Assembly: GCA_963805085.1 (NCBI GenBank)
Contig: CAWDTA010000003.1
Span: 1-64,000 of the forward strand
Length of the DNA: 64,000 bases
Reading direction: 5' to 3'
DNA from: an uncultured Veillonellaceae bacterium
GTDB lineage: Bacteria; Bacillota; Negativicutes; JARBTT01
Shown: piece by piece, positions 1-64,000 of the stretch
How positions within the stretch are numbered: position 1 is the stretch's first letter
Layout of the letters: every line of letters starts with the position of its first letter
Program-made: the position numbers and the translations under genes
The notes under the pieces: generated by a model
Told to the model about the DNA's origin: nothing
The model's database searches: none
What the model saw: only the letters and a program-made list of their open reading frames with translations

Positions 1-3000
1 TGGTTTTGGCTTTATCAATACGAATCGTGTGAGTTTGGTCACAGGAACACCAAATGTAGATACAAATGGCAGCTTGGATTCCTTCAATGTAAATAGTGGT
101 GACGTCAGCATTGAAGGAACTGGAATCAGTCAAGATACTCCGGCGACAAAACTAGATATCATGACCAGAGCGGCAAATATCAACGCCGAAGTATGGGCGG
201 ACGAAATCAATGTAGTTACTGGGAATAATAAAGTAAATTATCAGACCTTAGCAACTGAAACGATAGCAGAAAATCCAGTTAAAAAACCAACAGTAGCCCT
301 AGATGTAGGCGTAGTAGGTGGCATGTATGCAGGAAAAATCATGCTCGTTGGTACAGAAAAAGGTTTGGGTGTTGCCCTCGATGGTGAAGTATCTGCGAGC
401 AAGGGCTTGTCACTAACCAATGAAGGCAAAATCACCGTAAATGGCAGTATCAGTGCAAAAGAACCAATAAAAATCACAACCAGTGATGACTTTGTAAATA
501 ATGGTCAAATATCTTCTAACCAAGATATCAATATCACAGCGCAAAATATCACGAGTAGTGGATTTATCAGTGCCGGTGAAGAAGCTGATGAAGAAGATGA
601 AGACGGTAACTCTGCAAGTGCAAGTACGACTTTGGCAGATTTAACGGCAAATGCAGCCGAAAAAATCAATATTAGCGGTATGATCAGTGCAAGTAGAGAT
701 ATCACGTTATCCGGTAAAAAAGTAACTTATGAACCAAGTAATGCTACCGCTCAAAATATAACTGTCAATCAATCTGAGCCAGATACTCCGGTGGTCGAAC
801 CCGAAACCCCGACACCAACTGACCCAGATACGCCCTCAAAAGAGGAAACAAAAACTGAAACCATTACTACCGTAATCAATCCAAAAGCTCCAGCTCTACC
901 AACCTATTCTCAAATAGAAACGACAAAAGCAGTAGAAAAAGAACAAAATCTATTGCTTACTGCAGATCAATCAGCATCAGGAGACTATAAACCAATCATC
1001 GATAAAACAGCCAGCGGTGTTGATCTCGTGCAGATTGCCACTCCAAATACTAACGGTATTTCAAGAAACCTTTATACCGATTTTAATATCAACACTAGTG
1101 GACTCATTTTAAACAATGCAACGAAATATGCCAGCACCCAGCTAGGTGGTTATATTGACTACAACACTCGTTTAGGTGGTATTAGTGCCAAAGTCATTTT
1201 AAACGAAGTTACCAGTACTAATCCAAGTAAACTAAATGGCTTTATTGAAGTTGCTGGTAATAAAGCCAGCATTGTTATTGCCAATCCCAACGGCATGACT
1301 GTCAATGGGTTTGGTTATATCAACACCAGTAATGCGACACTGTCTACGGGTATCATCAGCAGCTGGCAAAACGGCACCGTAGAATTTTATCCAATTGCAA
1401 ATGGGAACATACTATTGCAAGGTGACGGCTTAAATGCATCCAAGACAGATACGCTCAATATTATTGCCAAAGAGTTTGCAAACTCTGCTTCTGAACTATG
1501 GGCAACTCAGCTCAGCTTATCAGCAGATGGCAATTTAAGTAATAACGGTAAAATAGTTACTACTGGCAGTATGCAGATTAAAGGGCAGAACCTAACCAAT
1601 GAAGAAAATGCCGTGATTAGCAGTACTGGTGATTTAGATCTAACGATAAAAGAAGACATCCTCAATCAAACCGCTGCCATAAATAGTGACGGTAATACTA
1701 CGATTACAGGAAAAAGTTTCACGAATAAAGAAAATGCCGTACTCTATAGTAAAGGAAACCTTGATCTCAAGGTAGAGGGCGATATCAATAACCAGACAGC
1801 AGCCATTTCCGTAAACGGTAAAACAAACCTTACAGGAAACTCGCTGCAAAATACAGCAAATGCATTGCTTTATAGTGGCAGTGACTTGAACGTAGCTGTA
1901 GCAAATGATATCAATAACCAAAAATCTACACTGCAAGCTGACGGAATAGCTACCCTTAACAGCAAAACCTTTGAAAATCAAGACGGTGCGTATTTTTCAA
2001 GTGGAAATACCCTTGCAATTCATGCGGATGACAGTCTGTTAAATCAAGCGTCTACTTTAAAAAGCAAAGCAAAGACAAGCATCACGACAAAAGCGGCCAT
2101 CAATCAAGCTGGCGCAGTTTTGCAAAGTGAAGATGATTTAACCATACAGGCTGAAAATAATTTAAAAAATCAAGTTTCCGCCATTAAAACAAATGGAAAC
2201 TTTAATCTTCAGACAAAAGAATTAATAAATCAAAGTAATGCGACCATTTCTAGTGGCAAGGATATGGATGTCACTGCCAAAGCTAGTATTACAAATCAAG
2301 CCTCTCAGCTGGAAAGTAGCGGAAAAATCACAGCCAAAACACAAGCCTTAACTAGTCAAGCCAGCTCTGTGATTTCAAGTGAAAAAGATTTAGATCTGGC
2401 AGTAGAATCAGATATTACCAATAAAGATTCCACAATAAAAAGTACTGGTAACACCAAAATTACCAGCCGAAACTTTAACAATGAAGGTTCTTCCTTTACC
2501 AGTGCAGGTGATCTATCTCTGACGGTAAAAGAAAATATTCAAAATAAAAATGCTGACATCCAAGTAGAAGGAAGTAGTGAAATCAGCGCTAAAAACCTTA
2601 GCAACGAAGCTGATGCTGGCATTTTTACCACAGGTGATTTCAATCTAAATTTAACCAATAAACTCACCAACCAAAATTCTGTACTCGCTGTAAATGGCAA
2701 AACAAATATTACCGCGCAAGGTATTGATAATCTCGATAACTCTGTGCTTTACAGTAGTGGTGATTTAACCTTAACAGCAGAAAATAATATATTAAACCAG
2801 TCCTCAGATATCGAAAGCCAAGGCAGTATCGCTATTACGGCTAACCAATTAACCAATGAAAAAGGTATATTTGAGACCTATTGGGATATAACCAATCAAA
2901 ATATAGCCTATGGAATTACGCCTATTTCTGGACATTACAGTGCCACGAGAAAATTCGCCAGAGAAATACAAACTGGTACGATTAAAGAAGAAACAGCAAC

Positions 3001-6000
3001 AGCGCAAATCTTAGCCGATAAAGACATCACAATCAAGACAAAGTCAAATGTAATCAATCACTATAGCACAATTGCCGCTGGTAATGATCTAACCATAGAT
3101 GCAGCTTACTTAGAAAACTTCGGCTATCAAGGTACGATTATTACCACCGATGTCGGCAATGACATTCACAACTGGAAATATAAACACCATGGAAAACTGC
3201 ATCATCATTGCCATATGGTTTACGGCACTACCGTTATTCCCTATTACAATCAAACAGTAGTAGACGAAGAAACCGTCAGACCAGGTATTTTAAGCGGGGT
3301 CAAAAAAGTAAAGATTACTGCCGGAACGATCGACAATAAAACCTTTGATGCTGGTAAAAATGTCATTCAGACGAAGACCCAGGCAGTAACGCAGCCTAGC
3401 GTTCTAACCCAGTTGACAGGACAAACAAAAGTAGCCAGCCAAGTAGATCCTAAGATCAATGCCGAAGATAAGGAAATCACTATCGGAAGTCTAGCTATAA
3501 ATAGCAAACTGTTCACCATCAATACAAATCCAACAGCAAAATACTTGGTAGAAACAAATGAAAAATTTGCTAACTACAACAATTTCCTCTCCAGTGATTA
3601 CTTATTAGAACGGGTAAAATCTGATCCAACAAAAGTATCAAAACGCTTAGGTGATGGCTACTACGAACAAAAACTAGTCACCGAACAAATCACTGAATTA
3701 ACCGGTAAAAAATACTTAAACGACTACAGCTCAGCCCTTGAACAATACCAAGCCTTAATGGAAAATGGCGCAACCGTTGCCAATGAGTATAACCTTACCG
3801 TAGGTGTAGCCTTAACCAAAGAACAAATGGCAGCCTTAACCAGCGATATCGTATGGCTAGTCGAAGAAGAAGTAAACGGAGAAAAAGTCCTCGTTCCCGA
3901 AGTATACTTATCAACTCTAAAAACAGGCGATTTAACCAGCAGTGGAGCTCTCATTGTGGGAACAGACGTCGAACTAGTTGCCAGTGATGACTTAAAAAAT
4001 GTCGGCACCATAAAAGCAGATAACAATCTAACCGTAGCTGCCAAAAACATCACCAACGAAAATGGTGCGATTTCTGGCGCAGAAGTAACGCTGACCGCAG
4101 AAGAAAATGTAACCAATAACAGTGCAGCCATTACCGGGAAAAACGTAACCATCTCTGCTGAAAATATCACAAACACAACTCAAACTCAAACAGAAAATTA
4201 CCAAGAACTAAACCAAACAAAAACACTCGATACTGCAAGTATCGCAGCAGAAAACAACCTTACCCTAATCGCTGAAGACTCCATAAAAAATCAAGGAGCA
4301 AAGCTAAGTGCAGGTAAAGAACTCGTACTCACAGCCAAAAAAGATATCGACATCGAAGCCGTAGCGAAGGAAAAACACGTAGCCGTTACCTACGGTAAAT
4401 CCAGTGCCGAAGAAAACACTACAAAGAGCGTAAGTAGTACTCTAACCGGACAAAACATCACGATAAACGGTGACAATGTAAATATCAAAGGCTCAAATGT
4501 TGCCGCAGACGAAGCAGTAGCTATTACAGGCAAAACTAACGTCAACATTACCGCTGAAAAAGACCTCGCAGAAACAGATGCGTCCGTAGGAAATCGTGGC
4601 GGAGAATACTTCAATCGGCAAAAAGACAGCAACGAAACTATCGCTTCCAGCAGTATCACAGCCGGAAAAGATATTCAAATCAAAGCAGACAAAGACATCA
4701 ACGTCAAAGGCTCGGACATCTCCAGTAATAAAGGAAAAATCACTCTAGATGCAAAAGAAAATGTAAATGTCTCAAACGAAACCGAACATCACGAAAGCCT
4801 GCACGAAGAACACAGAGAAAAAACAGGCTTCCTATCCTCAACTAAAACAGATATCTACGACTATCAAGCAAAAGATACAGTTGTAGGCAGCAATATCTCC
4901 GGTAATCAAATAAATGCAGATGCTACGAAAGATATCAACATCAAAGGCTCAACAGCAGTAGCAGATCAAGATGTAAATCTAAAAGCCGGAGGAAATATCA
5001 ACATCGAATCCGCCGAAGAAACCAGTGAAAGCCTATACGAAAAATCCGTTAAAAAATCTGGTCTTCTAACAGGTGGCGGACTCAGCGTCACCATAGGGAA
5101 ACAAAGCCAAAAAGACAGCCAAGCTAACCAAAACACCGAACAAATCAGCTCAACTGTAGGCAGTCTACAAGGCAATGTAACCCTAGAAGCAGGAAAAGAT
5201 GTAGACGTAAAAGCCAGTGATGTAATCGCAAATAAAGACATCAACATCACCGGAGAAAACGTTAATATAGAAAATAAAGATAATACGTATAATGCAGAGG
5301 AAAAACACGAATTTAAACAAAGTGGTTTAACAATAGCACTAAAAAGTCAGACCATAGATACCTATAAAAAAGTTTACGACTCAGTAGACAGAGCCGGACA
5401 AGTTTCAGATGACCGTTTAAAAGCACTGTATGCCTATAAAGCAGATGAAGACTATAAAGACATAAAGAAACAAGAAAAAGCGGCAAAAGCTCTAAAAGAA
5501 CAACAAGAAGCAGAAGAAGCAAAAAAACAAGAAGAAGCAAAAAATAAACAAGGGGCAGATAAAAACGCTAAAGATGGAGCAGAGAAAAAACCAGCAGAAA
5601 AAAGTGATATCTCCATCAGTGTAAGTCTAGGAACAAGTAAATCCGAAAGCAGCGCAACCAGCCAAACAACAGCTGCGCAAGGCAGCAGTATCACAGGCGG
5701 AAATAATGTAAAGATCACGGCAACAAAAGAAGATATCAAAGTCAAAGGCTCAGATATCACCGGAGAAAATGTAACCTTAGATGCCAAGAAAAATATCGAA
5801 ATCACCGCCAGTGAAAACAAAAATGTAAGCAACTCTGACAGCAAAAGTAGCTCAGCAAGTATCGGAGCAAGTATAAACTTAGGTGATGGCAGTATTGGCG
5901 GACTCAATGTAAGTGGTAGCAAACAAACAGGAGAAATCAAAGAAAACTCCACCACCTATAACCAAAGTACAGTTACCGCCAATAGCACCTTAAAACTAGA

Positions 6001-8425
6001 ATCCGACAAAGACATCAATATCAAAGGTTCAAAAGTAGAAGGAGAAACTGTCAAAGTAGATGCAGGAGAAAATCTAAATCTAGAAAGTCTGCAAGACAAA
6101 GAAACCTACGATGAGAAAAACAGCTCAGCTGGTGGAACGATCGGTGTAGGTGCTTTCAATGCATCAGCAAGTAAAGGAAAAATAAACTCAGACTATGAAA
6201 GCGTAACCAAGCAAGCCGAAATCCATGCAGGACAAGGCGGCTTCGATATCGAAGTAGGCAAAAATACCGATCTAAAAGGTGCGGTTATTTCGAGCGATGC
6301 TACGCCAGATAAGAATAAACTTAGCACGGATACACTAACTTACTCAGATATACAGAATAAGGCGGATTATAGCGCAAGTAGTACGGGGGGAAGTATTAGC
6401 CTTACCAAAGAAACAAAACCAGAAAAAGATGCAAATGGTAATCTGCAATTCAAAGATAAAAACGTAATAGACAAATCAATAGATCAAGGAATTCCTGTCA
6501 AAGGTGATGCAAAATCCACAACAAAATCTGCAATTGCAGATGGTACGATAGAAATAAGAAGCAATCCAAACCAAGACCTAAGTGGATTAAGTAGAGAAAC
6601 AGAAAAATCACTTAACGCATTAGGGAAAATCTTTGATAAGAAAAAAGTGCAAGAACAACAAGAATTAGTAAATTTATTTAGCAAAGAAGCGAATAATTTA
6701 ATCGGAGACATTTCCCTAAGAGAATACAAAAAAGCATTAGAAAAAGCAGAAGAAAGTAAAGGAACACCACAATATGATGAACTAATAAAAGAAGCTGAAA
6801 AATGGAAAACAGGAGGAAGTAATAAAATACTTCTACATACAATTGTAGGAGGAATAACCACAGGATTATCAGGAGATGGATTTACATCAGGAGCAACAGC
6901 TACAGGATTAAACGAAGCTTTACAAAAACAACTAAGTAAAATAAAAGACCCAACACTCCACGAACTCGCTAGTTCTATGATAGGGTTTGTAGCAGCAAAA
7001 ATAACTCATGGTGATACAAAGACATCAGAAGCTGTAAATGCCAGTGCAACAGAAAACAATTGGTTAAGGCATGAAGAACAAGAAAAATTTGCAGAACTAT
7101 TGAGTTTAACAAATGATAAAGACGAAAAAGCTAAAATAGTAGCATATTACACAGCCTTAAGTATGTATAATATAGCTCATCAATTATTACCAGGGATAGA
7201 ATCAGATGAAGGAATAGAGCCTGATCTATATACAGAATTACGAAAACTTACAGCGAATACAGATGGTGGTCTAAACTACACGCTAAATGACCTAACGATT
7301 AGTATATATGGTCAATACCAATTGGCGATCTATTACAGAAGCGAATTAGAAAGAAGCAACGGAACATTTGAATATCCGATAAATAATATCGGAGGGGTTA
7401 GTACCCCATTAACTCCTTCAACACCAGCGGATAATCGTACTAAATACGTAGAGCCAGTAACGATCTATCCATCACAAATAGAAGGAAATATAGTAAAAGA
7501 AAACGGTGAATACTTTGTAGTTGGAAGTACTGGAGAAAAAACGCCAGTAAATGCAGATGAAGTAGAAGGCAAAAGATTCTATGTAGCAGAATCAAACTCA
7601 TGGTTTGAGCATAAAAATGGAGACGACGTAGCAATTCCGCCAGTAAGAGTAGTAGATGGCGTAGAATGGAAAGTAAATCCAACAACTGGCGAAGATGTTT
7701 ATTCCCAAACCTTACCGAGTAATTACGAAGGTCTTAGTGCTGACAGACAAGAAACATTAAGAAAATTCGATAATGCGACAAGTTCGAGTGATAGAATAAC
7801 TTATGCTATGCAGTTTTTTGGTCAGGGATGGATTGAACCGATTACTACGTATAGAAATTCCCAATATCAACAAATGGTGAATGCGGGAATGTCAGAGGAG
7901 CTTGCAAGTTCTGCAGCTGACCAAATAACATTAAATTTCTTAACACCAGCTGTCGGAGCCGTGCTTAAAATAGGTGTTGGAGGACTAAGTAATCTAAAAC
8001 AAGTACTAAGTACTGAAACTAATGCTTATGAAGCAGGAATGACACTGGAAAATGGTGCGTGGAAATTTGATTTACAACTCTTTGCATCGTCTAAAAAATT
8101 AGGTGATAATTTAGTTGCAGCAGGTGTAGAAAGACCAAGTTATCCTAGTGCAGCACATCATATTGTTGCTGGAAATTCACCAAAAGCAAATGAGGCGCGA
8201 TTAATACTGCAAAATTTTGGTATAGATATTGATAGTGCTTTTAATGGAGTGTTTTTACCAACTGCGAAAGGTGTTAGCAATTCTGCGTATCACCCAAGTC
8301 TTCATACCGATGCGTATTATGAAAAAGTAAACGAATTATTGAAACTGGCTAGCAGTAAGGATGACGCACTTGAGATACTAAAGGATATATCTAGTCAGTT
8401 ACAAAATGGGACCCTTTTAAAATAG
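1..8425 (+). CDS. cdiA: CdiA/filamentous-haemagglutinin-like TpsA exoprotein with C-terminal AHH (HNH/EndoVII-fold) nuclease toxin; 5' end lies outside the window
   Basis: Frame is open from base 2 (GFGFINTNRVSLVTG). TPS motifs GGMYAGKI and ANPNGMTVNGFGYIN, FHA beta-helix repeats, RLGDGYYEQKLV and LTSDIVWLV blocks, VENN-like ATENNWL at 7046-7066, and tip AAHHIV...NGVFLP...H...H. Confidence 0.9.
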   Translation, partial: GFGFINTNRVSLVTGTPNVDTNGSLDSFNVNSGDVSIEGTGISQDTPATKLDIMTRAANINAEVWADEINVVTGNNKVNYQTLATETIAENPVKKPTVALDVGVVGGMYAGKIMLVGTEKGLGVALDGEVSASKGLSLTNEGKITVNGSISAKEPIKITTSDDFVNNGQISSNQDINITAQNITSSGFISAGEEADEEDEDGNSASASTTLADLTANAAEKINISGMISASRDITLSGKKVTYEPSNATAQNITVNQSEPDTPVVEPETPTPTDPDTPSKEETKTETITTVINPKAPALPTYSQIETTKAVEKEQNLLLTADQSASGDYKPIIDKTASGVDLVQIATPNTNGISRNLYTDFNINTSGLILNNATKYASTQLGGYIDYNTRLGGISAKVILNEVTSTNPSKLNGFIEVAGNKASIVIANPNGMTVNGFGYINTSNATLSTGIISSWQNGTVEFYPIANGNILLQGDGLNASKTDTLNIIAKEFANSASELWATQLSLSADGNLSNNGKIVTTGSMQIKGQNLTNEENAVISSTGDLDLTIKEDILNQTAAINSDGNTTITGKSFTNKENAVLYSKGNLDLKVEGDINNQTAAISVNGKTNLTGNSLQNTANALLYSGSDLNVAVANDINNQKSTLQADGIATLNSKTFENQDGAYFSSGNTLAIHADDSLLNQASTLKSKAKTSITTKAAINQAGAVLQSEDDLTIQAENNLKNQVSAIKTNGNFNLQTKELINQSNATISSGKDMDVTAKASITNQASQLESSGKITAKTQALTSQASSVISSEKDLDLAVESDITNKDSTIKSTGNTKITSRNFNNEGSSFTSAGDLSLTVKENIQNKNADIQVEGSSEISAKNLSNEADAGIFTTGDFNLNLTNKLTNQNSVLAVNGKTNITAQGIDNLDNSVLYSSGDLTLTAENNILNQSSDIESQGSIAITANQLTNEKGIFETYWDITNQNIAYGITPISGHYSATRKFAREIQTGTIKEETATAQILADKDITIKTKSNVINHYSTIAAGNDLTIDAAYLENFGYQGTIITTDVGNDIHNWKYKHHGKLHHHCHMVYGTTVIPYYNQTVVDEETVRPGILSGVKKVKITAGTIDNKTFDAGKNVIQTKTQAVTQPSVLTQLTGQTKVASQVDPKINAEDKEITIGSLAINSKLFTINTNPTAKYLVETNEKFANYNNFLSSDYLLERVKSDPTKVSKRLGDGYYEQKLVTEQITELTGKKYLNDYSSALEQYQALMENGATVANEYNLTVGVALTKEQMAALTSDIVWLVEEEVNGEKVLVPEVYLSTLKTGDLTSSGALIVGTDVELVASDDLKNVGTIKADNNLTVAAKNITNENGAISGAEVTLTAEENVTNNSAAITGKNVTISAENITNTTQTQTENYQELNQTKTLDTASIAAENNLTLIAEDSIKNQGAKLSAGKELVLTAKKDIDIEAVAKEKHVAVTYGKSSAEENTTKSVSSTLTGQNITINGDNVNIKGSNVAADEAVAITGKTNVNITAEKDLAETDASVGNRGGEYFNRQKDSNETIASSSITAGKDIQIKADKDINVKGSDISSNKGKITLDAKENVNVSNETEHHESLHEEHREKTGFLSSTKTDIYDYQAKDTVVGSNISGNQINADATKDINIKGSTAVADQDVNLKAGGNINIESAEETSESLYEKSVKKSGLLTGGGLSVTIGKQSQKDSQANQNTEQISSTVGSLQGNVTLEAGKDVDVKASDVIANKDINITGENVNIENKDNTYNAEEKHEFKQSGLTIALKSQTIDTYKKVYDSVDRAGQVSDDRLKALYAYKADEDYKDIKKQEKAAKALKEQQEAEEAKKQEEAKNKQGADKNAKDGAEKKPAEKSDISISVSLGTSKSESSATSQTTAAQGSSITGGNNVKITATKEDIKVKGSDITGENVTLDAKKNIEITASENKNVSNSDSKSSSASIGASINLGDGSIGGLNVSGSKQTGEIKENSTTYNQSTVTANSTLKLESDKDINIKGSKVEGETVKVDAGENLNLESLQDKETYDEKNSSAGGTIGVGAFNASASKGKINSDYESVTKQAEIHAGQGGFDIEVGKNTDLKGAVISSDATPDKNKLSTDTLTYSDIQNKADYSASSTGGSISLTKETKPEKDANGNLQFKDKNVIDKSIDQGIPVKGDAKSTTKSAIADGTIEIRSNPNQDLSGLSRETEKSLNALGKIFDKKKVQEQQELVNLFSKEANNLIGDISLREYKKALEKAEESKGTPQYDELIKEAEKWKTGGSNKILLHTIVGGITTGLSGDGFTSGATATGLNEALQKQLSKIKDPTLHELASSMIGFVAAKITHGDTKTSEAVNASATENNWLRHEEQEKFAELLSLTNDKDEKAKIVAYYTALSMYNIAHQLLPGIESDEGIEPDLYTELRKLTANTDGGLNYTLNDLTISIYGQYQLAIYYRSELERSNGTFEYPINNIGGVSTPLTPSTPADNRTKYVEPVTIYPSQIEGNIVKENGEYFVVGSTGEKTPVNADEVEGKRFYVAESNSWFEHKNGDDVAIPPVRVVDGVEWKVNPTTGEDVYSQTLPSNYEGLSADRQETLRKFDNATSSSDRITYAMQFFGQGWIEPITTYRNSQYQQMVNAGMSEELASSAADQITLNFLTPAVGAVLKIGVGGLSNLKQVLSTETNAYEAGMTLENGAWKFDLQLFASSKKLGDNLVAAGVERPSYPSAAHHIVAGNSPKANEARLILQNFGIDIDSAFNGVFLPTAKGVSNSAYHPSLHTDAYYEKVNELLKLASSKDDALEILKDISSQLQNGTLLK

Positions 8426-8437
8426 GAGGTATAGATT

Positions 8438-8977
8438 ATGAAAATATGGCATTTAGGGGCAGATGTAAATAACTTTGATAATCTAATTCCAATTAAGGAA
8501 GAAGATTGGAACTTATTAAGATTTGACGGAATAAGGTTATCCAATATATGGAAATCGATTCCTGTTCGTGTGATTGAAGATCGGAAAAAAAGTGACACAC
8601 CTGGATTGTCAGCTGGGATTCCGGTTTTTAGTTCAAGGTCTATAGAAGTATTAAACGATCTGATGGCAGATAGTGTTGAAATTCTTCCTTTAAGATGTAG
8701 AAAAGGAGATTATTATGCTATTAACGTTCTAAATGTCTTAGATTGTATTGATTATGAAAGTTCAGAGTTTAAAAAATTTGAAAACTCAGGACGAATCATG
8801 CGGTTTATTAAATATTCATTTAAACCTAATTACGTAAATGGTAAACATATATTTAAAATTGTTGATGAACCAGTTCGAAGACCTTTTGTTTCAGATGAAT
8901 TTAGAAACAGAGTCTTAGATAATGAGCTAGTAGGCTTTAAATTTGATCTTGTGTGGGATTCAGAATTAGGTAACTAG
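8438..8977 (+). CDS. cognate immunity protein (DUF1629/Imm11-like)
   Basis: Starts 12 nt after the toxin stop with an AGGAGG RBS. Pattern YYAINVLNVLDCID...HIFKI...FVSDEF...LVGFKF is typical of immunity proteins paired with AHH nucleases. Confidence 0.8.
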   Translation: MKIWHLGADVNNFDNLIPIKEEDWNLLRFDGIRLSNIWKSIPVRVIEDRKKSDTPGLSAGIPVFSSRSIEVLNDLMADSVEILPLRCRKGDYYAINVLNVLDCIDYESSEFKKFENSGRIMRFIKYSFKPNYVNGKHIFKIVDEPVRRPFVSDEFRNRVLDNELVGFKFDLVWDSELGN

Positions 8978-9042
8978 AGAATGTGACGGTTTGCAGTGCT
9001 TCAAAAATTCGGACATTGTCCCTATAAAAATAGGTAAAAATA

Positions 9043-9084
9043 AAAACGAGGTCAACGGACGTAAAAAATCCGCTGACCTCGTTT
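9043..9084. terminator. probable bidirectional intrinsic terminator
   Basis: AAACGAGGTCAACGGA...TCCGCTGACCTCGTTT hairpin between convergent genes. Confidence 0.7.
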
Positions 9085-9182
9085 CTTCTCAGGTGCTCTC
9101 TAGTGACACCTAATTCATAGGTAATAAATTCCTATTAACAACACCATTTCAATTAATCTAGAAAATCTGAGTAACTCTAAAA

Positions 9183-9350
9183 TTAAAAAGATTTCGACTC
9201 ATTACCTCCACAAAACGGACAACTACCCCCATAGCCATTACCAGAACAATTAGAACAATAAGTACCACCACATTCTTTACATTTCATCAAAGAACCCATA
9301 CAAGGTGCATCACTACCACAATTTGGACATTTTCTCACAGTATCATACAT
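9183..9350 (-). CDS. 55-aa Cys-rich protein with four CxxC motifs (double zinc-ribbon-like); absent from the ORF track
   Basis: Hand translation: MYDTVRKCPNCGSDAPCMGSLMKCKECGGTYCSNCSGNGYGGSCPFCGGNESKSF. GGAGG RBS at 9361-9365. The second copy differs mostly at synonymous sites. Confidence 0.85.
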   Translation of the reverse strand: MYDTVRKCPNCGSDAPCMGSLMKCKECGGTYCSNCSGNGYGGSCPFCGGNESKSF

Positions 9351-9664
9351 ATCAATAAAACCTCCTTTTTAATAAGAATAATTCTATATTATCACCTGTC
9401 GGTGATGACGAAAACGGTGTTTTCGTCGTAGAGGTTCTTTTATGTAAAATATCATGAATACAGTGAAATCAAGCTTTCATTGAAGCTGACACATTAAATA
9501 ATAATCATATTAAACAACAGAGTGACCACGTTAATACAGATGATTTTTCATGAACCATTGATATAAGATACTATTTATACAAGGTGACGGTTCTTTTTGT
9601 CTAAATTAAAGTATAATTAAAGAGTAAAAATGGCGCAGAAATGTTAGACATTTTTGCTAGCCAA

Positions 9665-11590
9665 AGAAAACGTCAATATAGAAAATAAAGATAATACGTA
9701 TAATGCAGAGGAAAAACATGAATTCAAACAAAGTGGTTTGACAATAGCGCTACAAAGTCAGACCATAGATACCTATAAAAAAGTTTACGACTCAGTAGAC
9801 AGAGCTGGACAAGTTTCAGATGACCGTTTAAAAGCACTGTATGCCTATAAAGCAGATGAAGACTATAAAGACATAAAGAAACAAGAAAAAGCGGCAAAAG
9901 CTCTAAAAGAACAACAAGAAGCAGAAGAAGCAAAAAAACAAGAAGAAGCAAAAAATAAACAGGGGCAGATAAAAACGCTAAAGATGGAGCAGAGAAAAAA
10001 CCAGCAGAAAAAAGTGATATCTCCATCAGTGTAAGTCTAGGAACAAGTAAATCCGAAAGCAGCTCAACCAGCCAAACAACAGCTGCGCAAGGCAGCAGTA
10101 TCACAGGCGGAAATAATGTAAAGATCACGGCAACAAAAGAAGATATCAAAGTCAAAGGCTCAGATATCACCGGAGAAAATGTAACCTTAGATGCCAAGAA
10201 AAATATCGAAATCACCGCCAGTGAAAACAAAAATGTAAGCAACTCTGACAGCAAAAGTAGCTCAGCAAGTATCGGAGCAAGTATAAACTTAGGTGATGGC
10301 AGTATTGGCGGACTCAATGTAAGTGGTAGCAAACAAACAGGAGAAATCAAAGAAAACTCCACCACCTATAACCAAAGTACAGTTACAGCCAATGACAACT
10401 TAACCATGAACTCTGGTAAAGATACGGATATCAAAGGGTCAAAAGTAAGTGGGGATAAAGTCAAAGTAGATGCAGGAGAAAATCTAAACCTAGAAAGCCT
10501 GCAAGACAAAGAAACCTATGATGAGAAAAACAGCTCAGCTGGTGGAACGATCGGTGTAGGTACGTTCAATGCATCAGCAAGTAAAGGAAAAATAAACTCA
10601 GACTATGAAAGCGTAACCAAGCAAGCCGAAATCCATGCAGGACAAGGCGGCTTCGATATCGAAGTAGGCAAAAATACCGATCTAAAAGGTGCGGTCATTT
10701 CGAGCGATGCTACGCCAGATAAGAATAAGGTCAGCACAGATACGCTGACTTTCTCCAATATGGAAAACAGAGCTAAATATAACTCAAGTAATACGGGGCG
10801 AAGTTATAACACAGATCCTAAGGCTAAATTAAATGAACAGGGATTTATTCCTACTGCTAATATGCCTGTATCTGGTGATGCAGATAGTACAACAAAGTCG
10901 GCTATTTCTCCTGGTACAATTGAAATAAGGAGTAATCCAAGTCAAGATATTTCTGGTCTTAGTCGAGATACTACTAATTCATTAAATGCTTTAGGTAAAA
11001 TATTTGACAAAGAAACGGTTAAAGAACGACAGGAGTTAGCAGGTTTATTTGGTCAAGTAGCATTTGAAGAAATTCATAAGTTAAGTGTAAAGAATGGGTG
11101 GAAAGATGGAGATCCTCAGAAAGTAGCACTCCATGCTCTAGTTGGTGGAATAATGTCTGAACTTACTGGAAGTGGTTTTACAGCTGGTGCTGAAGGCGCA
11201 GGCTTCAATGAACTTGTACAGAAGGAATTGTCGAAGATTACAGATCCTGCACTCCGTCAGTGGGCCAGCTATATTATCAGCTCTTCCACCGGTACAGCAG
11301 GTCGCGTTGCTGCGTTATATGGAACGAAGTATAATGATTTATGGGAGTCGACGAAACAATGGGCTGTGCAAGCTAGTGTAGATAGCGCTGCAGCGTTTGC
11401 TGCGTATAACACCGCAATTGCAGCGGGACTTTCTCCTTCAGAGGCAAGTTTTGCAGTAATTACTACAGGGGCAGTTTTATCTATTAGCGATAATGAGTAT
11501 AATTGGAGCGCTGCTATTGTTAAGTATTGTACTGAGTTAAAGTTTGATAAAGATGAAGAGGACCCAATACAGAGAAATAGAGCTTTTTGA
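9665..11590 (+). pseudogene. orphan cdiA 3' cassette (homology arm plus alternative C-terminal tip), frameshifted
   Basis: 9665-10728 nearly duplicates 5254-6318, with a 1-bp deletion near 9960 (AAACAGGGG versus AAACAAGGGG). The sequence then diverges and has GTKYNDL at the VENN-equivalent position followed by a short Ala-rich tip. Confidence 0.85.
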
Positions 11591-11713
11591 GAACACATAA
11601 GACTAGTATTTGATGGTCATATCCTTTATGGTGAAATTATTTCAGTACATTAGGAATAGTTTGAAATACTGATGAAAAGTAGTAGTAATCTTACTATGAA
11701 AGGGGCATAATGA

Positions 11714-11962
11714 TTGAAAAAATGGCTTAATATTAGAAAGCTTGGTATGATTGATATCCTATTTTATATTGTAATAAGTTTGGTAGGTGTCTGTAATTTG
11801 AATCACACATTGGCTTATGCATTTGTATTATTTTCGTATGCAATTTTGTGGTTTGTTAGGTTGCCTCAGTATGAAGGTAGATTTAAAATGTTTATTTTCT
11901 TTTTTTCGGTTTTTATATTGTTTGTTGCATTTTATCAAATTTTTCATATTGTAATGAGTTGA
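11714..11962 (+). CDS. small membrane protein, probable immunity protein of the orphan tip
   Basis: 82 aa with about three hydrophobic segments, AGGGG RBS, and the position after the orphan toxin tip. Confidence 0.6.
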   Translation: MKKWLNIRKLGMIDILFYIVISLVGVCNLNHTLAYAFVLFSYAILWFVRLPQYEGRFKMFIFFFSVFILFVAFYQIFHIVMS

Positions 11963-12010
11963 GAGCCGTCTTTTTTGACTCATGTAATTATGGATAATCA
12001 TATAGACAAG

Positions 12011-12378
12011 GTGACAGTTTTCAATGCTTCAAAAATTGGACACTGTCCCTATGGGAAAATAGGTAAATAAAAACGAGGTCAACGGACGTAAAAAATCCGT
12101 TAACCTTTTTTCATTTCAGGTGTTTTTTAGTGACACATAATTCACAGGCAATAAATTCCTATTAACAATACTATTTCAATTAATCTAGAAAATCTGAGTA
12201 ACTCTGAAATTAAAACGATTTAGACTCATTGCCTCCACAAAATGGACAACTACCTCCATAGCCATTACCAGAGCAATTAGAACAATAAGTACCACCACAG
12301 TCTTTGCATTTTTGTAATGCACCCATACAAGGGGCATCACTACCACAATTCGGACATTTTCTCACAGTATCATACATA
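12011..12378. repeat. post-immunity module copy 2
   Basis: Diverged duplicate of 8983-9351. Confidence 0.9.
12210..12377 (-). CDS. second copy of the 55-aa Cys-rich gene; ORF intact but RBS deleted
   Basis: MYDTVRKCPNCGSDAPCMGALQKCKDCGGTYCSNCSGNGYGGSCPFCGGNESKSF. The ATG abuts cdiA-derived sequence, so the GGAGG of copy 1 is missing. Confidence 0.7.
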   Translation of the reverse strand: MYDTVRKCPNCGSDAPCMGALQKCKDCGGTYCSNCSGNGYGGSCPFCGGNESKSF

Positions 12379-12864
12379 GACAGAGCTGGACAAGTTTCAG
12401 ATGACCGTTTAAAAGCACTGTATGCCTATAAAGCAGATGAAGACTATAAAGACATAAAGAAACAAGAAAAAGCGGCAAAAGCGCTAAAAGAACAACAAGA
12501 AGCAGAAGAAGCAAAAAAACAAGAAGAAGCAAAAAATAAACAGGGGGCAGATAAAAACGCTAAAGATGGAGCAGAGAAAAAACCAGCAGAAAAAAGTGAT
12601 ATCTCCATCAGTGTAAGTCTAGGAACAAGTAAATCCGAAAGCAGCTCAACCAGCCAAACAACAGCTGCGCAAGGCAGCAGTATCACAGGCGGAAATAATG
12701 TAAAGATCACGGCAACAAAAGAAGATATCAAAGTCAAAGGCTCAGATATCACCGGAGAAAATGTAACCTTAGATGCCAAGAAAAATATCGAAATCACCGC
12801 CAGTGAAAACAAAAATGTAAGCAACTCTGACAGCAAAAGTAGCTCAGCAAGTATCGGAGCAAGT
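12378..12864 (+). pseudogene. third cdiA homology-arm fragment, truncated at both ends
   Basis: Near-identical to 5386-5872 (constant offset 6992); it ends where the REP-like hairpin begins. Confidence 0.9.
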
Positions 12865-12904
12865 GGGACAAGGGGACAGGTTTACTGTCCCACTAATAAA
12901 AAGA

Positions 12905-12913
12905 TGTTATACT
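12905..12913 (+). promoter_or_regulatory. extended -10 promoter (TGtTATACT), the probable original RAYT promoter
   Basis: Removing the IS110 places it directly before GAGGTGAT and the RAYT ATG. Confidence 0.55.
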
Positions 12914-13056
12914 AATATTGAGACTAACTATATGAAGTCAAGAAAGAAAGCTAGTTTGGCAGGAAAAATTATGAGCGTTAAAATGGGCATAGAAATATAC
13001 ACCTAAGGCTGTTTGAAATTTAGCAGAAGGCGTAAGAAAAAAACAGAAAAAGATAG

Positions 13057-14235
13057 TTAGCTTTGAGGAATAAATGAAGAATTTGTTTTGAGTAAATGAA
13101 AGACCACTCTAACAAGTTTTTTACCAACGTGGCTCATGGCAACAGTGTAATGCTTTCCTTCTGTTTTCTTTTTGCAACAATACTCCTTAAAGGTAGTATC
13201 ACGCATAGCAACTAATCGAGCTGCGACTAAGAAAGCCCAGCGTAAGTAGGTAGAACCACGTTTAACCATGGGAGTATTCCCAGCATTAAACTTACCTGAC
13301 TGATAGGTAGATGGTTCAAGACCAGCAAACGCCAAAAGCTTTGCTGGTGTAGCAAAATTAGAGATATCTCCGATTTCCGCTAAAATGATTGCACCAATTG
13401 TGTAAGAAATTCCGGGGATTGTAAGGATCGGCGGATTAATATCTTTCATAATAGCCTTAATCTGTTGATCGAGAATGTTAATTTCCTCTTGGAAGTTGTA
13501 AATTAGTCGAATGGTTTGTTGTAACTCGAAGCTAACAGAAAGACTGTTACTGCCAATGGATTTCACTGCAAGTTCACGAAGTTGTATAGCTTTCTCCCTG
13601 CCGTAATGTCCCTTGGAGTTTTCAGCAATGAGATTGGTGAGTTTGGTCAGGTGACATTGTGCAATTTCCTTGGCGGTTGGATATTTGAGTAAAAGTGCAT
13701 AGCTTGAAGCTTGATGAATAGACCATACCAGTGAATGCAGTTCTGGAAACAAAATAGTAACTAATCTTGAAATTGAAATCTTAAGACGTGACCGCAAGGA
13801 AATCAGACGGAAACGATGCCTTACTAATGACTTTAATTCTGATATCTGATAAGATACGGGTGTATAGGACTTAGAGTCATCAGAAAAGAGCATGATAGCT
13901 AAAAATCGTGCATCGGTTTTGTCGGTCTTGGTTTTTCTTAAAGTTTGTCCCTTTCGGTATAGGTTGACGTGAAGTGGATTGAAAGTTGTGATTTCAAACC
14001 CTTTAGCTTTTAAGAAATTAGTAAGATTAGTGCTGTAATGACCTGTTGATTCAAGTCCTATACGTGCGTCTAAAAGCTTTTTATTGGGTAGAAAAGAAAC
14101 AACTGTATCATAGAAAAAATCAAAGCCCTCACGGTTATTGGTAAAAGTAAAATTACTATTTAGAACAGTGCCATCGCCGTTGATAATGCAGCAATCGTGC
14201 TTGGCTGATGCAACATCAATCCCGATATAAAGCAT
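13057..14235 (-). CDS. IS110-family DEDD recombinase/transposase
   Basis: YIGIDVASAKH, GLESTGHY, KTDKTDA, TIPGIS, YQSG motifs. Start moved to ATG 14235 because of the GAGGAG RBS at 14245-14250. Confidence 0.95.
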   Translation of the reverse strand: MLYIGIDVASAKHDCCIINGDGTVLNSNFTFTNNREGFDFFYDTVVSFLPNKKLLDARIGLESTGHYSTNLTNFLKAKGFEITTFNPLHVNLYRKGQTLRKTKTDKTDARFLAIMLFSDDSKSYTPVSYQISELKSLVRHRFRLISLRSRLKISISRLVTILFPELHSLVWSIHQASSYALLLKYPTAKEIAQCHLTKLTNLIAENSKGHYGREKAIQLRELAVKSIGSNSLSVSFELQQTIRLIYNFQEEINILDQQIKAIMKDINPPILTIPGISYTIGAIILAEIGDISNFATPAKLLAFAGLEPSTYQSGKFNAGNTPMVKRGSTYLRWAFLVAARLVAMRDTTFKEYCCKKKTEGKHYTVAMSHVGKKLVRVVFHLLKTNSSFIPQS

Positions 14236-14247
14236 AAATAACAACTC

Positions 14248-14494
14248 CTCTACAAGATTAACGCTGATTTCTTTCCACAAGACTTTATGCAATATGTATC
14301 CTTGTCCGATATAAAACGTCAAAGCGTTATCTAACTAATTAACAATTAAGCATAAAGCTGTGGTTGTATCCTCAAAAAAACAGTCAACCAAAATCAGTTG
14401 CTGTAGGTGATATAACCAATCCACAGTGTTACGTTAATCTTATAGAGTTTTAGACATTTTTTAAAGAAAAGGTAATGAAAACTCTACGGTTTTC
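14248..14494 (-). ncRNA. predicted bridge RNA of IS110 element 1
   Basis: Two stem/internal-loop domains carry segments matching the flanking target (14405-14412, 14371-14375) and the circle junction (14331-14337, 14301-14305). RNA ends are approximate. Confidence 0.8.
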
Positions 14495-14512
14495 ATTATA
14501 CAAGGTGATACT

Positions 14513-15271
14513 ATGCCAAGAAAAGCTCGGGTAAAAAGTGAAACAGGAATCTATCATCTGATATGTAGGGGAATCAATAAACAAAATATATTTGAAGATG
14601 AAGAAGACAAACAAAGATTTTTAGAAACGCTTGCATATTATAAGAAATTGAGCGGTTATTTGCTATATGGATATTGTTTGATGGATAACCATATTCATTT
14701 GCTGATAAAAGAGAATAAAGAATCAATAGACCAAGTGATAAAACGAATTAGTAGTAGCTATGTATATTGGTATAATCAAAAATATCAACGATGTGGGCAT
14801 TTGTTTCAAGAGCGATATAAGAGTGAAGTTGTCGAGACAGATGCATATTTTCTTATGGTTTTGAGATACATTCATCAGAATCCGGTAAAAGCAGGAATTA
14901 CCAAAAATGTAGGTAAATATTTGTGGAGTAGTTATCAAAATTATGTCGGTATACCAGGTATTACAGATATAGAGCTTGCGTTAGAAAATTTTTCGAGTGA
15001 CAAAGCAGCGGCGACAAAATTATTTATAGAGTATACAAATGAAAACAATGCAGATGAGTGTTTGGATTGTAGAGAAAAAGTGATTGTATCCGATCAAGAA
15101 ATAATGAAATATTTAAGTGAAATGGGAATAACAACGATTAGTCAATTGCAACGATTAAATAAAGAGCAACGGGATAATGTAATCCGAAAGATAAAAGAAA
15201 AGGATGGCATTACGATAAGGCAATTAGCAAGAATAACAGGAATTTCTAAAAGTGTAATTGATAGATTGTAG
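14513..15271 (+). CDS. REP-associated tyrosine transposase (RAYT, Y1_Tnp)
   Basis: MPRKAR...YHLICRGINKQNIF, YCLMDNHIHLL (HUH), GHLFQERYKS, YIHQNPVKAG, WSSY, and a C-terminal HTH. Confidence 0.92.
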   Translation: MPRKARVKSETGIYHLICRGINKQNIFEDEEDKQRFLETLAYYKKLSGYLLYGYCLMDNHIHLLIKENKESIDQVIKRISSSYVYWYNQKYQRCGHLFQERYKSEVVETDAYFLMVLRYIHQNPVKAGITKNVGKYLWSSYQNYVGIPGITDIELALENFSSDKAAATKLFIEYTNENNADECLDCREKVIVSDQEIMKYLSEMGITTISQLQRLNKEQRDNVIRKIKEKDGITIRQLARITGISKSVIDRL

Positions 15272-15563
15272 TGGGACAACAAACCTGTCCCTCTTGTCCC
15301 TAAGATTCAGAGGACAATGAGGGGAGTAATCATTGTTCTTTTTTATACGCTAAAATCAAAATTATTACAAAAAATCCTTTGATTAATGCATAAAATGGTT
15401 TAAAATGTTAATAAAAGAAATTAACTTATTTAAAGAGTCAGCAATCGGTTCACGGATATCTGTTGCTAATAATTGGAATAAACGACCTCGCCACGAGTCT
15501 CTCTTTTTGCTCTCAATTTCAGATTGAACTATAAGTAAATCAATAAATTTTTATTGGAGATGA

Positions 15564-16325
15564 ATGCTAATGGATAATACTAAAAGATTTTCAAATAGGG
15601 TAGAAAATTATGTTAAGTTTCGTCCATCGTATCCTAGTGAAGTAATTAATTTTTTATATACTAATGTCGGTATAAACAAGGAGTCGATAATTGCTGATAT
15701 AGGCTCGGGAACCGGCATTTTCACTAAACTAATACTTACACAAAAAAACAAAGTATATGCTGTTGAACCAAATAAAAAAATGCGGGAAGCAGCCGAAACT
15801 TTGCTAAGCAAATATGAAAATTTTATATCTGTAAATGGTTCTGCGGAAAGTACGACATTAACGGCGTCATCTGTTGATTTTGTTGTTTCGGCTCAAGCAT
15901 TTCACTGGTTTGATGGACTGAAGGCTAAAAAAGAATTTTCGCGAATTCTTCATCCTAATGGGAAAGTTATATTGGTTTGGAACAGTCGTATAAAGGAAGA
16001 CAATCCACTTTTTATTGACTATGAACAGTTGCTGAATCATTACAGTAAAGACTATAAAAAGATAAATTTTGAAAAGACCAGAGATACTAAACTAGAGGAG
16101 CTTTTTCAGAATTCGTATGATACTCGTATGTTTCCAAACAACCAATATTTAAATTTCGATCAATTGAAGGGGCGTTTATTATCATTATCTTGTGCACCAT
16201 TACCAGGTGATGACGCTTATGAGCCAATGATTAACGAGTTAAAAGATATTTTTGATAAGTATAGCAACAATGGCTTTGTATTTTTTCAATACCAGACAAT
16301 GATTTGTTGGGGAAACGTTCGATAA
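15564..16325 (+). CDS. class I SAM-dependent methyltransferase
   Basis: ADIGSGTG, AVEPN and AQAFHWFD motifs. Confidence 0.9.
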   Translation: MLMDNTKRFSNRVENYVKFRPSYPSEVINFLYTNVGINKESIIADIGSGTGIFTKLILTQKNKVYAVEPNKKMREAAETLLSKYENFISVNGSAESTTLTASSVDFVVSAQAFHWFDGLKAKKEFSRILHPNGKVILVWNSRIKEDNPLFIDYEQLLNHYSKDYKKINFEKTRDTKLEELFQNSYDTRMFPNNQYLNFDQLKGRLLSLSCAPLPGDDAYEPMINELKDIFDKYSNNGFVFFQYQTMICWGNVR

Positions 16326-16465
16326 ATATCCATTGCGTAAACAATAAAATCCAGATGTGACTGGTACTGATATGCTCCTTGGCATCCTGATTTTATGAAG
16401 GATGGATAAAAATGTAAAATGTTAAGTGCGGACAGATTTAATTAAGAGCATAGAAGGAGTTTACA

Positions 16466-17602
16466 ATGCAACAAAAGCCACGAATGCTATATATTGATAA
16501 TTTAAAGTCTCTCATCATTATACTTGCCGTTTTAACACATGCCGCGGTCACATATAGCGGTATGGGAAGTTGGTATTACAAAGAACAGCCCGAGCAAGGT
16601 TTAATTTCGATGCTGTGCTTTTTTGTTTTCCAGACATTTAGCCAAGCATATTTTATGGGATTAATGTTTCTGGTAGCTGGTTATTTTGCATCGGTGTCCT
16701 ATGAACGAAAAGGATGCACAAAGTTCATTAAGGATCGTATTATCCGTTTAGGAGCTCCGACATTGCTATATATGTTAGCAATTCATCCATTTATGTACTA
16801 CTTAATTGATTGGCATAATATTAGGACACAAGCTTCGTTCATAGAATTCTACCTCAATTATGTGCTAAGTCTCCGATTTCTTGGGGGAACAGGCCCATTA
16901 TGGTTTGCCTTGGCATTACTAATCTTCTCAATAGTATATGCTCTTATTAAGGTCAGAAATTGTGAACTTCAACACTCTGATAAATCGTTTTCTGTTAAAG
17001 TAATGGTTAAACTTATTCTTCTGCTCACGACCAGTACATTTGTTGTCCGATTTGTTGAGCCACTTGATACCTCTGTTTTTAATATGCAATTATGCTATTT
17101 TGCTCAATACATTATTTTATTTTCTTTCGGTATCCATGCACATCAAAATAATTGGCTATCGAAAATTGAATATCACATTGGGAAAAAGTGTATATTAACG
17201 GCCATCGTTCCTGGAATCTTATTTTTACTAAGCATTGTTTATTTGGGGGGAGCTTTAAAGGGCAACTCAGATGCTTTTAAGGGTGGATTCCACTGGCAAA
17301 GTCTGGCGTTTAATTTTTGGGAATCGGCTACTGGGGTATGCATGTCAGTAGGGCTGATTGCTTGGTTTCGACAAAACGTTAATTGGCAGAATAAATTACT
17401 GAAAAAAATATCGGATAGTGCATTTGCTGTGTACGTCTTTCAAGCCCCTATTCTTGTTTCAGTAGCACTGGCAATGCAAATGCTGATTCTTCCTCCTATC
17501 TTAAAGTTTTTACTACTTTCCGTACTTGCGTTGCCCATAGCGTTTTTAATAGCCCAAGTTATTAAAATCATACCGCTATTTCGTACCATTACTAAATTCT
17601 GA
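16466..17602 (+). CDS. acyltransferase-3 family membrane protein
   Basis: RMLYIDNLK...H, FLVAGYF, RIIRLGAP and GPLWF motifs; multiple TM segments. Confidence 0.85.
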   Translation: MQQKPRMLYIDNLKSLIIILAVLTHAAVTYSGMGSWYYKEQPEQGLISMLCFFVFQTFSQAYFMGLMFLVAGYFASVSYERKGCTKFIKDRIIRLGAPTLLYMLAIHPFMYYLIDWHNIRTQASFIEFYLNYVLSLRFLGGTGPLWFALALLIFSIVYALIKVRNCELQHSDKSFSVKVMVKLILLLTTSTFVVRFVEPLDTSVFNMQLCYFAQYIILFSFGIHAHQNNWLSKIEYHIGKKCILTAIVPGILFLLSIVYLGGALKGNSDAFKGGFHWQSLAFNFWESATGVCMSVGLIAWFRQNVNWQNKLLKKISDSAFAVYVFQAPILVSVALAMQMLILPPILKFLLLSVLALPIAFLIAQVIKIIPLFRTITKF

Positions 17603-17835
17603 TTATTAGGTATTTAAAGGGAAAGCTTGCCGATAGAAGGTAATGACGCAAAGCCAATGATTGAGTTGATTGCAGGGTATGTAGAAGAAATGCTTGATTA
17701 ATACATTGTAATATTGAATAGTTAGATTAAAAGCAGGCTTTCAACTCTTGTTAAATTTATGTGGAAATTTGGCAGGAGTTTTTTTGTTGCGAGGCAAATG
17801 TAGCAAAATATATATTTATTTTTAGGGGGATACGC

Positions 17836-19833
17836 ATGGAAGTTTTACGATCTGTTTGTCCGTATGATTGCCCTGATACATGTGGATTACTTGTTCATGT
17901 CGAGGATGGGAAGGCTGTCAAAGTGCAGGGTGATCCTGAACATCATTTTACTAGAGGGTCTCTTTGCCCTAAAATGGCGCATTATGAAAGAAGCGTTCAT
18001 TCTGAGAAAAGGATTCAAACCCCACTGCTTCGAACAGGGACAAAAGGAAGCGGTGCGTTTGTACCGATTTCTTGGGAGGAAGCGATTGAACATATCCGTA
18101 GAAGATGGACTGAAATCATTGATCAATATGGAGCTGAAGCAATACTGCCTTATTCCTATGCGGGAACGATGGGACTGGTTCAGCGGAATGCCGGACATCC
18201 ATTTTTTTATAGTTTAGGTGCAGCACGACTTGAGCGGACGATATGTTCATCGGCAAAAGGATATGGTTGGAATGCGGTCATGGGACAGACGATGGCACCG
18301 CATACAAACGAAATCCATAGTAGTGATCTAATTATTCTGTGGGGCATTCATGCGATGGCAACGAATATTCATATTATGCAGGACATAAATATTGCCAAAA
18401 GAAACGGCGCCAAGGTATGGCTCATTGATACGTATGAAACAAGTACGGCGAAAATTGCTGATCAAGTTATTGTTGTTCGACCTGGGACAGATGGTGCGTT
18501 AGCGCTAGGCATGATGCATGTAATAGAACGGGAAAACTTAGTTGATCATGCATTTATTCAGCAATATGTGCAAGGGTATGAAGAACTAAGAACGACTGTT
18601 TTGCCGAATTATTCTCCGGAAGTAGTTAGTGAGATTACGGGGATTTCAGTTGCTGTCATTGAAGATATGGCCAGACAGTATGCGAAAGCGCAAGGACCAT
18701 TTATTCGTCTAGGAAGTGGTCTATCACGGTATGAAAACGGTGCAATGACCGTGCGCACAATTACCTGTTTGCCTGGAATCGTTGGGGCATGGGGTAAAAC
18801 TGGCGGTGGCTTATTTGGGGGGACATCTACCGCAAGTGCACTTGATACGTCACTTATTACTCGCGAAGATTTTCAGGAGAAAACAACGCGGATGATTAAT
18901 ATGAATCAATTAGGTCAGGCGTTGAATACGCAAACTGGGCCGATCATGAGTCTGTATGTATATGCTTCAAATCCGGCTGCTGTAGCACCTGATCAGAATC
19001 GGGTGCTAGAAGGTTTGGCACGGGAAGATCTTTTTACTGTGGTTCACGAGCGCTTTATGACTGATACGGCAAAATATGCTGATCTTATTCTACCAGCAAC
19101 TACTTCTTTAGAGCATAGTGATCTGTATCGTGCATATGGGCATTATGGGATACAAAGAGCCTACGGTGTTATTTCGCCCGTAGGGCAAGCAAAACCAAAT
19201 TGGGAAGTGTTTTGTTTGTTAGCGGAAGCTATGGGAATACATAAACCTTTCTTTAAACAGTCAGCGGATGATTTGATAAATAGTATTTTAGCCAATCCGT
19301 CTCCATGGCTGTCAGATGCTTTGCTGAAATCTTTGTTTGAAGGGCGACCAATTGAATTGCCTTTGCCTGAGGGGTATAAGATGGAGTTTAAGACACTTTC
19401 GGGAAAAATCGAAATTCTAAATCCGCGTGAAGATAGCCTATTGCCAGAATATAAAAAACCTCATGGAGATCGTGCAGCGTTCTGGTTCATTAATTCACCC
19501 GATGTCCGTTTATTAAACTCATCTTTTAACGAAAGAGCAGATTTAATAAAAAACAATAAAATGATACTACAAATGAATCCGGAGGATGCTAGTAATCTAA
19601 GCTTAATCGACGACCAGCCTGTTATTGCTTATAATGAGCGGGGTGAGGTGAAGTTTACGCTGAAAATTACGGATAAAGTTCCGAATGGTGTTGTCGTTGC
19701 CGAGGGCGTTTGGTCAATAGAAAATACTACTGGCAATCGTTCCGCCAATGCGCTTACTTCTCAGCGTTTTACAGATCAAGGTAAGGGAAGTACTTTTTAT
19801 GATGTTAAAGTAGATGTAAAAGCAGAGGCTTGA
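17836..19833 (+). CDS. molybdopterin oxidoreductase (bis-MGD family, 4Fe-4S N-terminus)
   Basis: CPYDCPDTC...LCPK and FMTDTAKYADLILPA motifs. ATG 17836 follows an AGGGGG RBS. Confidence 0.9.
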   Translation: MEVLRSVCPYDCPDTCGLLVHVEDGKAVKVQGDPEHHFTRGSLCPKMAHYERSVHSEKRIQTPLLRTGTKGSGAFVPISWEEAIEHIRRRWTEIIDQYGAEAILPYSYAGTMGLVQRNAGHPFFYSLGAARLERTICSSAKGYGWNAVMGQTMAPHTNEIHSSDLIILWGIHAMATNIHIMQDINIAKRNGAKVWLIDTYETSTAKIADQVIVVRPGTDGALALGMMHVIERENLVDHAFIQQYVQGYEELRTTVLPNYSPEVVSEITGISVAVIEDMARQYAKAQGPFIRLGSGLSRYENGAMTVRTITCLPGIVGAWGKTGGGLFGGTSTASALDTSLITREDFQEKTTRMINMNQLGQALNTQTGPIMSLYVYASNPAAVAPDQNRVLEGLAREDLFTVVHERFMTDTAKYADLILPATTSLEHSDLYRAYGHYGIQRAYGVISPVGQAKPNWEVFCLLAEAMGIHKPFFKQSADDLINSILANPSPWLSDALLKSLFEGRPIELPLPEGYKMEFKTLSGKIEILNPREDSLLPEYKKPHGDRAAFWFINSPDVRLLNSSFNERADLIKNNKMILQMNPEDASNLSLIDDQPVIAYNERGEVKFTLKITDKVPNGVVVAEGVWSIENTTGNRSANALTSQRFTDQGKGSTFYDVKVDVKAEA

Positions 19834-19967
19834 TCGGTACATAATACTATTGAATAGTTATATCAAAAATATAAAAACAGGCTTCAAATTCTTGCATAAT
19901 GCTGAACTGAAGCCTGTTTTTATATTTTTAATTGCTAAAGTATAAACGTAATATAGTTTCTTTTTTA

Positions 19968-20690
19968 TTAATGTAATTGAAATGATATTGGTTGGACAAT
20001 GGTACAGGCAATGGGTTGGCCAGTACTTAGATTTTTTGCCGGAATAAATTGCCATTGTTCTACAGCTGCGATAGCAGCGTCATCTAAGATCGGATAACCG
20101 CTAGAGCGGGCAATGGATACTTCGCCAGTTCTCCCACTTGCTAGTATTTGAATTTTCACTACAACGGTACCTTCGAGGTTCTCTTGTCTAGCTGTAGGAG
20201 GATAGGCAGGATTTACTTTAGAAAGAATGCTTGGTTTAGCGATGCCATTCAATGACGATCCTACATTCCCTCCACCTGTACTAGCAGCTGACCCAGCAGA
20301 ACCACTGACGGATTCTCCTCCTATATTGCTTGCGCTAGACTGCCGTACTGTTGAAGCCGCTTCTGAAACCTCTGAAATATCAGCGTCAGTCATGGTTAAT
20401 GTGCTGGTAGTGACTGCTGGTGTTATCGCAGATTCTAGTTGACTAGGCTCGAAAGAACGGGTTGGAGCTGCTGCCATCGATTGTGAGATGCTAGGTGCTT
20501 GCTCTGTTTTTTGTTCCTTGAAATCAGAGTTAGTAGGATCAGAGTCTAGGGTCATTTCGATAAAAGTTTCCTCAGGTTCTTCAGGCGCGGCTGTTAATCC
20601 AGCAGTGAAATAGCCAAGCACCGGTAGCATCAAGAGATGGAGAAAAAGCGATACGATCATGGCTTTTTTCCACTTAACTGTATAGATCAT
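19968..20690 (-). CDS. tonB: energy transducer TonB
   Basis: N-terminal TM with His, and C-terminal PAYP...EGTV...SSGYPILDDAA...WQFIPA. Confidence 0.9.
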   Translation of the reverse strand: MIYTVKWKKAMIVSLFLHLLMLPVLGYFTAGLTAAPEEPEETFIEMTLDSDPTNSDFKEQKTEQAPSISQSMAAAPTRSFEPSQLESAITPAVTTSTLTMTDADISEVSEAASTVRQSSASNIGGESVSGSAGSAASTGGGNVGSSLNGIAKPSILSKVNPAYPPTARQENLEGTVVVKIQILASGRTGEVSIARSSGYPILDDAAIAAVEQWQFIPAKNLSTGQPIACTIVQPISFQLH

Positions 20691-20696
20691 AGTCGT

Positions 20697-21101
20697 TTAC
20701 CTCTTCTCTACAGCAACCGAAACTTTTTGAGCGCCTGCTTGTTTCAGAGAATCTAGGACAGCGATGATTTGACCATACGCCACGTCTTTATCACCACGTA
20801 GCACAAAAATAGGGTCAGGATTTTTTCCGAGTTCAAGGGCGACACGTTTTGCTAGAATATTGGCAGGTATTTCCTCGCTGTCGAATAATATGTTGCCACT
20901 AGATTGTACGGTGAGAGAAATGCTTTTTGTGGTATCGTGCTGAGCCGTTGAGGCTTGTGGCAGATTCACAGGCAGCGTATGCTGCTGAACCATGGACAAA
21001 GTGCTAATCATAAAGAATACAAGCAGAAAGAAAATAATATCAATCATTGGAATGACCATAAGTTGTGGTTGGTTTTCTATACGAAGATTACGCAATTTCA
21101 T
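20697..21101 (-). CDS. exbD: ExbD/TolR
   Basis: PMIDIIFFLLVFFM, VNLP and RGDKDVAYG motifs. Confidence 0.92.
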   Translation of the reverse strand: MKLRNLRIENQPQLMVIPMIDIIFFLLVFFMISTLSMVQQHTLPVNLPQASTAQHDTTKSISLTVQSSGNILFDSEEIPANILAKRVALELGKNPDPIFVLRGDKDVAYGQIIAVLDSLKQAGAQKVSVAVEKR

Positions 21102-21738
21102 GTGAATCTCTCCGTCCGGTCTTTTTTATGGAAGTGCTACTTACGATGAAGGCTACTATTTGCTCAATTTCAGTGATTAGGCGATTGACTTTGCGGGAAA
21201 AAGCATTATGGAGCAGAAGAGCCAGCGTAGCAATGCTGAGTCCTGTCGCGGTTGCGACAAGTGCTTCTCCGACCCCACCAGTAATCGCCATAGGCTGACC
21301 CGTTTGTACTTGGAGAACGCTGAAGGATTGTATCATCCCAATGACTGTTCCCAAGAGACCTAAGAGCGGCGAAAGGGTAACAATCATACTCAAATCATCG
21401 AGTCTTTCGCGCATACGAGCTGCGGCGAGTGAAGCTGCGCTTTCTAATGCAGTTTCTAGTTTGCGGCCTTGCTGAAATGCTTGTAGGCCAGCAATTGCAA
21501 TGCCTGCCAAAACATTAGGGCTAGTTTGTTCACAAAGCTCGGTCGCTTCTGGAAAACGACCTTTTTCTAATAAAAGTTTAAATTGTTGCTGAAATTCAGA
21601 TAAGTTTTTCGTAATGTTTCTGAAGTATAATAGTCTTTCGACCGCGATAGCCACGGCAAAAAAAGAGCAGGCAGCCATAATGTACATGATTGGACCACCT
21701 TGATGAAATAAATGAATGGTTTGGTTTATAAGTTCCAT
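21088..21738 (-). CDS. exbB: ExbB/MotA/TolQ proton channel
   Basis: SPLLGLLGTVIGMI and GVGEALVATATGL motifs. Confidence 0.92.
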   Translation of the reverse strand: MELINQTIHLFHQGGPIMYIMAACSFFAVAIAVERLLYFRNITKNLSEFQQQFKLLLEKGRFPEATELCEQTSPNVLAGIAIAGLQAFQQGRKLETALESAASLAAARMRERLDDLSMIVTLSPLLGLLGTVIGMIQSFSVLQVQTGQPMAITGGVGEALVATATGLSIATLALLLHNAFSRKVNRLITEIEQIVAFIVSSTSIKKTGRRDSHEIA

Positions 21739-21820
21739 AATAATCTCCTTTTATGTAATATTTAAAATTTTTACGTAGAACAAAAATTCTTGTTCTACGT
21801 ATTTTGCTATATGGGGTATA

Positions 21821-22648
21821 TCATTTAGAAATGACACTTTGTTTAGAATTCCGAACAATGCTAGGCGAGAAGCCTGTTCGTTTTTTAAACAATCGACTGA
21901 AATAATATGGATCGCTGTAGCCTACATGTGCTGAGACTTCTGCAACGGAACACTTGCTATGGCAAAGAAGCTCATGAGCACGGTGAATTCTGTAATCGAT
22001 TAAATATTCATTAGGACTTACACCTGTATATTTGTGAAATAAATAGGCGAACTGTTTAGTTTTTAGACCATAATGTTCTGCTAACTTAGGAATGGTTACA
22101 GGATTCATATAGTGCGTTGTGATAAAGTTCATTGCTTGATCGACGAGTGTGCGTGAATTTTGGTGGTTGGGGTTGCTCATAGCGGGTAAACTTTCATTTA
22201 AGACATCAAATAAAAATTTTTTTGCTTTTTGCTTGATAAACTGGTTAGGAATGGCGCACTGTAAATACATTTGTAGTAATATTTCGTGTAGCCGAGGGCT
22301 AAACCTAGCATCTACCTCATAATGACAGAGGTAATATTGTGTCGCATCACTTTCTGTTTGTAGTTCATATTGAATTACAATATAGTCCCAATACGCATCG
22401 CCTATAACTTCTTTATCTAAAGACATATTTGGTCCAAAATGAAAAATTTTGCCTTGTTCCATTTCATAAGGAACTTGGTTAAAAAACATACGAGCTCGCC
22501 CGTGCAGAGGAAATACGAGCCCAGAAAATGGTGGAGTAGTTATGCCAAAACATTTACCGCCGGGAGCAATTACACCACGACGAACATTTACAATGTGGAA
22601 CTCTAACATAGAAAAATAGTTTACCAGTTCATGGATCTCCACTTTCAT
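21821..22648 (-). CDS. AraC-family regulator
   Basis: C-terminal VGYSDPYYFSRLFKKRTGFSP; divergent from the siderophore receptor. Confidence 0.9.
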   Translation of the reverse strand: MKVEIHELVNYFSMLEFHIVNVRRGVIAPGGKCFGITTPPFSGLVFPLHGRARMFFNQVPYEMEQGKIFHFGPNMSLDKEVIGDAYWDYIVIQYELQTESDATQYYLCHYEVDARFSPRLHEILLQMYLQCAIPNQFIKQKAKKFLFDVLNESLPAMSNPNHQNSRTLVDQAMNFITTHYMNPVTIPKLAEHYGLKTKQFAYLFHKYTGVSPNEYLIDYRIHRAHELLCHSKCSVAEVSAHVGYSDPYYFSRLFKKRTGFSPSIVRNSKQSVISK

Positions 22649-22681
22649 GTTGTAACACACTCCTTTCAATTACAATTCATT

Positions 22682-22702
22682 TGAAAATGATAATCGTTAT
22701 CA
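22682..22702. promoter_or_regulatory. Fur box upstream of araC-exbBD-tonB
   Basis: TGAAAATGATAATCGTTATCA matches the 7-1-7 TGATAAT-N-ATTATCA pattern. Confidence 0.75.
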
Positions 22703-22814
22703 AAATACCAGAAAAAAATAACTTTGTCAATACTTATAGCTAAAGTATTTCTTTTCTTAACAAATTGACTAATGAAGTGGGAAAAAGTGCAGGTTTTTTT
22801 ATAAAATGGTCTAT

Positions 22815-22876
22815 TTACATTTTTACTAGAGCTTGATACACTACCGATACATAAATAATATTGATAACCATTATCA
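22815..22876 (+). promoter_or_regulatory. sigmaA-type promoter (TTTACA-17-TACACT) and Fur box TGATAACCATTATCA
   Basis: Motifs read directly upstream of the receptor RBS. Confidence 0.7.
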
Positions 22877-22893
22877 AAAAAGGAGAATTAAGA

Positions 22894-25137
22894 GTGTTAC
22901 ATAAAATGTCTTATCACAAAAAGAAACTTTTATATACGTTGATTGGCAGTGCATTGATATTACAATCACCGTTAACGGGGTATGCAGCAGAAGCAGAGAA
23001 CGAGAATACATCGGCTAAAGCAGAAGAAAAGGCAGCAGAGACTGCTACGACCAAAACCAATGAAAATGAATTTACCTTTCAAGGGTTAACTGTTTTATCA
23101 AAGCGAGAAAAAAAGAAAAAATCAGGTATCGTTGAGTCCTATGCAGGTGGGCAAGTGGCCAAAAGTGCAAATTTAGGAATATTAGGCAACACCGATATCT
23201 TAGATACGCCGTTTAATATTACGAGTTACACGAAAAAAACAATAGAAGATCAGCAGGCACATACGCTTGCTGATGTAATGATGAATGATGCCTCGGTTCG
23301 TTTTACGACTTCGAATGGCCATATGAGTGAAAACTTTACGATTCGTGGGTTTGAGGTAAACGAGACTGAGATTGCTTTAAATGGGATGTATGGTCTTGCG
23401 CCGGGACATCATGTACCGACGGAATTTTTAGAACGTGTCGAGGTACTCAAAGGTCCGAGTGCGCTTTTATATGGAATGTCGCCTGGTGGAGCCGTGGGCG
23501 GGACGGTGAATGTCGTAACGAAAACAGCAGATGAGGAACCCTTGACAAGAGTGACGACAGAATATACGTCCAGTTTGAATAAAGGCGTTCATTTGGATCT
23601 CGGTCGCCGTTTCGGTGAAAATAAAGAATGGGGCATGCGGATCAATGTAGCCAAAAGCGATGGTGCAACAGGCGTAGAGAATCAAGAAAAAGCCCGTACT
23701 TTTGGGTCAATCAATTTAGATTATCAAGCCGAAAGATTTAGGGCTTATTTGGATGCATTTAGTAATAAGGAAAATTTTACGGGCGGTTCGTCTGCGATGT
23801 TTGGATTTTCGAGTTCGGCGACTAGTGTTCCTGAAGCGCCAGATGGAGATACAAATTTATTTGCGGGAGCAGATAGCGAGGTAAATAATAGGGGGGCAAT
23901 GCTTCGCAGTGAGTATGATCTCAATGAAAATCTGACAGCATATGCAAATATTGGATATTTAAAAGAGAACTATAAAGGTTTTATCAATGGTACCCGATCG
24001 AATAGTACAGATGCATTGGGTAATTATACTGGCCGAACGTATTATCTCAGGGGCTATAAGGATGCCGTGTCATCAGAGGTTGGATTGCGGCAAAAATTTA
24101 CGACTGGAGCCATTGATCATCAGATGGTATTGAGTGCAACTAAAGTTGATATCGAAAGCGGTACAATAAATAAAGCATCGGCTACCTATGCTTCAAATAT
24201 TTATGATCCGGTAACGCCTATTTTGGCGACTGACCCAGGCGCAGCACCTAAGACAAGTGAAAATACGCTTACCAGTGTCGCTTTGGCAGATACTTTATCC
24301 TTTAATGAAGATAAATACAAATTGATACTAGGTGTGCGCAATCAACAGGTTGATTCAAAAAGTTACAGTGCTACGACTGGTGCCTTGACGAAAAGTTATA
24401 GTAAAAATTCCGTTACGCCTGCGGTTGCTTTTGTCGTGAAACCATGGGCCGATAAATCTGTGTCGCTATATGCCAATTATATCGAAGGGTTAAGTGCAGG
24501 TGAGACGGTAAGCGATACAAGTGCCGACAATTACGGGGAAGTACTAGCGCCTTATAAGACAAAACAATCAGAAATTGGTGTAAAATGGGATGCTGGGCAG
24601 TATGCAAATACGCTAAGTGTATTTCAAATCAAAAAACCTAGTGCTTATTTAGATAGCACTACCAATATTTACGATACGAATGGCATGCAGCGCAATCAAG
24701 GTGTAGAATGGAGTACCTTTGGAAAAATCAGTGATAATGTGCGCCTATTAGGTGGTGTAACCTATATGCGCGGGAAGCTGACAGAAACTCAAAATGGGAA
24801 GAATGAGGACAATACCGTGCATGGCGTGCCAAAATGGCAGGCAAATGTTGGTTTTGAATTCGATTCTACCAGCGTACAAGGATTAAGCTTTAATACTCGT
24901 GCCGTGTATACAGGTTCGCAGTATGTAAGTGATACGAATCTAGCGAAGATTCCTAGCTGGGTTCGTTATGATGCCGGTATGCAATATAAAACTTCCATGC
25001 AAGGCAATCCGGCGACTTTCCGTTTCAATGTAGAAAACTTATTGAATAAAAATTATTGGTCTGGCACATTTAATGATGGCTATCTCACAGTGGGGAACGG
25101 TCGCACTTATAAATTATCCATGACGATAGATCTTTAA
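22894..25137 (+). CDS. TonB-dependent siderophore receptor
   Basis: Signal peptide, DTPFNITSY, ERVEVLKGPSALLYG and NVENLLNKNYW motifs. GTG start after AAGGAG. Confidence 0.93.
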   Translation: MLHKMSYHKKKLLYTLIGSALILQSPLTGYAAEAENENTSAKAEEKAAETATTKTNENEFTFQGLTVLSKREKKKKSGIVESYAGGQVAKSANLGILGNTDILDTPFNITSYTKKTIEDQQAHTLADVMMNDASVRFTTSNGHMSENFTIRGFEVNETEIALNGMYGLAPGHHVPTEFLERVEVLKGPSALLYGMSPGGAVGGTVNVVTKTADEEPLTRVTTEYTSSLNKGVHLDLGRRFGENKEWGMRINVAKSDGATGVENQEKARTFGSINLDYQAERFRAYLDAFSNKENFTGGSSAMFGFSSSATSVPEAPDGDTNLFAGADSEVNNRGAMLRSEYDLNENLTAYANIGYLKENYKGFINGTRSNSTDALGNYTGRTYYLRGYKDAVSSEVGLRQKFTTGAIDHQMVLSATKVDIESGTINKASATYASNIYDPVTPILATDPGAAPKTSENTLTSVALADTLSFNEDKYKLILGVRNQQVDSKSYSATTGALTKSYSKNSVTPAVAFVVKPWADKSVSLYANYIEGLSAGETVSDTSADNYGEVLAPYKTKQSEIGVKWDAGQYANTLSVFQIKKPSAYLDSTTNIYDTNGMQRNQGVEWSTFGKISDNVRLLGGVTYMRGKLTETQNGKNEDNTVHGVPKWQANVGFEFDSTSVQGLSFNTRAVYTGSQYVSDTNLAKIPSWVRYDAGMQYKTSMQGNPATFRFNVENLLNKNYWSGTFNDGYLTVGNGRTYKLSMTIDL

Positions 25138-25156
25138 GAAGTAAGGAGGTATAAGC

Positions 25157-25489
25157 TTGCAAAAGATTATGATGACTGCTGAGTGGAAAATCATCAAAGA
25201 ACTGTTTTTTAGCAACCATCCGGCAGTGCAATTGATCCTTCGTTTCATGGCAGCAATCTTTGGCGGTTATGGTCTGACCTATAGCATGATGAAAGCACTC
25301 TCGCTGCTGCTTCCTTTGAAAAAGCATACCGAAACGGTAAGCTTTTGCGAATGGCTATTACCGCTCGTCTACTTAGCGGCTATCATTTGGGCTTTTGCTG
25401 CTGCAAGTGCGCAGTATGCGTGGGAAGTATTGCTGAGCGGAATTGCGATAGTCGGGGCAATTGCATTGCTAGCTAGTTGTTTTCGTTGA
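25157..25489 (+). CDS. small membrane protein (DUF3649-like iron uptake accessory)
   Basis: RFMAAIFGGYGL and IIWAFAA motifs, three TM segments, located between receptor and PepSY gene. Confidence 0.6.
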   Translation: MQKIMMTAEWKIIKELFFSNHPAVQLILRFMAAIFGGYGLTYSMMKALSLLLPLKKHTETVSFCEWLLPLVYLAAIIWAFAAASAQYAWEVLLSGIAIVGAIALLASCFR

Positions 25490-25502
25490 AAGGAGGAATC
25501 GC

Positions 25503-27011
25503 GTGAAAAATTTTATAGTGCACCATACAATGGTGCAGCGAATGCGAGATTTTCATACTTGGGGTGGACTTTTTTTTGGCTGGGTATTATTTATTGTGTT
25601 TTTCACAGGTACGCTTGCAGTATTTGAGCCTGAAATCAGCTATTGGATGAGACCAGAGGTTCGTGTGCAGAATGTAGCTGTGAGCGAATCGCTAGCAGCT
25701 GCAGAAAAAGCTTTGCGTAAAAATGCCGCTGACGCGGATGTATGGTTTGTTATTCTTCCGCAAGGGCGGTCCTCAATGATAGAAATCTCTTGGAAAAAGA
25801 ATGGTCAGACGTTTGATCGATATATTGATCCGACGACTGGTGATGTAATTAAAGGAAGAGGTACAGATGGCGGTGAGTTCTTTTCTCATTTTCACTATGA
25901 GCTGCATCATGAGCATGCAGGAGCTTGGCTGGTAAGTATAGCAGGTCTTATGATGCTGGGGGTGCTTATTTCTGGTATCATGATTCGGCGAAATGTGATC
26001 AAGGATTTCTTTTGTCTGCGTTGGCGGAAAAATTGGCTAAGTGTGCATATGATGACAGGGGTTCTCACTCTGCCGTTTGTCGTCTTGATAACCTATTCAG
26101 GACTGGTAATGACCTTTAAAGATATTATGCCGGTCTCGCTCAATACGTTTTATAAAAATCCCAACGGATTTTGGAACGAATTTTTAGATGGCGTAGAACG
26201 TCCAAAGAGTCAAGAAAAAGTACAAATTTATCCTTTGACTGCGCTGCTTCCAGCTGCGGAAAAGGAACTTGGTGTAGGAAATATTGGATTTGTTCAAATA
26301 CAACAGCCAGATAAGCGGAGTGCTCTCATTAACTTTATGCGGCGGGTAGATGACCGCATGCTAGCGATTACAGATCGAGTCTCTTTTGATGGTGCAACTG
26401 GCGCGTGGCTTGTCAGCAAGACCAAGTGGGATACGCAGGCGACGATTGTGCGTTCATTGGTAGGACTACATATTGGTAAGTTTGGCGGATATCCTATGGC
26501 GTGGGGCTATTTTACCTTGGGCTTGATCGGTTGCGTGATGATTGCTTCGGGACTAGTATTTTTTACGGTAAAAAGGCGGTCCAAGTATGAGCAGGAATGG
26601 GGCAATAAACGTGATTTTTTTCGTGCTGCTGAGGCCATCAATGTAGCTGTAATCACTGGCTGCATCATTGCTTCTATCAGCTATTTATGGGCAAATCGCC
26701 TATTGCCTCTTTCTTTAAAGGAGAGAGCTGACGCAGAGGTCATTGCATTCTTTTTCATTTGGCTGCTCATGTTTATTCATGCATTTTGGCGCACGAAGGA
26801 AAAAGCTTGGGTAGAACAGCTAAAATTGGCCGCTGGGCTCTGTGCTTACTTACCATTGCTCAATGCACTGACGACTTCGGGTGGACTGCCTAAAACACTA
26901 CTTTGTGGTGATTGGATGACCGCTGGAGTTGATCTGACTGCTGCTACGTTGGGACTGGTTCTGTGGGCAGTGGCTTGGATGCTTGAAAAGCGCTGGGGTA
27001 ATACAGGCTGA
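25503..27011 (+). CDS. PepSY-associated TM helix protein (putative ferri-siderophore reductase)
   Basis: HTWGGL...FFTGT, HYELH, HMMTG and LHIGKFGG conserved His motifs. Confidence 0.85.
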   Translation: MKNFIVHHTMVQRMRDFHTWGGLFFGWVLFIVFFTGTLAVFEPEISYWMRPEVRVQNVAVSESLAAAEKALRKNAADADVWFVILPQGRSSMIEISWKKNGQTFDRYIDPTTGDVIKGRGTDGGEFFSHFHYELHHEHAGAWLVSIAGLMMLGVLISGIMIRRNVIKDFFCLRWRKNWLSVHMMTGVLTLPFVVLITYSGLVMTFKDIMPVSLNTFYKNPNGFWNEFLDGVERPKSQEKVQIYPLTALLPAAEKELGVGNIGFVQIQQPDKRSALINFMRRVDDRMLAITDRVSFDGATGAWLVSKTKWDTQATIVRSLVGLHIGKFGGYPMAWGYFTLGLIGCVMIASGLVFFTVKRRSKYEQEWGNKRDFFRAAEAINVAVITGCIIASISYLWANRLLPLSLKERADAEVIAFFFIWLLMFIHAFWRTKEKAWVEQLKLAAGLCAYLPLLNALTTSGGLPKTLLCGDWMTAGVDLTAATLGLVLWAVAWMLEKRWGNTG

Positions 27012-27377
27012 TAATTTGCTTCGTATTAAGATTGGGATAGAAGTATTATTAATAAAATTAAAATAGAGCTCCTGCTAATTTATATAATTTTAGCAGGAGT
27101 TTTTGTACTCTTAGAGGGGGGATAAATAATTTTTTTGTAATAAAGAATGGAGTTATTAAGCTATTTATTGAAAATCACCAAAATAAGGTTTGGAAGGGAC
27201 GGAATGTTTATTCTCTTACCAATCATAATAAACAAATAGGATTGCTAAATGTATTCCTATAAAGTAAAGTATCATAACAGTACATAAATATTTGAGGAAA
27301 AAAGAATTGGAAAAAGGAGAAAAATGTCGTAAAATCTAATTAATGTCCTAAACCAATTTTCTAGGAGGAATACTTAG

Positions 27378-27920
27378 ATGAATTTAAATTTGCTGGACTT
27401 GCAAAGGCGCTTACAAAAAAATGGTGTGCTAATCACTTTCTCTGGTCGCTTTACCCAAGAAATTATTGAGGAGCTTGGGGATGCAGTAAAAAAGTATATG
27501 GAGACAGAATCCACGCAACATAAAACACATGATGTATTTGCTGTTTTTATTGAGCAGACGCAAAATGTGAAAAATTATGCCAGCAGTCAAAGTGAATTTG
27601 CCAATGGTGAAAAAATCGCCAATTCGGGGATTGTTGCAATTGGCAAAGACGCGGAAGGGTACTTTGTGTCTTCAGGAAATATGCTGACTACTACTGATGT
27701 TGAGTTGCTTAAAGATAAGTTAGTTGTGATTACGTCTTTGGATAAGATCGGGCTAAAAAAGCTATATAAGGAACAAATAAAGAAAACTCTTGATCCAGAA
27801 AGTACCGGCGCAGGCCTAGGGCTTATTGATATGGCTCGGCGTGCTAGTGGAAAGCTCCAGTATTCTATACAGGATATTGATGAGCAATTATCATTTTTTA
27901 CTCTTAAGGTTCAAGTGTAG
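27378..27920 (+). CDS. siaB: SiaB-family protein kinase
   Basis: FSGRFTQEIIEELG, FIEQTQNV and GAGLGLIDMARRA motifs. Confidence 0.85.
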   Translation: MNLNLLDLQRRLQKNGVLITFSGRFTQEIIEELGDAVKKYMETESTQHKTHDVFAVFIEQTQNVKNYASSQSEFANGEKIANSGIVAIGKDAEGYFVSSGNMLTTTDVELLKDKLVVITSLDKIGLKKLYKEQIKKTLDPESTGAGLGLIDMARRASGKLQYSIQDIDEQLSFFTLKVQV

Positions 27921-27930
27921 GAGGAAAGAC

Positions 27931-28323
27931 ATGGAAAATTTATGCATAGAGCAAACAAAGTCAACTCCAACCATTCAGTTTGATATTGTGAATAATAAGC
28001 TGAGGATTGAAGGACAATCTTATCCGGAAAATGCCTTTAAGTTTTATGAACCAATTTTTAATTGGTTGGATCAGTATTTGACAGAAATAGATAAAGAAAC
28101 TGTTTTAGAAATATATTTTCATATGCCGTATATAAATACGAGTAGTTCTAAGTGCATTATGATGCTGCTAGAAAAAATGGAAAATGCTTATCAGGAAGGG
28201 CGAAAAGTTGCAATCGAATGGTATTATAATCATGAAGATGAGGCCGCATTGGAGTGCGCAGAAGAGTTTAAGGAAGATCTTATGTTACCGTTTGAGCTTA
28301 TTGTCTTAGATGATGATGAATAA
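27931..28323 (+). CDS. siaC: SiaC-family (DUF1987) phospho-switch protein
   Basis: TPTI, GQSYPENAFKFYEP and YINTSSSK motifs. ATG 27931 follows AGGAGG. Confidence 0.88.
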   Translation: MENLCIEQTKSTPTIQFDIVNNKLRIEGQSYPENAFKFYEPIFNWLDQYLTEIDKETVLEIYFHMPYINTSSSKCIMMLLEKMENAYQEGRKVAIEWYYNHEDEAALECAEEFKEDLMLPFELIVLDDDE

Positions 28324-30172
28324 AGAGCGGGAGCACTTGGGTATGAGCAAAGTAACGAGTGATCAAAATATTATGTATGATGGCAGCACGATGAAGGTAG
28401 TGAGCTTTGCTTGTCTCATCATTGTATTGGCTGTTGTTTTTACAGGTAGCATAAGTTATTTTATTACGCGTAATGCAGTTGTAGATAAGCTTAAATCACG
28501 GGATCTTGTTTATATTATTGAATCGGCAACAGCAAAAATTGACGGGAGAATTGCCCGCGCTCGCGAGACGTCTCTTCTTCTGGCGCGGGATTCTGCGGTT
28601 AACGAATGGGTGCTTTCAGGTGAAAAAAATGAACAATTGGGAAAGTATGCAAAAGATAAGCTTACAGATATGGCCCAAAGTTACGACTATGTTAATTCCT
28701 TTATTGTCAGTGCAGTAACAGGAAATTACTGGGCTGAAGAAGGTAGGCTACTGCAGAGAATGTCCGAAAATAATGCGGATGATTACTGGTTTTATGAAAC
28801 ACTCAAATCTGATAAAGCGGTAAGCTTGAATATTGATTATAATATTGGCAGAGACAATACCTATGTTTTTTTGAATGCGTTAATCGGGGATTTAAAACAT
28901 CCCAGTGGCATAGCGGGCGTTGGTTTGAGTCTTGCAGACATTGCCAAAGAATTTACAGAGTATAAGTTCGGTGAAAGTAGTGCCTTGTGGCTAGTGGATG
29001 GCAAGGGGAAGATTCATTTAGCGGATAGCGTAGAACAAAACGGTAAATATCTAAACGATTTTATGCCAGCGTCAGTAGCTGATCAAATTATTGCTGATAC
29101 GAACAGCCAGCAGACCCAACCACAAATATTGGAATATGTAAACGCAGCTGGAGAAACCGTTGACTTGGCGTATAAGAGAACTGAATCTACCGATTGGAAA
29201 GTGGTACTCCAAATCAAGCGTAGTGAAAGTATCGCAGTTTTAAAAACGATTAAACTGAATACAGCGATTGCCAGTTTTATTGCTGTGCTTATGATTACTC
29301 TAGTTTTTTATTTGGTATCGCGTAGAATTGCGAATCCACTCAAACGCGCCCTTTTACTTACGCAAAAAATGGAGCAGCAGGTAAAAGCGCGGACGAGTGA
29401 ATTGGCTGAAAGTAATGAGAAAATTATGGATAGCATTGAATATGCTCGACTGCTTCAGGAATCTATATTACCGACTTCCGAGGAACTTGAGGATGCACTT
29501 GGCTCTTATTTTGTACTTTGGCAGCCGCGTGATATTGTCGGTGGTGACTTCTTTTGGGTGAGGCGCGTGAGTGAGGAAAAGAGTCTGGTTGCTCTTGTGG
29601 ATTGTACTGGTCATGGTGTTCCCGGTGCATTTATGACGATGGCTGTGAATTCAGCTTTAAAACATATTGTTGAACAAAATTACACGGAACCGGCTCAGAT
29701 TTTATCAGAATTAAATTTGCAGATGAAGCAAATTTTGCATCGTAATCATCAGAAATCTTTTAATGACGATGGCCTAGATATTGCTATTTGTGCCATTGAA
29801 GGTCATTCACGGCTGAGTTTTGCTGGGGCTAAACTTTCACTTTATGTTAGACGAGATCAGGAAATCCATACGATACCAGGTGATCATAAGAGTATTGGCT
29901 ATAAAGCATCGCCTGAGACTTTGACCTTTACCAGTCAGAGTTGGGATATTGAGGCTGGCGATCAGTTTTACTTAGTGACAGATGGTTATATTGACCAAAA
30001 TGGTGGTAAAAAAAATTATTCCTTTGGTAAGAAAAATTTTATTACAGAAATTCTCGCGCAACGAGAAGCGGTAGCTTGTCAAGCAGCACATTTTGAGACA
30101 GTGTTGCGAAACTATATGGCAGATGAATCACAGCGTGATGATATTACTTTATTAGGTTTTTCTATTCGTTAG
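28310..30172 (+). CDS. siaA: SiaA-like membrane sensor with PP2C/SpoIIE phosphatase domain
   Basis: Two TMs around a Cache-like domain; PRDIVGGDF, DCTGHGVPGA, TDGYIDQ and QRDDIT motifs. Start uncertain. Confidence 0.85.
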   Translation: MMMNKEREHLGMSKVTSDQNIMYDGSTMKVVSFACLIIVLAVVFTGSISYFITRNAVVDKLKSRDLVYIIESATAKIDGRIARARETSLLLARDSAVNEWVLSGEKNEQLGKYAKDKLTDMAQSYDYVNSFIVSAVTGNYWAEEGRLLQRMSENNADDYWFYETLKSDKAVSLNIDYNIGRDNTYVFLNALIGDLKHPSGIAGVGLSLADIAKEFTEYKFGESSALWLVDGKGKIHLADSVEQNGKYLNDFMPASVADQIIADTNSQQTQPQILEYVNAAGETVDLAYKRTESTDWKVVLQIKRSESIAVLKTIKLNTAIASFIAVLMITLVFYLVSRRIANPLKRALLLTQKMEQQVKARTSELAESNEKIMDSIEYARLLQESILPTSEELEDALGSYFVLWQPRDIVGGDFFWVRRVSEEKSLVALVDCTGHGVPGAFMTMAVNSALKHIVEQNYTEPAQILSELNLQMKQILHRNHQKSFNDDGLDIAICAIEGHSRLSFAGAKLSLYVRRDQEIHTIPGDHKSIGYKASPETLTFTSQSWDIEAGDQFYLVTDGYIDQNGGKKNYSFGKKNFITEILAQREAVACQAAHFETVLRNYMADESQRDDITLLGFSIR

Positions 30173-30205
30173 CATTGGATATGCGAATGAAGGTGAGATG
30201 AGGTT

Positions 30206-31813
30206 TTGATGAAAAAAGAAATGGAAAAGCATTTGTTTGATGGTGAAGATCGGACTTTAGAAGAGGCACAGACTATGATTGCTCATACCACGGCTAATGA
30301 ACAGAAAATATTGGCGCCGTACTCACGGTTGACTAAAGAATATCAGAAGTTGTTGCGCATTACGAAGAAAGCTTTTTATATAAGTGATCGTCAGGGGAAA
30401 GTTCTGCAGAGGCAGCAAGCTGAGATGCAGAATTTACTTGATAATGCAAATCAAGGCTTTTTAACTTTTACTAGGGATTTGAAAGTTGGCCGTCAATATA
30501 GCCGGGAATGTATTCGGGTATTTGGTCAGAAGATAGCTGGTTTATCAATTACCTCTCTTTTAACGCAAGAAAATGATACAGATAAAATTAAATTAGAGAA
30601 AATTTTGTCGCAGGTTTTTGCTGAAAGCAATGCTCTTGCAGAGTCGTTACTTCAGCAATTTCCAGTGCGGTTTCGGATCAAGGACAGAGATATTCAGGTT
30701 GAATGCAAATTGCTTGAATCTGAGTTTGGTGATGAGCTTTTAATTATGATGATTTTGACAGACATTACGGAAAAATTATTAGCAGATAAAGAAATTCATT
30801 ATCTTAGTTATCATGATAAAATGACAGGGGTATATAATCGTGCTTATGTCGAGACAGTCTTACCAGAAATTGAAGGAGCCCAAACGATGCCAATCAGTAT
30901 TGTTATTATTGATATGAATGGATTGAAACTGGTAAATGATGTTTTCGGGCACCAACAGGGGGATACGCTACTAATTACTATTGCGAATATCATGAAAAAA
31001 TGTTGCCGACCAACTGATATTATTGCTCGCTGGGGCGGGGATGAGTTTTTGATCGTATTGCCACAGACGAGCGCTGGGGTTTGTCAAGAAATTTGTGAGT
31101 GCATTCAAGCTGCTTGTGCTCAAACAAAAGACAATCCAATCAAGGTTAGTGCGGCTATTGGTCGGACTACGAAAACGAGAGGGACTTTTCGCTTTCCAGA
31201 AATGTTTAGTGAAGCGGAGAGTAGGATGTATAGCGATAAGTTAGCTAAAAGAGCAGCCTTGCATCAAGGTTTTATTTCCAGCCTAGAAGGACTATTATAT
31301 AGTCAATGTTATGAAAATGATGGTCATGGCACTCGAGTAGAGCAGTTGACGTCTAAATTTATCGCTTTTTTAGGGCTGCCGTTGGAGCAGTCACAAATAG
31401 AGACTTTACTCCATTTGGCAAGACTACACGATATTGGTAAGGTAGCCATTAACAGTGATATCTGGGGACGCAGAGGCGTTTTGAGTGATGAGGAGTGGGA
31501 GATTGTGAAAAATCATAGTGATGTAGGGTATCGCTTAGCTAACTCTATTGGAAAAACTCCTTTGGCAGAGAATATTCTTTTACATCATGAATGGTGGGAC
31601 GGGACAGGATACCCTCATGGATTACTTGAAGAGCAAATACCACTTACAGTGCGAATATTTTCATTGATTGATATGTATGATGTTTTAACCCATGATCGTC
31701 CCTATCGGTCGGCGCTAGGAAAACAAGAGGCACTAATGGAAATTTCCAGTGAAAGTGGGACCCATTTTGATCCCACGCTTACCCAAAAATTTTTGGAGTT
31801 TATTACAGATTAA
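30206..31813 (+). CDS. SiaD-like coiled coil + PAS-like + GGDEF + HD-GYP protein
   Basis: EYQKLLRITKKAFYISDRQ, RWGGDEF, HDIGK and HHEWWDGTGYP motifs. Confidence 0.88.
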   Translation: MMKKEMEKHLFDGEDRTLEEAQTMIAHTTANEQKILAPYSRLTKEYQKLLRITKKAFYISDRQGKVLQRQQAEMQNLLDNANQGFLTFTRDLKVGRQYSRECIRVFGQKIAGLSITSLLTQENDTDKIKLEKILSQVFAESNALAESLLQQFPVRFRIKDRDIQVECKLLESEFGDELLIMMILTDITEKLLADKEIHYLSYHDKMTGVYNRAYVETVLPEIEGAQTMPISIVIIDMNGLKLVNDVFGHQQGDTLLITIANIMKKCCRPTDIIARWGGDEFLIVLPQTSAGVCQEICECIQAACAQTKDNPIKVSAAIGRTTKTRGTFRFPEMFSEAESRMYSDKLAKRAALHQGFISSLEGLLYSQCYENDGHGTRVEQLTSKFIAFLGLPLEQSQIETLLHLARLHDIGKVAINSDIWGRRGVLSDEEWEIVKNHSDVGYRLANSIGKTPLAENILLHHEWWDGTGYPHGLLEEQIPLTVRIFSLIDMYDVLTHDRPYRSALGKQEALMEISSESGTHFDPTLTQKFLEFITD

Positions 31814-31868
31814 AATATTGTTTAAGTCAGGACAAGTGTCCTGACTTTTTTAGTATGAGCCTATTAGA

Positions 31869-32777
31869 TTGCTTCAATCATTGAATAAAAATAAGCATAC
31901 AGTGAAAGGATCACTAAAAATAACCTACTGGAATTTTTGCACTTTCGGGCAGTTTATTTGTAGTATAATACATATGGATATTGTAGATATCCCGCAAGAT
32001 CTTAGCGATAAAAGAAATGAATTAAAAAAGAAAAAAGCTAAATATGAAACATATCTTACGATTGTCAATGATAAGCAAAATAATGACGGATCGTCGACAA
32101 TAAAAGATATAGAAGTTCTCCGCAGACTGTTTTCTGATGATGTATCAATGGAAAAACATGTGGATGAAATCATTGCACTAACTTTACAAGGTGGCTATGA
32201 TGGCATTGAAATCGATTATGAAAAAATATGGAAAGACGAAAGCATTGGTCAGTCTTTTTTGAAATTTGCTAATAAACTTTATGTGAAAGCACTGGATAAT
32301 GATTTGAAATTAAGGATTTTGCTAGAGCCGAGTACGCCGTTTTCTTCTGCTCAATTTTTCGAAGGGCCAGAGTATGTAGTGATGCTTTATAACCTTTACG
32401 GATTGCATAGCGACCTTGGGCCGAAAGCAAATAAGACCTTTATTTAGAAAACAATAACACGAATGGCAGGTTTGCCAGGTGAAAAATCAGTAGCATTTTC
32501 GACCGGCGGCTCTTTATGGGGTGACAACGGAGAAAAGAGATTAATAACGGAAGTGGAAGCAAGAAATCTTGCCGTGAAATATCACGCTGAAACGCAGCGT
32601 GATGAAGAAAGCCAATGCGTAATTTTTGATTATAAAGATCAAGGTGTTTCCTACCAAGTATGGTACGCTGATATAAAAACTTTAAATGATTGGATAACGA
32701 TTGCCAAAGAGCAAGGGGTAAATAATATCAGCCTCTGGCGTTTTGGGGGAAATATGAATCTCAATAAAGTATTATAG
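31869..32777 (+). pseudogene. glycoside hydrolase family 18-like fragment with internal in-frame TAG
   Basis: GYDGIEIDYE motif. TAG at 32445-32447 is followed in frame by KTITRMAGLPGEK...VWYAD...ISLWRFG. The 5' end looks truncated. Confidence 0.75.
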
Positions 32778-33011
32778 AAACTGTGCCTGACAGTTATAAA
32801 ATAATGAAAAATTTATAATAGAGCAAAAAAATCCAGCTGAACTTAGAATTCAGCTGGATTTTTTATGTTCTTTTTTATTTTGAGTTTAAAAAATGCAGGT
32901 ACAAGAATGTATATAAGTGAGAGGGGATGATTCCGGTGGTGTAGGAGTGTGAGTTGCTAAAACAAAGTTAAAAGTGTTGTGAGAAACTAAAAAATGGAAG
33001 AGGTAAGAATA

Positions 33012-34724
33012 ATGGAAAATCGTGTGATTACTGTGCCGGAAGGCATCATAAACCCAAAAATAGGAGAAGTTTTAAAGTCTAAGATGACTAATACTGAAGT
33101 TGCTTTGATGAAAGCAAGAGAAGATGCTTTAAAAAATCTAGCGGATGCTGTGGAACCAGCACCACTCGTGAATACGGATTCTGAAAAAGACAATAATTTG
33201 GTAACGGTAGATTTCAGTGAAAAAGCAAATAGTGCTGGGTTAAAAGAAATTCCGATGTTTCCGGTAGTCGGTTTAATCGGAAACACTTCACAAAAAGTTC
33301 TAAGTACTACCGCTGCTCAATCGGCACCAAAGGCTAATGCAGGTGGAAAGAATGCTTTATTTGCTGCACAAATGACTGCTGTTCAGTCTGTGCCAAATGC
33401 GGATCCAAATGGAGCTTATACAATCAATTTTGAAACCTATTATAATGACTCTATTGCGGTAAAAGGTGATCAGCGCTGGTATAACTTCCAGATCACTGAA
33501 AAGAAAAAACTGACCGTCTACATGTCACCAGTCGTAGATACAACGGTTGATAATGACTTGTACTTATTCAAATTGAATACGACTACGTATCAATTAGAAG
33601 CTGTTAGTCAATCTAAAAATAATGCTGGCGTATATGAATTATTGAGTTATATTGCCGATCCTGGTATTTACTACGTTTGTGTTTCAGCATATGCAGGTAC
33701 TGCCGCCAATACATTTGGTTTATTGGCAAGGGTGACAGATAAATGGGATGCTTATGAAGCCGATGATAGCATGTCGACGGCTCAGCAACAAGTAACAGGC
33801 AAGATTATGAAACGTACATTAGATAATGCAATTGATGAGGATTGTACGGTTTGGGGAGTAAGTACTGCAGGAAACTACTACATTAAATTTTTCGGTGTAC
33901 CTGATAAGTGTAATTATCAATTACAGATCCTATCTTCGGATCAGAGACTGCTGACAACTATACCGAAAAATACCGAACAAATATTAGCCAATGTTGCACA
34001 AGGTGGCTATTTTATTAGGGTTTTAGCACCAGATGGAGTAGTAAATCCAACTGCCGAATATGGGCTTGTACTCGTAGACATTCCTGCAGCAATAACAGAT
34101 ATTCAAAATGGATATACGTTTTGGGTAACAGAAGATGGAACACACTTTATCGAACGTATGCAGCCTGAGAATAAAACTTCTGTATTATTTATAGATAGAC
34201 AGCAATTTGATATTTACACAAAATTGGATATCAAAACTGGACGACCTATCGGTAATGGTACACATAACTGTAGCGGCAGAGTAAGCAGTGACAGCTTTAT
34301 TGGTGGACTTGCAATGGGGCGTTATGCGGGGTCAAAAATACCTTCGGCGAGTAATGGTTTGAACAATGCGCTTGCAATTTGTGCAAATGGGTACTATAGT
34401 TCTTATCACTGCATCCGAACTTATAATCTAAGCGATCTTGCAGGTGCAGGCAATATTATTACAGGGACAGATCAATTTGGAATGATGTACTATCAGGGAA
34501 CTTGGAGACATATCGATGATACTCCTAAACCTTTAACATTCATTGTCAATTTGGATACAGGTGAAGTAGCAGACTTGCTTTACACGAATTGGTTCTATGG
34601 ATTTAATGATCTTAGTCTTTATGGAGCATATGGTTCAAAAGAAAGTCCGGATCTTATCATTAGCGGCAAATGCCTTTGGAACCAAGTGTTGGATTGTGAT
34701 GGAAACTGGATGTCTATAAGATAA
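33012..34724 (+). CDS. hypothetical protein with two PPC-like beta-sandwich repeats and an unrecognised C-terminal domain
   Basis: DQRWYNF...DNDLYLF...PGIYYVCV and DAYEADD...NYQLQI...GGYFIRV repeats. No signal peptide seen. GAGGT RBS before 33012. Confidence 0.65.
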   Translation: MENRVITVPEGIINPKIGEVLKSKMTNTEVALMKAREDALKNLADAVEPAPLVNTDSEKDNNLVTVDFSEKANSAGLKEIPMFPVVGLIGNTSQKVLSTTAAQSAPKANAGGKNALFAAQMTAVQSVPNADPNGAYTINFETYYNDSIAVKGDQRWYNFQITEKKKLTVYMSPVVDTTVDNDLYLFKLNTTTYQLEAVSQSKNNAGVYELLSYIADPGIYYVCVSAYAGTAANTFGLLARVTDKWDAYEADDSMSTAQQQVTGKIMKRTLDNAIDEDCTVWGVSTAGNYYIKFFGVPDKCNYQLQILSSDQRLLTTIPKNTEQILANVAQGGYFIRVLAPDGVVNPTAEYGLVLVDIPAAITDIQNGYTFWVTEDGTHFIERMQPENKTSVLFIDRQQFDIYTKLDIKTGRPIGNGTHNCSGRVSSDSFIGGLAMGRYAGSKIPSASNGLNNALAICANGYYSSYHCIRTYNLSDLAGAGNIITGTDQFGMMYYQGTWRHIDDTPKPLTFIVNLDTGEVADLLYTNWFYGFNDLSLYGAYGSKESPDLIISGKCLWNQVLDCDGNWMSIR

Positions 34725-34789
34725 TAATCAATAAAGACAGGTGATCAATTTTGATTACCTGTTTTTATTGTAATAAATTGTAAAAAACA

Positions 34790-34818
34790 TTGTAAAACAA
34801 AATTTGGAAGAGTATAAT
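34790..34818 (+). promoter_or_regulatory. sigmaA-type promoter TTGTAA-17-TATAAT for paralogue 1
   Basis: Spacing counted directly; lies downstream of a terminator hairpin at about 34731-34768. Confidence 0.6.
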
Positions 34819-34859
34819 TGTAAATGTGATAATTATTTCCATATCAAGGAGGAATTGCA

Positions 34860-35858
34860 ATGCAAGGAGTGGCAAATCAGCGTACGATTCATGCACAGCA
34901 CAGTTATGATTATTCGGTTTCGCAAATAAAAAATCCGAAAAGTCATCAAGTTTTAGGCTGGCAGGTTGCTGTTACTGGACAAGGACAGGGCAGCAGTCAG
35001 ACAGGAGCTTCAGAGGAAAATCCTGCTTATATACTACAGATATCGAATAAAGATGAGAATGGTAATGACGTATTAAATCAGTTTTATAAAGACAATGGAA
35101 TTAACCCTGACAATGTAGATCAAACAAAATTAGAAGTTCATCAGGTAGATGAAGAGGCTAATAGAATTGCATGTAAACCGCTAGACGATGCTGAAGGAAA
35201 AGCTTTTTTAGGAGGCTATGTAGAAAATCAAATTAAAGCTATGTTAAATCCGTTTAGCAAGTATGCTGATGCTAAAGATAATTTTGAATACCAGACTCAT
35301 CAGCTTTGTATAGCTTTAAATGGTTATTCACAATTTTTCGGATCCGATACAAGTTATTATAAAGAATTGACAGATAAACTGGATACCATAGATCCTGATC
35401 ATCAGAATAGTGTTGTCAGCTATATCAAGGATTTAATTGGTATATCTGCCAGTGGGCAACGAATTGGGTATGACGACAAACAAATAAAGACAGCTGGGAA
35501 AGCATTTGATGACTGTTTTGGCGGACTTAGTCTAGCCGATGCCAAGAAAAAAGGAAATGAAACCAGCAAAGCATTTACTAAGGCATTAGGCGAGTCTTCC
35601 ATAGATAAATTTATGAGGATATGGTCAGAGTCAAAATCGACAAAAGAAATTATGAATGATCTTATTAAAGCATTTAATCTGTCCGATAAAGAAGATACAG
35701 CGAAAACGGCTACATCGACCTCAGCATCAGATGTAGGTCTGCTAGCCAACCAGCAAACCTCGAAAGCCACCGATGACGAAAGCAACGAGCAGATGGCGAC
35801 GTTAAGGAGACAATTGGATGAAACACCTGTAGGAAACGTCGTTGATGTAGAAATGTAG
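34860..35858 (+). CDS. hypothetical protein, tandem paralogue 1
   Basis: AAGGAGG RBS; homologous end to end with the next two ORFs. Confidence 0.9.
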   Translation: MQGVANQRTIHAQHSYDYSVSQIKNPKSHQVLGWQVAVTGQGQGSSQTGASEENPAYILQISNKDENGNDVLNQFYKDNGINPDNVDQTKLEVHQVDEEANRIACKPLDDAEGKAFLGGYVENQIKAMLNPFSKYADAKDNFEYQTHQLCIALNGYSQFFGSDTSYYKELTDKLDTIDPDHQNSVVSYIKDLIGISASGQRIGYDDKQIKTAGKAFDDCFGGLSLADAKKKGNETSKAFTKALGESSIDKFMRIWSESKSTKEIMNDLIKAFNLSDKEDTAKTATSTSASDVGLLANQQTSKATDDESNEQMATLRRQLDETPVGNVVDVEM

Positions 35859-36176
35859 TATTGCTATGTTTCTGCAGTATCAAAAGAATCCTAATTTTGA
35901 ATAAATAATGATAGGTGAAGAGTGATAGATGGTGTCTATTGCTCTTTTTTACTTAAATTCAATGCGTTGTTTTAGATATAGTAAAAATTGACATTTATTT
36001 TACATAAGAAATTTTTGTAAAATAATACTTATAAAATATGGAAAAAATTCGATATAACTAATATAGGATATATTAATATTTATGTAATATTATGGTTTGG
36101 TAGTGAATGAAAAATAAATTTTTTTATTGTATGCCACAACTGAATACAGAAATTTCCATATCAAGGAGGAATTACA

Positions 36177-37175
36177 ATGCAAGGAGTAGCAAATCAGCGG
36201 ACGATTCATGCACAGCACAGCTATGATTATTCGGTTACGCAAATAAAAAATCCGAAAAATCATCAAATTCTAGGTTGGCAGGTAGCTGTTACTGAACAAG
36301 GACAGGGCAGCAGTCAGACAGGAGCTTCACAGGAAATTCCCGCGTATATACTACAGATATCCAATAAAGATGAGAAGGGTAATGACGTATTAAATCAGTT
36401 TTATAAAGACAACGGAATTGATCCTGATAATGTAGATCAAACAAAATTAGAAGTTCATCAGGTAGATGAAGAGGCTGATAGAATTGCACGTAAACCATTC
36501 GATGATGCTTATTCACAAGCTTTTTTAGGCGGTGATATAGAAAATGCAATTCATGGGATGTTAAATCCGTTCAATGATTACCAAGAGGCTTGGCGTAATT
36601 TTGGTGGAGCTGCTCAGGAGCTTACATATGCTTTAAATCATTATGAACAAGCTTTTGGGACAGATAATAGCTATTACAAAGAATTGATAGAAAAGCTGGA
36701 TACCATTGACCCTGAACATAAGAATAGTGCTGTCCTTTATATCAAAGATATGATCAGTAGATCTGCTGGAGGAGAACATCTTGAATTTGATGTATTTGGT
36801 GCACAAATGAAGGACGCTGGACAAGCATTTGATGACTGTTTTGGTGGACTTAGTTTAGTCGATGCCAAGAAAAAAGGAAAAGAAATGGCTAAAGCATTTA
36901 CTAAGGCATTAGGAGAGTCCTCGGTAGAAAAATATTTTGGGATACTGTTAAAGTCAAAATCAATAAAAGAAATTACTGAAGATTTTATTAAAGAACTTAA
37001 TTTATCCAAAAAAGAAGATACACCCCAAAAGGCTGAATCTCAATCAGATATAGGTTTGGTAGCAAATCACAAAGCATCACAAGCTAACGATGGCGAAAGT
37101 AACGAGCAGATGGCGATGTTAAAGAGACAATTAGATAAAAAAACTGTTGGGAGAGTTGTTGATGTAGAAATGTAG
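36177..37175 (+). CDS. hypothetical protein, tandem paralogue 2
   Basis: Same MQGVANQRTIHAQ start, VVDVEM end and RBS. Confidence 0.9.
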   Translation: MQGVANQRTIHAQHSYDYSVTQIKNPKNHQILGWQVAVTEQGQGSSQTGASQEIPAYILQISNKDEKGNDVLNQFYKDNGIDPDNVDQTKLEVHQVDEEADRIARKPFDDAYSQAFLGGDIENAIHGMLNPFNDYQEAWRNFGGAAQELTYALNHYEQAFGTDNSYYKELIEKLDTIDPEHKNSAVLYIKDMISRSAGGEHLEFDVFGAQMKDAGQAFDDCFGGLSLVDAKKKGKEMAKAFTKALGESSVEKYFGILLKSKSIKEITEDFIKELNLSKKEDTPQKAESQSDIGLVANHKASQANDGESNEQMAMLKRQLDKKTVGRVVDVEM

Positions 37176-37484
37176 AATTGCTATGCTTCTGCATTATCAA
37201 AAGAATATTAATTAATGATAGATGAAGAGTGATAGATAGTGTCTATTGCTCTTTTTTACTTATATTCAATGCGTTGTTTTAAATATAGTAGAAATTAACA
37301 TTTATTTTACATAAGAAATTTTTGTAAAAATATACTTATAAAATATGGAAAAAATTCGATATAACTAATATAGGATATTTTTAATATTTATGACATATTA
37401 TGGTCTAGTATTGAATGAAACATAAACTTTTTTATTGTATGCCACAACTTAATACGGATATTTCCATATCAAGGAGGAATTACA

Positions 37485-38489
37485 ATGCAAGGAGTAGCAA
37501 ATCAGCGTACGATTCATGCACAGCGCAGCTATGATTATTCGGTTTCGCAAATAAAAAATCCCCAAAATCATCAAATTTTAGGCTGGCAGGTTGCTGTTAC
37601 GGACAAAGGCCAGGACAGCAACCAGACAGGAGCTTCACAGCAAAGTCCTGCGTATATACTACAGTTGTCGAATAAAGATGAGAATGGTAATGACGTATTA
37701 AATCAGTTTTATAAAGATAATGGAATTGATCCTGACAATGTAGATCAAACAAAATTTGAAGTTTTGGATGTAAATGATGAGGAATCTAAAATTGAACGTA
37801 AAGTGTTCGATGATGCAGGGTGTAAGAGTATGACTCAATACTGGATAGAGACCTCAATTAACAACATGCTAAATCCGTTTGATGGTCAAAAAAACGTGCA
37901 AGGAGCTAAAGAGGCGTTTGAATTTTCGGCGCAGTTTCTTAGCAAGAGGCTGAATGAGTTCTCAGAAGGCTTCGGATCCGATACAAGTTATTATAAAGAA
38001 TTGACGGATAAACTGGATGCCATAGATCCTGATCACAAGAATAGCGCTGTCAGCTACATCAAGGATTTAATTGGTATATCTGCCAGTGGAAAACGAATTG
38101 AGTATGACGATAAACAAGAGAAGGCCGCTGGACAGGCATTTGAGGAATGTTTTGCTGGACTTAGTCTAGCCGATGCAAAGAAAAAAGGGCGAGAAACCAG
38201 TAAAGCCTTTACTAAGGCTTTAGGGGAGTCCTCGGTAGATAAATTTATGAGGATATGGTCAGAGTCAAAATCGACAAAAGAAATTATGAAGGATCTTATT
38301 AAAGCGTTTAATCTATCCACAAAAGAAGAAGATACATCAAAAACATCAAAATCAACAGCAGATGTTGATCTCTTAGCAAACCAGCAAACAGCACAAGCCA
38401 CCAATGATGGAAGCAACGTGCAGATGGCAACGTTAAAGAGACAGTTAGATAAAAAACCTGTTGGAAGCGTTGTTGATGTAGAAATGTAG
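37485..38489 (+). CDS. hypothetical protein, tandem paralogue 3
   Basis: Same MQGVANQRTIHAQ start, VVDVEM end and RBS. Confidence 0.9.
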   Translation: MQGVANQRTIHAQRSYDYSVSQIKNPQNHQILGWQVAVTDKGQDSNQTGASQQSPAYILQLSNKDENGNDVLNQFYKDNGIDPDNVDQTKFEVLDVNDEESKIERKVFDDAGCKSMTQYWIETSINNMLNPFDGQKNVQGAKEAFEFSAQFLSKRLNEFSEGFGSDTSYYKELTDKLDAIDPDHKNSAVSYIKDLIGISASGKRIEYDDKQEKAAGQAFEECFAGLSLADAKKKGRETSKAFTKALGESSVDKFMRIWSESKSTKEIMKDLIKAFNLSTKEEDTSKTSKSTADVDLLANQQTAQATNDGSNVQMATLKRQLDKKPVGSVVDVEM

Positions 38490-38520
38490 TATTGGATGAG
38501 AGTGATTTATGCATATAATT

Positions 38521-38574
38521 TAAACAACTAAGAGCCACCTACTCAAACTAAAGTAGGTGGCTCTTAGTTGTTTA
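38521..38574. terminator. bidirectional terminator (long perfect inverted repeat)
   Basis: TAAACAACTAAGAGCCACCTACT / AGTAGGTGGCTCTTAGTTGTTTA between convergent genes. Confidence 0.8.
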
Positions 38575-38608
38575 TAATCTGTGATTTGGTTAGTTCTATA
38601 ATACTAAT

Positions 38609-39127
38609 TTATATGACGAGTTTTAGCTTGTGTAAAGCTCGATTTTTGGTTTGATTGATAGCTTGCCTTGTTACATTATTTATAAAAGAAATTTCTTTTA
38701 CGGAAAATCCATAAATATATATCATAGTTAAGATGTCTTTTTCTTTTGAATTTAAATGCATGAATAAATCGTGCATAAAAAACTCTTGCTCAGTATTATC
38801 ATGGTATGGAATTTGTAAAGTTTCTTGTAAGTCTACTTCCTTAAAAATTTTGGTTGCACTTTTTTTAGCAAGTTTAAAATATCTATGTTTAAGGCTTTTA
38901 GAAATATAAGCTAAAAGTATTTTATCATTCTTTAAATATTCTTTGTCTAAGCATAGTTTAGCGATAAGTTCAATTAAAAAAATTGTTAAATCCTGTAGAG
39001 TATCTTCTTGGTCTAGTCTTCGACTATAAGCATTCATTTGCTTTGAAAAAACTTGAATAATTGTATCCAGTGCAATAGCATCCTTCTTTTTTGCTTTCAA
39101 AATAAGTTGGTATAATTTTAATGGCAT
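38609..39127 (-). CDS. alternative sigma factor, TcdR/BotR/UviA-like (group 5)
   Basis: 172 aa and basic. LILKAK...IIQVF...YSRRL..ED..QDL.IFLIELI, YISKSLKHRY, and region 4 LNSKEKDIL...GFSVKEIS...VTRQAINQTKNRALHKLK. Confidence 0.75.
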   Translation of the reverse strand: MPLKLYQLILKAKKKDAIALDTIIQVFSKQMNAYSRRLDQEDTLQDLTIFLIELIAKLCLDKEYLKNDKILLAYISKSLKHRYFKLAKKSATKIFKEVDLQETLQIPYHDNTEQEFFMHDLFMHLNSKEKDILTMIYIYGFSVKEISFINNVTRQAINQTKNRALHKLKLVI

Positions 39128-39149
39128 ATAAAAATCCCCTTTATTAGAT

Positions 39150-39177
39150 AAAGAGATTTTTACATAAAAATTGTAAA
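39150..39177 (-). promoter_or_regulatory. putative autoregulatory group-5 sigma promoter TTTACA-16-CTCTTT
   Basis: Read directly upstream of the sigma gene RBS; resembles TcdR/UviA-type promoter elements. Confidence 0.55.
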
Positions 39178-39454
39178 CTATGAAATGTAAAAAAAGATAT
39201 AAATTGACAAAATAATTATATAAATTAAAGAATGTATTTACAAATTGATATTTAAAATCTTATAAATAGATATGATGTTTATATAAAGTGCTTAATTATT
39301 ATTGTAAAAGATAAAGGATTATCTTTTGCAAGTGGAATATGAAAGTCAACTAATACAAAATGATGATTTGGATAGAGTAGTTGATAGTGTAAATGTTTAG
39401 CAGGCAGCTTTATTTATATATAGACAGACGGCGATGCTCTTCATTTATCGAATT

Positions 39455-39910
39455 TTAGTTGTTATCTTTTAAATATATAACTATACTAGTTTTACATTTC
39501 ACCATAAAAAACAAAATTCCTGCCAAAATAATACAATTATTGATAAAAATTCTTATTTGAATGATAAAATGGGCAAGGGGAGAGAGTGTAAATTTTTGAA
39601 GCACGGCACATCTTTGAATTTTGCATATATGTGGTTTATTGGTATAACCCCGATAGTGTCTTGTTGGTTGACTGTCAACATGAATGTTGACTAATAGGTT
39701 GGATTGATCTTGTTGATAAAGCCATTCAGCCAACACTTCATTTCTCATGGCGGTGATTTCGTTATAGGCGTAATCTAATGCGATGGAAAGAAACAAATTT
39801 CCGGTATCATCCGAATGCGTTAGCGTGTAATGCCTAAAGGTACTTGGCTTTTTCGGTGTGACTCCGGGGTGAAATTTAACATATAGTTTATTGGGATCTA
39901 ATCTATTCAT
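39455..39910 (-). pseudogene. Staygreen-family protein, apparently decayed in its 3' half
   Basis: LDPNKLYV, RHYTLTHSDDTGNLFLSI and MRNEVLAEW are Staygreen-like, and similarity is lost after about residue 80. GGAGG RBS present. Confidence 0.6.
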
Positions 39911-40032
39911 CTGTATACCTCCACAGCTTAAGATGCTTTGTGTATTTTATGAATAAAAAGCATATTCATGACTAAAGATAGTTCAAAGGAATACTATCTA
40001 CAGAAAATAAAAGAAATGGGAAATGAAACATA

Positions 40033-40138
40033 TTGACAAGCATCCTCCGAAAGAGTATTCTTTAGCTAGACTAAATTCAATATGTTTCGTAAGAAGAAAA
40101 GGCTTCTGAAGGATTTTTTTACTCAGAAGTCTTTTTTT
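40033..40138 (+). promoter_or_regulatory. promoter TTGACA-17-TATTCT followed by a leader terminator upstream of yidC
   Basis: Hairpin AGGCTTCTGA/TCAGAAGTCT plus a T-run at 40100-40138. Confidence 0.65.
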
Positions 40139-40179
40139 GTATAAAAAGAATATGTGAACTATTTTAAAATATAAAGGAT

Positions 40180-40836
40180 GTGAAGTTTTTGTTCGATTAT
40201 TTTATTGGATTTATGCAATCGATGGTAACTTTTTTTTATGATATTACAGCTGATTTTGGATTCCCCAATTATGGCATAGCTATTATTTTATTCACTATCG
40301 CTATTAAGAGTTTATTGTTTCCTTTAACAGCGAAACAGATGAAATCAATGAAAGCGATGAAAGAAATCGGCCCTCAATTAAAAGCAGTACAAGATAAATA
40401 TAAAAATGATAAAACCGCCCAACAAAAAGCGGTTGCTGATTTATATAAAGAAACCGGTATCAATCCTTTGGCTGGGTGCTTGCCCCTCATTGTGCAAATG
40501 CCTATTCTGAGTGGAATGTTCTATGCTTTGAGAAGCTATAAATATTTGAGTCACCCTGGATTCCTCTGGATAAAAAATCTATCGGCCGTGGATCATTTTT
40601 ATATTTTACCAATATTGGCAGCATTGACTACCTATTTGTCATCGAAGCAAAGTAGTATGGCAGTTTCCGAGAATGCAAATCCCGCTGGTAAGATAGTAGT
40701 ATTTGTTATGCCGCTTTTTATCGGATATATGACCTTACATTTTCCCGCTGGACTAGGCTTGTATTGGGTTGTTAGTAATCTGATGCAAATAGTGCAACAA
40801 CGGTTACTACAAAGAAAAGAACTTGCAATCTCGTAG
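40180..40836 (+). CDS. yidC: YidC/Oxa1 membrane protein insertase (short, stand-alone copy)
   Basis: YGIAIILFTI, NPLAGCLPLIVQMPI, FLWI and PAGLGLYWVVSN motifs. Confidence 0.92.
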   Translation: MKFLFDYFIGFMQSMVTFFYDITADFGFPNYGIAIILFTIAIKSLLFPLTAKQMKSMKAMKEIGPQLKAVQDKYKNDKTAQQKAVADLYKETGINPLAGCLPLIVQMPILSGMFYALRSYKYLSHPGFLWIKNLSAVDHFYILPILAALTTYLSSKQSSMAVSENANPAGKIVVFVMPLFIGYMTLHFPAGLGLYWVVSNLMQIVQQRLLQRKELAIS

Positions 40837-41053
40837 TATAAATTGTGTTTCCTAGCTTAGCTAAAGCGAGTTGCGGAATAAAGAATGTTAAAAAATTAGA
40901 GCCTAAAACCGTTTATTTAATGGTTTTAGGCTCTTTTAAAATTTGCGGTATTTATTTAGTGCTCTTTAAAAAAGTGGGAAGTGCTTTAGCATAAGCAAGA
41001 TGCTTCTTCGATTAATCTCAATGTTTATTCAGTAATATTTGCTTATAATCACG

Positions 41054-41428
41054 CTATTTTCCAAAGAAGAAACTACTAATAAGAATCAGAAAAACGATGG
41101 TTGATATGCCTACATATAACCAATCTTTTTCTGTAATAAAAACGATCGCCGAAACCCCGACCCGCATGATAGGTGTTAAAATGAGTAACACCAGCCCGAA
41201 CATAATTATGCCAAAAGGTTTAAATGCAAGGGCGCCAGCGACAATATCATCAAGCTTCGTTGGATAGGAATGTCCGATATATCCGCCCTCACCAGTTAGA
41301 AAAAAACGTACCATCCCCACTAGAATTACGGTTGCGCTGAGTAGCACACCAATACGTAAAGAATAACTTACAAATAGCTCCGCTTTATTAATTGCATGTT
41401 GAGAGGACTCACTTTGATGCTCTGCCAT
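41054..41428 (-). CDS. DUF1634-like membrane protein
   Basis: LRIGVLLS and GLVLLILTPIMRV motifs; coupled to the TSUP gene. Confidence 0.8.
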   Translation of the reverse strand: MAEHQSESSQHAINKAELFVSYSLRIGVLLSATVILVGMVRFFLTGEGGYIGHSYPTKLDDIVAGALAFKPFGIIMFGLVLLILTPIMRVGVSAIVFITEKDWLYVGISTIVFLILISSFFFGK

Positions 41429-42273
41429 TATAATTTTACCCCCAATCCTTGTAATATCATTTGCATACCAATGTACATCAGAATAGGGATAAATAATTTG
41501 CGAATCGTTTTGCTTTTCAACTTCTGCATAAGTCGTGCGCCAATGGTTGACCCTATTAGAACACCAAGTGCTACCGGAGCCGATATCACAGGGTCAATAT
41601 CTCCGCGATATAAGTAAATTGCAGCACTAGCGGCGCCAGTTACGCCCATCATAAAGTTGCTCGTTGCGCTTGATACTTTTAAAGGAAGTTTCATGAAAAT
41701 ATCCATTGCCATGACTTTGAAGCTCCCACTGCCAATTCCCAAAAGGCCAGAGATAACGCCAGCCCCATACATAACGCCAAAGCCACTGTATACATTGGCT
41801 GCTTTATAGGAAACCTGTTTTTTTAGTGCTTTATCATAGTATTCACCTTGGAGTTTAAGCGTTTTTGCCATCGGGTGCTCTGTCACCTCACCCGGTAATT
41901 CTTGTTTTACTTTCTTCAACATTAATATCGCCGAGTAGATTAAAAATACACCAAAAATAGAATATAATAAATTTGGTGCAATGATTCCACCGATAATGGC
42001 CCCCGTAATGGCACCAACCGTTGTGGCAATTTCCAAAAACATGCCAACGCGAATGTTGGTGATACCATCGCGAATATAAGCAATGGCTGCGCCACTTGAG
42101 GTGGCAATTACTGAAATCAGACTAGCCCCAATGGCATAGTGGATATCCACTCCAAACAAAAATGTTAAGGCAGGCGTCATAATGATTCCTCCGCCAAGTC
42201 CCAAGATAGCCCCCATAATTCCTGCTGAAATTGCAATGAGTAAGATCTTTAAAGCTACAATCTCCACATTCAA
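41428..42273 (-). CDS. TSUP (TauE/SafE) family transporter
   Basis: GAILGLGGG, GLLGIGSG and ATSNFMMGVT motifs. Confidence 0.9.
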   Translation of the reverse strand: MNVEIVALKILLIAISAGIMGAILGLGGGIIMTPALTFLFGVDIHYAIGASLISVIATSSGAAIAYIRDGITNIRVGMFLEIATTVGAITGAIIGGIIAPNLLYSIFGVFLIYSAILMLKKVKQELPGEVTEHPMAKTLKLQGEYYDKALKKQVSYKAANVYSGFGVMYGAGVISGLLGIGSGSFKVMAMDIFMKLPLKVSSATSNFMMGVTGAASAAIYLYRGDIDPVISAPVALGVLIGSTIGARLMQKLKSKTIRKLFIPILMYIGMQMILQGLGVKL

Positions 42274-42459
42274 TCACTCCAATCTTTTTGTTTGTCAATA
42301 AAAGTTGGTAAAATACTAATTTTACCAATATAATAACATTTCTCTATGATATGTACTTTAATCCCATTCACAAGTATAATATAAAATATACAATCGTTCA
42401 ATATTTTTATTTACTTTTTTACAATGTAAAGTACAATTCTGAAAGGAAGAGCTATAACC

Positions 42460-42915
42460 ATGCAATTTAAAAATCTCGATGAAATCGATCGGCAAATTCT
42501 AAAACACTTATCCTCGAATGGACGGTTGAGCCATGCTGAGCTTGGACGGCTCGTGGGATTAACCCGCGCCGCTGTCCGTGAACGAGTTGGGCAACTTGTT
42601 GAGCACGGGATTATTAGTCATTTTACCATTGTTGTAAATCCATTAAAGGCAGGGAAGAATCTTTCAATTTTTTTTAACATTTGTGTAGAATGGTCTAAAA
42701 TTGATCAGATCGCACAAGAGCTTTTAGATTCTGAAGAAATCACCAATGTATATCAAATGAGTGGTAGGCCTCATTTACATGTGCATGCATTATTTGATGA
42801 TCAAGATCATGCGAGCTCTTACGTTCAGAAGTTACGAGATATTGATGGAATTTCCAGTGTTGAATCCGAATTTCTTATCACACGTTACAAAGAACGGGGT
42901 GCTTTACTGATTTGA
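42460..42915 (+). CDS. Lrp/AsnC-family regulator
   Basis: LDEIDRQIL...NGRLSHAELGRLVGLT...RERV. Confidence 0.92.
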   Translation: MQFKNLDEIDRQILKHLSSNGRLSHAELGRLVGLTRAAVRERVGQLVEHGIISHFTIVVNPLKAGKNLSIFFNICVEWSKIDQIAQELLDSEEITNVYQMSGRPHLHVHALFDDQDHASSYVQKLRDIDGISSVESEFLITRYKERGALLI

Positions 42916-42997
42916 TACAAAACAAGCTTCAACTCTTACATCAGGCAGAGTTGAAGCTTGTTTTAGTTAGTAATATGATTTACTTAAAATATTATGT

Positions 42998-43029
42998 TTG
43001 ACTATAACATAGGTGTCATACTTTATAAT
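42998..43029 (+). promoter_or_regulatory. MerR-type long-spacer promoter with dyad
   Basis: TTGACT-20-TATAAT containing the dyad TATAACA-TAGG-TGTCATA. Confidence 0.75.
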
Positions 43030-43061
43030 GGAGAAGCATGGAGAGCAGGAAGGAGATTAAC

Positions 43062-43409
43062 GTGTTAATTAGAGAATTATCGCGCCATACTGGTGCAAGT
43101 ATAAGATCCATAAGATATTACGAGTCAAAAGGGTTAGTTTATGCTGAGCGTTTGGCAAATGGCTATCGCGATTATGACGATAGCGCAATTGCCAAAGTAA
43201 AGACAATTCAACTGTATCTTGGTTTAGGGCTTACGACTGATAATATTGTCCAAATTATCGATTGTCCGACTTTGCCACAAACGAATCAGCCATTGTGCAA
43301 GGAAGCTTATAAGTTGTATAAGGCTAAATTAGATGAAGTAAATGAGCAGATAGCAATACTACATACGATTCAATTGAAGTTACAAGAGAGACTTGGTGAG
43401 ATGGAATAG
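43062..43409 (+). CDS. MerR-family regulator
   Basis: IRELS...SIRYYE.KGL...R.ANGYRDY. GTG start after AAGGAG. Confidence 0.92.
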   Translation: MLIRELSRHTGASIRSIRYYESKGLVYAERLANGYRDYDDSAIAKVKTIQLYLGLGLTTDNIVQIIDCPTLPQTNQPLCKEAYKLYKAKLDEVNEQIAILHTIQLKLQERLGEME

Positions 43410-43430
43410 ATAATAAGGAGGAATTTTGTT

Positions 43431-44216
43431 ATGGTTATTGATAGTCATGCCCACGTTATGCTTCCAGAGGAGCATCAACTAGAATTAATGAAAGAAGCTA
43501 AGGTTGATCGGACGATTCTTTTTTCTTCTACCATTCATCCAGAAACGGCAAATAGTATCGAAACATTTGAAACAGAACTGAATAAATTGTACGATATTTT
43601 AAATGGCATAAAAAATCCAGTAGAGGAAAGAATTCAGGCGATTGAGGAACTTGCCAAAGTAGTTAGGGACAATCCAGAAAAATATATTGGCTTTGGCGCT
43701 ATACCATTGGGGTTATCGTATGATGAAAACTTAGTTTGGATAGAAAAATATATTATAGCCAATAAATTTCGCGGGATAGGGGAATTGGCTCCAGGTTCGG
43801 GAAATGTATCTGAATTGGAAGCATTGTTTCGCGCTTCACAGGAAGTTGGCAATTTACCGCTATGGGTGCATACTTTTTTCCCGTTGAATTTTGCAGATAT
43901 CAAAGAATTGCTTAGCTTAGCAAAACAGTACGCGAGTGTGCCAACGATCATCGGGCATATGGGCGGAATGCATTGGCTAGATACCTTGAAAGCAGTTCGC
44001 GATCTACCCAATACCTATTTAGACTTATCGGCAACGTATACTACGATAGCCCCATTATTTGCCATAAAAGAATTTCCCGAGAGAACCTTTTTTAGTTCGG
44101 ACGCTCCTTATTGTTCACCTTTAGTAGCAAGAACAATCATCGAGCAACTCGTGAAAGATTCACATGTCTTACAGCAAGTTTTAGGTGGCAATATCGCTAG
44201 ACTTTTGAAGCTGTAA
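43431..44216 (+). CDS. amidohydrolase family protein
   Basis: IDSHAH, GIGEL, WVHT, GHMGG and FSSDAPY motifs. Confidence 0.88.
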   Translation: MVIDSHAHVMLPEEHQLELMKEAKVDRTILFSSTIHPETANSIETFETELNKLYDILNGIKNPVEERIQAIEELAKVVRDNPEKYIGFGAIPLGLSYDENLVWIEKYIIANKFRGIGELAPGSGNVSELEALFRASQEVGNLPLWVHTFFPLNFADIKELLSLAKQYASVPTIIGHMGGMHWLDTLKAVRDLPNTYLDLSATYTTIAPLFAIKEFPERTFFSSDAPYCSPLVARTIIEQLVKDSHVLQQVLGGNIARLLKL

Positions 44217-44331
44217 GATAGTTTTAAAACTGGGGTTAAAGTGTTAAAAAGTATTCAGATTGAAAGAGTGCTTATCATCACAAAAGTGCATTTTTAGCGC
44301 AATTATGTGTTTGTCTGAGCTCGAATGAGTC

Positions 44332-44384
44332 AATAAGAGGCCAGTATTTGTAGGAACAATTCCTACAAATACTGGCCTCTTATT
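44332..44384. repeat. perfect 25-bp inverted repeat (terminator-like)
   Basis: AATAAGAGGCCAGTATTTGTAGGAA-CAA-TTCCTACAAATACTGGCCTCTTATT. Confidence 0.8.
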
Positions 44385-44588
44385 CTTACAAAAAAGTCAG
44401 ATTCAGTCTGCTATTTTTACTTTTTTTTTAGTGAGATAATATTAATAGGATTTATTATATTATAAGGATTTTAGGAGGGGGAAGTTTATATTTATTAGCG
44501 AGGTATTAGGCGTAAATCCACGTAGTATTTAATGATAATGCTGCAACTACCGAATAGAAGAAATTAAAGAAATGGGGTACACAAATTT

Positions 44589-45935
44589 ATGGGAAGCCTT
44601 TGGAACTTTTTCAAAACTGGAGCAGACATAGCGTTACTTAATGATCCAGCTAAAATTAAATCTCTATTTAATAAAAGTCGATGGCAAGTGTTTGGTTCTA
44701 TTACATTTGGTTATGCTTTATTTTATGTATTGAGACTTAATTTTTCTGTGATTAAGAAACCACTGATGGCCAATGGTATATTGGATGCACAACAATTGGG
44801 GATTATGGGATCGGCTTTTTTTATCGCATATGGACTTGGTAAATTTACAAATAGTTTTCTAGCGGACAGAATGAATAATAAACGATTTTTTGCTTTTGGT
44901 CTATTTATGTCTTCTATTGTTAGTACGCTTATGGGCTTTTGTAATTCATTTACGCCACTTATCGTTTTATGGGCGATCAATGGCTGGTTTCAGTCTTTTG
45001 GTGCTGGGCCTTGTATTGTTGCTTTGAATCAATGGTTTACAAATAAAGAACGTGGTACCTATTATGGCGTTTGGTTTACAAGTCATAATCTTGGTGCTGC
45101 CTTTACGTATGTAGTGACAGCGGTAATTGTTGGTAGTTATAGTTGGCAGATGGGATTCATTATACCAGGGATCGTTTGCTTAATTGGTACAGCTCTTATC
45201 TTTTTCTGTATGCATGATCGTCCTGAAACGATGGGCTTGCCAAACGTAGAAGCTTATAAAGGTGAAGAGCAGATTGTTACTACTAAAAAAAGCTCTAAAT
45301 CTGTAGGTCAACTTCAATGGGAAGTTGTTAAAAATCCAGCAGTATGGATTCTTGGTTTAGCAAGTCTTAGCTGCTATATCACACGGTATGCAATTGAAAG
45401 TTGGGGCATTATTTACTTAACAGCGGAAAAAGGGTATTCAACTATGGGCGCCGGCAGTATACTTGGTGTAATGCAATTTGCTGGAATTTTTGGTGCTTTG
45501 ACTTGTGGTCTTGTATCGGACAAGTTTTTTAATCATAAACGCAACAAACCAGCACTGATGTATGGCGTTTTATATACGATATCTATTGCACTTTTCCTTT
45601 GGGCACCAGCGAGTACAGCAATGGATATGTTTAGTATGTGTTTATATGGTTTTACTATGGGTGCGCTTGTATGTTACTTAGGCGGACTTATGGCAGTTGA
45701 TATTTGTCCTAAACGTGCAACCGGTGCTGCGATGGGGATGATAGGCCTTTTAAGTTATGCGGGGGCAGCATTGCAAGAACTTATTAGTGGGTATCTTATC
45801 AATGCCAATATGACAATCGCTAACGGTCAAAAGGTTTATGATTTTACCCTTGCTGGTCAGTTTTGGGTAGGCGCAGCAGTCGTTTCTTGTTTATTGGCAA
45901 CATTAGTATGGAACGCAAAACCGAAAGAAGAATAA
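44589..45935 (+). CDS. MFS organophosphate:Pi antiporter (GlpT/UhpC/PgtP family)
   Basis: GYALFYVLRLNFS, AYGLGKF, NGWFQ, ERGTYYGVWFTSHNLG and DRPETMGLP motifs. Confidence 0.9.
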   Translation: MGSLWNFFKTGADIALLNDPAKIKSLFNKSRWQVFGSITFGYALFYVLRLNFSVIKKPLMANGILDAQQLGIMGSAFFIAYGLGKFTNSFLADRMNNKRFFAFGLFMSSIVSTLMGFCNSFTPLIVLWAINGWFQSFGAGPCIVALNQWFTNKERGTYYGVWFTSHNLGAAFTYVVTAVIVGSYSWQMGFIIPGIVCLIGTALIFFCMHDRPETMGLPNVEAYKGEEQIVTTKKSSKSVGQLQWEVVKNPAVWILGLASLSCYITRYAIESWGIIYLTAEKGYSTMGAGSILGVMQFAGIFGALTCGLVSDKFFNHKRNKPALMYGVLYTISIALFLWAPASTAMDMFSMCLYGFTMGALVCYLGGLMAVDICPKRATGAAMGMIGLLSYAGAALQELISGYLINANMTIANGQKVYDFTLAGQFWVGAAVVSCLLATLVWNAKPKEE

Positions 45936-46161
45936 ATATATTTGTTATGTATCAAACAAATATATTTTGTGGCTAAAATAAAACTATGCTTTGTCTTTAC
46001 AATGAGTGAGATAGTTCTACTAAAGGAACTTTATCTCCTCATTGTTGTAGTTTAATTCAGAAGAAGACAAAGTGTGGCGGACATATCAAAGTTTCAGCGT
46101 TTAAGTACTTCTCGAAATTTCTAAGCGTTTTTCCTACTATATTATATAAGGAGATCCGATT

Positions 46162-47028
46162 ATGAATCTTAACCTTAATTGTATACTCTGTAATTTAAAG
46201 CAAGTCTTAACAGTAACAGATTTGGTCAAACTTGATTCTGTTAGCCGAGAAATAATTATGCGTGATGTTCTTGGATATTTACATGAAACTAATTTTAGAA
46301 GATCTAACCCTGAAGTTATAAAGGGTACGTGGGACATTATTACGAAGCATATAAAAAATACTAATCCTTACAGAGAAATAAAAAATTACTACAATCGTGA
46401 AATTATTAATATTGCTGACAAGGTAAGAAATATAATTAATGATTCGGACGATAAGTTCATGGCAGCCTTAAAAATTGCTATTACAGCGAACTTGATTGAC
46501 TTTGCTGCTAGTCATACTTTTGACGCAAAAATGCTGTTTGAAAAAATAAATTCTATTAATGAGCAAAATATGCCCATTGATGATAGTAAAAAATTATTCG
46601 AAAATTTAAAGAACGCAAAAACTTTGCTGTACTTGGGGGATAACTGCGGCGAAATTGTTCTTGATAAGATTTTTATCGAATACATACACAAAGTATTTCC
46701 GAATATTAAAGTTTATTTTGGTGTAAGAGGCGAGCCGATTGTTAATGACGTTACAATAGAAGATGCAGATATGGTGAAAATGGAAGAAGTGGCTGAAGTA
46801 ATTACTAATGGCGATGGTTCGCTTGGTACGGTAATTGAAAAAACGAGTTTAGTTTTTAAAGATGTATTTTATAAAGCTGACGTAATTATTGCTAAAGGTC
46901 AAGGAAACTATGAAAGCTTGAGCGAAATCAATCGCAGTCATATTTTCTTTCTTTTTATGGCAAAATGTAATGTTGTAGCAAGTTCATTGAACGTAGCTAA
47001 TCTATCAATAGTTTGTTGTGAGAATTAG
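46162..47028 (+). CDS. DUF89/ARMT1-like damage-control phosphatase
   Basis: CILC, ANLIDF, DNCGEIVLD, IVNDVT and AKGQGNYESL motifs. Confidence 0.9.
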   Translation: MNLNLNCILCNLKQVLTVTDLVKLDSVSREIIMRDVLGYLHETNFRRSNPEVIKGTWDIITKHIKNTNPYREIKNYYNREIINIADKVRNIINDSDDKFMAALKIAITANLIDFAASHTFDAKMLFEKINSINEQNMPIDDSKKLFENLKNAKTLLYLGDNCGEIVLDKIFIEYIHKVFPNIKVYFGVRGEPIVNDVTIEDADMVKMEEVAEVITNGDGSLGTVIEKTSLVFKDVFYKADVIIAKGQGNYESLSEINRSHIFFLFMAKCNVVASSLNVANLSIVCCEN

Positions 47029-47059
47029 ATAAGGCAATATTTATACTTACATAAAAACA

Positions 47060-47104
47060 GGGACAGGGGACTCAAATCCAAACACAGGAAGTGAGTCCAT
47101 GTCT
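47060..47104. repeat. isolated REP-like hairpin
   Basis: GGGACAGGGGACTCA...TGAGTCCATGTCTC; the start resembles the RAYT-flanking GGGACAAGGGGAC. Confidence 0.5.
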
Positions 47105-47304
47105 CGTACATCTATTTCAACAATCCACAATTTTATTAAAAATGTTTTTCAACACATCCAGAGTATGCACTTAGCAATTTGAAAAAAGCAATCTGGTAAT
47201 ATGTCAAGCCCATAAAAAATAAATTTTGTAAGCAATCCGTAAAAAATGGGTGCACTAAACAAGCTTCTTCTTCAAAACAAAGAAAAAGTAAAATAATGGA
47301 ACTA

Positions 47305-48585
47305 TTAAATTTGGCTTACTCTACTTGGAGAGTAAAGCTGATGGTTGACCAGCAATCCAAAAATCAGCCGGATGAATTTACGAGCAGTAAGTGCGAGTGC
47401 GCGTTTGTGCTGATGAGTTTTAACTTCATCATACTTTTTCTGGTAAAAAGCTGCATATTCAGCTAAATGATTCTTTACATGGCTTGCAGCTTCAATTAAA
47501 TAGTATCTGAGATAAGTATTGCCAGCTTTTGAAAGGATGGTATCATCGGCTCTGAAATTGCCAGATTGGTTTTCACGCCAGACAAGACCAGCATATTTAG
47601 CAAGAGCTTCCTGAGACTTAAAGGCCTCAATAGAACCAATCTCAGCAATAATGCCAGCAGCATAAACCGGACCAATTCCAGGAATGGATAAAAGGCTTTG
47701 GTAAGCGTTAGGATCAAGTCCCCGAAGCGTTTTCTCAATAGCCTTATTGATAGCCTTCATTTCAGATTCATAGGCTGAAATAAGGTTAAATGATGAGGCG
47801 ATAGAGATAGTTAAAGGCTCGTATAAACATTTATCCAATCGGTAGGAATTGCGAGCGGCTTGCTGTAGTAAAGAAGCTGTGTGTTCAGGATTTGCAAAAC
47901 GATTTTTGCCTTTTTTACAAATGTGTTCAATTAGTGCTGCCATCGGCATGTTAGCGATATCTTCGGTAGAAAGAAAATCAGTTAAAACCGAAGAAGCGGC
48001 AGCGCCATAGTTATTAGAAAAGGGCTGCTTATCATCGTCGAGAATAGAAAACTCACTAAATTTAAGAAAGATGTTTGAAAGCATATAGGTTTTCTCACGA
48101 GTAAGAGAACGAGCTATATGTAATCGATGGCGAGTTAGACGCTGCAAAGCTAAAAATTGACTGCCGCGCCAAGGAGCAGAGGTAATTCTGCCAACTCTAG
48201 CAAAATCAGCGATAATAAAAGAATCAATTGCATCAGTTTTGCCTAGACCGATATAAGACTTTTTGTAATTGGCAACCATCTTGGGATTTATACAGTAAAC
48301 ATGAGTGTCAAATGGCATCAATAATTCACAGGAAGATAAGTAGTTAGCTATGTGAATACCATAGAAAGATGTAGATTCTAAGGCAACAACCAGCTTATTA
48401 AGATCATGATTTTCAGAAAAAAAATCATGAAACTTTTTAGCCATTTCAACTGCACCTGGTTGATTATTGGGCACAGTAAATCGCAACAGTTTTTGCTCTT
48501 CAAAATCAATAGCGCAAACGACATTTTCGCGGGAACTTATGTCAATTCCCACAAACAAAGTAGAAAGAAGATCCGCCTTCTTCAT
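47305..48585 (-). CDS. IS110-family DEDD recombinase/transposase
   Basis: FVGIDIS, ALESTSFY, KTDAIDS, SIPGIG and NQSG motifs. Confidence 0.95.
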   Translation of the reverse strand: MKKADLLSTLFVGIDISSRENVVCAIDFEEQKLLRFTVPNNQPGAVEMAKKFHDFFSENHDLNKLVVALESTSFYGIHIANYLSSCELLMPFDTHVYCINPKMVANYKKSYIGLGKTDAIDSFIIADFARVGRITSAPWRGSQFLALQRLTRHRLHIARSLTREKTYMLSNIFLKFSEFSILDDDKQPFSNNYGAAASSVLTDFLSTEDIANMPMAALIEHICKKGKNRFANPEHTASLLQQAARNSYRLDKCLYEPLTISIASSFNLISAYESEMKAINKAIEKTLRGLDPNAYQSLLSIPGIGPVYAAGIIAEIGSIEAFKSQEALAKYAGLVWRENQSGNFRADDTILSKAGNTYLRYYLIEAASHVKNHLAEYAAFYQKKYDEVKTHQHKRALALTARKFIRLIFGLLVNHQLYSPSRVSQI

Positions 48586-48627
48586 AGAAATGTCACCACC
48601 TTTCTGGCTGAGAATAAGAAAGATAGA

Positions 48628-48924
48628 AAAGGAATACCCTGATCTTATTCACTGACCGCAGCCTCGCATAATAAGCATTCATCTGTGAAAGTAAATTTGC
48701 TGGAAAGCTTTCGCCAAGAGACGCAACATCTGTGTAAGCGGTATTTGATGAATAAGGCAGGCGTCAAGCTTTAAAAGCAATAACCAAAAGGTTTCGCAAG
48801 GAGGATAAGACGTTACCTTTGCTAAAATCTCTTAGAAATATTTTAGCATCAAGGGATTCCTTTAAGCATTAAAAAATAAAAAATAAGTTTTGTAAACAAT
48901 GGCGGATTATTGTTTACAAAACTT
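48628..48924 (-). ncRNA. predicted bridge RNA of IS110 element 2
   Basis: Target-matching segments at 48799-48805 and 48769-48772; donor-matching segments at 48728-48732 and 48663-48666, each pair inside a stem. RNA ends are approximate. Confidence 0.72.
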
Positions 48925-48945
48925 ATTATACGAGGAGGAATTAAA

Positions 48946-51072
48946 TTGAACTTTTTTAAGAATCGTTTAAAAGTAGATGTTGGAGTGGATACCAACATGA
49001 AAACGGAGACGAAAAGTTTCTGGGGTATACGGAATCGACTAATTGTCATATTTTTGGCAATTACTTTTATTCCTTTGATCGTAGTGGGGTTTTTTATAGA
49101 TTGCAACATACGTAGCAGTGCGCAAGCAGATTTCACTACAGCGACTACGCGTGAGGTAACTCAAGTTGATAATGCAATTTCTATATTTTTTGACGGAATG
49201 AAGAAGAATACTAAAATGTTGGCTGAGAGTCCTAGCATCCGGCGGATGGATGGAAAGCTTACCTTATATATGGACAAGACTGGTGGGGCGGATGGCATGG
49301 CGCCAATGAAGCCTTTAGAAACAGGGGGATATGAAGCGAATCTTTATAGTACTTTCGGGCAGGTTATAAAGGCGCATCCGGAAGTATCTACAATTTCTTG
49401 GGGAACTTCGGACGGAGGATACCTTCAATATCCGGCTATACCACGAAAAGCTGGTTACGATTCTCGTGCTAGAGATTGGTATAAGGATACAATCAAGCAA
49501 CCGGATAAATTATTGTTAACCGATCCTTTTTTAACATCTAAAGGCATCCCTACAATCGGTGTTTTTACAACTGTTCGAAATCAAGACAATACGATTAAAG
49601 GTGTTTTGGGCTTTAATATTGATTTGCCTGTAATTACAGAAATGATAAACAATATGAAGATGGGAAAAACTGGGTATGTAATTCTTCTTGATTCCCATGA
49701 TACAATAATCGCCAATCCAAAGAAACCAGATATGAATTTCAAAAATATTAAAGAAATGCAGATTGATGCTTTTAATGATATCAATAGTCTTGCTGGAACG
49801 TCTGTCGAAGTAACAATTGATGGGGTAAAACACCTTGCAAATGTAGTGGTATCGCCAACTACGGGGTGGAAATACCTTTGTTTGGTCGATGAGAATGAGG
49901 TGTTTTCTCAGTCGATTAGACTTCGACAAGTGATAATGGTTGCCACGTTTATTACTATTCTCATTGTGTTAGTCATTGCATTTTTACTGTCAAATCGAAT
50001 TGCAAAACCGTTAGTTACAATGGTACAAGTTTGTGACGAACTTGCTGCCGGTGATTTTCGTGATAAACCACGTCAAATGCTGAGAAAAGATGAAATTGGT
50101 CAATTAGCCGATGCTCTAGTAAATATGCGGGGGAGTATTCGTACGGTTTTTAAGCAGGTCAATGAATCGGCTGAACAGGTGGCGGCATCTTCGGAGGAAC
50201 TAACTGCCGGGGCAGAGCAGTCGGCGCAAGCTATTAGTCAGATAGTCGGAGCAATTAGCGATGTGGCACACGGAGCAGAGCAGCAATTGAAAGCAGTAGA
50301 CGGAACATCGGCAGTGGTAGAACAGATGTCAGCTGGTATTCAGCAAGCCGCCGCTAGTGCTAACCAGGTAGCCGGTATTTCATCGCAAGCCGCAGAAAAG
50401 GCAAGAGACGGCGATATGGTGGTGGAGCAGGCTGTTAGTCAAATGGAACATACTGAACAAAATGTCAATAAATCTGCACAAGTCGTTGCTAAGTTGGGCG
50501 AAAGGTCTAAAGAAATCGGGCAGATTGTTGATACGATATCTGGAATCGCTGGGCAGACCAATCTACTGGCGCTTAATGCCGCGATTGAAGCTGCCAGAGC
50601 CGGAGAACAGGGAAAAGGATTCGCCGTTGTAGCGGAAGAAGTGCGCAAGTTGGCGGAACAGTCACAAGAGGCGGCAAAACAAATTGCTGCCATGATTAGT
50701 GAAATTCAGGGTGATACAGATAAAGCCGTTGTCGCCATGGACGAAGGTACCCGCGATGTCAAAGGTGGGACGGAGGTTGTCGTTAAAGCAGGTCAAGCAT
50801 TTAAGGAAATTAGGGTTTTGGTAACGGAAGTTTCAGGACAAGTGAAGGAAATCTCTGCTACTATGCAGCAAATGGCCAGCGGTAGTCAGCAAATCGTAGC
50901 AGCTGTGAAAGAAATTGATGGGCACAGTAAAATGTCGGTTGGAAAAGCCCAGGCAGTGTCGGCGGCTACAGAAGAACAATCGGCCTCCATGGAAGAAATT
51001 GCTTCATCCAGTCAGAGTCTTGCTAAGTTGGCACAGGATCTTCAAACAGCCGTCAGTCATTTCCGGGTTTAG
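48946..51072 (+). CDS. methyl-accepting chemotaxis protein (dCache-HAMP-MA)
   Basis: YDSRARDWY and [38 protein letters not shown] motifs. TTG start after AGGAGG. Confidence 0.95.
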
Positions 51073-51221
51073 TATTTGTGACATGCGGAGACGTCCCCTT
51101 TTTACAATTATTTTAGCAAAAAAATATACTTTTAGAAATGTTTTTTGTATACTGATGGTGTTTCTTAAATATAAAAAAGACGAATTAATAAAATGTTTTG
51201 CTAAAAATGGAAGGGGATTTT

Positions 51222-52166
51222 ATGAATATATTATTCAATCGTGTGGTAGGTGTTTTTGCTTTGGTATGTGTGTTGATAAGTACTATAGGTTGTAGTAAGT
51301 CAGCGGATTATATTGATTTTAATAAAACTCAAGCTGCAGTGCCGATGGATGAAAATCAAGAAAAAGAGCAGCGACCTTTGGTTATTGCGGTAGCCGCTGT
51401 AATTTCCCCAAAAGAAACCATTAATTGTTATAGACTTATAGCACAGCATATATCGGAAGCTACTGGACATTCAACCGTATTGATTCAGCGTAAAACTTAC
51501 GCTGAAATTAATATGCTGTTATCTAATGGCGAGGCAGATATGGCATTTCTATCTACAGGCTCTTATATTTCTTATCGGGGATTGAACGAAATTGAGCTAC
51601 TTGCTATGGCTGAACTTGGAAATGAGTCTCTATATAAAACGGATATTATTGTGAACAAAGACAGTGATATTTATAGTTTCGCTGATTTAGAAGGGCGGAC
51701 ATTTGCCTTTACAGATCCTTTGAGTTTTTCTGGACATATTGTCGTTGCAGATATTTTACATCAAGAGAATACTACTACTGAAAGATATTTTAAACGTTAT
51801 TTCTATACTTATAATCATGATAAATCTTTATGGGCTGTAGCAAATCACGTCGCTGATGCTGCTAGTATTGATAGTCAGATTTATGAATATGCCGAGATCC
51901 ATACGCCCGAGCTGACGGATCGTATTCGCATTATCGCTGCTTTAAATCCAGCACCAACAGGACCGGTAGTTGTACGTAAAAATCTGCCGACATCGCAAAA
52001 AGAGCAGCTTAGGCAAATGTTTCTACAAATGAATCGGGAACCAGAACTTGAAAAAGCAATGCAAAAATTGATGATTGATCGTTTTGTTTCTCCTCAGCCG
52101 GAATTGTATATTCCACTGAAGAAAATTTATGATCGGATTAGTATGGATTATGAAAATAATGTTTAA
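51222..52166 (+). CDS. PhnD/phosphonate-binding-like extracytoplasmic sensor lipoprotein
   Basis: Lipobox-like TIGC, QRKTYAEIN, FAFTDPLSFSG and HDKSLWAV motifs; overlaps the kinase gene; no ABC permease or ATPase nearby. Confidence 0.8.
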   Translation: MNILFNRVVGVFALVCVLISTIGCSKSADYIDFNKTQAAVPMDENQEKEQRPLVIAVAAVISPKETINCYRLIAQHISEATGHSTVLIQRKTYAEINMLLSNGEADMAFLSTGSYISYRGLNEIELLAMAELGNESLYKTDIIVNKDSDIYSFADLEGRTFAFTDPLSFSGHIVVADILHQENTTTERYFKRYFYTYNHDKSLWAVANHVADAASIDSQIYEYAEIHTPELTDRIRIIAALNPAPTGPVVVRKNLPTSQKEQLRQMFLQMNREPELEKAMQKLMIDRFVSPQPELYIPLKKIYDRISMDYENNV

Positions 52167-53604
52167 AAAGATTGCAATAAAGCTAAGCAACATGAGTTTG
52201 TATTATAAGATTAATATTTTTGTTATTGGAATGATCTTAGTATCTGGCTTACTGGGTGGCGGTATCGTGTTACAGACGACATCACAACTTATGGAGACAC
52301 AATTAGATAAACGAGGAATAGAAATTGCAAATTCGATTGCCTCTCTTAGCGGTAATGATGTTTTGCTCGAAGACTATTTTTCTATTTCTGATCGTTTAAG
52401 TAAGACAAAGAACAATAATAAAGAAGTCCGCTACATTTTAGTTACAGATGCTGCTGGTCATATTTTAGTAAGTACGTTTCATAATGGTTTACCGGAAGGT
52501 CTTGGTAGTATTCGATTGCCAATACACGAAGGCACGGATTCACAGCCTTGGATTAAGTTTTTTGATAGTAATGAGGGCGTTGTTCGTGAAATTTTATTTC
52601 CAATTGAAGATGGTACGATTGGTTTTATAAGAATTGGTATGTCGGAGAACATCACTCGAAATTTACTTGAAGAAAAAATGCAAGAGATTTTTCTTACTGC
52701 TTTAATTGTTTGTGCATTGGCTGCGATTGGTGCGACTCGCTTGTCTTATCTGTTAGTTCAGCCAGTGCGTGTTCTTTTAGAGGCAACTGGACAAATCCAA
52801 AAGGGTGATTATAATGTTCGGCTTAATGTTTATAGTGAAGATGAAATAGGAAACTTAGCGAAAGCATTCAATGCCATGGCGCATAGTCTTCGTAAAAAAA
52901 ATTCAGAGAATAGTAGACTTTTAAGAGAACTAAAAGCTAAAGAGCTATTGCGTGTATCTCTGATTAGAAAATTATTTAAAGTGAAAGAGGATGAACAGAG
53001 ACGTTTATCGCGAGAACTACATGATGAGACTGGACAGTGCATGGCATCGTTACTTGCATATATAAAAGTGTTACATACAAAAATGACAACGGAAGAGCAA
53101 AAAACATTACTTGCTGAGGCACGTAATGTCACTGTTAATGTATTGGAAGGAATACGAAAAATGGCGGTTGAGCTACGGCCACCGTCGCTTGATTATCTGG
53201 GCGTTGTTGCAGCTATGGAAAAATATATTTTAAATTTTGTTCAGCAATATTCAGTTGATGTACACTTTTTACCACCTCCCAATAAACTTATCATTTCAAA
53301 TGATCTGGCGGTATCTCTATATCGTATTTTACAAGAAAGTTTAACCAATATAGTTCGGCATGCTAAAGCAAAAAATGCAGAAGTTATGATAACGCAAGAT
53401 GAAACATCCATTTGTATGCAAATCTGTGATGATGGTCAGGGGATGGCTGACGATGCTTTAGAAATTGCTCGTCAAAATAATCGATTGGGTTTGTTTGGAA
53501 TGCAGGAACGAGTTGAACTATTAGGAGGAATTTTTCAAATTAAATCGATAAAGGGACAAGGTACAATGATTATGGTAATTTTACCGATAGGAAGTGACGA
53601 ATAA
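52150..53604 (+). CDS. HAMP-containing sensor histidine kinase (HisKA_3)
   Basis: RLSRELHDETGQ, LRPPSLD, QESLTNIVRHA, DDGQG and GLFGMQER motifs. Confidence 0.93.
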   Translation: MKIMFKKIAIKLSNMSLYYKINIFVIGMILVSGLLGGGIVLQTTSQLMETQLDKRGIEIANSIASLSGNDVLLEDYFSISDRLSKTKNNNKEVRYILVTDAAGHILVSTFHNGLPEGLGSIRLPIHEGTDSQPWIKFFDSNEGVVREILFPIEDGTIGFIRIGMSENITRNLLEEKMQEIFLTALIVCALAAIGATRLSYLLVQPVRVLLEATGQIQKGDYNVRLNVYSEDEIGNLAKAFNAMAHSLRKKNSENSRLLRELKAKELLRVSLIRKLFKVKEDEQRRLSRELHDETGQCMASLLAYIKVLHTKMTTEEQKTLLAEARNVTVNVLEGIRKMAVELRPPSLDYLGVVAAMEKYILNFVQQYSVDVHFLPPPNKLIISNDLAVSLYRILQESLTNIVRHAKAKNAEVMITQDETSICMQICDDGQGMADDALEIARQNNRLGLFGMQERVELLGGIFQIKSIKGQGTMIMVILPIGSDE

Positions 53605-54256
53605 TATGGGAAAACTTAAAATATTGCTAGCGGATGACCATGCTGTTTTGCGTGCTGGATTAAAATTACTTTTAAACAATGAAACTGACTTTATTGTCGC
53701 AGGTGAAGCGGCTAGTGGACAAGAGGCTCTTCAACTACTGGAAACTATTTCTGCTGATATTCTATTACTAGATCTTTCTATGCCAGAAATGAGTGGATTG
53801 GAATGCTTACGCCAAATCAAAAAGCGTGGCTATTGTATTAAAATTCTTGTTTTGACAATGTATCAAGATGAACAATATATAAAAGAAGCCATGCAGCTGG
53901 GGGCATGTGGTTATTTGGAAAAAAATTCTTTAGACACGGAATTGTTTCAGGCGTTACGTGCAGTTGCACAAGGAAAGCGTTATTTACGGCAACAAGATGC
54001 ACAGCGTTTGTTAGATAATTTATTTAAGTCTACAGATGAAATAGCCGCGAAACCACCTGTATTTCTCAGTAAACGTGAAAAAGAAGTTTTGGAGCTTTTT
54101 GTGCGAGGATATTCCATAAGCGATATCTCGGAGATGCTTTATCTTAGTGTAAAAACTGTCAGCACTTATAAAACAAGATTGATGATTAAACTTAATTGTA
54201 CGCAAAAAAGTGAATTGGTTGAGTATGCCATAAAACATAATTTCCTAATAAAATGA
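53594..54256 (+). CDS. NarL/LuxR-family response regulator
   Basis: LADDH, LDLSMP and LSKREKEVL...LSVKTVSTY motifs. Start may be ATG 53606. Confidence 0.93.
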   Translation: MTNNMGKLKILLADDHAVLRAGLKLLLNNETDFIVAGEAASGQEALQLLETISADILLLDLSMPEMSGLECLRQIKKRGYCIKILVLTMYQDEQYIKEAMQLGACGYLEKNSLDTELFQALRAVAQGKRYLRQQDAQRLLDNLFKSTDEIAAKPPVFLSKREKEVLELFVRGYSISDISEMLYLSVKTVSTYKTRLMIKLNCTQKSELVEYAIKHNFLIK

Positions 54257-54311
54257 CGTAGTATACTATAGTGTTTTAAATATTAATTCTAAGATATGAG
54301 GAGGACGAATT

Positions 54312-55928
54312 ATGGAAAAAGCGACTGTAATTGTAATCGGTGGTGGTGCTACAGGCGTAGGAATTTTGCGTGATTTGGTGATGCGCGGTGTTGATGCCTT
54401 GCTTCTTGAAATGCGCGATTTAGTACACGGTACGAGTTCACGTTATCATGGCTTGTTGCACAGTGGTGCTCGTTATGCGGTAAAGGATTCCGATGCCGGA
54501 CGTGAGTGCATCGAAGAAAATATGATTTTACGTAAAATAGGTAGACATTGCGTTGAAGCGACAGAAGGATTTTTTGTTCGTTTACCAGAAGATGATCCGG
54601 CTTATGAACAAGAATGGGTGGAGGCTTGTAAAACAATCAATCTTCCAGCGATTCAGATTGACCCAGCAGAAGCTTGGTATTTAGAACCGAACTTAACACA
54701 TCGTGCGCAGTCGGTGTATCGTGTTCCAGATGCGGCGATTGATGGGTTTCGTATGGCTTGGCAGAATGTTGACTCGGCAAAAAAATATGGCGGTAGAGTG
54801 AAAACTTATACAGAAGTTGTCAGAATCAATTCCGTCAATGGTCAAGTCATAAGTGTTACCGTACGTAACTTTTTTACGAAACAAGAATATGACATTGAAT
54901 GTGAATTTGTCGTGAATGCAGCTGGCCCGTGGGCAGGAAAGGTTGCAGGTTGTGCTGATCTCATGGTAAATGTGCAACCAGATAGAGGTACGTTGATTGC
55001 GTTTAATCATCGTTTGACAAATCGTGTAATCAATCGGTTGCATAAATCCTCTGATGGAGATATTTTTGTACCGCATGGCTCAATTACAATACTAGGAACG
55101 ACCTCTGCGTCTGTTGAATCACCAGATGATACACAGCCACTCACATCCGAAGTAGAATATTTACTACGGATTGGGGAACTTACCTTTGAAAATTTGCGTA
55201 ACTTTAGAATTTTGCGAGCGTTTTGCGGTGCTAGACCACTTTATAGTGCTGATCCGAATGCCAAAGGACGCGGGGCATCTCGTGGCTTTGTTGTTTTAGA
55301 TCATGAATATGATGGACTTAAAGGATTTGTTAGTATCTGTGGTGGTAAGTTTACAACGTACCGTATGATGGCAGAACAGTTAACTGATCTTGTCTGCAAA
55401 AAATTACATAACGAAAAACCTTGTCGTACGGCAATTGAACCACTTGTTGAAGATATTTCACCACAGGTTTTGGCAAAAGCGCGTCAGTATTTTCCTAATT
55501 TCGGCGTGAATTTGGCTGCTTCAAGATTGGGTGAAGAGCGATTGCAAGAAGTGATCAACCGCATGGTGGAAAATCCGGTAAAGTCTGAACTTGTTTGTGA
55601 ATGTGAAAATGTTACGATGGCAGAGGTTGAAGTAGCAGCAGAGGCCTCGACAAGTTATACGCTTGGTGATATTCGCAGAAAGACGCGCATGGGAATGGGA
55701 ACATGCCAAGGCGCTTTTTGTACCTTCCGTGGTATGGGAATGGTGGCGCAGTCTGACTTGGTAAAAGATCAAGATACGCTGCAGGAAATGAAAGATTTCT
55801 TGCAATCTCGTTATAAAGGCATCTCACCAGCACTTTGGGGTAGTACGATCCGAGAAGTGGAATTGATGCGAGGAATTTATGATGGTGTATTAAATCTAGA
55901 TGGAGAGATATTTGATGAAAAAAACTGA
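54312..55928 (+). CDS. glpA: anaerobic glycerol-3-phosphate dehydrogenase subunit A
   Basis: IGGGATG, GTSSRYHGLLHSGARYAVKD, GGKFTTYR and CECE...RMGMGTCQG motifs. Confidence 0.93.
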   Translation: MEKATVIVIGGGATGVGILRDLVMRGVDALLLEMRDLVHGTSSRYHGLLHSGARYAVKDSDAGRECIEENMILRKIGRHCVEATEGFFVRLPEDDPAYEQEWVEACKTINLPAIQIDPAEAWYLEPNLTHRAQSVYRVPDAAIDGFRMAWQNVDSAKKYGGRVKTYTEVVRINSVNGQVISVTVRNFFTKQEYDIECEFVVNAAGPWAGKVAGCADLMVNVQPDRGTLIAFNHRLTNRVINRLHKSSDGDIFVPHGSITILGTTSASVESPDDTQPLTSEVEYLLRIGELTFENLRNFRILRAFCGARPLYSADPNAKGRGASRGFVVLDHEYDGLKGFVSICGGKFTTYRMMAEQLTDLVCKKLHNEKPCRTAIEPLVEDISPQVLAKARQYFPNFGVNLAASRLGEERLQEVINRMVENPVKSELVCECENVTMAEVEVAAEASTSYTLGDIRRKTRMGMGTCQGAFCTFRGMGMVAQSDLVKDQDTLQEMKDFLQSRYKGISPALWGSTIREVELMRGIYDGVLNLDGEIFDEKN

Positions 55929-57192
55929 TGTGATTGTAATTGGTGGCGGAGTATCCGGCATGTTATCGGCAATTGCTGTTGCCAAAAAAGGAAAGAAGGT
56001 AACCTTACTTAGATATGGTACTGGGGCTTTTGAAATTGGTGGCGGGTTAATAGATATTATGGCGTATCCAAAAGAAAGAAAAGCATGTAGTACCCTCAAG
56101 CAGAGCATGGACAAGCTTGGTGAGGAGCATCCTTATAGTAAACTTGGATTGCTGGCGGTAGAAGAAGCTGTGAAGTTTTTTTTGGATCTTAGTAAAGAAG
56201 AAAATTTTGTCTATGAAGGAAGTACCCAAAAGCTGCATTGGGTGCCAACTGCTGTTGGCACAATGAAACCGACTGGACTTTATACAAAAACTTTTAATGG
56301 TCAAATACTAAAAGATGCAGATTCGATTTATCTGGTTGATTTTAAAGGTTTGAAAGATTACTATGCAAAATTAACAGAAAAGAATCTTAGGAAAATCTTT
56401 GGTGAGGATAAAGTGTATAAGGTTGTTACAGTAGATCCTCATATGGAAGACGCTGTAGGTGGTCGCGATATCATGATTATGGATATTGCGCGTTGGCTGG
56501 ATACTTCAGAAGGTCTTGAAGAATGTAGTAAACAGTTGAAACATCTTGTAAAAGCGAACGCAGCTATTGTTTTTCCACAGGTATTGGGGACGAAACCCGA
56601 CTATACTGTGTATGAAATATTAAAAGCAGAATTACAGTGTGAGCTTACAGAAACGTTGAGTATACCACCATCGGCAGCTGGTATGCGTCTGGCAGAAATG
56701 CTACATAATTGTGCTAGAAAATATGGTGTGAAAATCATCGAAAACGCCAAAGTAATAGATTCTATTATTAAAGAGAATGCCTGTGAAGCGGTTGTTGTCA
56801 GCGGTGTAGGCAAAGAACATACGTATTATGCCGAGCAATTTATTTTGGCAACTGGCGGATTTTATGGATCTGGTTTAGAAGTTCTCGGTGTGAAAAAAAT
56901 AAATGAGCCTATCTTCGATTTGCCAATTACTTTTGCAGCAAATACGGAAAAGTGGGGGAATTTAGAATTCTTTTCTAAGGAAAAACAACCCTTTGCTATG
57001 GCTGGAATTGAAGTGGATACTAGAATGCGTCCACTGAATCACAACGGGGAGCAGGTATTAAACAATGTGTTTGTTGTTGGACGTAATTTAAGTGGTTATG
57101 ATTTTGGCTTTGAGAAGTCTGGAAATGGCGTAGCGCTTGCATCTGCTCATCGGGCTGCTGCTGCAGTGTTGGAGGTAGAACAAAATGGCTGA
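55915..57192 (+). CDS. glpB: anaerobic glycerol-3-phosphate dehydrogenase subunit B
   Basis: IGGGVSG, HPYSKLG, PPSAAGMRL, LATGGF and EKSGNGVA motifs. Confidence 0.9.
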   Translation: MKKTDVIVIGGGVSGMLSAIAVAKKGKKVTLLRYGTGAFEIGGGLIDIMAYPKERKACSTLKQSMDKLGEEHPYSKLGLLAVEEAVKFFLDLSKEENFVYEGSTQKLHWVPTAVGTMKPTGLYTKTFNGQILKDADSIYLVDFKGLKDYYAKLTEKNLRKIFGEDKVYKVVTVDPHMEDAVGGRDIMIMDIARWLDTSEGLEECSKQLKHLVKANAAIVFPQVLGTKPDYTVYEILKAELQCELTETLSIPPSAAGMRLAEMLHNCARKYGVKIIENAKVIDSIIKENACEAVVVSGVGKEHTYYAEQFILATGGFYGSGLEVLGVKKINEPIFDLPITFAANTEKWGNLEFFSKEKQPFAMAGIEVDTRMRPLNHNGEQVLNNVFVVGRNLSGYDFGFEKSGNGVALASAHRAAAAVLEVEQNG

Positions 57193-58396
57193 TCAAAAAA
57201 TAAATTTACCAGACTGTTGTATTGCCTGTACAGCCTGTATAACCGCATGTCCAGTAACGGCGGCGACACAGAAATTTCGCGGCCCGAAACTAGTTGGACC
57301 CGCACAGTCTAGACTTCACTTTGCAGAAGAGGATACAGAAGCATCTTTGGATTATTGTTCCAACTGCAAGAACTGTGAAATAGCTTGTCCTTCTGGCGTT
57401 CCAATTTCAACCTTGAATATGTTGGCTCGCGCCAAATATTATGAAACACATTCGCATTCGCAGCGGGATGAAATGATGGGACATCCAGAAAAAATGGCCA
57501 AGCTTATCACGAAACTGCCATTGGGAGCATTTTTTGCTAATACAGGTATGGCAATTGGCCGTCCTATGGGAATCATAAAAGCAATGGGTATGGCAGATCA
57601 AAGACCACTGCCTAAGTATGCATCTGAAACTTTTATCTCTATGTTTAAAAATAAAAAACAGCCAGCTTCGGATAAGAAAATAGTGTTTTTCCCAGGATGC
57701 GTAATCAATTATAATGAACCACAAATCGGACTGGATTTTGTTGATGTAATGAATAAAAATGGCTATCAAGTATTGGTTGATGAAGGTTTTGTTTGCTGTG
57801 GTTCACCACTCCTCACCACAGGATATCTGGCCGAAGCAAAAGAAAATGCACAGAAAAATACGAGCCTCATTAAAAAATGGGTTGATAAAGGCTATCCTGT
57901 GCTCACGGTTTGCACGAGCTGTAGCTTGATGCTCAAGCAAGAATATCAAGAATTGTTTGAAGGTGAAATACCACACATGGAGAAAAATGCAAAACATATT
58001 TTTGATGCAGCAGAATTTTTGGAATTTCTTTATCAAAAGGGTGAGCTAAATGAAAACTTTGGCGAAGTGAGCCATAAATTTATGTATCATGCACCATGTC
58101 ATTTGAGAGCGCAGGGGATTGGTCTGCCAGCATTGGAATTGCTCAGTTTAGTGCCGGGTGTTGAAGTAAGCGATGCGGGTGTTGGCTGCTGTGGTATATC
58201 TGGAAACTACGGTTATAAAGCTGAAAACTATGACCGTTCCATAAAAATTGGCAAGAACTTATTCGATACGATTAAGGCCAGTAAGGTGGAGGTGGTTCTC
58301 ACGGACTGCGGTACTTGCCGCGGTCAGATTGGGCATGGGGCCAATGTAAAGACTATGCATCCAATTAGTATTTTAGCAAAATCTTATAAAAAATAG
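57185..58396 (+). CDS. glpC: anaerobic glycerol-3-phosphate dehydrogenase subunit C
   Basis: Two CxxCxxCxxxCP clusters and two CCG domains. Confidence 0.92.
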   Translation: MADQKINLPDCCIACTACITACPVTAATQKFRGPKLVGPAQSRLHFAEEDTEASLDYCSNCKNCEIACPSGVPISTLNMLARAKYYETHSHSQRDEMMGHPEKMAKLITKLPLGAFFANTGMAIGRPMGIIKAMGMADQRPLPKYASETFISMFKNKKQPASDKKIVFFPGCVINYNEPQIGLDFVDVMNKNGYQVLVDEGFVCCGSPLLTTGYLAEAKENAQKNTSLIKKWVDKGYPVLTVCTSCSLMLKQEYQELFEGEIPHMEKNAKHIFDAAEFLEFLYQKGELNENFGEVSHKFMYHAPCHLRAQGIGLPALELLSLVPGVEVSDAGVGCCGISGNYGYKAENYDRSIKIGKNLFDTIKASKVEVVLTDCGTCRGQIGHGANVKTMHPISILAKSYKK

Positions 58397-58444
58397 TCGT
58401 AATACATGTATGATTTTTGCATCAAATATTTTTGAACTACGCAT

Positions 58445-58481
58445 AAAAAAGCTCCGACAGATTTCTGTCGGAGCTTTTTTT
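58445..58481. terminator. intrinsic terminator after glpC
   Basis: AAAAAAGCTCCGACAGA-TT-TCTGTCGGAGCTTTTTT. Confidence 0.85.
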
Positions 58482-58613
58482 GATTTCAATCTGTGAGTAA
58501 GCAAAGCGCATAGTAAAAACTAACTTGCTATACACTTTGTTTTTTGCTTAAAGTCTATTACATACAAAATCGATGTAGCAGAAACTTTATTCTGCTACAT
58601 CCACTGCGTAAAA

Positions 58614-59819
58614 TTAAGATTGGATTGGTCTTGCTTCGAAGGTACCAAAAACGATTGGGCTGCCGTCTTGTACCATATGTTGTCCTTTTGCCCAAACATT
58701 CTTCAAGATAAACTCTTTATTGATTACAAGGAGATCGGCGTCAGAGCCAACCTCAATCGTTCCTTTGGCTGGCCATAATTTGAGAGCTTTTGCTACGTTA
58801 GTTGTGACAACTTGAACGGCATCACTGATGCTGATACCTTCTACTTGGACCATATCACGAACTTCTTCAAGCATGGAAACTTGGCTGGCAACACCTACGC
58901 CGATGGTGTTGCCTTTCTCATCGAAAATTGGCATACTGCCGTTGCCGTCAGAACTCATTGTAATTTGTGTTAATGGAACGCCAGCAGTTAGTGCTTTTTT
59001 CACCGCTTGACTTGGTTTGATTGCTTTTGATGATCCGCTTGCAGGGCTGACACCGGAGGTAATATCCATGAGCCCACCTTTTTTAGCCCATGCAATGCTT
59101 TCATCTAGTAACTTGGCATTACGATTCACGTGGGTTGGTAAGAATTGCGCTTTGGGAATTTCACCATTTGCTGTAATTTCATATAAAAGTTTCATACCAT
59201 CGACTCCATCACCCATATGCATGTCGATGATGCCAGCTTTACCGCTTAACATACCGCCAACTCTTGCTTCAGCAGCTAGTTTTTGATATTCACTTTTGGT
59301 TGGTTGTGCTGAACGATGATCCGACATGGCGATTTCACCGGTACCAATAATTTTATCAATGATAATGATATCTTTGCGTACACTGCCTGTAATTGTTGGG
59401 GTAGGAATTTCATAAGATCCAGTATAAATATAAGTTGAAAGGCCTTCCTCTTCAAGCCCACGTGCTTTGGCAAGTAAACTTTCCATGTGGCGTGTTGTGC
59501 CATCCGTTCCAAGACAGCCAACTAAAGTAGTTACGCCAGAGGTTGTAACTTTAGACAGAACGATTTCTGGAGTTCTGGTTGCATAGCCGCCTTCGCCGCC
59601 GCCACCAATCATATGAACGTGACTATCAATAAAACCAGGCAGTATCGTATGATCAGTCAAGTCGATTTTCGCGCAGTCATAGCCTTGTGGGAGTTCTAAG
59701 TCTTCACCGATCGCAGCAATTTTTGTACCAGCAATTAAAATATCTTGCTTGCCTAGTCCGTTCGGAGCGATAATGCTTGCATTACGTAATAAGGTGAAAA
59801 ATGGTTGTACTTTCGACAT
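58614..59819 (-). CDS. iadA: isoaspartyl dipeptidase (beta-aspartyl peptidase)
   Basis: PGFIDSHVHMIGGGGEGG, GTDG, SDHRS, PTHVNR and SSDGNGS motifs. Confidence 0.95.
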   Translation of the reverse strand: MSKVQPFFTLLRNASIIAPNGLGKQDILIAGTKIAAIGEDLELPQGYDCAKIDLTDHTILPGFIDSHVHMIGGGGEGGYATRTPEIVLSKVTTSGVTTLVGCLGTDGTTRHMESLLAKARGLEEEGLSTYIYTGSYEIPTPTITGSVRKDIIIIDKIIGTGEIAMSDHRSAQPTKSEYQKLAAEARVGGMLSGKAGIIDMHMGDGVDGMKLLYEITANGEIPKAQFLPTHVNRNAKLLDESIAWAKKGGLMDITSGVSPASGSSKAIKPSQAVKKALTAGVPLTQITMSSDGNGSMPIFDEKGNTIGVGVASQVSMLEEVRDMVQVEGISISDAVQVVTTNVAKALKLWPAKGTIEVGSDADLLVINKEFILKNVWAKGQHMVQDGSPIVFGTFEARPIQS

Positions 59820-59868
59820 AAAGATGTCCTCCTCGTATAGTAAAGATTGGTTTAAATCTTATACAGCA

Positions 59869-60357
59869 TTAAAAAAATATTAAAATAAAACGCATTGCCC
59901 AAATAGATAGAAGTGCATTTATTACGCATATGGAAATAATAGCAATGTAATGTTTTGTATTAGCGCCAGAGATGCCTAAGCAGCGTCCGACGTTTTGAAC
60001 AGGATTTCCCATCAGATAAATTGCTGGTACCAGCATAGTTACTTGAGCAGCATCTAAATTTGCATTTGTATAAAGGCCTACAGCAACGCCGATGCCACCG
60101 CCCATACTCATTATGGATGTGACAATAACGGTAGCGGCTTCTCCTGGGAGCCCCCATAAAGCCATGATTGGAGCGCAGACGATACCAATTAATTTTAATA
60201 ATCCTGTGACTTCTAAAACACGAATAATAACAAAAGCCATTACAACATTAGGTAAAAGACTAGTTGTCCCAATTGTAAAACCACGACGGGCGCCTTCAAT
60301 AAACAAATCTAGAATGTTTTTGTTTTGTGTCAGTTCTGTAGATGCTTTAGTTGTCAT
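59869..60357 (-). CDS. yjiG: YjiG-family membrane protein
   Basis: FIEGARRGFTI...PNVVMAF...GLPGEA; upstream of iadA. Confidence 0.88.
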   Translation of the reverse strand: MTTKASTELTQNKNILDLFIEGARRGFTIGTTSLLPNVVMAFVIIRVLEVTGLLKLIGIVCAPIMALWGLPGEAATVIVTSIMSMGGGIGVAVGLYTNANLDAAQVTMLVPAIYLMGNPVQNVGRCLGISGANTKHYIAIISICVINALLSIWAMRFILIFF

Positions 60358-61015
60358 GATTGCTACCTCCTGTTGAAGATTTTTTCAAAACGGCTTTTAG
60401 ATATAAACGCATTAGATTTGCGCCTATGACCTTAAAGATAAGCATAACAATAATTGGCACAATAATTGGTACGAGCATAAAACTGAAAACGGCTGATCCT
60501 GAGGAAAAGTAGTTGGTAATAAAGGCACTGGCACTGGTTTGATAAGATATAATAACAGAACGTTCTTCATCGGATATCTCACCAGTATCTACGAGTTCTT
60601 TTACCATACCAGCTGCAGCATCGGTACTTTGCATATTGGCAATGTTGGATAATGCAGCAACGCCAGGAACACCTAATAGTGGTTTTAGTATAGGTGACAT
60701 TAGTTTTTGTGCTGCTTTTAATCCCCCAAGTCCATCAACAACATTTACGAGACCCAAGGCGAGAACAACGGCGGGGATTAATTCAAAAGCGAATAAGAAG
60801 CCATCTCTTGCACCGCTGCCACCGGCACCGCGAAAGGTAAAAGCCTTCTCGACGCCTTCTATTTTACCAAAAGAGCCATTGAGGACATTGAAGTCGAAAA
60901 CTTTCATCCAGCCATCGCTTGATGAGAAAATACCGGAAAATAATAAAATTGCAAAGAAAAATGCGACATAGCCGGTCCATGGAACTTGTAGGGTACTGTT
61001 GTTGGTTTGTTTCAT
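60347..61015 (-). CDS. yjiH: YjiH-family (Gate domain) membrane protein
   Basis: FDFNVLNGSFG, FRGAGGSGARDGF and QSTDAAAGM motifs. Confidence 0.88.
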   Translation of the reverse strand: MKQTNNSTLQVPWTGYVAFFFAILLFSGIFSSSDGWMKVFDFNVLNGSFGKIEGVEKAFTFRGAGGSGARDGFLFAFELIPAVVLALGLVNVVDGLGGLKAAQKLMSPILKPLLGVPGVAALSNIANMQSTDAAAGMVKELVDTGEISDEERSVIISYQTSASAFITNYFSSGSAVFSFMLVPIIVPIIVMLIFKVIGANLMRLYLKAVLKKSSTGGSNHDN

Positions 61016-61070
61016 AATACGTGGTAGCCTCCTTATTACTTTTTAAATATAGTTACGGTTAATTTATATC

Positions 61071-61085
61071 GCAATTTTCGTGCCA
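61071..61085 (-). promoter_or_regulatory. sigma54 (-24/-12) promoter of yjiH-yjiG-iadA
   Basis: TGGCACGAAAATTGC on the minus strand. Confidence 0.88.
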
Positions 61086-61185
61086 AGTCATATTCTTAAC
61101 GTATTTACCAATATATAGTTGAATTGTAATGTTGTAAAGTTTGTTTTCACGAAAATCTCTAGATATAGGGAGGAATTTTGATTTT

Positions 61186-61240
61186 AAAAGGGAAATGTTA
61201 AAGGGAATGATTAATGTGTCCCTTTAAATATTTCCCTTTT
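61186..61240. promoter_or_regulatory. probable enhancer (UAS) inverted repeat for the adjacent activator
   Basis: AAAAGGGAAATGTTAAAAGGGA...TCCCTTTAAATATTTCCCTTTT, about 100-150 bp from the sigma54 promoter. Confidence 0.6.
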
Positions 61241-61257
61241 AAGAGAGAAGGCTTTTA

Positions 61258-63279
61258 ATGAAAAATTTAGTTGTGATTGCTATGGGGAAAAATACCTCTA
61301 CCGCATTTCGTGAACAATTGCATCGACTGCTAGGCAATAGAGTTAATGTAAATAATTATAATATAGAAGGTAATGTGCTTCCTACCAATATTAAAGCCGA
61401 CCTCGTTTTATTTGCGAGTCAAGCTGCATATAGACGAGCGATCGCCTGTGTGAACAAAACCTGTCCGGTATTAATTGCGCGGCGATCCATCAATTATCAT
61501 GAAGTGAATAAATTATTTGAGATTGAGGCAGGGACTGATGTACTGTTGGTTAATGATTTAGCATCAAGTGCAAATCAAACCATTGCGCTGCTACAGACAT
61601 TGGGGATTGACCATATTAATTATTATCCGTATGCACCGCAAACTTTAAATTATCCTAAATTAAAAATTGCCGTTACTCCTGGAGAAAGAGAACTTGTTCC
61701 GGATTTTGTCGAAGAAATTATTGATATAAAAACACGGCTAATAGACATTACTACTTTGGTAGAAGTGCTGATTCAGCTAAATTTGTTGAGGATATACGCA
61801 GATTTCATGTCCGCAAATTATGTACAAGATATCATTCGTTTAATTAAAAATGACAATCAGATGATTTATGAAAGTAATAAAATTAAGGCGCAATTTGAAA
61901 CTGTTATTGATACAGTTCATGATGGGATTATTGCAATTGATGGTTACGGAAAAATTTCTATATTTAACCCGGTTGCTGAAAAATTATTGAATATAAAAGC
62001 AGAACAGGCAGTAGGATATTCTGTTAATCAAATAACAAATGCTAATCTATTATATATTTTAGATGAAAAAAATAAAATAAAAGAGTCTTTGGTAAAGGTA
62101 AATCGACATTATTTGATCGTTAATATCGCTTATATGCATCCAGAAAATCCGGAATTTGGTCGTGTTTATACATTTAGAGATGTTTCAGAAATTAGGCGTT
62201 TGGAAGAGTCGATAAGGCGCAAGCTGATTCAGGAACAGAAAATCGCCAAATATACATTTTCCCAAGTGGTCGGACAAAGTCCAGTAATTAAGCAGATGTT
62301 AAATATTGCGGAGAAAATGGCGTTATCAAATTCGACGATTTTAATTCAGGGAGAAAGCGGTACTGGTAAAGAAATCATCGCGCAGGGAATTCATAATGCG
62401 TCTCCACGTAGTAGTGGGCCATTTATTGCGGTTAATTTTGCTGCTTTAACGGAAAATTTATTAGAGTCAGAGCTATTTGGTTATGTAGAAGGAGCTTTCA
62501 CCGGTGCTATGCGTGGTGGGGCACCAGGCTTATTTGAAGAAGCCCATAAAGGAACTATTTTTCTCGATGAAATCGGGGATGCTCCTTTGGCTTTCCAGGT
62601 GAAACTATTGCGTGTCTTACAGGAACAACAGATAAGGCGAGTTGGCAGCTCCAAGCTAATTCCGATTGATGTTAGGGTGATAGTCGCGACCAATCGTGAT
62701 TTGAAAGAATTGATCAAAAAAGGAGAGTTTCGTCAGGATCTGTATTATCGGTTAAATGTTTTACCCATTAAAGTCCCACCACTTCGCGAGCGAGGAAAAG
62801 ATATTTTATTATTAGCAAAAGCTTTTTATCAAAATCACGCAAAGGAACGTGGTGATTACGAAGCTGAACAATATTTCGAACAGGTAGCATCTTGCTTTTT
62901 AGAGTATAGTTGGCCAGGCAATATCCGTGAATTGCAAAATGTAGTTGAATATTTAGTAAATGTCTGTCCGGATGCTTTGCCCGAGATCGATCTTTTACCA
63001 GATGAATTTAGAGTGAATTATCAGGACGGATTTTCAGTAAAGAAAATTTATAAAGAAACTGAAGCAGAAATTGCGAAACGAATTTATGCTGAAATTGATT
63101 TAGCAAATAAACAAAATTATTCAATTGGTCGGCGGTCGTTAGCTGAACGATTATCCCTACCAGAAAATCAAGTGCGTTATGTATTGCAGAAAATGCAGGC
63201 TGAGAACCGAGTGATTTTACAAAGAGGTCGTAAAGGGCTAAAAATCAATACGGAGTTTGTGGAAAATAGCATTGATTAA
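61258..63279 (+). CDS. sigma54-dependent enhancer-binding protein (PAS-AAA-HTH)
   Basis: GESGTGKE, ESELFGY, GAFTGA, FLDEIG and WPGNIREL motifs. Confidence 0.95.
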   Translation: MKNLVVIAMGKNTSTAFREQLHRLLGNRVNVNNYNIEGNVLPTNIKADLVLFASQAAYRRAIACVNKTCPVLIARRSINYHEVNKLFEIEAGTDVLLVNDLASSANQTIALLQTLGIDHINYYPYAPQTLNYPKLKIAVTPGERELVPDFVEEIIDIKTRLIDITTLVEVLIQLNLLRIYADFMSANYVQDIIRLIKNDNQMIYESNKIKAQFETVIDTVHDGIIAIDGYGKISIFNPVAEKLLNIKAEQAVGYSVNQITNANLLYILDEKNKIKESLVKVNRHYLIVNIAYMHPENPEFGRVYTFRDVSEIRRLEESIRRKLIQEQKIAKYTFSQVVGQSPVIKQMLNIAEKMALSNSTILIQGESGTGKEIIAQGIHNASPRSSGPFIAVNFAALTENLLESELFGYVEGAFTGAMRGGAPGLFEEAHKGTIFLDEIGDAPLAFQVKLLRVLQEQQIRRVGSSKLIPIDVRVIVATNRDLKELIKKGEFRQDLYYRLNVLPIKVPPLRERGKDILLLAKAFYQNHAKERGDYEAEQYFEQVASCFLEYSWPGNIRELQNVVEYLVNVCPDALPEIDLLPDEFRVNYQDGFSVKKIYKETEAEIAKRIYAEIDLANKQNYSIGRRSLAERLSLPENQVRYVLQKMQAENRVILQRGRKGLKINTEFVENSID

Positions 63280-63674
63280 TGAAAAGAAATTTACATTATT
63301 TACAAAATACAACCAGCACCTTCTTAGGTGCTGGTTTTCATACTATATCAATATAAATCAATAGAACAAAATATCAAATAGAGCGTGCGATATTTAAAAG
63401 AGAAGAGATAAAGGTTTGGCAAGGAAATTGTTCCTTTTGCATTAATTAAACTATTAGAATGTCAGTGATTTTTAGTTTATTAGAGATGCCCATTTTTTTA
63501 TCTAAAAATCTATTGTTATAATTAATTATTTGCTTCTATGTTTTTTACCAAATTTATCTTAAGAAAATACTCCTTTATTACGATAATAATGATGAGTTCT
63601 GTAACTAGAAGGGAATCTTAGTTGAAATAAAATTTATGGATAAATCGTAATAAATTGTAATGGAGGAATATGGT

Positions 63675-64000
63675 ATGAAAATAAGTGGTTCTTCATCAGA
63701 TTATGCGAGTTTACTTTCTAGTTTATCCAGTATGTTGGGGCAACAACAAGCGCAACAAAGTGCCACGACTTCATTTTCAACCGATCAAGAAGCAAGCAGT
63801 GTTTCGTCGGTAACATCGGGTGCGCCGCCTAAAACAAGCGCTCAGTTGTTGCAGGAGCTGGCAGCGTATCTGCAGGCAACGAGTCAAGCCGTAACAACGA
63901 ATACAACATCTTCAACTGTAGAAACAGAGAATGTTCCAGCGGTAAGTTCTGTTACTGCCAAAACAAGTGATGATTTATTGCAAGAACTGGCGCAGTATAT
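63675..64000 (+). CDS. Ser/Thr/Gln-rich protein with internal repeats, runs off the window
   Basis: GGAGG RBS; MKISGSSSDYASLLSSLSSM...; repeat VSSVT..KTS..LLQELA.Y seen twice; no stop before 64000. Confidence 0.75.
   Translation, partial: MKISGSSSDYASLLSSLSSMLGQQQAQQSATTSFSTDQEASSVSSVTSGAPPKTSAQLLQELAAYLQATSQAVTTNTTSSTVETENVPAVSSVTAKTSDDLLQELAQY

Follow-up and report, generated by a model that had tools for sequence, protein, structure and literature searches.

The cysteine protease Prp has few proven substrates so far, namely one cellular protein, ribosomal protein L27, and several phage proteins. To our knowledge, all of them carry the cleavage site no more than about 15 residues from the N-terminus. 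The N-terminal extension of L27 removed by Prp follows the motif MLxx(D/N)LQ(F/L)F'A(S/H)KK (the apostrophe marks the cut), as in MLRLDLQFF'ASKK of B. subtilis, and the scaffold (LKFNLQFF'ADQS) and capsid proteins of phage 80alpha carry a motif of the same type (PMC9405229). This account bears out the first-pass annotation of the DNA studied here, which had given the form of the extension, its removal by Prp, and the reuse of the motif by a staphylococcal phage. The substrate variants on record in the same source are NLQFF, NLQLF, DLQFF, and NLQHF; the positions used in the Prp-peptide crystal structure are a hydrophobic P6, L at P4, Q at P3, and F at P1, and the Prp of each species is described as tuned to its own L27 (PMC9405229). 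A His6-SUMO-L27 fusion was cut by Prp at its internal F'A bond, and exchange of the P1 phenylalanine for alanine abolished both binding and cutting (PMC12324487). A back-up protease, Rrp, has been reported to trim L27 in one pneumococcal strain, and the purpose of the L27 extension is still called unclear in the same 2026 preprint (bioRxiv 10.64898/2026.08.10.744006). No link between Prp and toxins was found in the literature.

An L27-like motif of this kind is present at an internal joint of a toxin gene in the window, i.e. the whole stretch of 64,000 nucleotides analysed here. The relevant features are listed below.

2..8425, + strand: 5'-truncated tpsA/cdiA gene (2807 codons in the window; ORF open at the 5' end)
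7052..7060, + strand: ENN tripeptide in ATENNWL, residue 2351 (located by script)
7052..8059, + strand: front part of the CdiA-CT, residues 2351-2686, with its last third shared with two other TpsA proteins bearing other toxins
7922..7996, + strand: mildly hydrophobic stretch, residues 2641-2665 (maximum of the 19-residue Kyte-Doolittle mean, 1.46)
8060..8098, + strand: L27-like motif WKFDLQLF'ASSKK, W2687 to K2699 (from the translation)
8084..8422, + strand: AHH (HNH/EndoVII-type) nuclease tip, 113 residues (Pfam PF14412, residues 2704-2793)
8438..8977, + strand: Imm11-family immunity gene, 179 aa (Pfam PF07791, E 6e-15)
10406..11590, + strand: orphan cdiA C-terminal fragment, 394 aa (Fil_haemagg_2 tail, weak DUF637 match)
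12304..12915, + strand: second cdiA fragment, a haemagglutinin repeat piece (Pfam Fil_haemagg_2, E 6.7e-18)

The Pfam architecture of the tpsA/cdiA product is that of a filamentous-haemagglutinin-type contact-dependent inhibition exoprotein. It includes a TPS secretion domain (145 bits; best stretch 320-596) and haemagglutinin-type repeats (Fil_haemagg_2, 197 bits; Fil_haemagg, 41.6 bits), and the protein shares 35% identity over 2019 aa with a haemagglutinin-repeat protein of Sporomusa sphaeroides (P0002). Named relatives of the GlpA encoded in the window are all from Negativicutes (59-69% identity), and it is on this one protein that the placement of the host in that class is based. No TpsB was found among the 48 downstream ORFs scanned, the 5' side of tpsA/cdiA lying outside the window, and rplU, prp, and rpmA are absent from the window. 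The GC content is 0.37-0.39 throughout nt 7400-8400, which rules out a compositional break as the nature of the motif.

The ENN tripeptide, which we read as a putative VENN-like signature at which the variable CdiA-CT begins, opens a region of 457 residues that extends to the protein end. No pre-toxin Pfam model matched the protein at E<=0.01. The front part of this region has no Pfam match, and a solved structural relative was found neither for it nor for the AHH tip. Its last third is common to two other TpsA proteins with different toxins; P0004, which has a TNT tip, and P0005 match the front part, not the tip. The front part is probably a delivery or translocation part. The net charge over residues 2351-2694 is -23, and the mildly hydrophobic stretch lies about 25 residues upstream of the L27-like motif. 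The Imm11 gene (55.5 bits versus a cut-off of 22.1) starts 13 nt past the stop codon of tpsA/cdiA. The orphan cdiA C-terminal fragment is without the L27-like motif, as judged from the six-frame core scan of the window.

The ORF at 2-8425 (+) reads ...LENGAWKFDLQLFASSKKLGDNLVAAG... across the motif. The predicted cut, between F2694 (nt 8081-8083) and A2695 (nt 8084-8086), falls at the joint of the 344-aa front part of the CdiA-CT (2351-2694) and the AHH tip, and would leave 113 residues downstream. The tip matches PF14412 (55.8 bits; cut-off, 22.3) from residue 2704 onwards, beginning with position 5 of the 111 in the profile, which places the motif right against the edge of the AHH domain; the sequence A-A-H-H at residues 2717-2720 occupies nearly invariant columns of the AHH alignment. 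Translation and Pfam start thus agree with the first-pass annotation, which had placed the motif at the N-terminal AHH edge with about 113 aa downstream. Rather than in a short N-terminal extension, the site lies inside the protein, at residue 2694 or beyond.

The published core, [DN]LQ[FL]FA[SH], has a single strict match, DLQLF'AS, among the 127,996 residues of the six translated frames of the window. Given the composition of the protein itself, the core is expected 1.85e-5 times in 2807 aa, with a per-position probability of about 7.5e-7. The motif residues were compared with the AHH family in an alignment with 110 of 150 AHH representatives. Those downstream of the predicted cut are AHH-typical (A2695 in 37 of 109, S2696 in 66 of 109, S2697 in 98 of 109, K2698 in 45 of 109, and L2700 in 108 of 109), while those upstream are peculiar to the window protein (F2689 in 0 of 102, Q2692 in 5 of 109, L2693 in 2 of 109, and F2694 in 0 of 109). 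The ASSKK half is therefore not an independent sign of L27 mimicry, and the informative part of the motif, on this alignment, is FDLQLF. Also, ASSKK stands where the L27 motif has ASKK, and the KK pair is displaced by one residue from P3'-P4'. Of the mimicry first ascribed to the whole of WKFDLQLF-ASSKK, only the FDLQLF portion thus remains informative. A tblastn search against phages gave no phage counterpart of the 25-aa stretch containing the motif.

Matches to the AHH tip were found in 1784 library proteins at E<=1e-3; among the 150 listed matches, most begin at query positions 55-57 (F2694 to S2696). An L27-like core near the junction was present in one of 150 representative AHH tips, P0093, where LKMDLQLF'G lies five residues upstream of the AHH module. 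This compares with 0.003 matches expected within 30 aa of the junction and 0.043 expected anywhere in the 150 proteins. The remaining 149 representatives are without the core, and so are the closest relatives of the window tip, P0002, P0003, and P0006. Three more AHH junctions inspected by eye, those of a B. thuringiensis LXG-type protein, a Fusobacterium vincentii orphan, and a Burkholderia cenocepacia Rhs protein, are likewise without the motif. Release is therefore not required for AHH toxicity.

The front part of P0093 matches C-terminal proteins of Clostridium Rhs toxins. Together with P0157-P0160 and the locus L001 (Clostridium sp. FAM 1755, NZ_CP175919.1), it forms a set of eight distinct junctions. 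Five of these carry (L/P)L(K/E)M(D/N)LQ(L/K)F'GK exactly where the conservation of the pre-toxin region stops.

Junctions with the motif: P0157; P0158 (= L001 7912-9162); P0159; P0093; L001 5992-7167
Junctions without the motif: P0160; the main Rhs in L001; L001 4552-5388

The five Clostridium tips that follow the motif are mutually dissimilar (nothing below E=1), and all six motif-bearing tips, including that of the window, are 105-119 aa long. P5 (D/N) and P2 (L/K) vary in the Clostridium family, as they do among the known substrates, and L at P4, Q at P3, and F at P1 are constant. P1' is Gly, not Ala or Ser, and three of the five motifs have Lys at P2. The element of about 11 residues is missing in three of the eight junctions, where the remaining pre-toxin region is retained. 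It lies about 50 aa past a transmembrane-like segment and a stretch of +27 net charge; an uncut tip would stay tethered. An Ntox35 tip follows the motif in P0159 but stands without it in the main Rhs of L001, which, with the scarcity of the core among AHH tips, makes release optional at best. The five junctions share one ancestral pre-toxin region and therefore count as one independent event. P0158 had no match among plasmids or phages, and an Atlas search with its front part gave scores of 0.81-0.83 only, below lead level. Both motif-bearing lineages belong to the Bacillota (the window gene to a Negativicute, the Rhs family to Clostridium), and L27-type sites thus recur at toxin junctions in two lineages of this phylum.

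Authentic L27 sites offer a further comparison. In Acetoanaerobium noterae (Clostridia), the operon order is L21, Prp (PF04327, E 5e-25), and L27, and L27 starts with MFKMDLQLF'ASKKG. Its P7-P1 residues are identical to the Clostridium Rhs motif. Relative to this L27, which is not that of the host, the window motif is the same at K (P7), DLQLF, and AS, i.e. at six of nine upstream positions and at P1'-P2'. The long form of L27 is not universal in Bacillota: among the 25 matches listed, two of 13 Bacillota/Fusobacteriota records align only from residue 9. In Monoglobus, rplU and rpmA occur without prp between them, and the same holds for E. coli. No Negativicute rpmA was present among the listed matches from 66 rpmA-bearing records of the plasmid collection.

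The reading that we favour, with slightly less than even confidence, is tip release by the Prp of the target cell. In this view, the gene, from a Negativicute and thus from a Firmicute that has two membranes, encodes a contact-dependent toxin of the CdiA type. The C-terminal region of this toxin is made up of a delivery part of 344 residues and an AHH nuclease of 113 residues, and the nuclease would be neutralised in sister cells by the Imm11 protein encoded by the next gene. KFDLQLF'AS would act as a short linear motif mimicking the Prp cut site of the L27 extension. Once the C-terminal region has reached the target cytoplasm, the target's own Prp would cut after F2694, and the small nuclease, no longer attached to the delivery part, would have access to DNA. 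The layout of the protein, the motif, its rarity, and its return at the joints of a second toxin family are shown by the sequences; we infer that Prp is the protease, that cutting takes place in the target, and that it aids toxicity. Release by the victim's Prp, as put forward in the first-pass annotation, gains from the independent recurrence in Clostridium Rhs proteins, from the occurrence of a real L27 with this sequence beside prp, and from the internal cutting of SUMO-L27 (PMC12324487); it loses from the lack of the motif in most AHH tips and in the closest relatives. More broadly, and a shade more tentatively, copies of the L27 site may constitute a portable release cassette of Firmicute polymorphic toxins, at which the victim's Prp would separate the tip from a delivery part bound to the membrane. 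With the same reserve, this cassette may span at least the CdiA-type and Rhs-type toxins and at least five unrelated small tips.

Several points count against Prp release. The window site lies at least 2694 residues into the protein, as opposed to the N-terminal sites of the proven substrates. Prp is described as tuned to the L27 of its own species (PMC9405229), and the Clostridium motif departs from L27 at P1' and, in part, at P2; long L27 is not found in all Bacillota. Also, the producer presumably has Prp, so that the precursor would be exposed to it before export.

A chance resemblance, with a linker that happens to read DLQLF and a tip that acts uncut, still attached to the delivery part like the tips of related proteins, has a low probability in our estimate. 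ASSKKL is of AHH-family origin, and therefore only about five residues need to be explained; P0003 has GALKFLSK'ASPQ at the same place, so A-x-K-F may be inherited. The rarity of the core among AHH tips fits this explanation as well, and among 2219 candidates there was no orthologue with the same linker by which conservation could be judged. However, the very small per-position probability of the core, the agreement with the A. noterae L27, and the same core at the same type of boundary in a second, independent toxin family all argue against it, and a chance origin of both occurrences is unlikely. The motif could also be a junction element independent of Prp, with a convergent or incidental likeness to L27. 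It might be the end of a conserved pre-toxin module retained as a homology arm for tip swapping, form a strand of the structure, or be cut by some other protease or by the protein itself. VENN and DPxGL are the last conserved stretches before divergence in other toxin families, and the Clostridium motif may simply be another one; its Gly at P1' and Lys at P2 deviate from the L27 consensus. The motif behaves, however, as an optional cassette and not as part of the fold, because it is missing from some junctions with an otherwise intact pre-toxin region. Its fixed residues are those used in the Prp-peptide structure (PMC9405229). In favour of a Prp-independent element, Rrp has been reported to trim L27 as well in one pneumococcal strain (bioRxiv 10.64898/2026.08.10.744006). 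A protease domain in cis was rejected, since Pfam shows no peptidase in either C-terminal region; Zincin_2 appeared only below the cut-off (E 0.005-0.007), in a basic low-complexity stretch. On balance, a Prp-independent element seems unlikely.

Cutting by Prp in the cytoplasm of the producer, perhaps for safety or regulation, by splitting off the tip ahead of export or by producing a free toxin-immunity pair, is quite improbable. A cut before export would disarm the exported filament and therefore make the full-length arrangement hard to explain, and the motif is retained on full Rhs-type C-termini after the Rhs core. This must be set against the facts that Prp is cytoplasmic and that the producer is a Firmicute. 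The C-terminus of a protein of this length is also the last part to be synthesised, and the immunity protein binds it while still in the cytoplasm. Orphan Rhs modules are on record as toxin-antitoxin pairs (PMC7043789).

If release by the target's Prp is true, Prp would be a third-party activator of inter-bacterial toxins, and toxins, like phage capsid proteins, would exploit the L27/Prp system. Functional sites of this kind would turn an essential housekeeping protease into an activator that the target cannot easily lose, and toxin range would be set in part by the target's Prp. The costly resistance anticipated in the first-pass annotation is a weaker expectation in view of the back-up protease reported from one pneumococcal strain (bioRxiv 10.64898/2026.08.10.744006). 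The motif could then be used to mark the boundaries of toxin tips in Firmicute genomes, and toxins would be a possible selective force on the co-variation of L27 sites and Prp between species.

The window toxin shares with L27 and the 80alpha proteins the core (D/N)LQ(F/L)F with a small residue after it, here in KFDLQLF'AS. The known sites are close to the N-terminus and belong to cytoplasmic proteins encoded by the cell itself or by its phage. The window site, in contrast, lies inside an inter-bacterial toxin that is exported, at the joint between two of its parts, and the protease acting on it would come from the victim. Nuclease colicins are trimmed by target proteases during import, namely by FtsH in the case of colicins D and E3 and by LepB in the case of colicin D. 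In both situations the toxin would need an essential protease of the victim for its small catalytic domain alone to enter the cytoplasm; the two differ in the protease, in the envelope step, and in the mode of recognition, and we know of no colicin that mimics a ribosomal-protein site. Two-part CdiA-CT regions, composed of a cytoplasm-entry domain and a toxin domain, depend on factors of the target cell, e.g. CysK or EF-Tu. The window protein resembles them in its putative VENN-like start, a front part shared among different tips, a small nuclease tip, and an adjoining immunity gene. No protease site between the two CdiA-CT parts was found described in the literature.

The Sporomusa sphaeroides protein P0002 has the same TpsA-AHH architecture and a tip that is 75% identical to that of the window, with the same beginning of the module (ASSRKLGDNLVAAG versus ASSKKLGDNLVAAG), but it has VEKITS ahead of the module and no L27-like core. 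The Clostridium Rhs proteins (P0157-P0160, L001) differ in their scaffold of Rhs repeats and a carbohydrate-binding module, in Gly at P1', and in the strongly basic, transmembrane-like stretch ahead of the motif. They are like the window toxin in that the L27-like core stands exactly at the joint of pre-toxin and toxin, the tips are of the same small size, one of them is an AHH nuclease, and a remnant of Imm11 is present in the L001 locus.

By its sequence, the cdiA/Imm11 locus is identified as a CdiA-type contact-dependent inhibition locus. Its genes and the transposase genes of the window are as follows:

2-8425, plus strand, tpsA/cdiA gene, a single open frame running past the 5' edge of the window (2807 residues)
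8438-8977, Imm11-family immunity protein (Pfam), the next ORF after cdiA
10406-11590, first downstream cdiA fragment
12304-12915, second downstream cdiA fragment
13057-14322, minus strand, IS110-family transposase, after the orphan cdiA C-terminal fragments
14513-15271, REP-associated tyrosine transposase, past IS110
47305-48585, second IS110

Pfam assigned to the truncated CdiA protein a TPS secretion domain, haemagglutinin repeats and a C-terminal AHH nuclease domain (residues 2704-2793, counted from the first residue in the window). The C-terminal region comprises 457 residues, its putative start being marked by an ENN tripeptide at residue 2351 (position by script). The TPS domain was split by Pfam into two stretches (window 2-1789; best residues 320-596) joined by a Pro/Thr/Glu-rich linker (about residues 265-300). 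The truncated ORF also begins with residues that resemble part of a TPS-type domain, and a Sporomusa relative is alignable only from about residue 434 on.

The first-pass annotation had placed an L27-like motif at the edge of the AHH domain, with about 113 aa downstream. This was confirmed: WKFDLQLF'ASSKK (W2687 to K2699; the apostrophe marks the predicted cut) is encoded at nt 8060-8098, and 113 residues remain after a putative cut behind F2694. A mild hydrophobic stretch lies ~25 residues ahead of the core. When all six frames of the window were translated (127,996 residues), the published core, [DN]LQ[FL]FA[SH], had a single match; its chance expectation in the window protein is 1.85e-5.

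A library-wide query with residues 2640-2807 retrieved 1784 proteins at E<=1e-3. Among the 150 listed, AHH matches start mostly within F2694-S2696 (query positions 55-57). The window sequence was aligned with 110 of these 150 proteins. Residues downstream of the cut are typical of the AHH family (A2695 37/109, S2696 66/109, S2697 98/109, K2698 45/109, K2699 20/109, L2700 108/109), whereas those upstream are hardly ever shared (W2687 1/99, K2688 2/99, F2689 0/102, D2690 13/102, L2691 14/109, Q2692 5/109, L2693 2/109, F2694 0/109). For this reason, ASSKK is read as the ordinary opening of AHH modules and FDLQLF as the unusual part of the motif.

The strict core was absent from all 150 listed AHH representatives, and one of them (P0093) has the core in its relaxed form, [DN][LI]Q[FLKH]F[AGS]. 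No L27-like motif was found in the nearest relatives of the window tip: Sporomusa sphaeroides TpsA (P0002), whose tip is 75% identical (junction VEKITS'ASSRKLGDN), and the Rhs proteins P0003 (GALKFLSK'ASPQILGRN) and P0006. Two further proteins, P0004 and P0005, match the window protein over the last part of the front region of its C-terminal toxin region, but their tips differ and they have no motif. It is likewise missing from the AHH junctions read on plasmids of Bacillus thuringiensis, Fusobacterium vincentii and Burkholderia cenocepacia. A large subgroup of AHH tips (P0007-P0035 and others) has a different conserved lead-in, GG(L/T)D(A/T)LS(T/K)PSSKVLRQN, behind otherwise unrelated front parts; it may be another junction element.

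In P0093 (159 aa; GPLKMDLQLF'GKEANM-ASS...) the core lies 5 residues ahead of the AHH module. Its first 48 residues, used as query, retrieved four Clostridium Rhs C-terminal proteins (P0157-P0160), from records labelled C. botulinum, C. sporogenes and Clostridium sp. FAM 1755. Their alignment is conserved through ...GGSKAKNLYKAEGLLKMDLQ(L/K)F-GK and then stops completely. A genome scan located the array in Clostridium sp. FAM 1755 (L001), where orphan modules follow a main Rhs gene. The core was detected in five of eight distinct Clostridium Rhs junctions:

P0157, LLEMNLQKF'G
P0158 (the same protein as L001 7912-9162), LLKMDLQLF'G
P0159, LLKMDLQKF'G
P0093, PLKMDLQLF'G
L001 5992-7167, PLKMDLQKF'G

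Since the other three (P0160, the main Rhs of L001 and L001 4552-5388) join NLYK directly to the tip, the core, about 11 residues long, appears to be optional. No mutual similarity below E=1 is seen among the five tips that follow it (one AHH, one Ntox35, three without assigned family); the main Rhs of L001 has an Ntox35 tip but no core. All six core-bearing tips, the window's included, measure 105-119 residues. In the Clostridium proteins the core lies ~50 residues past a stretch with a net charge of +27 and a transmembrane-like segment, whose hydropathy reaches 2.47; the stretch in the window protein is milder. At L001 7527-7808, between orphan Rhs modules without AHH, a remnant of Imm11 (E 1e-10) suggests that the array has lost an AHH cassette.

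The host is a Negativicute, because all named GlpA relatives (59-69% identity) are Negativicutes: a Veillonellales MAG, Dendrosporobacter, Propionispira, Pelosinus, Propionispora, Sporomusa, Pectinatus and Sporolituus. The window (GC content 0.35-0.40) also encodes TonB/ExbBD, a TonB-dependent receptor, a chemotaxis receptor, a short Firmicute-type YidC, GlpABC and the following:

27378-31813, SiaB/SiaC/SiaA-like kinase, phosphoprotein and phosphatase set, then a GGDEF protein
34860-35858, 36177-37175 and 37485-38489, three tandem paralogous ORFs (332-334 aa) after a 576-aa ORF (region 32994-39127)
39455-39910, minus strand, Staygreen-family ORF (PF12638, E 1.9e-23)

The first set resembles the Pseudomonas SiaABCD biofilm switch, but in a Negativicute. 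The tandem paralogues adjoin a gene for an ECF-type sigma factor, which runs the other way; no Pfam or NCBIfam match was obtained for any of these ORFs. The Staygreen family is known mainly from plants.

On chromosomes filed in the plasmid collection, rpmA was located with E. coli L27 as probe. Of the 25 rows listed from 66, 13 belong to Bacillota or Fusobacteriota; the alignment to the long L27 starts at residues 1-4 in 11 of these and only at residue 9 in two. In E. coli, rplU and rpmA are direct neighbours without an intervening prp. Monoglobus pectinilyticus (Clostridia) shows the same gene order and has a short L27; this probably holds for Subdoligranulum too. The long-L27/Prp trait is thus missing from some Clostridia and does not extend to all Bacillota.

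Chance resemblance to an L27 site explains the core poorly: a match at any one given place is improbable, and an independent second case lies at a boundary of the same kind, where 0.003 occurrences were expected. The five Clostridium junctions count as a single evolutionary event. The positions fixed across the motif-bearing toxins (hydrophobic P6, Leu P4, Gln P3, Phe P1, the last preceding the cut) are those Prp uses; PMC9405229 stresses Phe at P1, Gln at P3, hydrophobic residues at P4 and P6, and a small one at P1'. The varying ones, P5 (D/N) and P2, also vary among known substrates, and both lineages belong to the phylum in which Prp is usual, Bacillota. Tip release by target-cell Prp is, at slightly less than even confidence, the most likely mechanism; the cytoplasmic protease would cut the tip from the delivery part. 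Several points weigh against this mechanism: the motif is rare and not obligatory, Prp is reported to be tuned to the L27 of its own species (PMC9405229), the Clostridium core departs from the L27 consensus (P1' Gly, P2 often Lys), and the producer's own Prp could cut the toxin precursor.

Among the papers listed, none linking Prp and L27 with polymorphic toxins or toxin processing was found, judging from titles and abstracts, in a search largely confined to main texts outside the subscription journals. One set of motif strings was present in just two papers, both on Prp; with a second set, the Prp review alone had a relevant title. None of the papers listed for Negativicute names contained both Prp and L27. 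The discussion of a 2026 preprint names as carriers only L27 and staphylococcal phage proteins (bioRxiv 10.64898/2026.08.10.744006). A prior description of Prp-site toxins elsewhere is possible.

The N-terminal L27 motif and its reuse in staphylococcal phage capsid and scaffold proteins, both invoked in the first-pass annotation, agree with PMC9405229, which writes the motif as MLxx(D/N)LQ(F/L)F'A(S/H)KK and gives LKFNLQFF'ADQS (scaffold) and LKLNLQHF'ASNN (capsid) for 80alpha and MLLMNLQLF'ATKK for C. tetani. All proven sites of known Prp substrates are N-terminal, unlike the toxin junctions, which also counts against Prp release. Prp cuts the internal F'A bond of a His6-SUMO-L27 fusion, whereas the F12A mutant is neither bound nor cut (PMC12324487). 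Acetoanaerobium noterae (Clostridia) has the operon L21 - Prp (PF04327, E 5e-25) - L27, with the L27 N-terminus MFKMDLQLF'ASKKGVGSS. Its P7-P1 are identical to the Clostridium Rhs core KMDLQLF, and it matches the window core at K, D, L, Q, L and F, then at A and S.

Follow-up and report, generated by a model that had tools for sequence, protein, structure and literature searches.

Two divergent insertion sequences, elements 1 and 2, lie at the Shine-Dalgarno (SD) sequences of intact genes in the window, the 64,000-nt stretch of an uncultured Veillonellaceae genome analysed here (Table 1). Very probably, both are autonomous IS110-group elements that work like IS621 and are guided to SDs by a left target guide (LTG) resembling the anti-SD tail of 16S rRNA. 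This reading is built on the observed anatomy, junctions and empty sites of the elements, on RNA structure, on the correspondence between guides and targets, and on a bias towards SDs that runs through both clades.

Table 1. Features of elements 1 and 2 and their insertion sites (window positions; LE, left end; RE, right end; RTG, right target guide).
Feature	Position	Strand	Remarks
Left end of interrupted Y1-transposase (RAYT/IS200-like) unit	12865..12922	+	Hairpin GGGGACAGGTTTACTGTCCC; left target half ...ATATTG-AG
Possible extended -10 TGTTATACT, Y1 unit left end	12905-12913	+	Sequence reading only; absent from promoter scan output
AG core copy, RE junction of element 1	12921..12922	.	CT on element strand; 2-bp flank-alignment overlap on empty paralogues
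Element 1	12923..14502 (1580 bp)	-	IS110-family element
-35-like TTGACT, element 1	12936..12941	-	13 nt from RE tip
Element 1 recombinase	13057..14235	-	392 aa; DEDD_Tnp_IS110 + Transposase_20; NF033542 215 bits (cut-off 140)
Target-binding loop, element 1 bridge RNA	14357..14426	-	Outer stem CUGUGG/CCACAG; inner hairpin between guides
RTG of element 1, UUUUUUGAG	14371-14379	-	Target-binding loop
LTG of element 1, UAUAUCACCU	14405-14414	-	Reverse complement of window letters
TATAAT, element 1	14495..14500	-	2 nt inside LE tip; then hairpin AUGAAAAC..GUUUUCAU and U-rich run
LE side of element 1: AG core copy, SD AGGTGAT, ATG (14513) of Y1 transposase gene	14503..14515	+	AG = 14503-04
Y1 transposase gene, host of element 1	14513-15271	+	252 aa, intact
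AG core copy, RE junction of element 2	47187..47188	.	Junctions of copies, IS-free contig
Element 2	47189..48932 (1744 bp)	-	IS110-family element; 3 full copies and 1 truncated copy in genome
-35 TTGACA, element 2	47202..47207	-	13 nt from RE tip; motif conserved in RE ends of relatives
Element 2 recombinase	47305..48585	-	426 aa; DEDD_Tnp_IS110 + Transposase_20; NF033542 228.8 bits (cut-off 140)
Element 2 bridge RNA region	48631..48860	-	Covariation across 35 relatives
Probable right donor guide of element 2, UUAUGCGAG	48663..48671	-	Would pair with LE tip CT-CGTATAA via one G-T pair; inferred from alignment
RTG of element 2, UUUUAAAG	48769..48776	-	Pairs with CT-TTAAAA on element strand
LTG of element 2, UUAUCCUCCUU	48798..48808	-	7 nt CCUCCUU identical to 16S tail
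19-bp hairpin, then UUUUAUUUUU, LE tip of element 2	48882..48927	-	Overlaps TATAAT 48925-48930
LE side of element 2: AG core copy, SD AGGAGG, TTG (48946) of MCP gene	48933..48948	+	AG = 48933-34

Judged by their sequences, both are confirmed as intact IS110-family RNA-guided recombinase elements of the IS110 group. Both recombinases score above the cut-offs of PF01548 and PF02371, as well as that of NF033542 ('IS110 family RNA-guided transposase'), and match the IS621 and ISCro4 structures by sequence. They share 28% identity, in keeping with the initial annotation, which had called them clearly divergent and had placed both elements and their AG-flanked junctions where I find them. Alignment of element 1 to IS621 keeps the D, E, D..D and SG serine, and the IGID, E..G.Y, TD..D and SG motifs (the A1 invariants) are kept in the IS621 alignments of both recombinases, presumably with the roles known from the IS621 literature. 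Each element is bounded by a 2-nt AG core (CT on its own strand), a core common to all element copies and relatives, and the 2-bp overlap was measured at the empty paralogues of the element 1 site; no subterminal inverted repeats are needed to define the ends. Both recombinase genes run antiparallel to the host gene, which keeps its SD, and the DNA formerly upstream of that gene has been moved away by 1.58 kb (element 1) or 1.75 kb (element 2); the initial annotation had described the same arrangement, with a displacement of 1.6-1.7 kb. No ORF of at least 100 aa was found on the plus strand within 12923-14502 or 47189-48932.

Element 1 is present in only one copy in this genome and splits a Y1-transposase unit that has four close uninterrupted paralogues on contig C2. 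Two of these empty sites read ...ATACTAATATTGAGGTGATACTATG, identical to the sequence previously predicted by removing the element at its cores, and the other two read ATATCGAGG and ATATCAAGG. The unit is approximately 855 nt long and has hairpin ends; its host protein scores 60.5 bits on PF01797 (cut-off 23) and 73.9 bits on NF047646 (cut-off 80). Because the genome has just 15 hairpins of this kind, the unit resembles an IS200-type element in its behaviour more than it does a RAYT accompanied by numerous REPs. Could element 1 be a specialist parasite of this Y1 element, comparable to IS110 members that home to REP or mobile-element ends, with the SD incidental? The unit is repeated 5-6 times in the genome at 95-98% identity, the guides of element 1 match their site over 8 + 5 nt while TTGAGGTGATA occurs only 8 times in the genome, and an element-2 relative (L088) also lies in a GGGGAC..GTCCCC hairpin resembling the Y1-unit end. 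However, the other copies of the unit are unoccupied, and element-1 relatives (57-90% identity) occupy (A/T)TCAC-CT-C sites beside the start codons of many different genes, with 30/41 usable sites at start codons among relatives of at least 55% identity. A 90% relative (L140) has the LTG CGAUCACCU and is inserted at a CATATGATCAC-CT that belongs to a different gene. Specialization on the Y1 element is thus quite unlikely.

Element 2 occurs in this genome in four copies, each of them inserted at an SD. Their right junctions (4/4) read ...TATACG-AG-GAG(G/T/A), followed 5-9 nt on by the ATG or TTG of a gene that points away, and the four sites share only AA-AG-GAG. An IS-free orthologous contig of 6930 nt from a relative (metagenome run X4) joins window position 47187 to 48942 at the SD, with 1754 bp absent and 13 letters between the element 2 flanks forming an AAGGGGGAA-type SD. 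In addition, contig ends of run X1 fall at 47182-47187 and 48936-48940, beside the boundaries of element 2.

None of the local insertions damages the SD or the ORF, and it was proposed in the initial annotation that such insertions could act as a reversible switch. If the switch is useful to the host, insertion would silence the gene and precise excision would re-activate it. Scarless excision is described for IS110 elements in the available text of PMC11208160, and in a relative the MCP locus is free of the IS. However, the occupied genes (MCP, SDR, Na/sulfate symporter, a small ORF and the Y1 transposase) have unrelated functions, and neither an excision product nor a circle junction was seen in the contigs, from which rare variants are dropped. 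The IS-free contig is equally likely never to have been occupied, because approximately 3-13% of its aligned flank letters differ from the window (49/751). Furthermore, for another IS110 element, the accessible portion of a preprint (10.1101/2025.10.25.684509) finds no evidence of canonical cut-out and describes a preserved donor copy. A host-useful switch finds no support here and is very unlikely, and I would give equally little credence to the broader idea that SD-homing IS110 elements are RNA-programmed on/off switches of accessory genes, in which the guide would position the element so as to disconnect the promoter but spare SD and ORF, and whose scarless excision would produce phase variation of, for example, a chemoreceptor. 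The same holds for the related bold idea that the anti-SD-like loop of an abundant bridge RNA also binds SDs on mRNAs.

The evidence for guidance by RNA comes from the non-coding ends upstream of the recombinase genes, where both predicted LTGs are present. The strand rule for LTG and RTG is that given in the available text of PMC11208160. In an alignment of 35 relatives in the element-2 clade, compensatory changes occur at 27 of the 42 predicted pairs and 92.5% of cells are paired, versus 29-41% with slid partners; none of 500 shuffles matches the observed values. These covariation statistics concern the element-2 clade. For element 1, the structure comes from inspection of the sequence and a pattern search, and the target-loop architecture of element 1, with guides tracking targets, is recovered by pattern in relatives. 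Both anti-SD-like LTGs lie on the 5' side of an internal loop, a placement with covariation support in the element-2 clade. In the donor loop, examined by eye in the alignment of element 2 relatives, GCGAG opposite CT-CG is invariant, and RNA CAGAT/CAAAT/CAGGT tracks right-end CCAGATTG/CCAAATTG/CCAGGTTG in most rows (exceptions are L113, L133 and L139). Rfam 15 returned no family at gathering score in either left end or in the rest of the window. No RNA run was among the sequencing runs listed for this stretch.

The left target guides UAUCACCU and UCCUCCUU each have 7 nt in common with the 16S tail of this genome, GGAUCACCUCCUUUCU; the initial annotation had already remarked upon a resemblance to the anti-SD tail. 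The 3' end of the genome's own 16S reads ...GGATCACCTCCTTTCTAAG, and each of the 8 copies found has the tail GGATCACCTCCTTTC. Pyrimidine-rich anti-SD-like guides occur in at least three lineages of this one genome. The element 1 LTG matches its own site at 8/8 nt (TATCAC-CT) and its RTG at 5 nt (TTGAG). Guides and targets also covary, a check named at the outset: across 37 guide classes of the element-2 clade, agreement between guide and own site over LTG positions -4 to -8 is 2.39 of 5, compared with 1.69 +/- 0.14 for permuted guides. The observed value is attained in 0/10000 permutations, and the own-site score is better in 27 classes and worse in 10. Distal guide positions in this clade thus match partially (2.4/5). 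In a Clostridium magnum family, 18 sites TTCCTC-CT-TTA fit the LTG ..UUCCUC-CU and the RTG ..UAAAG, with RT+1 to +3 tracking the guide. REP-targeting relatives of element 1 also have guides that fit their targets: GCGAACCC-CT with TTTCGTAG, and TTGGGAC-CT with TTGAAGAAG.

A survey of relatives supports the view that SD homing characterizes both clades and that the two insertions here do not agree by chance. A site was counted as an SD site if the insertion lies 3-15 nt from the start codon of an ORF pointing away. By this test, 54/68 sites of element-2 relatives (79%) and 36/54 sites of element-1 relatives pass, compared with 286/3050 random positions (9%); kin are not independent, and these site counts therefore exceed the number of independent insertion events. 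The element-2 set began as 80 genome loci, from which 12 were excluded (in 6 the left end could not be recognised, and in 6 the flanks were short or contained N), and the element-1 set as 80 metagenome loci, from which 26 were excluded (21 with short or no flank, 5 duplicates). Two single families gave 4/6 (G040) and 2/3 (G057). The earlier assertion that these target sites never break an ORF is too strong, as 14/68 and 18/54 sites, respectively, fail the test.

Might the association reflect survival rather than targeting, with guides specifying a short, common purine hexamer, intragenic insertions being lost and survivors accumulating at SDs? Guide-like motifs are frequent in the genome and many are not at SD-like places: 672 of 1898 AAGGAG and 223 of 430 AGGAGGA motifs are, and 82 of 164 AAAGGAGG motifs precede a start codon and ORF, fractions to be set against the 54/68 insertions. 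The weak match at distal guide positions points the same way. Mainly survival is nevertheless unlikely. The core keeps within a tight range of distances from the start codon, for the most part 10-13 nt among element-2 relatives and 8-9 nt among element-1 relatives. Insertions take a single orientation with respect to the gene, guides vary together with their targets, and sister lineages of element 1 with other guides (G241 and G280) occupy REP-like repeats, with 0/12 sites at SDs. Moreover, selection alone would favour any intergenic place, and the usual refuge, according to the available text of PMC2942039, is convergent intergenic regions. Some selection after insertion probably contributes, because only about one third to one half of guide-like motifs are real SDs. 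Since such motifs are often not SDs, base pairing alone predicts fewer SD sites than 79%, and loss of intragenic insertions, or an extra preference, probably must contribute to the pattern. A point against guidance by base pairing is that the ends of the 16S genes match both guides in 8/8 copies, yet 0/8 are occupied.

Guidance to SDs by an anti-SD-like LTG thus remains my preferred reading, and from it I infer that the RNA is expressed, that circles form, that the host genes are silenced and why SDs are preferred. The non-coding left end would be transcribed into a bridge RNA whose LTG is a pyrimidine run copying part of the anti-SD tail, (U)AUCACCU in element 1 and (U)CCUCCUU in element 2, so that the DNA it selects would be SD antisense. 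Recombination would take place at the CT core, which reads AG on the gene strand, and bring the element to the SD's 5' edge, always antiparallel to the gene because the guide is asymmetric. The SD and ORF would be spared, and the promoter separated from them by 1.6-1.75 kb of antisense IS. The predicted -10 lies at the left tip behind a putative terminator hairpin and the -35 at the right tip, and a consensus promoter would therefore form only on the excised circle: TTGACT-17-TATAAT in element 1 (core CT, then TG and the LE TATAAT) and TTGACA-17-TATAAT in element 2. The tip hairpin of element 1 was read from the sequence and was omitted by the hairpin scan, having too few G-C pairs, and that of element 2 keeps its pairing in relatives through compensatory changes. 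The latter would block transcription coming from outside, while a transcript begun at the junction promoter would miss the full 5' arm. The likely attraction of SDs is that they occur in every host, lie outside ORFs and would be shielded from incoming sense transcription.

Among known systems, IS621 and ISCro4 (PDB 8wt6, 9t56) have the same two domains, the catalytic residues in alignment and the CT core. Like them, elements 1 and 2 have a left-end bridge RNA in which the 5' side of the target loop resembles the top strand of the left target plus core and the 3' side complements the core and right target, and a predicted promoter divided between the two ends. However, the proteins are only distantly similar (phmmer E 5e-9 with element 2, 7e-21 with element 1), the IS621/ISCro4 target is a REP sequence rather than an SD adjoining a start codon, the sites here tolerate many distal mismatches, and here the left end has a putative terminator hairpin at its outermost tip. 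REP-targeting IS110 elements such as ISPpu9 and ISPpu10 are closer in habit to G241 and G280, which insert in GC-rich palindromic repeats with fitting guides, whereas elements 1 and 2 themselves do not target such repeats, gene starts being what defines their sites. Elements of the IS1111 group with seekRNA, as described in the available text of PMC11187229, share the recombinase superfamily and the RNA-guided principle, but have the guide RNA downstream of the recombinase gene and subterminal inverted repeats, whereas here the long non-coding region is upstream.

The closest likeness in habit is to IS900 and IS901 of Mycobacterium avium, which I take to be IS110-family elements and whose hosts belong to a different phylum from this genome. 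IS900 is said to carry a 'hed' ORF on the strand opposite its recombinase, where elements 1 and 2 have no ORF of at least 100 aa. Going by its title, which stands in the reference lists of PMC2942039 and PMC8141618, Doran 1997 is earlier work on SD-proximal insertion of the IS900/IS901 type. The accessible portion of PMC2942039 describes insertion of both elements between the SD and the start codon in one orientation, and that of PMC8141618 gives the IS900 target motif as CATGNNNNNNTCTCCTT, which is similar to the consensus of the element-2 clade, CAT-N6-9-(T)CTC-CT-T. SD targeting, whose novelty had been left open in the initial annotation, is thus already in print. Compared by these partial descriptions, SD- or start-codon-proximal insertion in one orientation is common to all four elements, but the crossover of IS900 and IS901 falls between SD and start codon, whereas here it falls on the AG with which the SD starts, leaving the SD to the gene; the published IS900 insertion point may depend on how the element ends are drawn. 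A literature search found no paper tying SD-proximal insertion to bridge-RNA guides. The present analysis offers a mechanistic reason for the landing of IS900 and IS901 at translation start signals, namely that their guide RNA likely imitates the anti-SD tail, and suggests that SD homing is a frequent and recurring habit among IS110 lineages of Firmicutes. For the engineering of bridge recombinases, it points to natural guides that are short and mismatch-tolerant and for which a genome offers hundreds of potential sites. For annotation, an antiparallel IS110 element directly upstream of an intact gene is better regarded as a promoter-uncoupling insertion than as neutral intergenic baggage. Thus, SD-proximal insertion was known from IS900 and IS901, and what is added here is an explanation based on guides and a habit common to large clades.

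The two recombinases compared here (see table) share 28% identity. Both contain the DEDD_Tnp_IS110 and Transposase_20 domains and score above the cut-off of 140 bits for the NCBIfam model "IS110 family RNA-guided transposase" (215 bits for element 1, 229 bits for element 2). The solved IS621 and ISCro4 recombinases are distant matches only to both proteins, but their alignments bring the acidic residues and the SG serine into line, and I take the roles of these residues to be those described for IS621. An Rfam scan of the whole window gave no match.

Coordinates of the two elements, their recombinase genes and a repeat beside element 1 (window positions unless a contig of the same genome, G000, is named)
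Feature	Position	Length	Strand	Remark
Element 1	12923-14502	1580 bp	minus	IS110-family
Element 1 recombinase gene	13057-14235	392 aa	minus	
Element 2	47189-48932	1744 bp	minus	IS110-family
Element 2 recombinase gene	47305-48585	426 aa	minus	
Haemagglutinin-ORF repeat	G000 C3:5708-5872	165 nt		recurrence
Haemagglutinin-ORF repeat	G000 C3:10118-10282	165 nt		recurrence
Haemagglutinin-ORF repeat	G000 C1:13364-13528	165 nt		recurrence

Element 1 is present in a single copy and splits a unit of about 855 nt, composed of a hairpin, a gene for a 252-aa Y1 transposase and an inverted hairpin, of which the genome holds 5-6 copies at 95-98% identity. Four close, unsplit units on contig C2 align with the left flank to 12922 and with the right flank from 14503, overlapping by 2 bp, and their empty sites read ...ATACTAATATTGAGGTGATACTATG in two cases, ATATCGAGG in one and ATATCAAGG in one. 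The empty site that the initial annotation had rebuilt by removing element 1 at its AG core (CT on the element strand) is found, letter for letter, in two of the four paralogues. An ORF with haemagglutinin repeats (PF13332; 12304-12915) ends at the start of the Y1 unit (about 12865); its last 165 nt (12700-12864) recur at 98-100% identity at three places, two of them within the window, and look like repeated cassettes of a filamentous-haemagglutinin/CdiA-type gene.

Of element 2 the genome holds four copies, three full and one truncated. Read on the gene strand, the right junctions of all four are ...TATACG-AG- followed by GAGGAATTAAATTG, GAGTAGTGCATATG, GAGAGTTATTATG or GAGGAATAATAAATG, and three left junctions end AAAAAAG, ATAACAAG and GCTTAAAG; the genes at these copies are those for a methyl-accepting chemotaxis protein (MCP), a Na/sulfate symporter and a short-chain dehydrogenase, and a 101-aa ORF. 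The truncated copy (C2:1949416-1950449) keeps an intact left end and Shine-Dalgarno (SD) junction but breaks off within the recombinase gene at about residue 223, contains one TGA and, at its right-end side, adjoins unrelated sequence. An IS-free counterpart of the MCP locus comes from an estuary metagenome (run X4), in which a 6930-nt contig, collinear with the window flanks (49 of 751 aligned letters differ), runs from 47187 to 48942 without element 2. The intervening letters are AGGGGGAATTTAA, so that in this relative the upstream region adjoins an AAGGGGGAA-type SD; the flanks of element 2 are thus joined at the SD, and not at some different junction that would have spoken against the initial annotation. 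Upstream of the MCP gene this contig is also longer than the window (at 47134-47137), by about 177 nt of intergenic sequence. A DNA search of the sole same-genus genome (G001, 84% complete) gave no match to the MCP gene and hence no empty site. The comparison with public runs was made on contigs, all 12 entries listed, none of them RNA, covering small shares of the window; among the assembled contigs that match parts of it, none shows a "go back" joint. One further run (X1, from 2016, "organism A") contains a relative of element 2 over window 47187-48940, with 117 differences in 1721 nt; its word depth is about 3294, against 156 for one adjoining 16-kb contig, and contigs break at the element ends, which suggests about 20 copies in that organism.

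The left ends lie upstream of the recombinase genes and encode the predicted bridge RNAs. On the element strand the targets are GTATCAC-CT-CAATATT for element 1 and AATTCCTC-CT-TTTTTC for element 2. The left end of element 1 reads CUGUGG-AUUGGUU-AUAUCACCU-[hairpin]-UUUUUUGAG-GAUACAA-CCACAG, and its left target guide (LTG) matches its own site at 8 of 8 nt and its right target guide (RTG) at 5 nt. That of element 2 reads ACGUC-UUAUCCUCCUU-[hairpin]-UUUUAAAG-CUUGACG. Folded from an alignment of 35 relatives of element 2, this region forms one stem-loop at its 5' side and two domains with large internal loops, with compensatory changes at 27 of 42 predicted pairs. Once the target loop is given its 4-bp outer stem, pairing reaches 92.5% of cells (29-41% with slid partners), and both sides change in 30 of 46 pairs, values reached by none of 500 shuffles, although the added stem is itself weaker than the rest (73.6% paired). 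Both guide segments of this clade fall in unpaired columns. In many relatives (L075-L084, L089-L107, L108, L120, L126 and L133) the left end is 430-536 nt long instead of the usual 340 or so, the extra 90-190 nt separating tip hairpin from bridge RNA and including long palindromes in some cases.

Guides follow targets across the element 2 clade. Over the variable positions -4 to -8, the fit of LTGs to their own targets is 2.39 of 5 positions (37 distinct guides, 68 sites), whereas permuted guides reach 1.69 +/- 0.14, with none of 10000 permutations as high; the fit to the own site is better in 27 guide classes and worse in 10. In the Clostridium magnum family, of which one strain carries about 19 copies, the consensus of 18 sites, TTCCTC-CT-TTA, mirrors an LTG of ..UUCCUC-CU and an RTG of ..UAAAG. 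The element 1 lineage behaves likewise, non-SD targets included: multi-copy relatives in genome G241 pair an LTG of GCGAACCC-CU and an RTG of UUUCGUAG with the target GCGAACCC-CT-ACG, and those in G280 an LTG of UUGGGAC-CU and an RTG of UUGAAGAAG with TTGGGAC-CT-TCTTC. Two relatives of element 2 also lie away from SDs in sites consistent with their own guides, L088 (LTG ..GGUCCCC-CU) within a GGGGACGG..CTGTCCCC hairpin resembling the ends of the Y1 unit and L087 (LTG ..UUCACUC-CU) within a CACTCCT-type repeat tract. The LTG can differ among copies of one family, by a 1-nt deletion (UUAUCUCCUU) in the C1 copy of the present genome (L018) and by substitutions or insertions in three Haloimpatiens copies (L079, L081, L084). 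Taken as candidate cases of natural reprogramming, two of these four variants suit their own site better than the family guide does, and two suit it less well.

The 16S genes of this genome end ...GGATCACCTCCTTTCTAAG in all eight copies found, so that AUCACCU of element 1 and CCUCCUU of element 2 copy the anti-SD tail in two registers that overlap; the relative L140, at 90% identity to element 1, has CGAUCACCU. The 16S-tail DNA itself (GGATCAC-CT-CCTTTC; CACCTC-CT-TTCT) offers both guides a near-perfect target, and all eight 16S gene 3' ends (e.g. C3:372823) are unoccupied and intact, which counter-selection would explain.

Are SD sites a peculiarity of this genome? A site was scored as an SD site if an ATG, GTG or TTG lay 3-15 nt from the core and headed an ORF of at least 60 codons pointing away from the element. 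The relatives of element 2 comprised 80 loci with a recombinase identity of at least 60%, from Negativicutes, Clostridia, Tissierellia and others (by record titles), most with a left end that opens CT|CGTATAAT and a right end that closes TTGACAT-N12|CT. Twelve loci were left out, six for want of a recognisable left end and six because their flanks were short or contained N. Among the 68 usable distinct left flanks, 54 pass, the start codon lying mostly 10-13 nt from the core, and several of the 14 failing sites keep a CAT at the right distance with a shorter ORF; random positions in the same loci pass in 286 of 3050 cases. The corresponding set for element 1, 80 metagenome loci at 36-91% identity, yielded 54 distinct flanks that could be used, 26 loci being left out for short flanks or as duplicates, and 36 pass (30 of 41 at identities of at least 55%), typically as CAT-N5-(A/T)TCAC-CT-C. 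Automatic detection of the left end misplaced some boundaries (for instance L004; probably L141, L171, L180, L181 and L216), and these stayed in the counts as failing sites. Among the multi-copy relatives of four genomes, four of six sites (G040) and two of three (G057) pass, and none of 12 in the G241 and G280 families, which occupy GC-rich palindromic repeats. The SD-site habit is real and extends to whole clades. The initial annotation's central proposal, that anti-SD-like guides program SD insertion in two divergent recombinase lineages, is well supported.

Other IS110 elements were seen alongside. A third lineage has two copies in this genome, 83% identical (C1:298887-300601 region and C2:303771-305355), with ends TTGACT-N13-CT ... 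CT-TATATAAT in the geometry of elements 1 and 2 and a pyrimidine-rich LTG, CUCUCCUU; its C2 copy has a direct repeat of about 30 nt on both flanks. Three element-2-like loci in G040 (L002, L020 and L028; 88% and 42% identity) have the same left flank, letter for letter, over at least 146 nt, a lower bound since it reaches the edge of the examined stretch. By coordinates this flank belongs to a further IS110 recombinase gene, which is oriented the other way and starts exactly at the CT core, and the arrangement looks like nested or paired SD-site insertion, three times over.

Guide pairing does not appear to act alone. AA-AG-GAG is the sole stretch common to the four local element 2 sites, and distal guide positions match only partially. 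In a crude test on this genome, words of the motif stand ahead of a start codon and ORF in 672 of 1898 cases for AAGGAG, 82 of 164 for AAAGGAGG and 223 of 430 for AGGAGGA. About a third to a half of guide-like words lie at SD-like places, whereas 79% of insertions do. Guide pairing must therefore be supplemented, either by the loss of insertions within genes or by a further preference.

The element ends also suggest how the elements and their host genes are transcribed. Joining right end to left end would create TTGACA-17-TATAAT in element 2 and TTGACT-17-TATAAT in element 1, whereas in the integrated state the left tip keeps the -10 alone. Directly inside the left tip of element 2 lies a 19-bp hairpin with a U run, kept in relatives by compensatory changes; that of element 1 is shorter. 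Such a hairpin would halt transcription arriving from outside, and a transcript from the junction promoter, starting within its 5' arm, would escape termination. Because the elements lie antiparallel at gene starts, the left end receives no sense-direction transcription from the host. All five local sites retain an undamaged SD and ORF, and the former upstream DNA is now 1.58 kb (element 1) or 1.75 kb (element 2) away. In the Y1 unit, TGTTATACT (12905-12913) lies 8 nt ahead of the insertion point, so element 1 probably sits at the transcription start; the MCP gene has a weak promoter-like match at 47018-47047. Consensus scans list no outward promoter toward the host genes at either left-end tip, though hit numbers in both regions do not exceed those of shuffles and carry little weight. 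Judged from this layout, silencing of the host genes is likely; their control by insertion and precise excision, as a reversible switch, is speculation.

That IS110 elements find their targets through RNA guides is established (PMC11208160; PMC11187229), and the SD-site habit is already known for IS110 relatives. The genome-wide motif of IS900, CATGNNNNNNTCTCCTT (PMC8141618), is strikingly like the present consensus CAT-N6-9-(T)CTC-CT-T. The systems differ in that, compared with the published accounts of IS900 and IS901, which place insertion between SD and start codon (PMC2942039), crossover in both window elements keeps the SD on the gene. Furthermore, neither element has a counterpart of at least 100 aa to the "hed" ORF of IS900 on the strand opposite the recombinase, so the "hed" explanation cannot be transferred to them. 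In the main texts searched, no statement connects the guide of a bridge or seek RNA with the anti-SD, although supplementary logos (PMC11187229, PMC11208160) may already show SD-like targets. To the known habit, the new elements add a useful mechanistic link, from an anti-SD-like guide to SD insertion.

Follow-up and report, generated by a model that had tools for sequence, protein, structure and literature searches.

The question raised by this locus is whether the non-coding left end of an IS110-family element encodes a bridge RNA, and whether the guides of that RNA can be read against the DNA that the element joins. An earlier note on the window (the whole 64,000-nucleotide stretch that was analysed) proposed that they can, and called the recombinase and its RNA a complete candidate programmable pair. 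As a description of the sequence this is fair. Our own reading, to which we give a probability of about 0.87, is that positions 12921-14502 are an intact IS110-group insertion sequence whose left end encodes a candidate bridge RNA of the IS621 type. Descriptions of bridge RNAs date from 2024 onwards, many IS110 left ends have been mined for them, and another well-formed pair adds little alone; the value of this one is as a clean worked example, with exact ends taken from empty sites in the same genome and every guide readable.

Borders of the element and the site it interrupts

The insertion sequence is 1582 bp long and lies on the minus strand (Table 1); the right-hand CT is counted in, and the border is ambiguous by two positions owing to the 2-nt core, which is found as CT at both junctions. 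When the 4.2-Mb assembly was searched with positions 12880-14560, the interior of the element matched only itself, as a single copy. The 58 nt at the start of the query and the 43 nt at its end had matches elsewhere that lie side by side and share two bases (CT). Apart from the window, the left flank matches six places in the genome and the right flank five. Two of the six paralogous uninterrupted sites that were printed out read exactly TATCACCT then CAATATTAG, that is, the flanks minus the element. Because such sites exist in the same genome the ends of the element are fixed, and since element and target disagree at the bases next to CT on each side, the core has a length of exactly two bases. 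By comparison with these sites the insertion is scarless: the empty site is precise, the flanks overlap by CT, and nothing of the target is duplicated apart from the core. In sequencing run X3, a relative with 93% identity is represented by a 1592-nt contig that spans 12920-14509 with 118 differences and corresponds to the element unit plus the shared target bases.

The DNA on either side belongs to a multi-copy IS200-like element (12865-12920 and 14503-15271 in the window; loci L002-L006, L173 and L175 in the genome) that encodes a 252-aa Y1 transposase and has a leader hairpin, GGGACAG...CTGTCCC. The window copy abuts a truncated hemagglutinin-repeat gene at 12864, the position at which homology to the neighbouring hemagglutinin-repeat paralogues ends. 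A filamentous-hemagglutinin repeat segment occurs in the window in three copies that are 97-99% alike (5254-5839, 9665-10249 and 12246-12831), which suggests an array of alternative C-terminal cassettes.

The recombinase contains the Pfam domains DEDD_Tnp_IS110 (PF01548; 5.2e-38, 130.7 bits) and Transposase_20 (PF02371; 4.3e-22, 78.7 bits), both above cut-off. Among solved structures it matches the IS621 recombinase chain 8wt6_A (E 6.7e-21) and also ISCro4 (9t56_A), and its residues D7, E62, D105, D108 and S313 align with the catalytic D11, E60, D102, D105 and S241 of IS621. Its Shine-Dalgarno sequence is GGAG, at 14248..14245 on the minus strand. A second, different IS110-family recombinase gene is located at 48079-48552 on the minus strand (PF01548, 104.6 bits) and has at least three full copies in the genome, including G000:C1:356159-356632 and C3:104761-105234; this is presumably the "element 2" of the earlier note.

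Table 1. Coordinates of the element, its candidate bridge RNA and the interrupted site in the window
Feature	Position	Strand	Basis or remark
Element	12921..14502	-	Flanks adjoin with CT overlap in other host-repeat copies; X3 contig of a relative
Left junction CT core	14503..14504	-	Sequence and uninterrupted sites
Right junction CT core	12921..12922	-	Sequence and uninterrupted sites
Left half of target	14503..14510	-	On the + strand, Shine-Dalgarno AGGTGATA of the gene at 14513
Right half of target matched by guide, CAA	12918..12920	-	Sequence and uninterrupted sites
Target gene, Y1 (IS200-like) transposase, 252 aa	14513..15271	+	Pfam Y1_Tnp; severed from its own leader by the insertion
Other half of interrupted IS200-like leader, with hairpin GGGACAGGTTTACTGTCCC	12865..12920	-	Sequence comparison with paralogues
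Recombinase gene P0001, 392 aa	13057..14235	-	Pfam domains and alignment to IS621
Non-coding left end encoding candidate bridge RNA, 267 nt	14236..14502	-	Fold and covariation in relatives
Target-binding module	14358..14426	-	Fold; helices 1 and 2 in relatives
Left target guide UAUCACCU, target positions 2-9	14405..14412	-	Identity to flank; covariation in relatives
Right target guide UUGAG	14371..14375	-	Complementary to core and target positions 10-12
GA, handshake-guide positions, target module	14369..14370	-	Analogy with IS621; in relatives a conserved G, then A or C
Donor-binding module	14283..14357	-	Fold; helices 3-5 in relatives
Left donor guide UAGUUAG	14331..14337	-	Sequence and relatives; only AGUUAG (14336..14331) constrained among relatives
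Right donor guide ACAAG	14301..14305	-	Complementary to core and donor positions 10-12
GA, handshake-guide positions, donor module	14299..14300	-	Analogy with IS621; relatives
Left donor, terminus of right end, TAGTTAGT ahead of core	12923..12930	-	Conserved in relatives
5' strand of predicted 17-bp long-range helix enclosing both modules	14431..14447	-	Minimum-free-energy fold only
3' strand of 17-bp helix	14248..14264	-	Touches first G of recombinase Shine-Dalgarno GGAG (14248..14245)
TTGACT, putative -35 half of joined-ends promoter	12936..12941	-	Sequence; TTGACTTCATATAGTTAGTCT conserved; function inferred from IS621
TATAAT, putative -10 half	14495..14500	-	17 nt from TTGACT across joined core; columns 3-8 nearly invariant in alignment

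Modules and guides of the candidate bridge RNA

The minimum-energy fold of 14504..14236 has a free energy of -69.8 kcal/mol, compared with -49.6 +/- 4.1 for shuffled sequences (z = -4.9; 0 of 200 as good). It contains two internal-loop modules, and so returns the arrangement of target and donor loops that the earlier note had drawn. Read 5' to 3', the target module consists of CTGTGGATTG, a loop with TATCACCT (14412..14405), a hairpin ACAGCAAC...GTTGACTGT (14404..14380), a loop with TTGAG (14375..14371) and CAACCACAG (14366..14358). Its basal stem is formed by CUGUGG-A-UUG with CAA-CCACAG, and 14404..14380 is the inner hairpin. The donor module (14357..14283) is closed by CTTTATGC and GCATAAAG and holds TAGTTAG (14337..14331) and ACAAG (14305..14301); as RNA, its basal stem pairs CUUUAUGC with GCAUAAAG, followed by UGU with ACA and by an inner hairpin of AACG with CGUU. 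Folded in isolation as single sequences, the modules pair their guides with each other in the loops, which we treated as an artefact of folding without protein and DNA. A scan of 12000-15500 against Rfam 15 at E <= 1 found nothing in 14236-14504, the only match being a chance GAIT hit elsewhere (E 0.57).

In IS621 of Escherichia coli, which has a 177-nt bridge RNA, left guides base-pair to the bottom strand and therefore read like the top one, right guides base-pair to the top strand, and the core is part of every guide, according to the accessible parts of the two reports on this element (Durrant et al. 2024, PMC11208160; Hiraizumi et al. 2024, PMC11208158). Here all four guide strings put forward in the earlier note are present where it placed them, on the minus strand and in the relation to the DNA that it gave. 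The left target guide TATCACCT (14412..14405) is identical to the left flank 14510..14503 at 8 of 8 positions, the preceding base (A at 14413) being a mismatch to target position 1 (G), and TTGAG (14375..14371) is the reverse complement of CTCAA at 12922..12918 (5/5). On the donor side TAGTTAG (14337..14331) is identical to the right end 12930..12924 (7/7), and ACAAG (14305..14301) is the reverse complement of CTTGT at 14504..14500 (5/5). It is possible that the right donor guide continues beyond a 3-nt bulge, where UAU (14313..14311) lies opposite ATA.

How often such words arise by chance was estimated from 20000 dinucleotide-preserving shuffles of the 267-nt left end, counting the share that held each word anywhere. 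TATCACCT was found in 0.3% of the shuffles, TAGTTAG in 3.7%, TTGAG in 40% and ACAAG in 30%; none of the 20000 held all four. As the 5-mers are so common in shuffles they are meaningless alone, and the weight is carried by the 8-mer and the 7-mer together with their placement in the loops.

Past AGUUAG the left donor guide does not continue into the core in a regular manner: the RNA has AUA where the donor has TCT, so that donor position 7 and the second core base are mismatched and the first core base could form a G-U wobble at most. As far as the letters go, the left donor guide is thus without canonical core pairing. In the consulted portions of the IS621 reports, the left donor guide extends to the first core base and position 7 is tolerant of mismatch (PMC11208160; PMC11208158).

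The hexamer GATACA directly follows both right guides (14370..14365 and 14300..14295), as had been pointed out previously. We considered it as a separate signal and rejected this, as GA occupies the positions of the handshake dinucleotide in IS621 and ACA belongs to the stems, the stem bases of this region being UGU/ACA in the donor module and UUG/CAA in the target module. The corresponding places in relatives read G[A/C]U[A/C][U/C]A for the target loop and G[A/U]UAC[A/G] for the donor loop; several of the six vary, and therefore the identity of the two hexamers is partly accidental here. What the shared GATACA mirrors is the pseudo-symmetry of the two modules.

The handshake bases themselves follow the IS621 pattern in one module only. 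According to the rule derived for IS621, the handshake guide pairs with non-cognate and not with cognate DNA; cognate pairing blocked strand exchange in that system (PMC11208160; PMC11208158, in the parts available). The G of the donor module fits C7 of the target, as expected from this rule. In contrast, the rule fails at the target module, where the G fits C7 of its own target (C in 41 of 41 sites) and could form only a G-T pair with T7 of the donor. Because the clade is evidently mobile despite a G that can pair with cognate DNA, the handshake pairing rule of IS621 may not define the family.

Relatives of the left end and the choice of target

Matches to the recombinase are abundant, more than 7996 proteins at E <= 1e-30, many of them on contigs of about 1.5-1.7 kb. 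We fetched more than 90 related loci and analysed 42 left ends from genomes and 55 from metagenomes. The genome set came from a scan of species-representative genomes that gave 79 loci, 56 of which were picked at an identity of at least about 46%; two were dropped for having less than 240 nt upstream and five were unalignable or truncated, leaving 49 loci, mostly 60-68% identical and from Clostridia. The closest relatives in the genome collection are at most 68% identical and lie in Clostridia. The metagenome set began as 80 loci from a contig scan, of which 58 were picked; 55 of these extended far enough upstream, and neither the window nor one locus that did not align was counted.

The stems were assessed in an alignment of 41 distinct left ends and that of the window, 42 in total, by counting the six stems of the bridge-RNA model. 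A covariance model from homologous left ends had been named in the earlier note as a check on the RNA, and the outcome of this count favours it: standard pairs occupy 97.7% of 1175 cells, and both sides have changed in 17 of 28 pairs. None of 500 shuffles reached any of these measures, and sliding the partner strand by 1-3 columns reduced pairing to 19-48%. In the target module, helices 1 and 2 have 97.9% and 97.0% of cells paired, with compensatory change in 5 of 9 and 2 of 4 pairs respectively; in the basal stem of the donor module all 8 pairs show compensatory change.

For the guides, the loop segments of each locus were compared with its own flanks, the null being guides dealt to other loci in 10000 permutations. 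Among 41 distinct pairs of the genome set, the window included, the left guide matches flank positions 1-7 in 220 of 287 cases (160.5 +/- 6.3 expected), and the first three nucleotides of the right guide match in 80 of 123 (43.7 +/- 4.5), with position 10, the base after the core, matched in 40 of 41; no permutation did as well in either case (0/10000). Positions 1-3 of the left guide match in only 15, 22 and 26 of the 41, and the guide is effectively 6-8 nt. The metagenome set, without the window, gave 193 of 266 for the left guide (140.1 +/- 6.1; 0/10000) and 73 of 108 for the right guide (50.8 +/- 3.5), position 10 being matched in 36 of 36. Although these statistics are inflated by relatedness among the loci, guides and flanks changing together is the pattern predicted by guide-directed insertion, and the loop segments read as target guides in the earlier note (8/8 with 14503-14510, and TTGAG with 12918-12922) follow the flanks of the individual insertions in two independent sets of loci, at 0/10000 each. 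In one complete genome an identical guide is found at five different sites that fit it (L028, L030, L036, L040 and L042).

On the donor side there is less to follow. The right end is nearly invariant in relatives, ending in TTGACTTCATATAGTTAGTCT, and so is the donor loop, for which reason donor-side covariation is scarce. Changes of the right end are mirrored in the donor guide at two loci (L057 and L058) and uncompensated at two others (L048 and L134). The T at 14337 (donor position 0) is replaced by G in 11 relatives whose right end keeps T, and therefore the first base of TAGTTAG is not a constrained pair; of the left donor guide proposed earlier, AGUUAG is the constrained part. Most relatives have GCAAG where the window has ACAAG, giving a G-T wobble at donor position 12, like the G161:dT12 pair reported for the IS621 structure. 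Relatives that are 91% and 80% identical share the donor module of the window.

A common feature of the insertion sites is that they are ribosome-binding sites. In 34 of 37 distinct sites, that of the window among them, the opposite strand of the left flank reads AGG[T/A]G[A/G], and after 4-5 further bases an open frame begins with its start codon. Insertion in the clade falls on the 5' edge of the Shine-Dalgarno sequence, 10-11 nt before the start codon (loci L017-L076, and 14503-14525 in the window). The core CT corresponds to the AG of the Shine-Dalgarno, and the element is divergent from the gene, which retains its ribosome-binding site and start codon and loses the part upstream. The target sequence of the present element is TATCACCTCAA. 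The genome has only the one copy of the element, although eight perfect 11-nt sites are unoccupied, four of them within IS200-like leaders.

The left target guide has the anti-Shine-Dalgarno sense, and 14411..14405 is identical (7/7) to the 3' tail of the host 16S rRNA. The 3' end of the 16S rRNA gene reads GATCACCT and then CC, which fits the left target guide as well as the initial base of the right one; this near-target is present in eight copies (G000:C2:669994-671549 and seven more), none of which is occupied.

Oriented insertion at translation initiation signals is known from IS900 and IS901, IS110-family elements of Mycobacterium avium, which insert between the Shine-Dalgarno and the start codon (PMC2942039, as far as this source was accessible). 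This is not the case here, where the crossover is at the 5' edge and the whole Shine-Dalgarno stays on the gene side. A literature search for ribosome-binding-site targeting tied to a bridge RNA found only the IS900/IS901 precedent, and the supplementary motif tables of Durrant et al. may cover the clade.

Expression, competing readings and known systems

By analogy with IS621, the element would excise as a circle whose joined ends create a promoter; the transcript would fold into the target and donor modules and bind a recombinase tetramer, and strand exchange would occur at CT, with the 5' edge of a Shine-Dalgarno, here that of the IS200-like transposase gene, as the target. Joining the ends places TTGACT (12941..12936) 17 nt from TATAAT (14500..14495), and both halves are conserved among relatives, so that a promoter appears, judged from sequence and by the IS621 precedent, to be reconstituted across the junction. 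An extended -10 reading of TGTATAAT was rejected because TG abuts the hexamer and is not one base off. In the integrated state, a scan of 12850-14600 gave 5 promoter-like sites against 5.7 expected; no sigma-70-like site lies upstream of the RNA on the minus strand, and a terminator scan of the same interval found none after the donor module.

Among public sequencing runs the best contains 0.15 of the sampled words of the element, and the element itself is in none. Four runs compared at 80% likeness yielded contigs of relatives only, among them the 1592-nt contig of X3 and, in RNA library X20, a 251-nt contig that spans 14272-14507 with 10 differences; we took neither as transcription. NZ_OY725734.1 (locus L092), listed in PLSDB as a 1563-bp "circular plasmid", is only an IS110 relative (53% identical) and was rejected as a circle junction; it is more likely to be an assembly product, because its ends join through five extra target bases (CACCT).

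The RNAalifold consensus of the relatives did not return the basal stem of the target module and preferred a competing long-range helix, in which the 5' strand of the target stem finds its partner some 20 nt ahead of the recombinase ribosome-binding site. This helix (alignment columns 92-98 with 272-278) is 93.5% paired, and 4 of its 7 pairs are changed on both sides. In minimum-energy folds of 42 whole left ends, the target stem is formed in 9, the donor stem in 31 and long-range pairs in 32. In the window itself a different helix, of 17 bp (14447..14431 with 14264..14248), is predicted around both modules and extends to the first G of GGAG. On these models, such long-range pairing may couple RNA folding to translation of the recombinase, switching the transcript between bridge RNA and mRNA leader.

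Such pairing could be turned into a different account of the left end, as chiefly an mRNA leader through which translation or transcription of the recombinase is controlled, with the conserved helices acting as a switch and not as a guide scaffold. The covarying competitor of the target stem, the long-range pairs in most single folds and the reach of the 17-bp helix of the window to the recombinase Shine-Dalgarno all speak for it, yet it leaves unexplained why the loop sequences follow the flanks and why the donor matches exist; the canonical stems covary more strongly, and a control function is compatible with a guide role and would be more an addition than a rival. We consider it improbable as a replacement. 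It is still harder to credit that the guide matches are accidental, or a by-product of site choice by the protein at AT-rich sequence: the two 5-mers do turn up in 40% and 30% of shuffles, but the rarity of the 8-mer, the failure of any shuffle to hold all four words and the joint change of guides and flanks in two independent sets make this highly unlikely.

A more serious alternative, though one we also regard as unlikely, accepts the RNA and its guides as read and takes this copy to be inert, either a relic or a recent newcomer at a dead end, with no transposition in its host. There is one copy only, although its flanks have 5-6 further copies and eight perfect sites are free, four of them in IS200-like leaders; the integrated left end lacks a promoter-like site, and the distance to the closest relatives of the genome collection, in Clostridia, fits a foreign origin. 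Set against this, the reading frame is open over 392 aa with the five catalytic positions present, and the ends, stems and guides are all intact, the guides still matching this very site. The 91% and 80% identical relatives have the same donor module, and elements whose expression is confined to the circle commonly have few copies; a circle-specific promoter is described for IS621 (PMC11208160; PMC11208158, in the parts consulted).

Taken as a large, mainly clostridial clade, these IS110 elements may be given a joint reading, which we offer tentatively and at a little below even odds. The left target guide would have been turned into a copy of the 16S anti-Shine-Dalgarno tail, so that all members land at the 5' edge of ribosome-binding sites, 10-11 nt before the start and always divergent; guide positions 1-3 and the short right guide would pick among genes, the multi-copy IS200-like leader would serve here as a safe landing pad, and the conserved helix that competes with the target stem may toggle the transcript between bridge RNA and recombinase mRNA leader.

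Compared with IS621, as far as the accessible parts of its description go, the element is alike in having both recombinase domains, the catalytic residues, the CT core and the RNA in the left end upstream of the gene. It shares the two pseudo-symmetric internal-loop modules, the strand senses of the guides with the core in both, a short right target guide, a promoter split between the ends and, in most relatives, a G opposite donor T12. It differs in that the protein is distant (E 6.7e-21 over two aligned stretches) and has 392 aa in place of a 328-residue chain; about 93 nt precede the target module, compared with 33 in IS621; of the left guides, that for the target has an effective length of 6-8 nt and that for the donor ends at position 6; the handshake G of the target module is able to pair with cognate target DNA; and the target is a Shine-Dalgarno, where that of IS621 is a repetitive extragenic element. 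For engineers, points of possible interest are a short natural target guide (6-8 plus 1-3 nt) directed to ribosome-binding sites, a donor guide that appears to do without canonical core pairing, and a target-module handshake base that pairs with its own target, contradicting the IS621 rule in a family that is plainly mobile.

Two other systems bear comparison, again within what their sources made available. CazIS110-1 of Caloranaerobacter azorensis (bioRxiv 10.1101/2025.10.25.684509), compared by its published description, likewise belongs to IS110 and comes from a Clostridia-type host; its bridge RNA measures about 170 nt, and it is reported to be active in vivo and in vitro, with a dominant RNA that contains the target module only. 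The seekRNA of IS1111 and IS110 elements such as ISEc11 (Siddiquee et al. 2024, PMC11187229) follows the same principle, a short RNA from a non-coding region selecting the target. In the IS1111 group this RNA is downstream of the gene and there are subterminal inverted repeats, in contrast to the upstream candidate RNA here.

A scan of the window for inverted repeats of at least 40 nt found none. Elsewhere in it, positions 34835-38555 comprise three tandem units of about 1.31 kb that are 65-94% alike (repeat families D2, D4, D5, D7 and D8).
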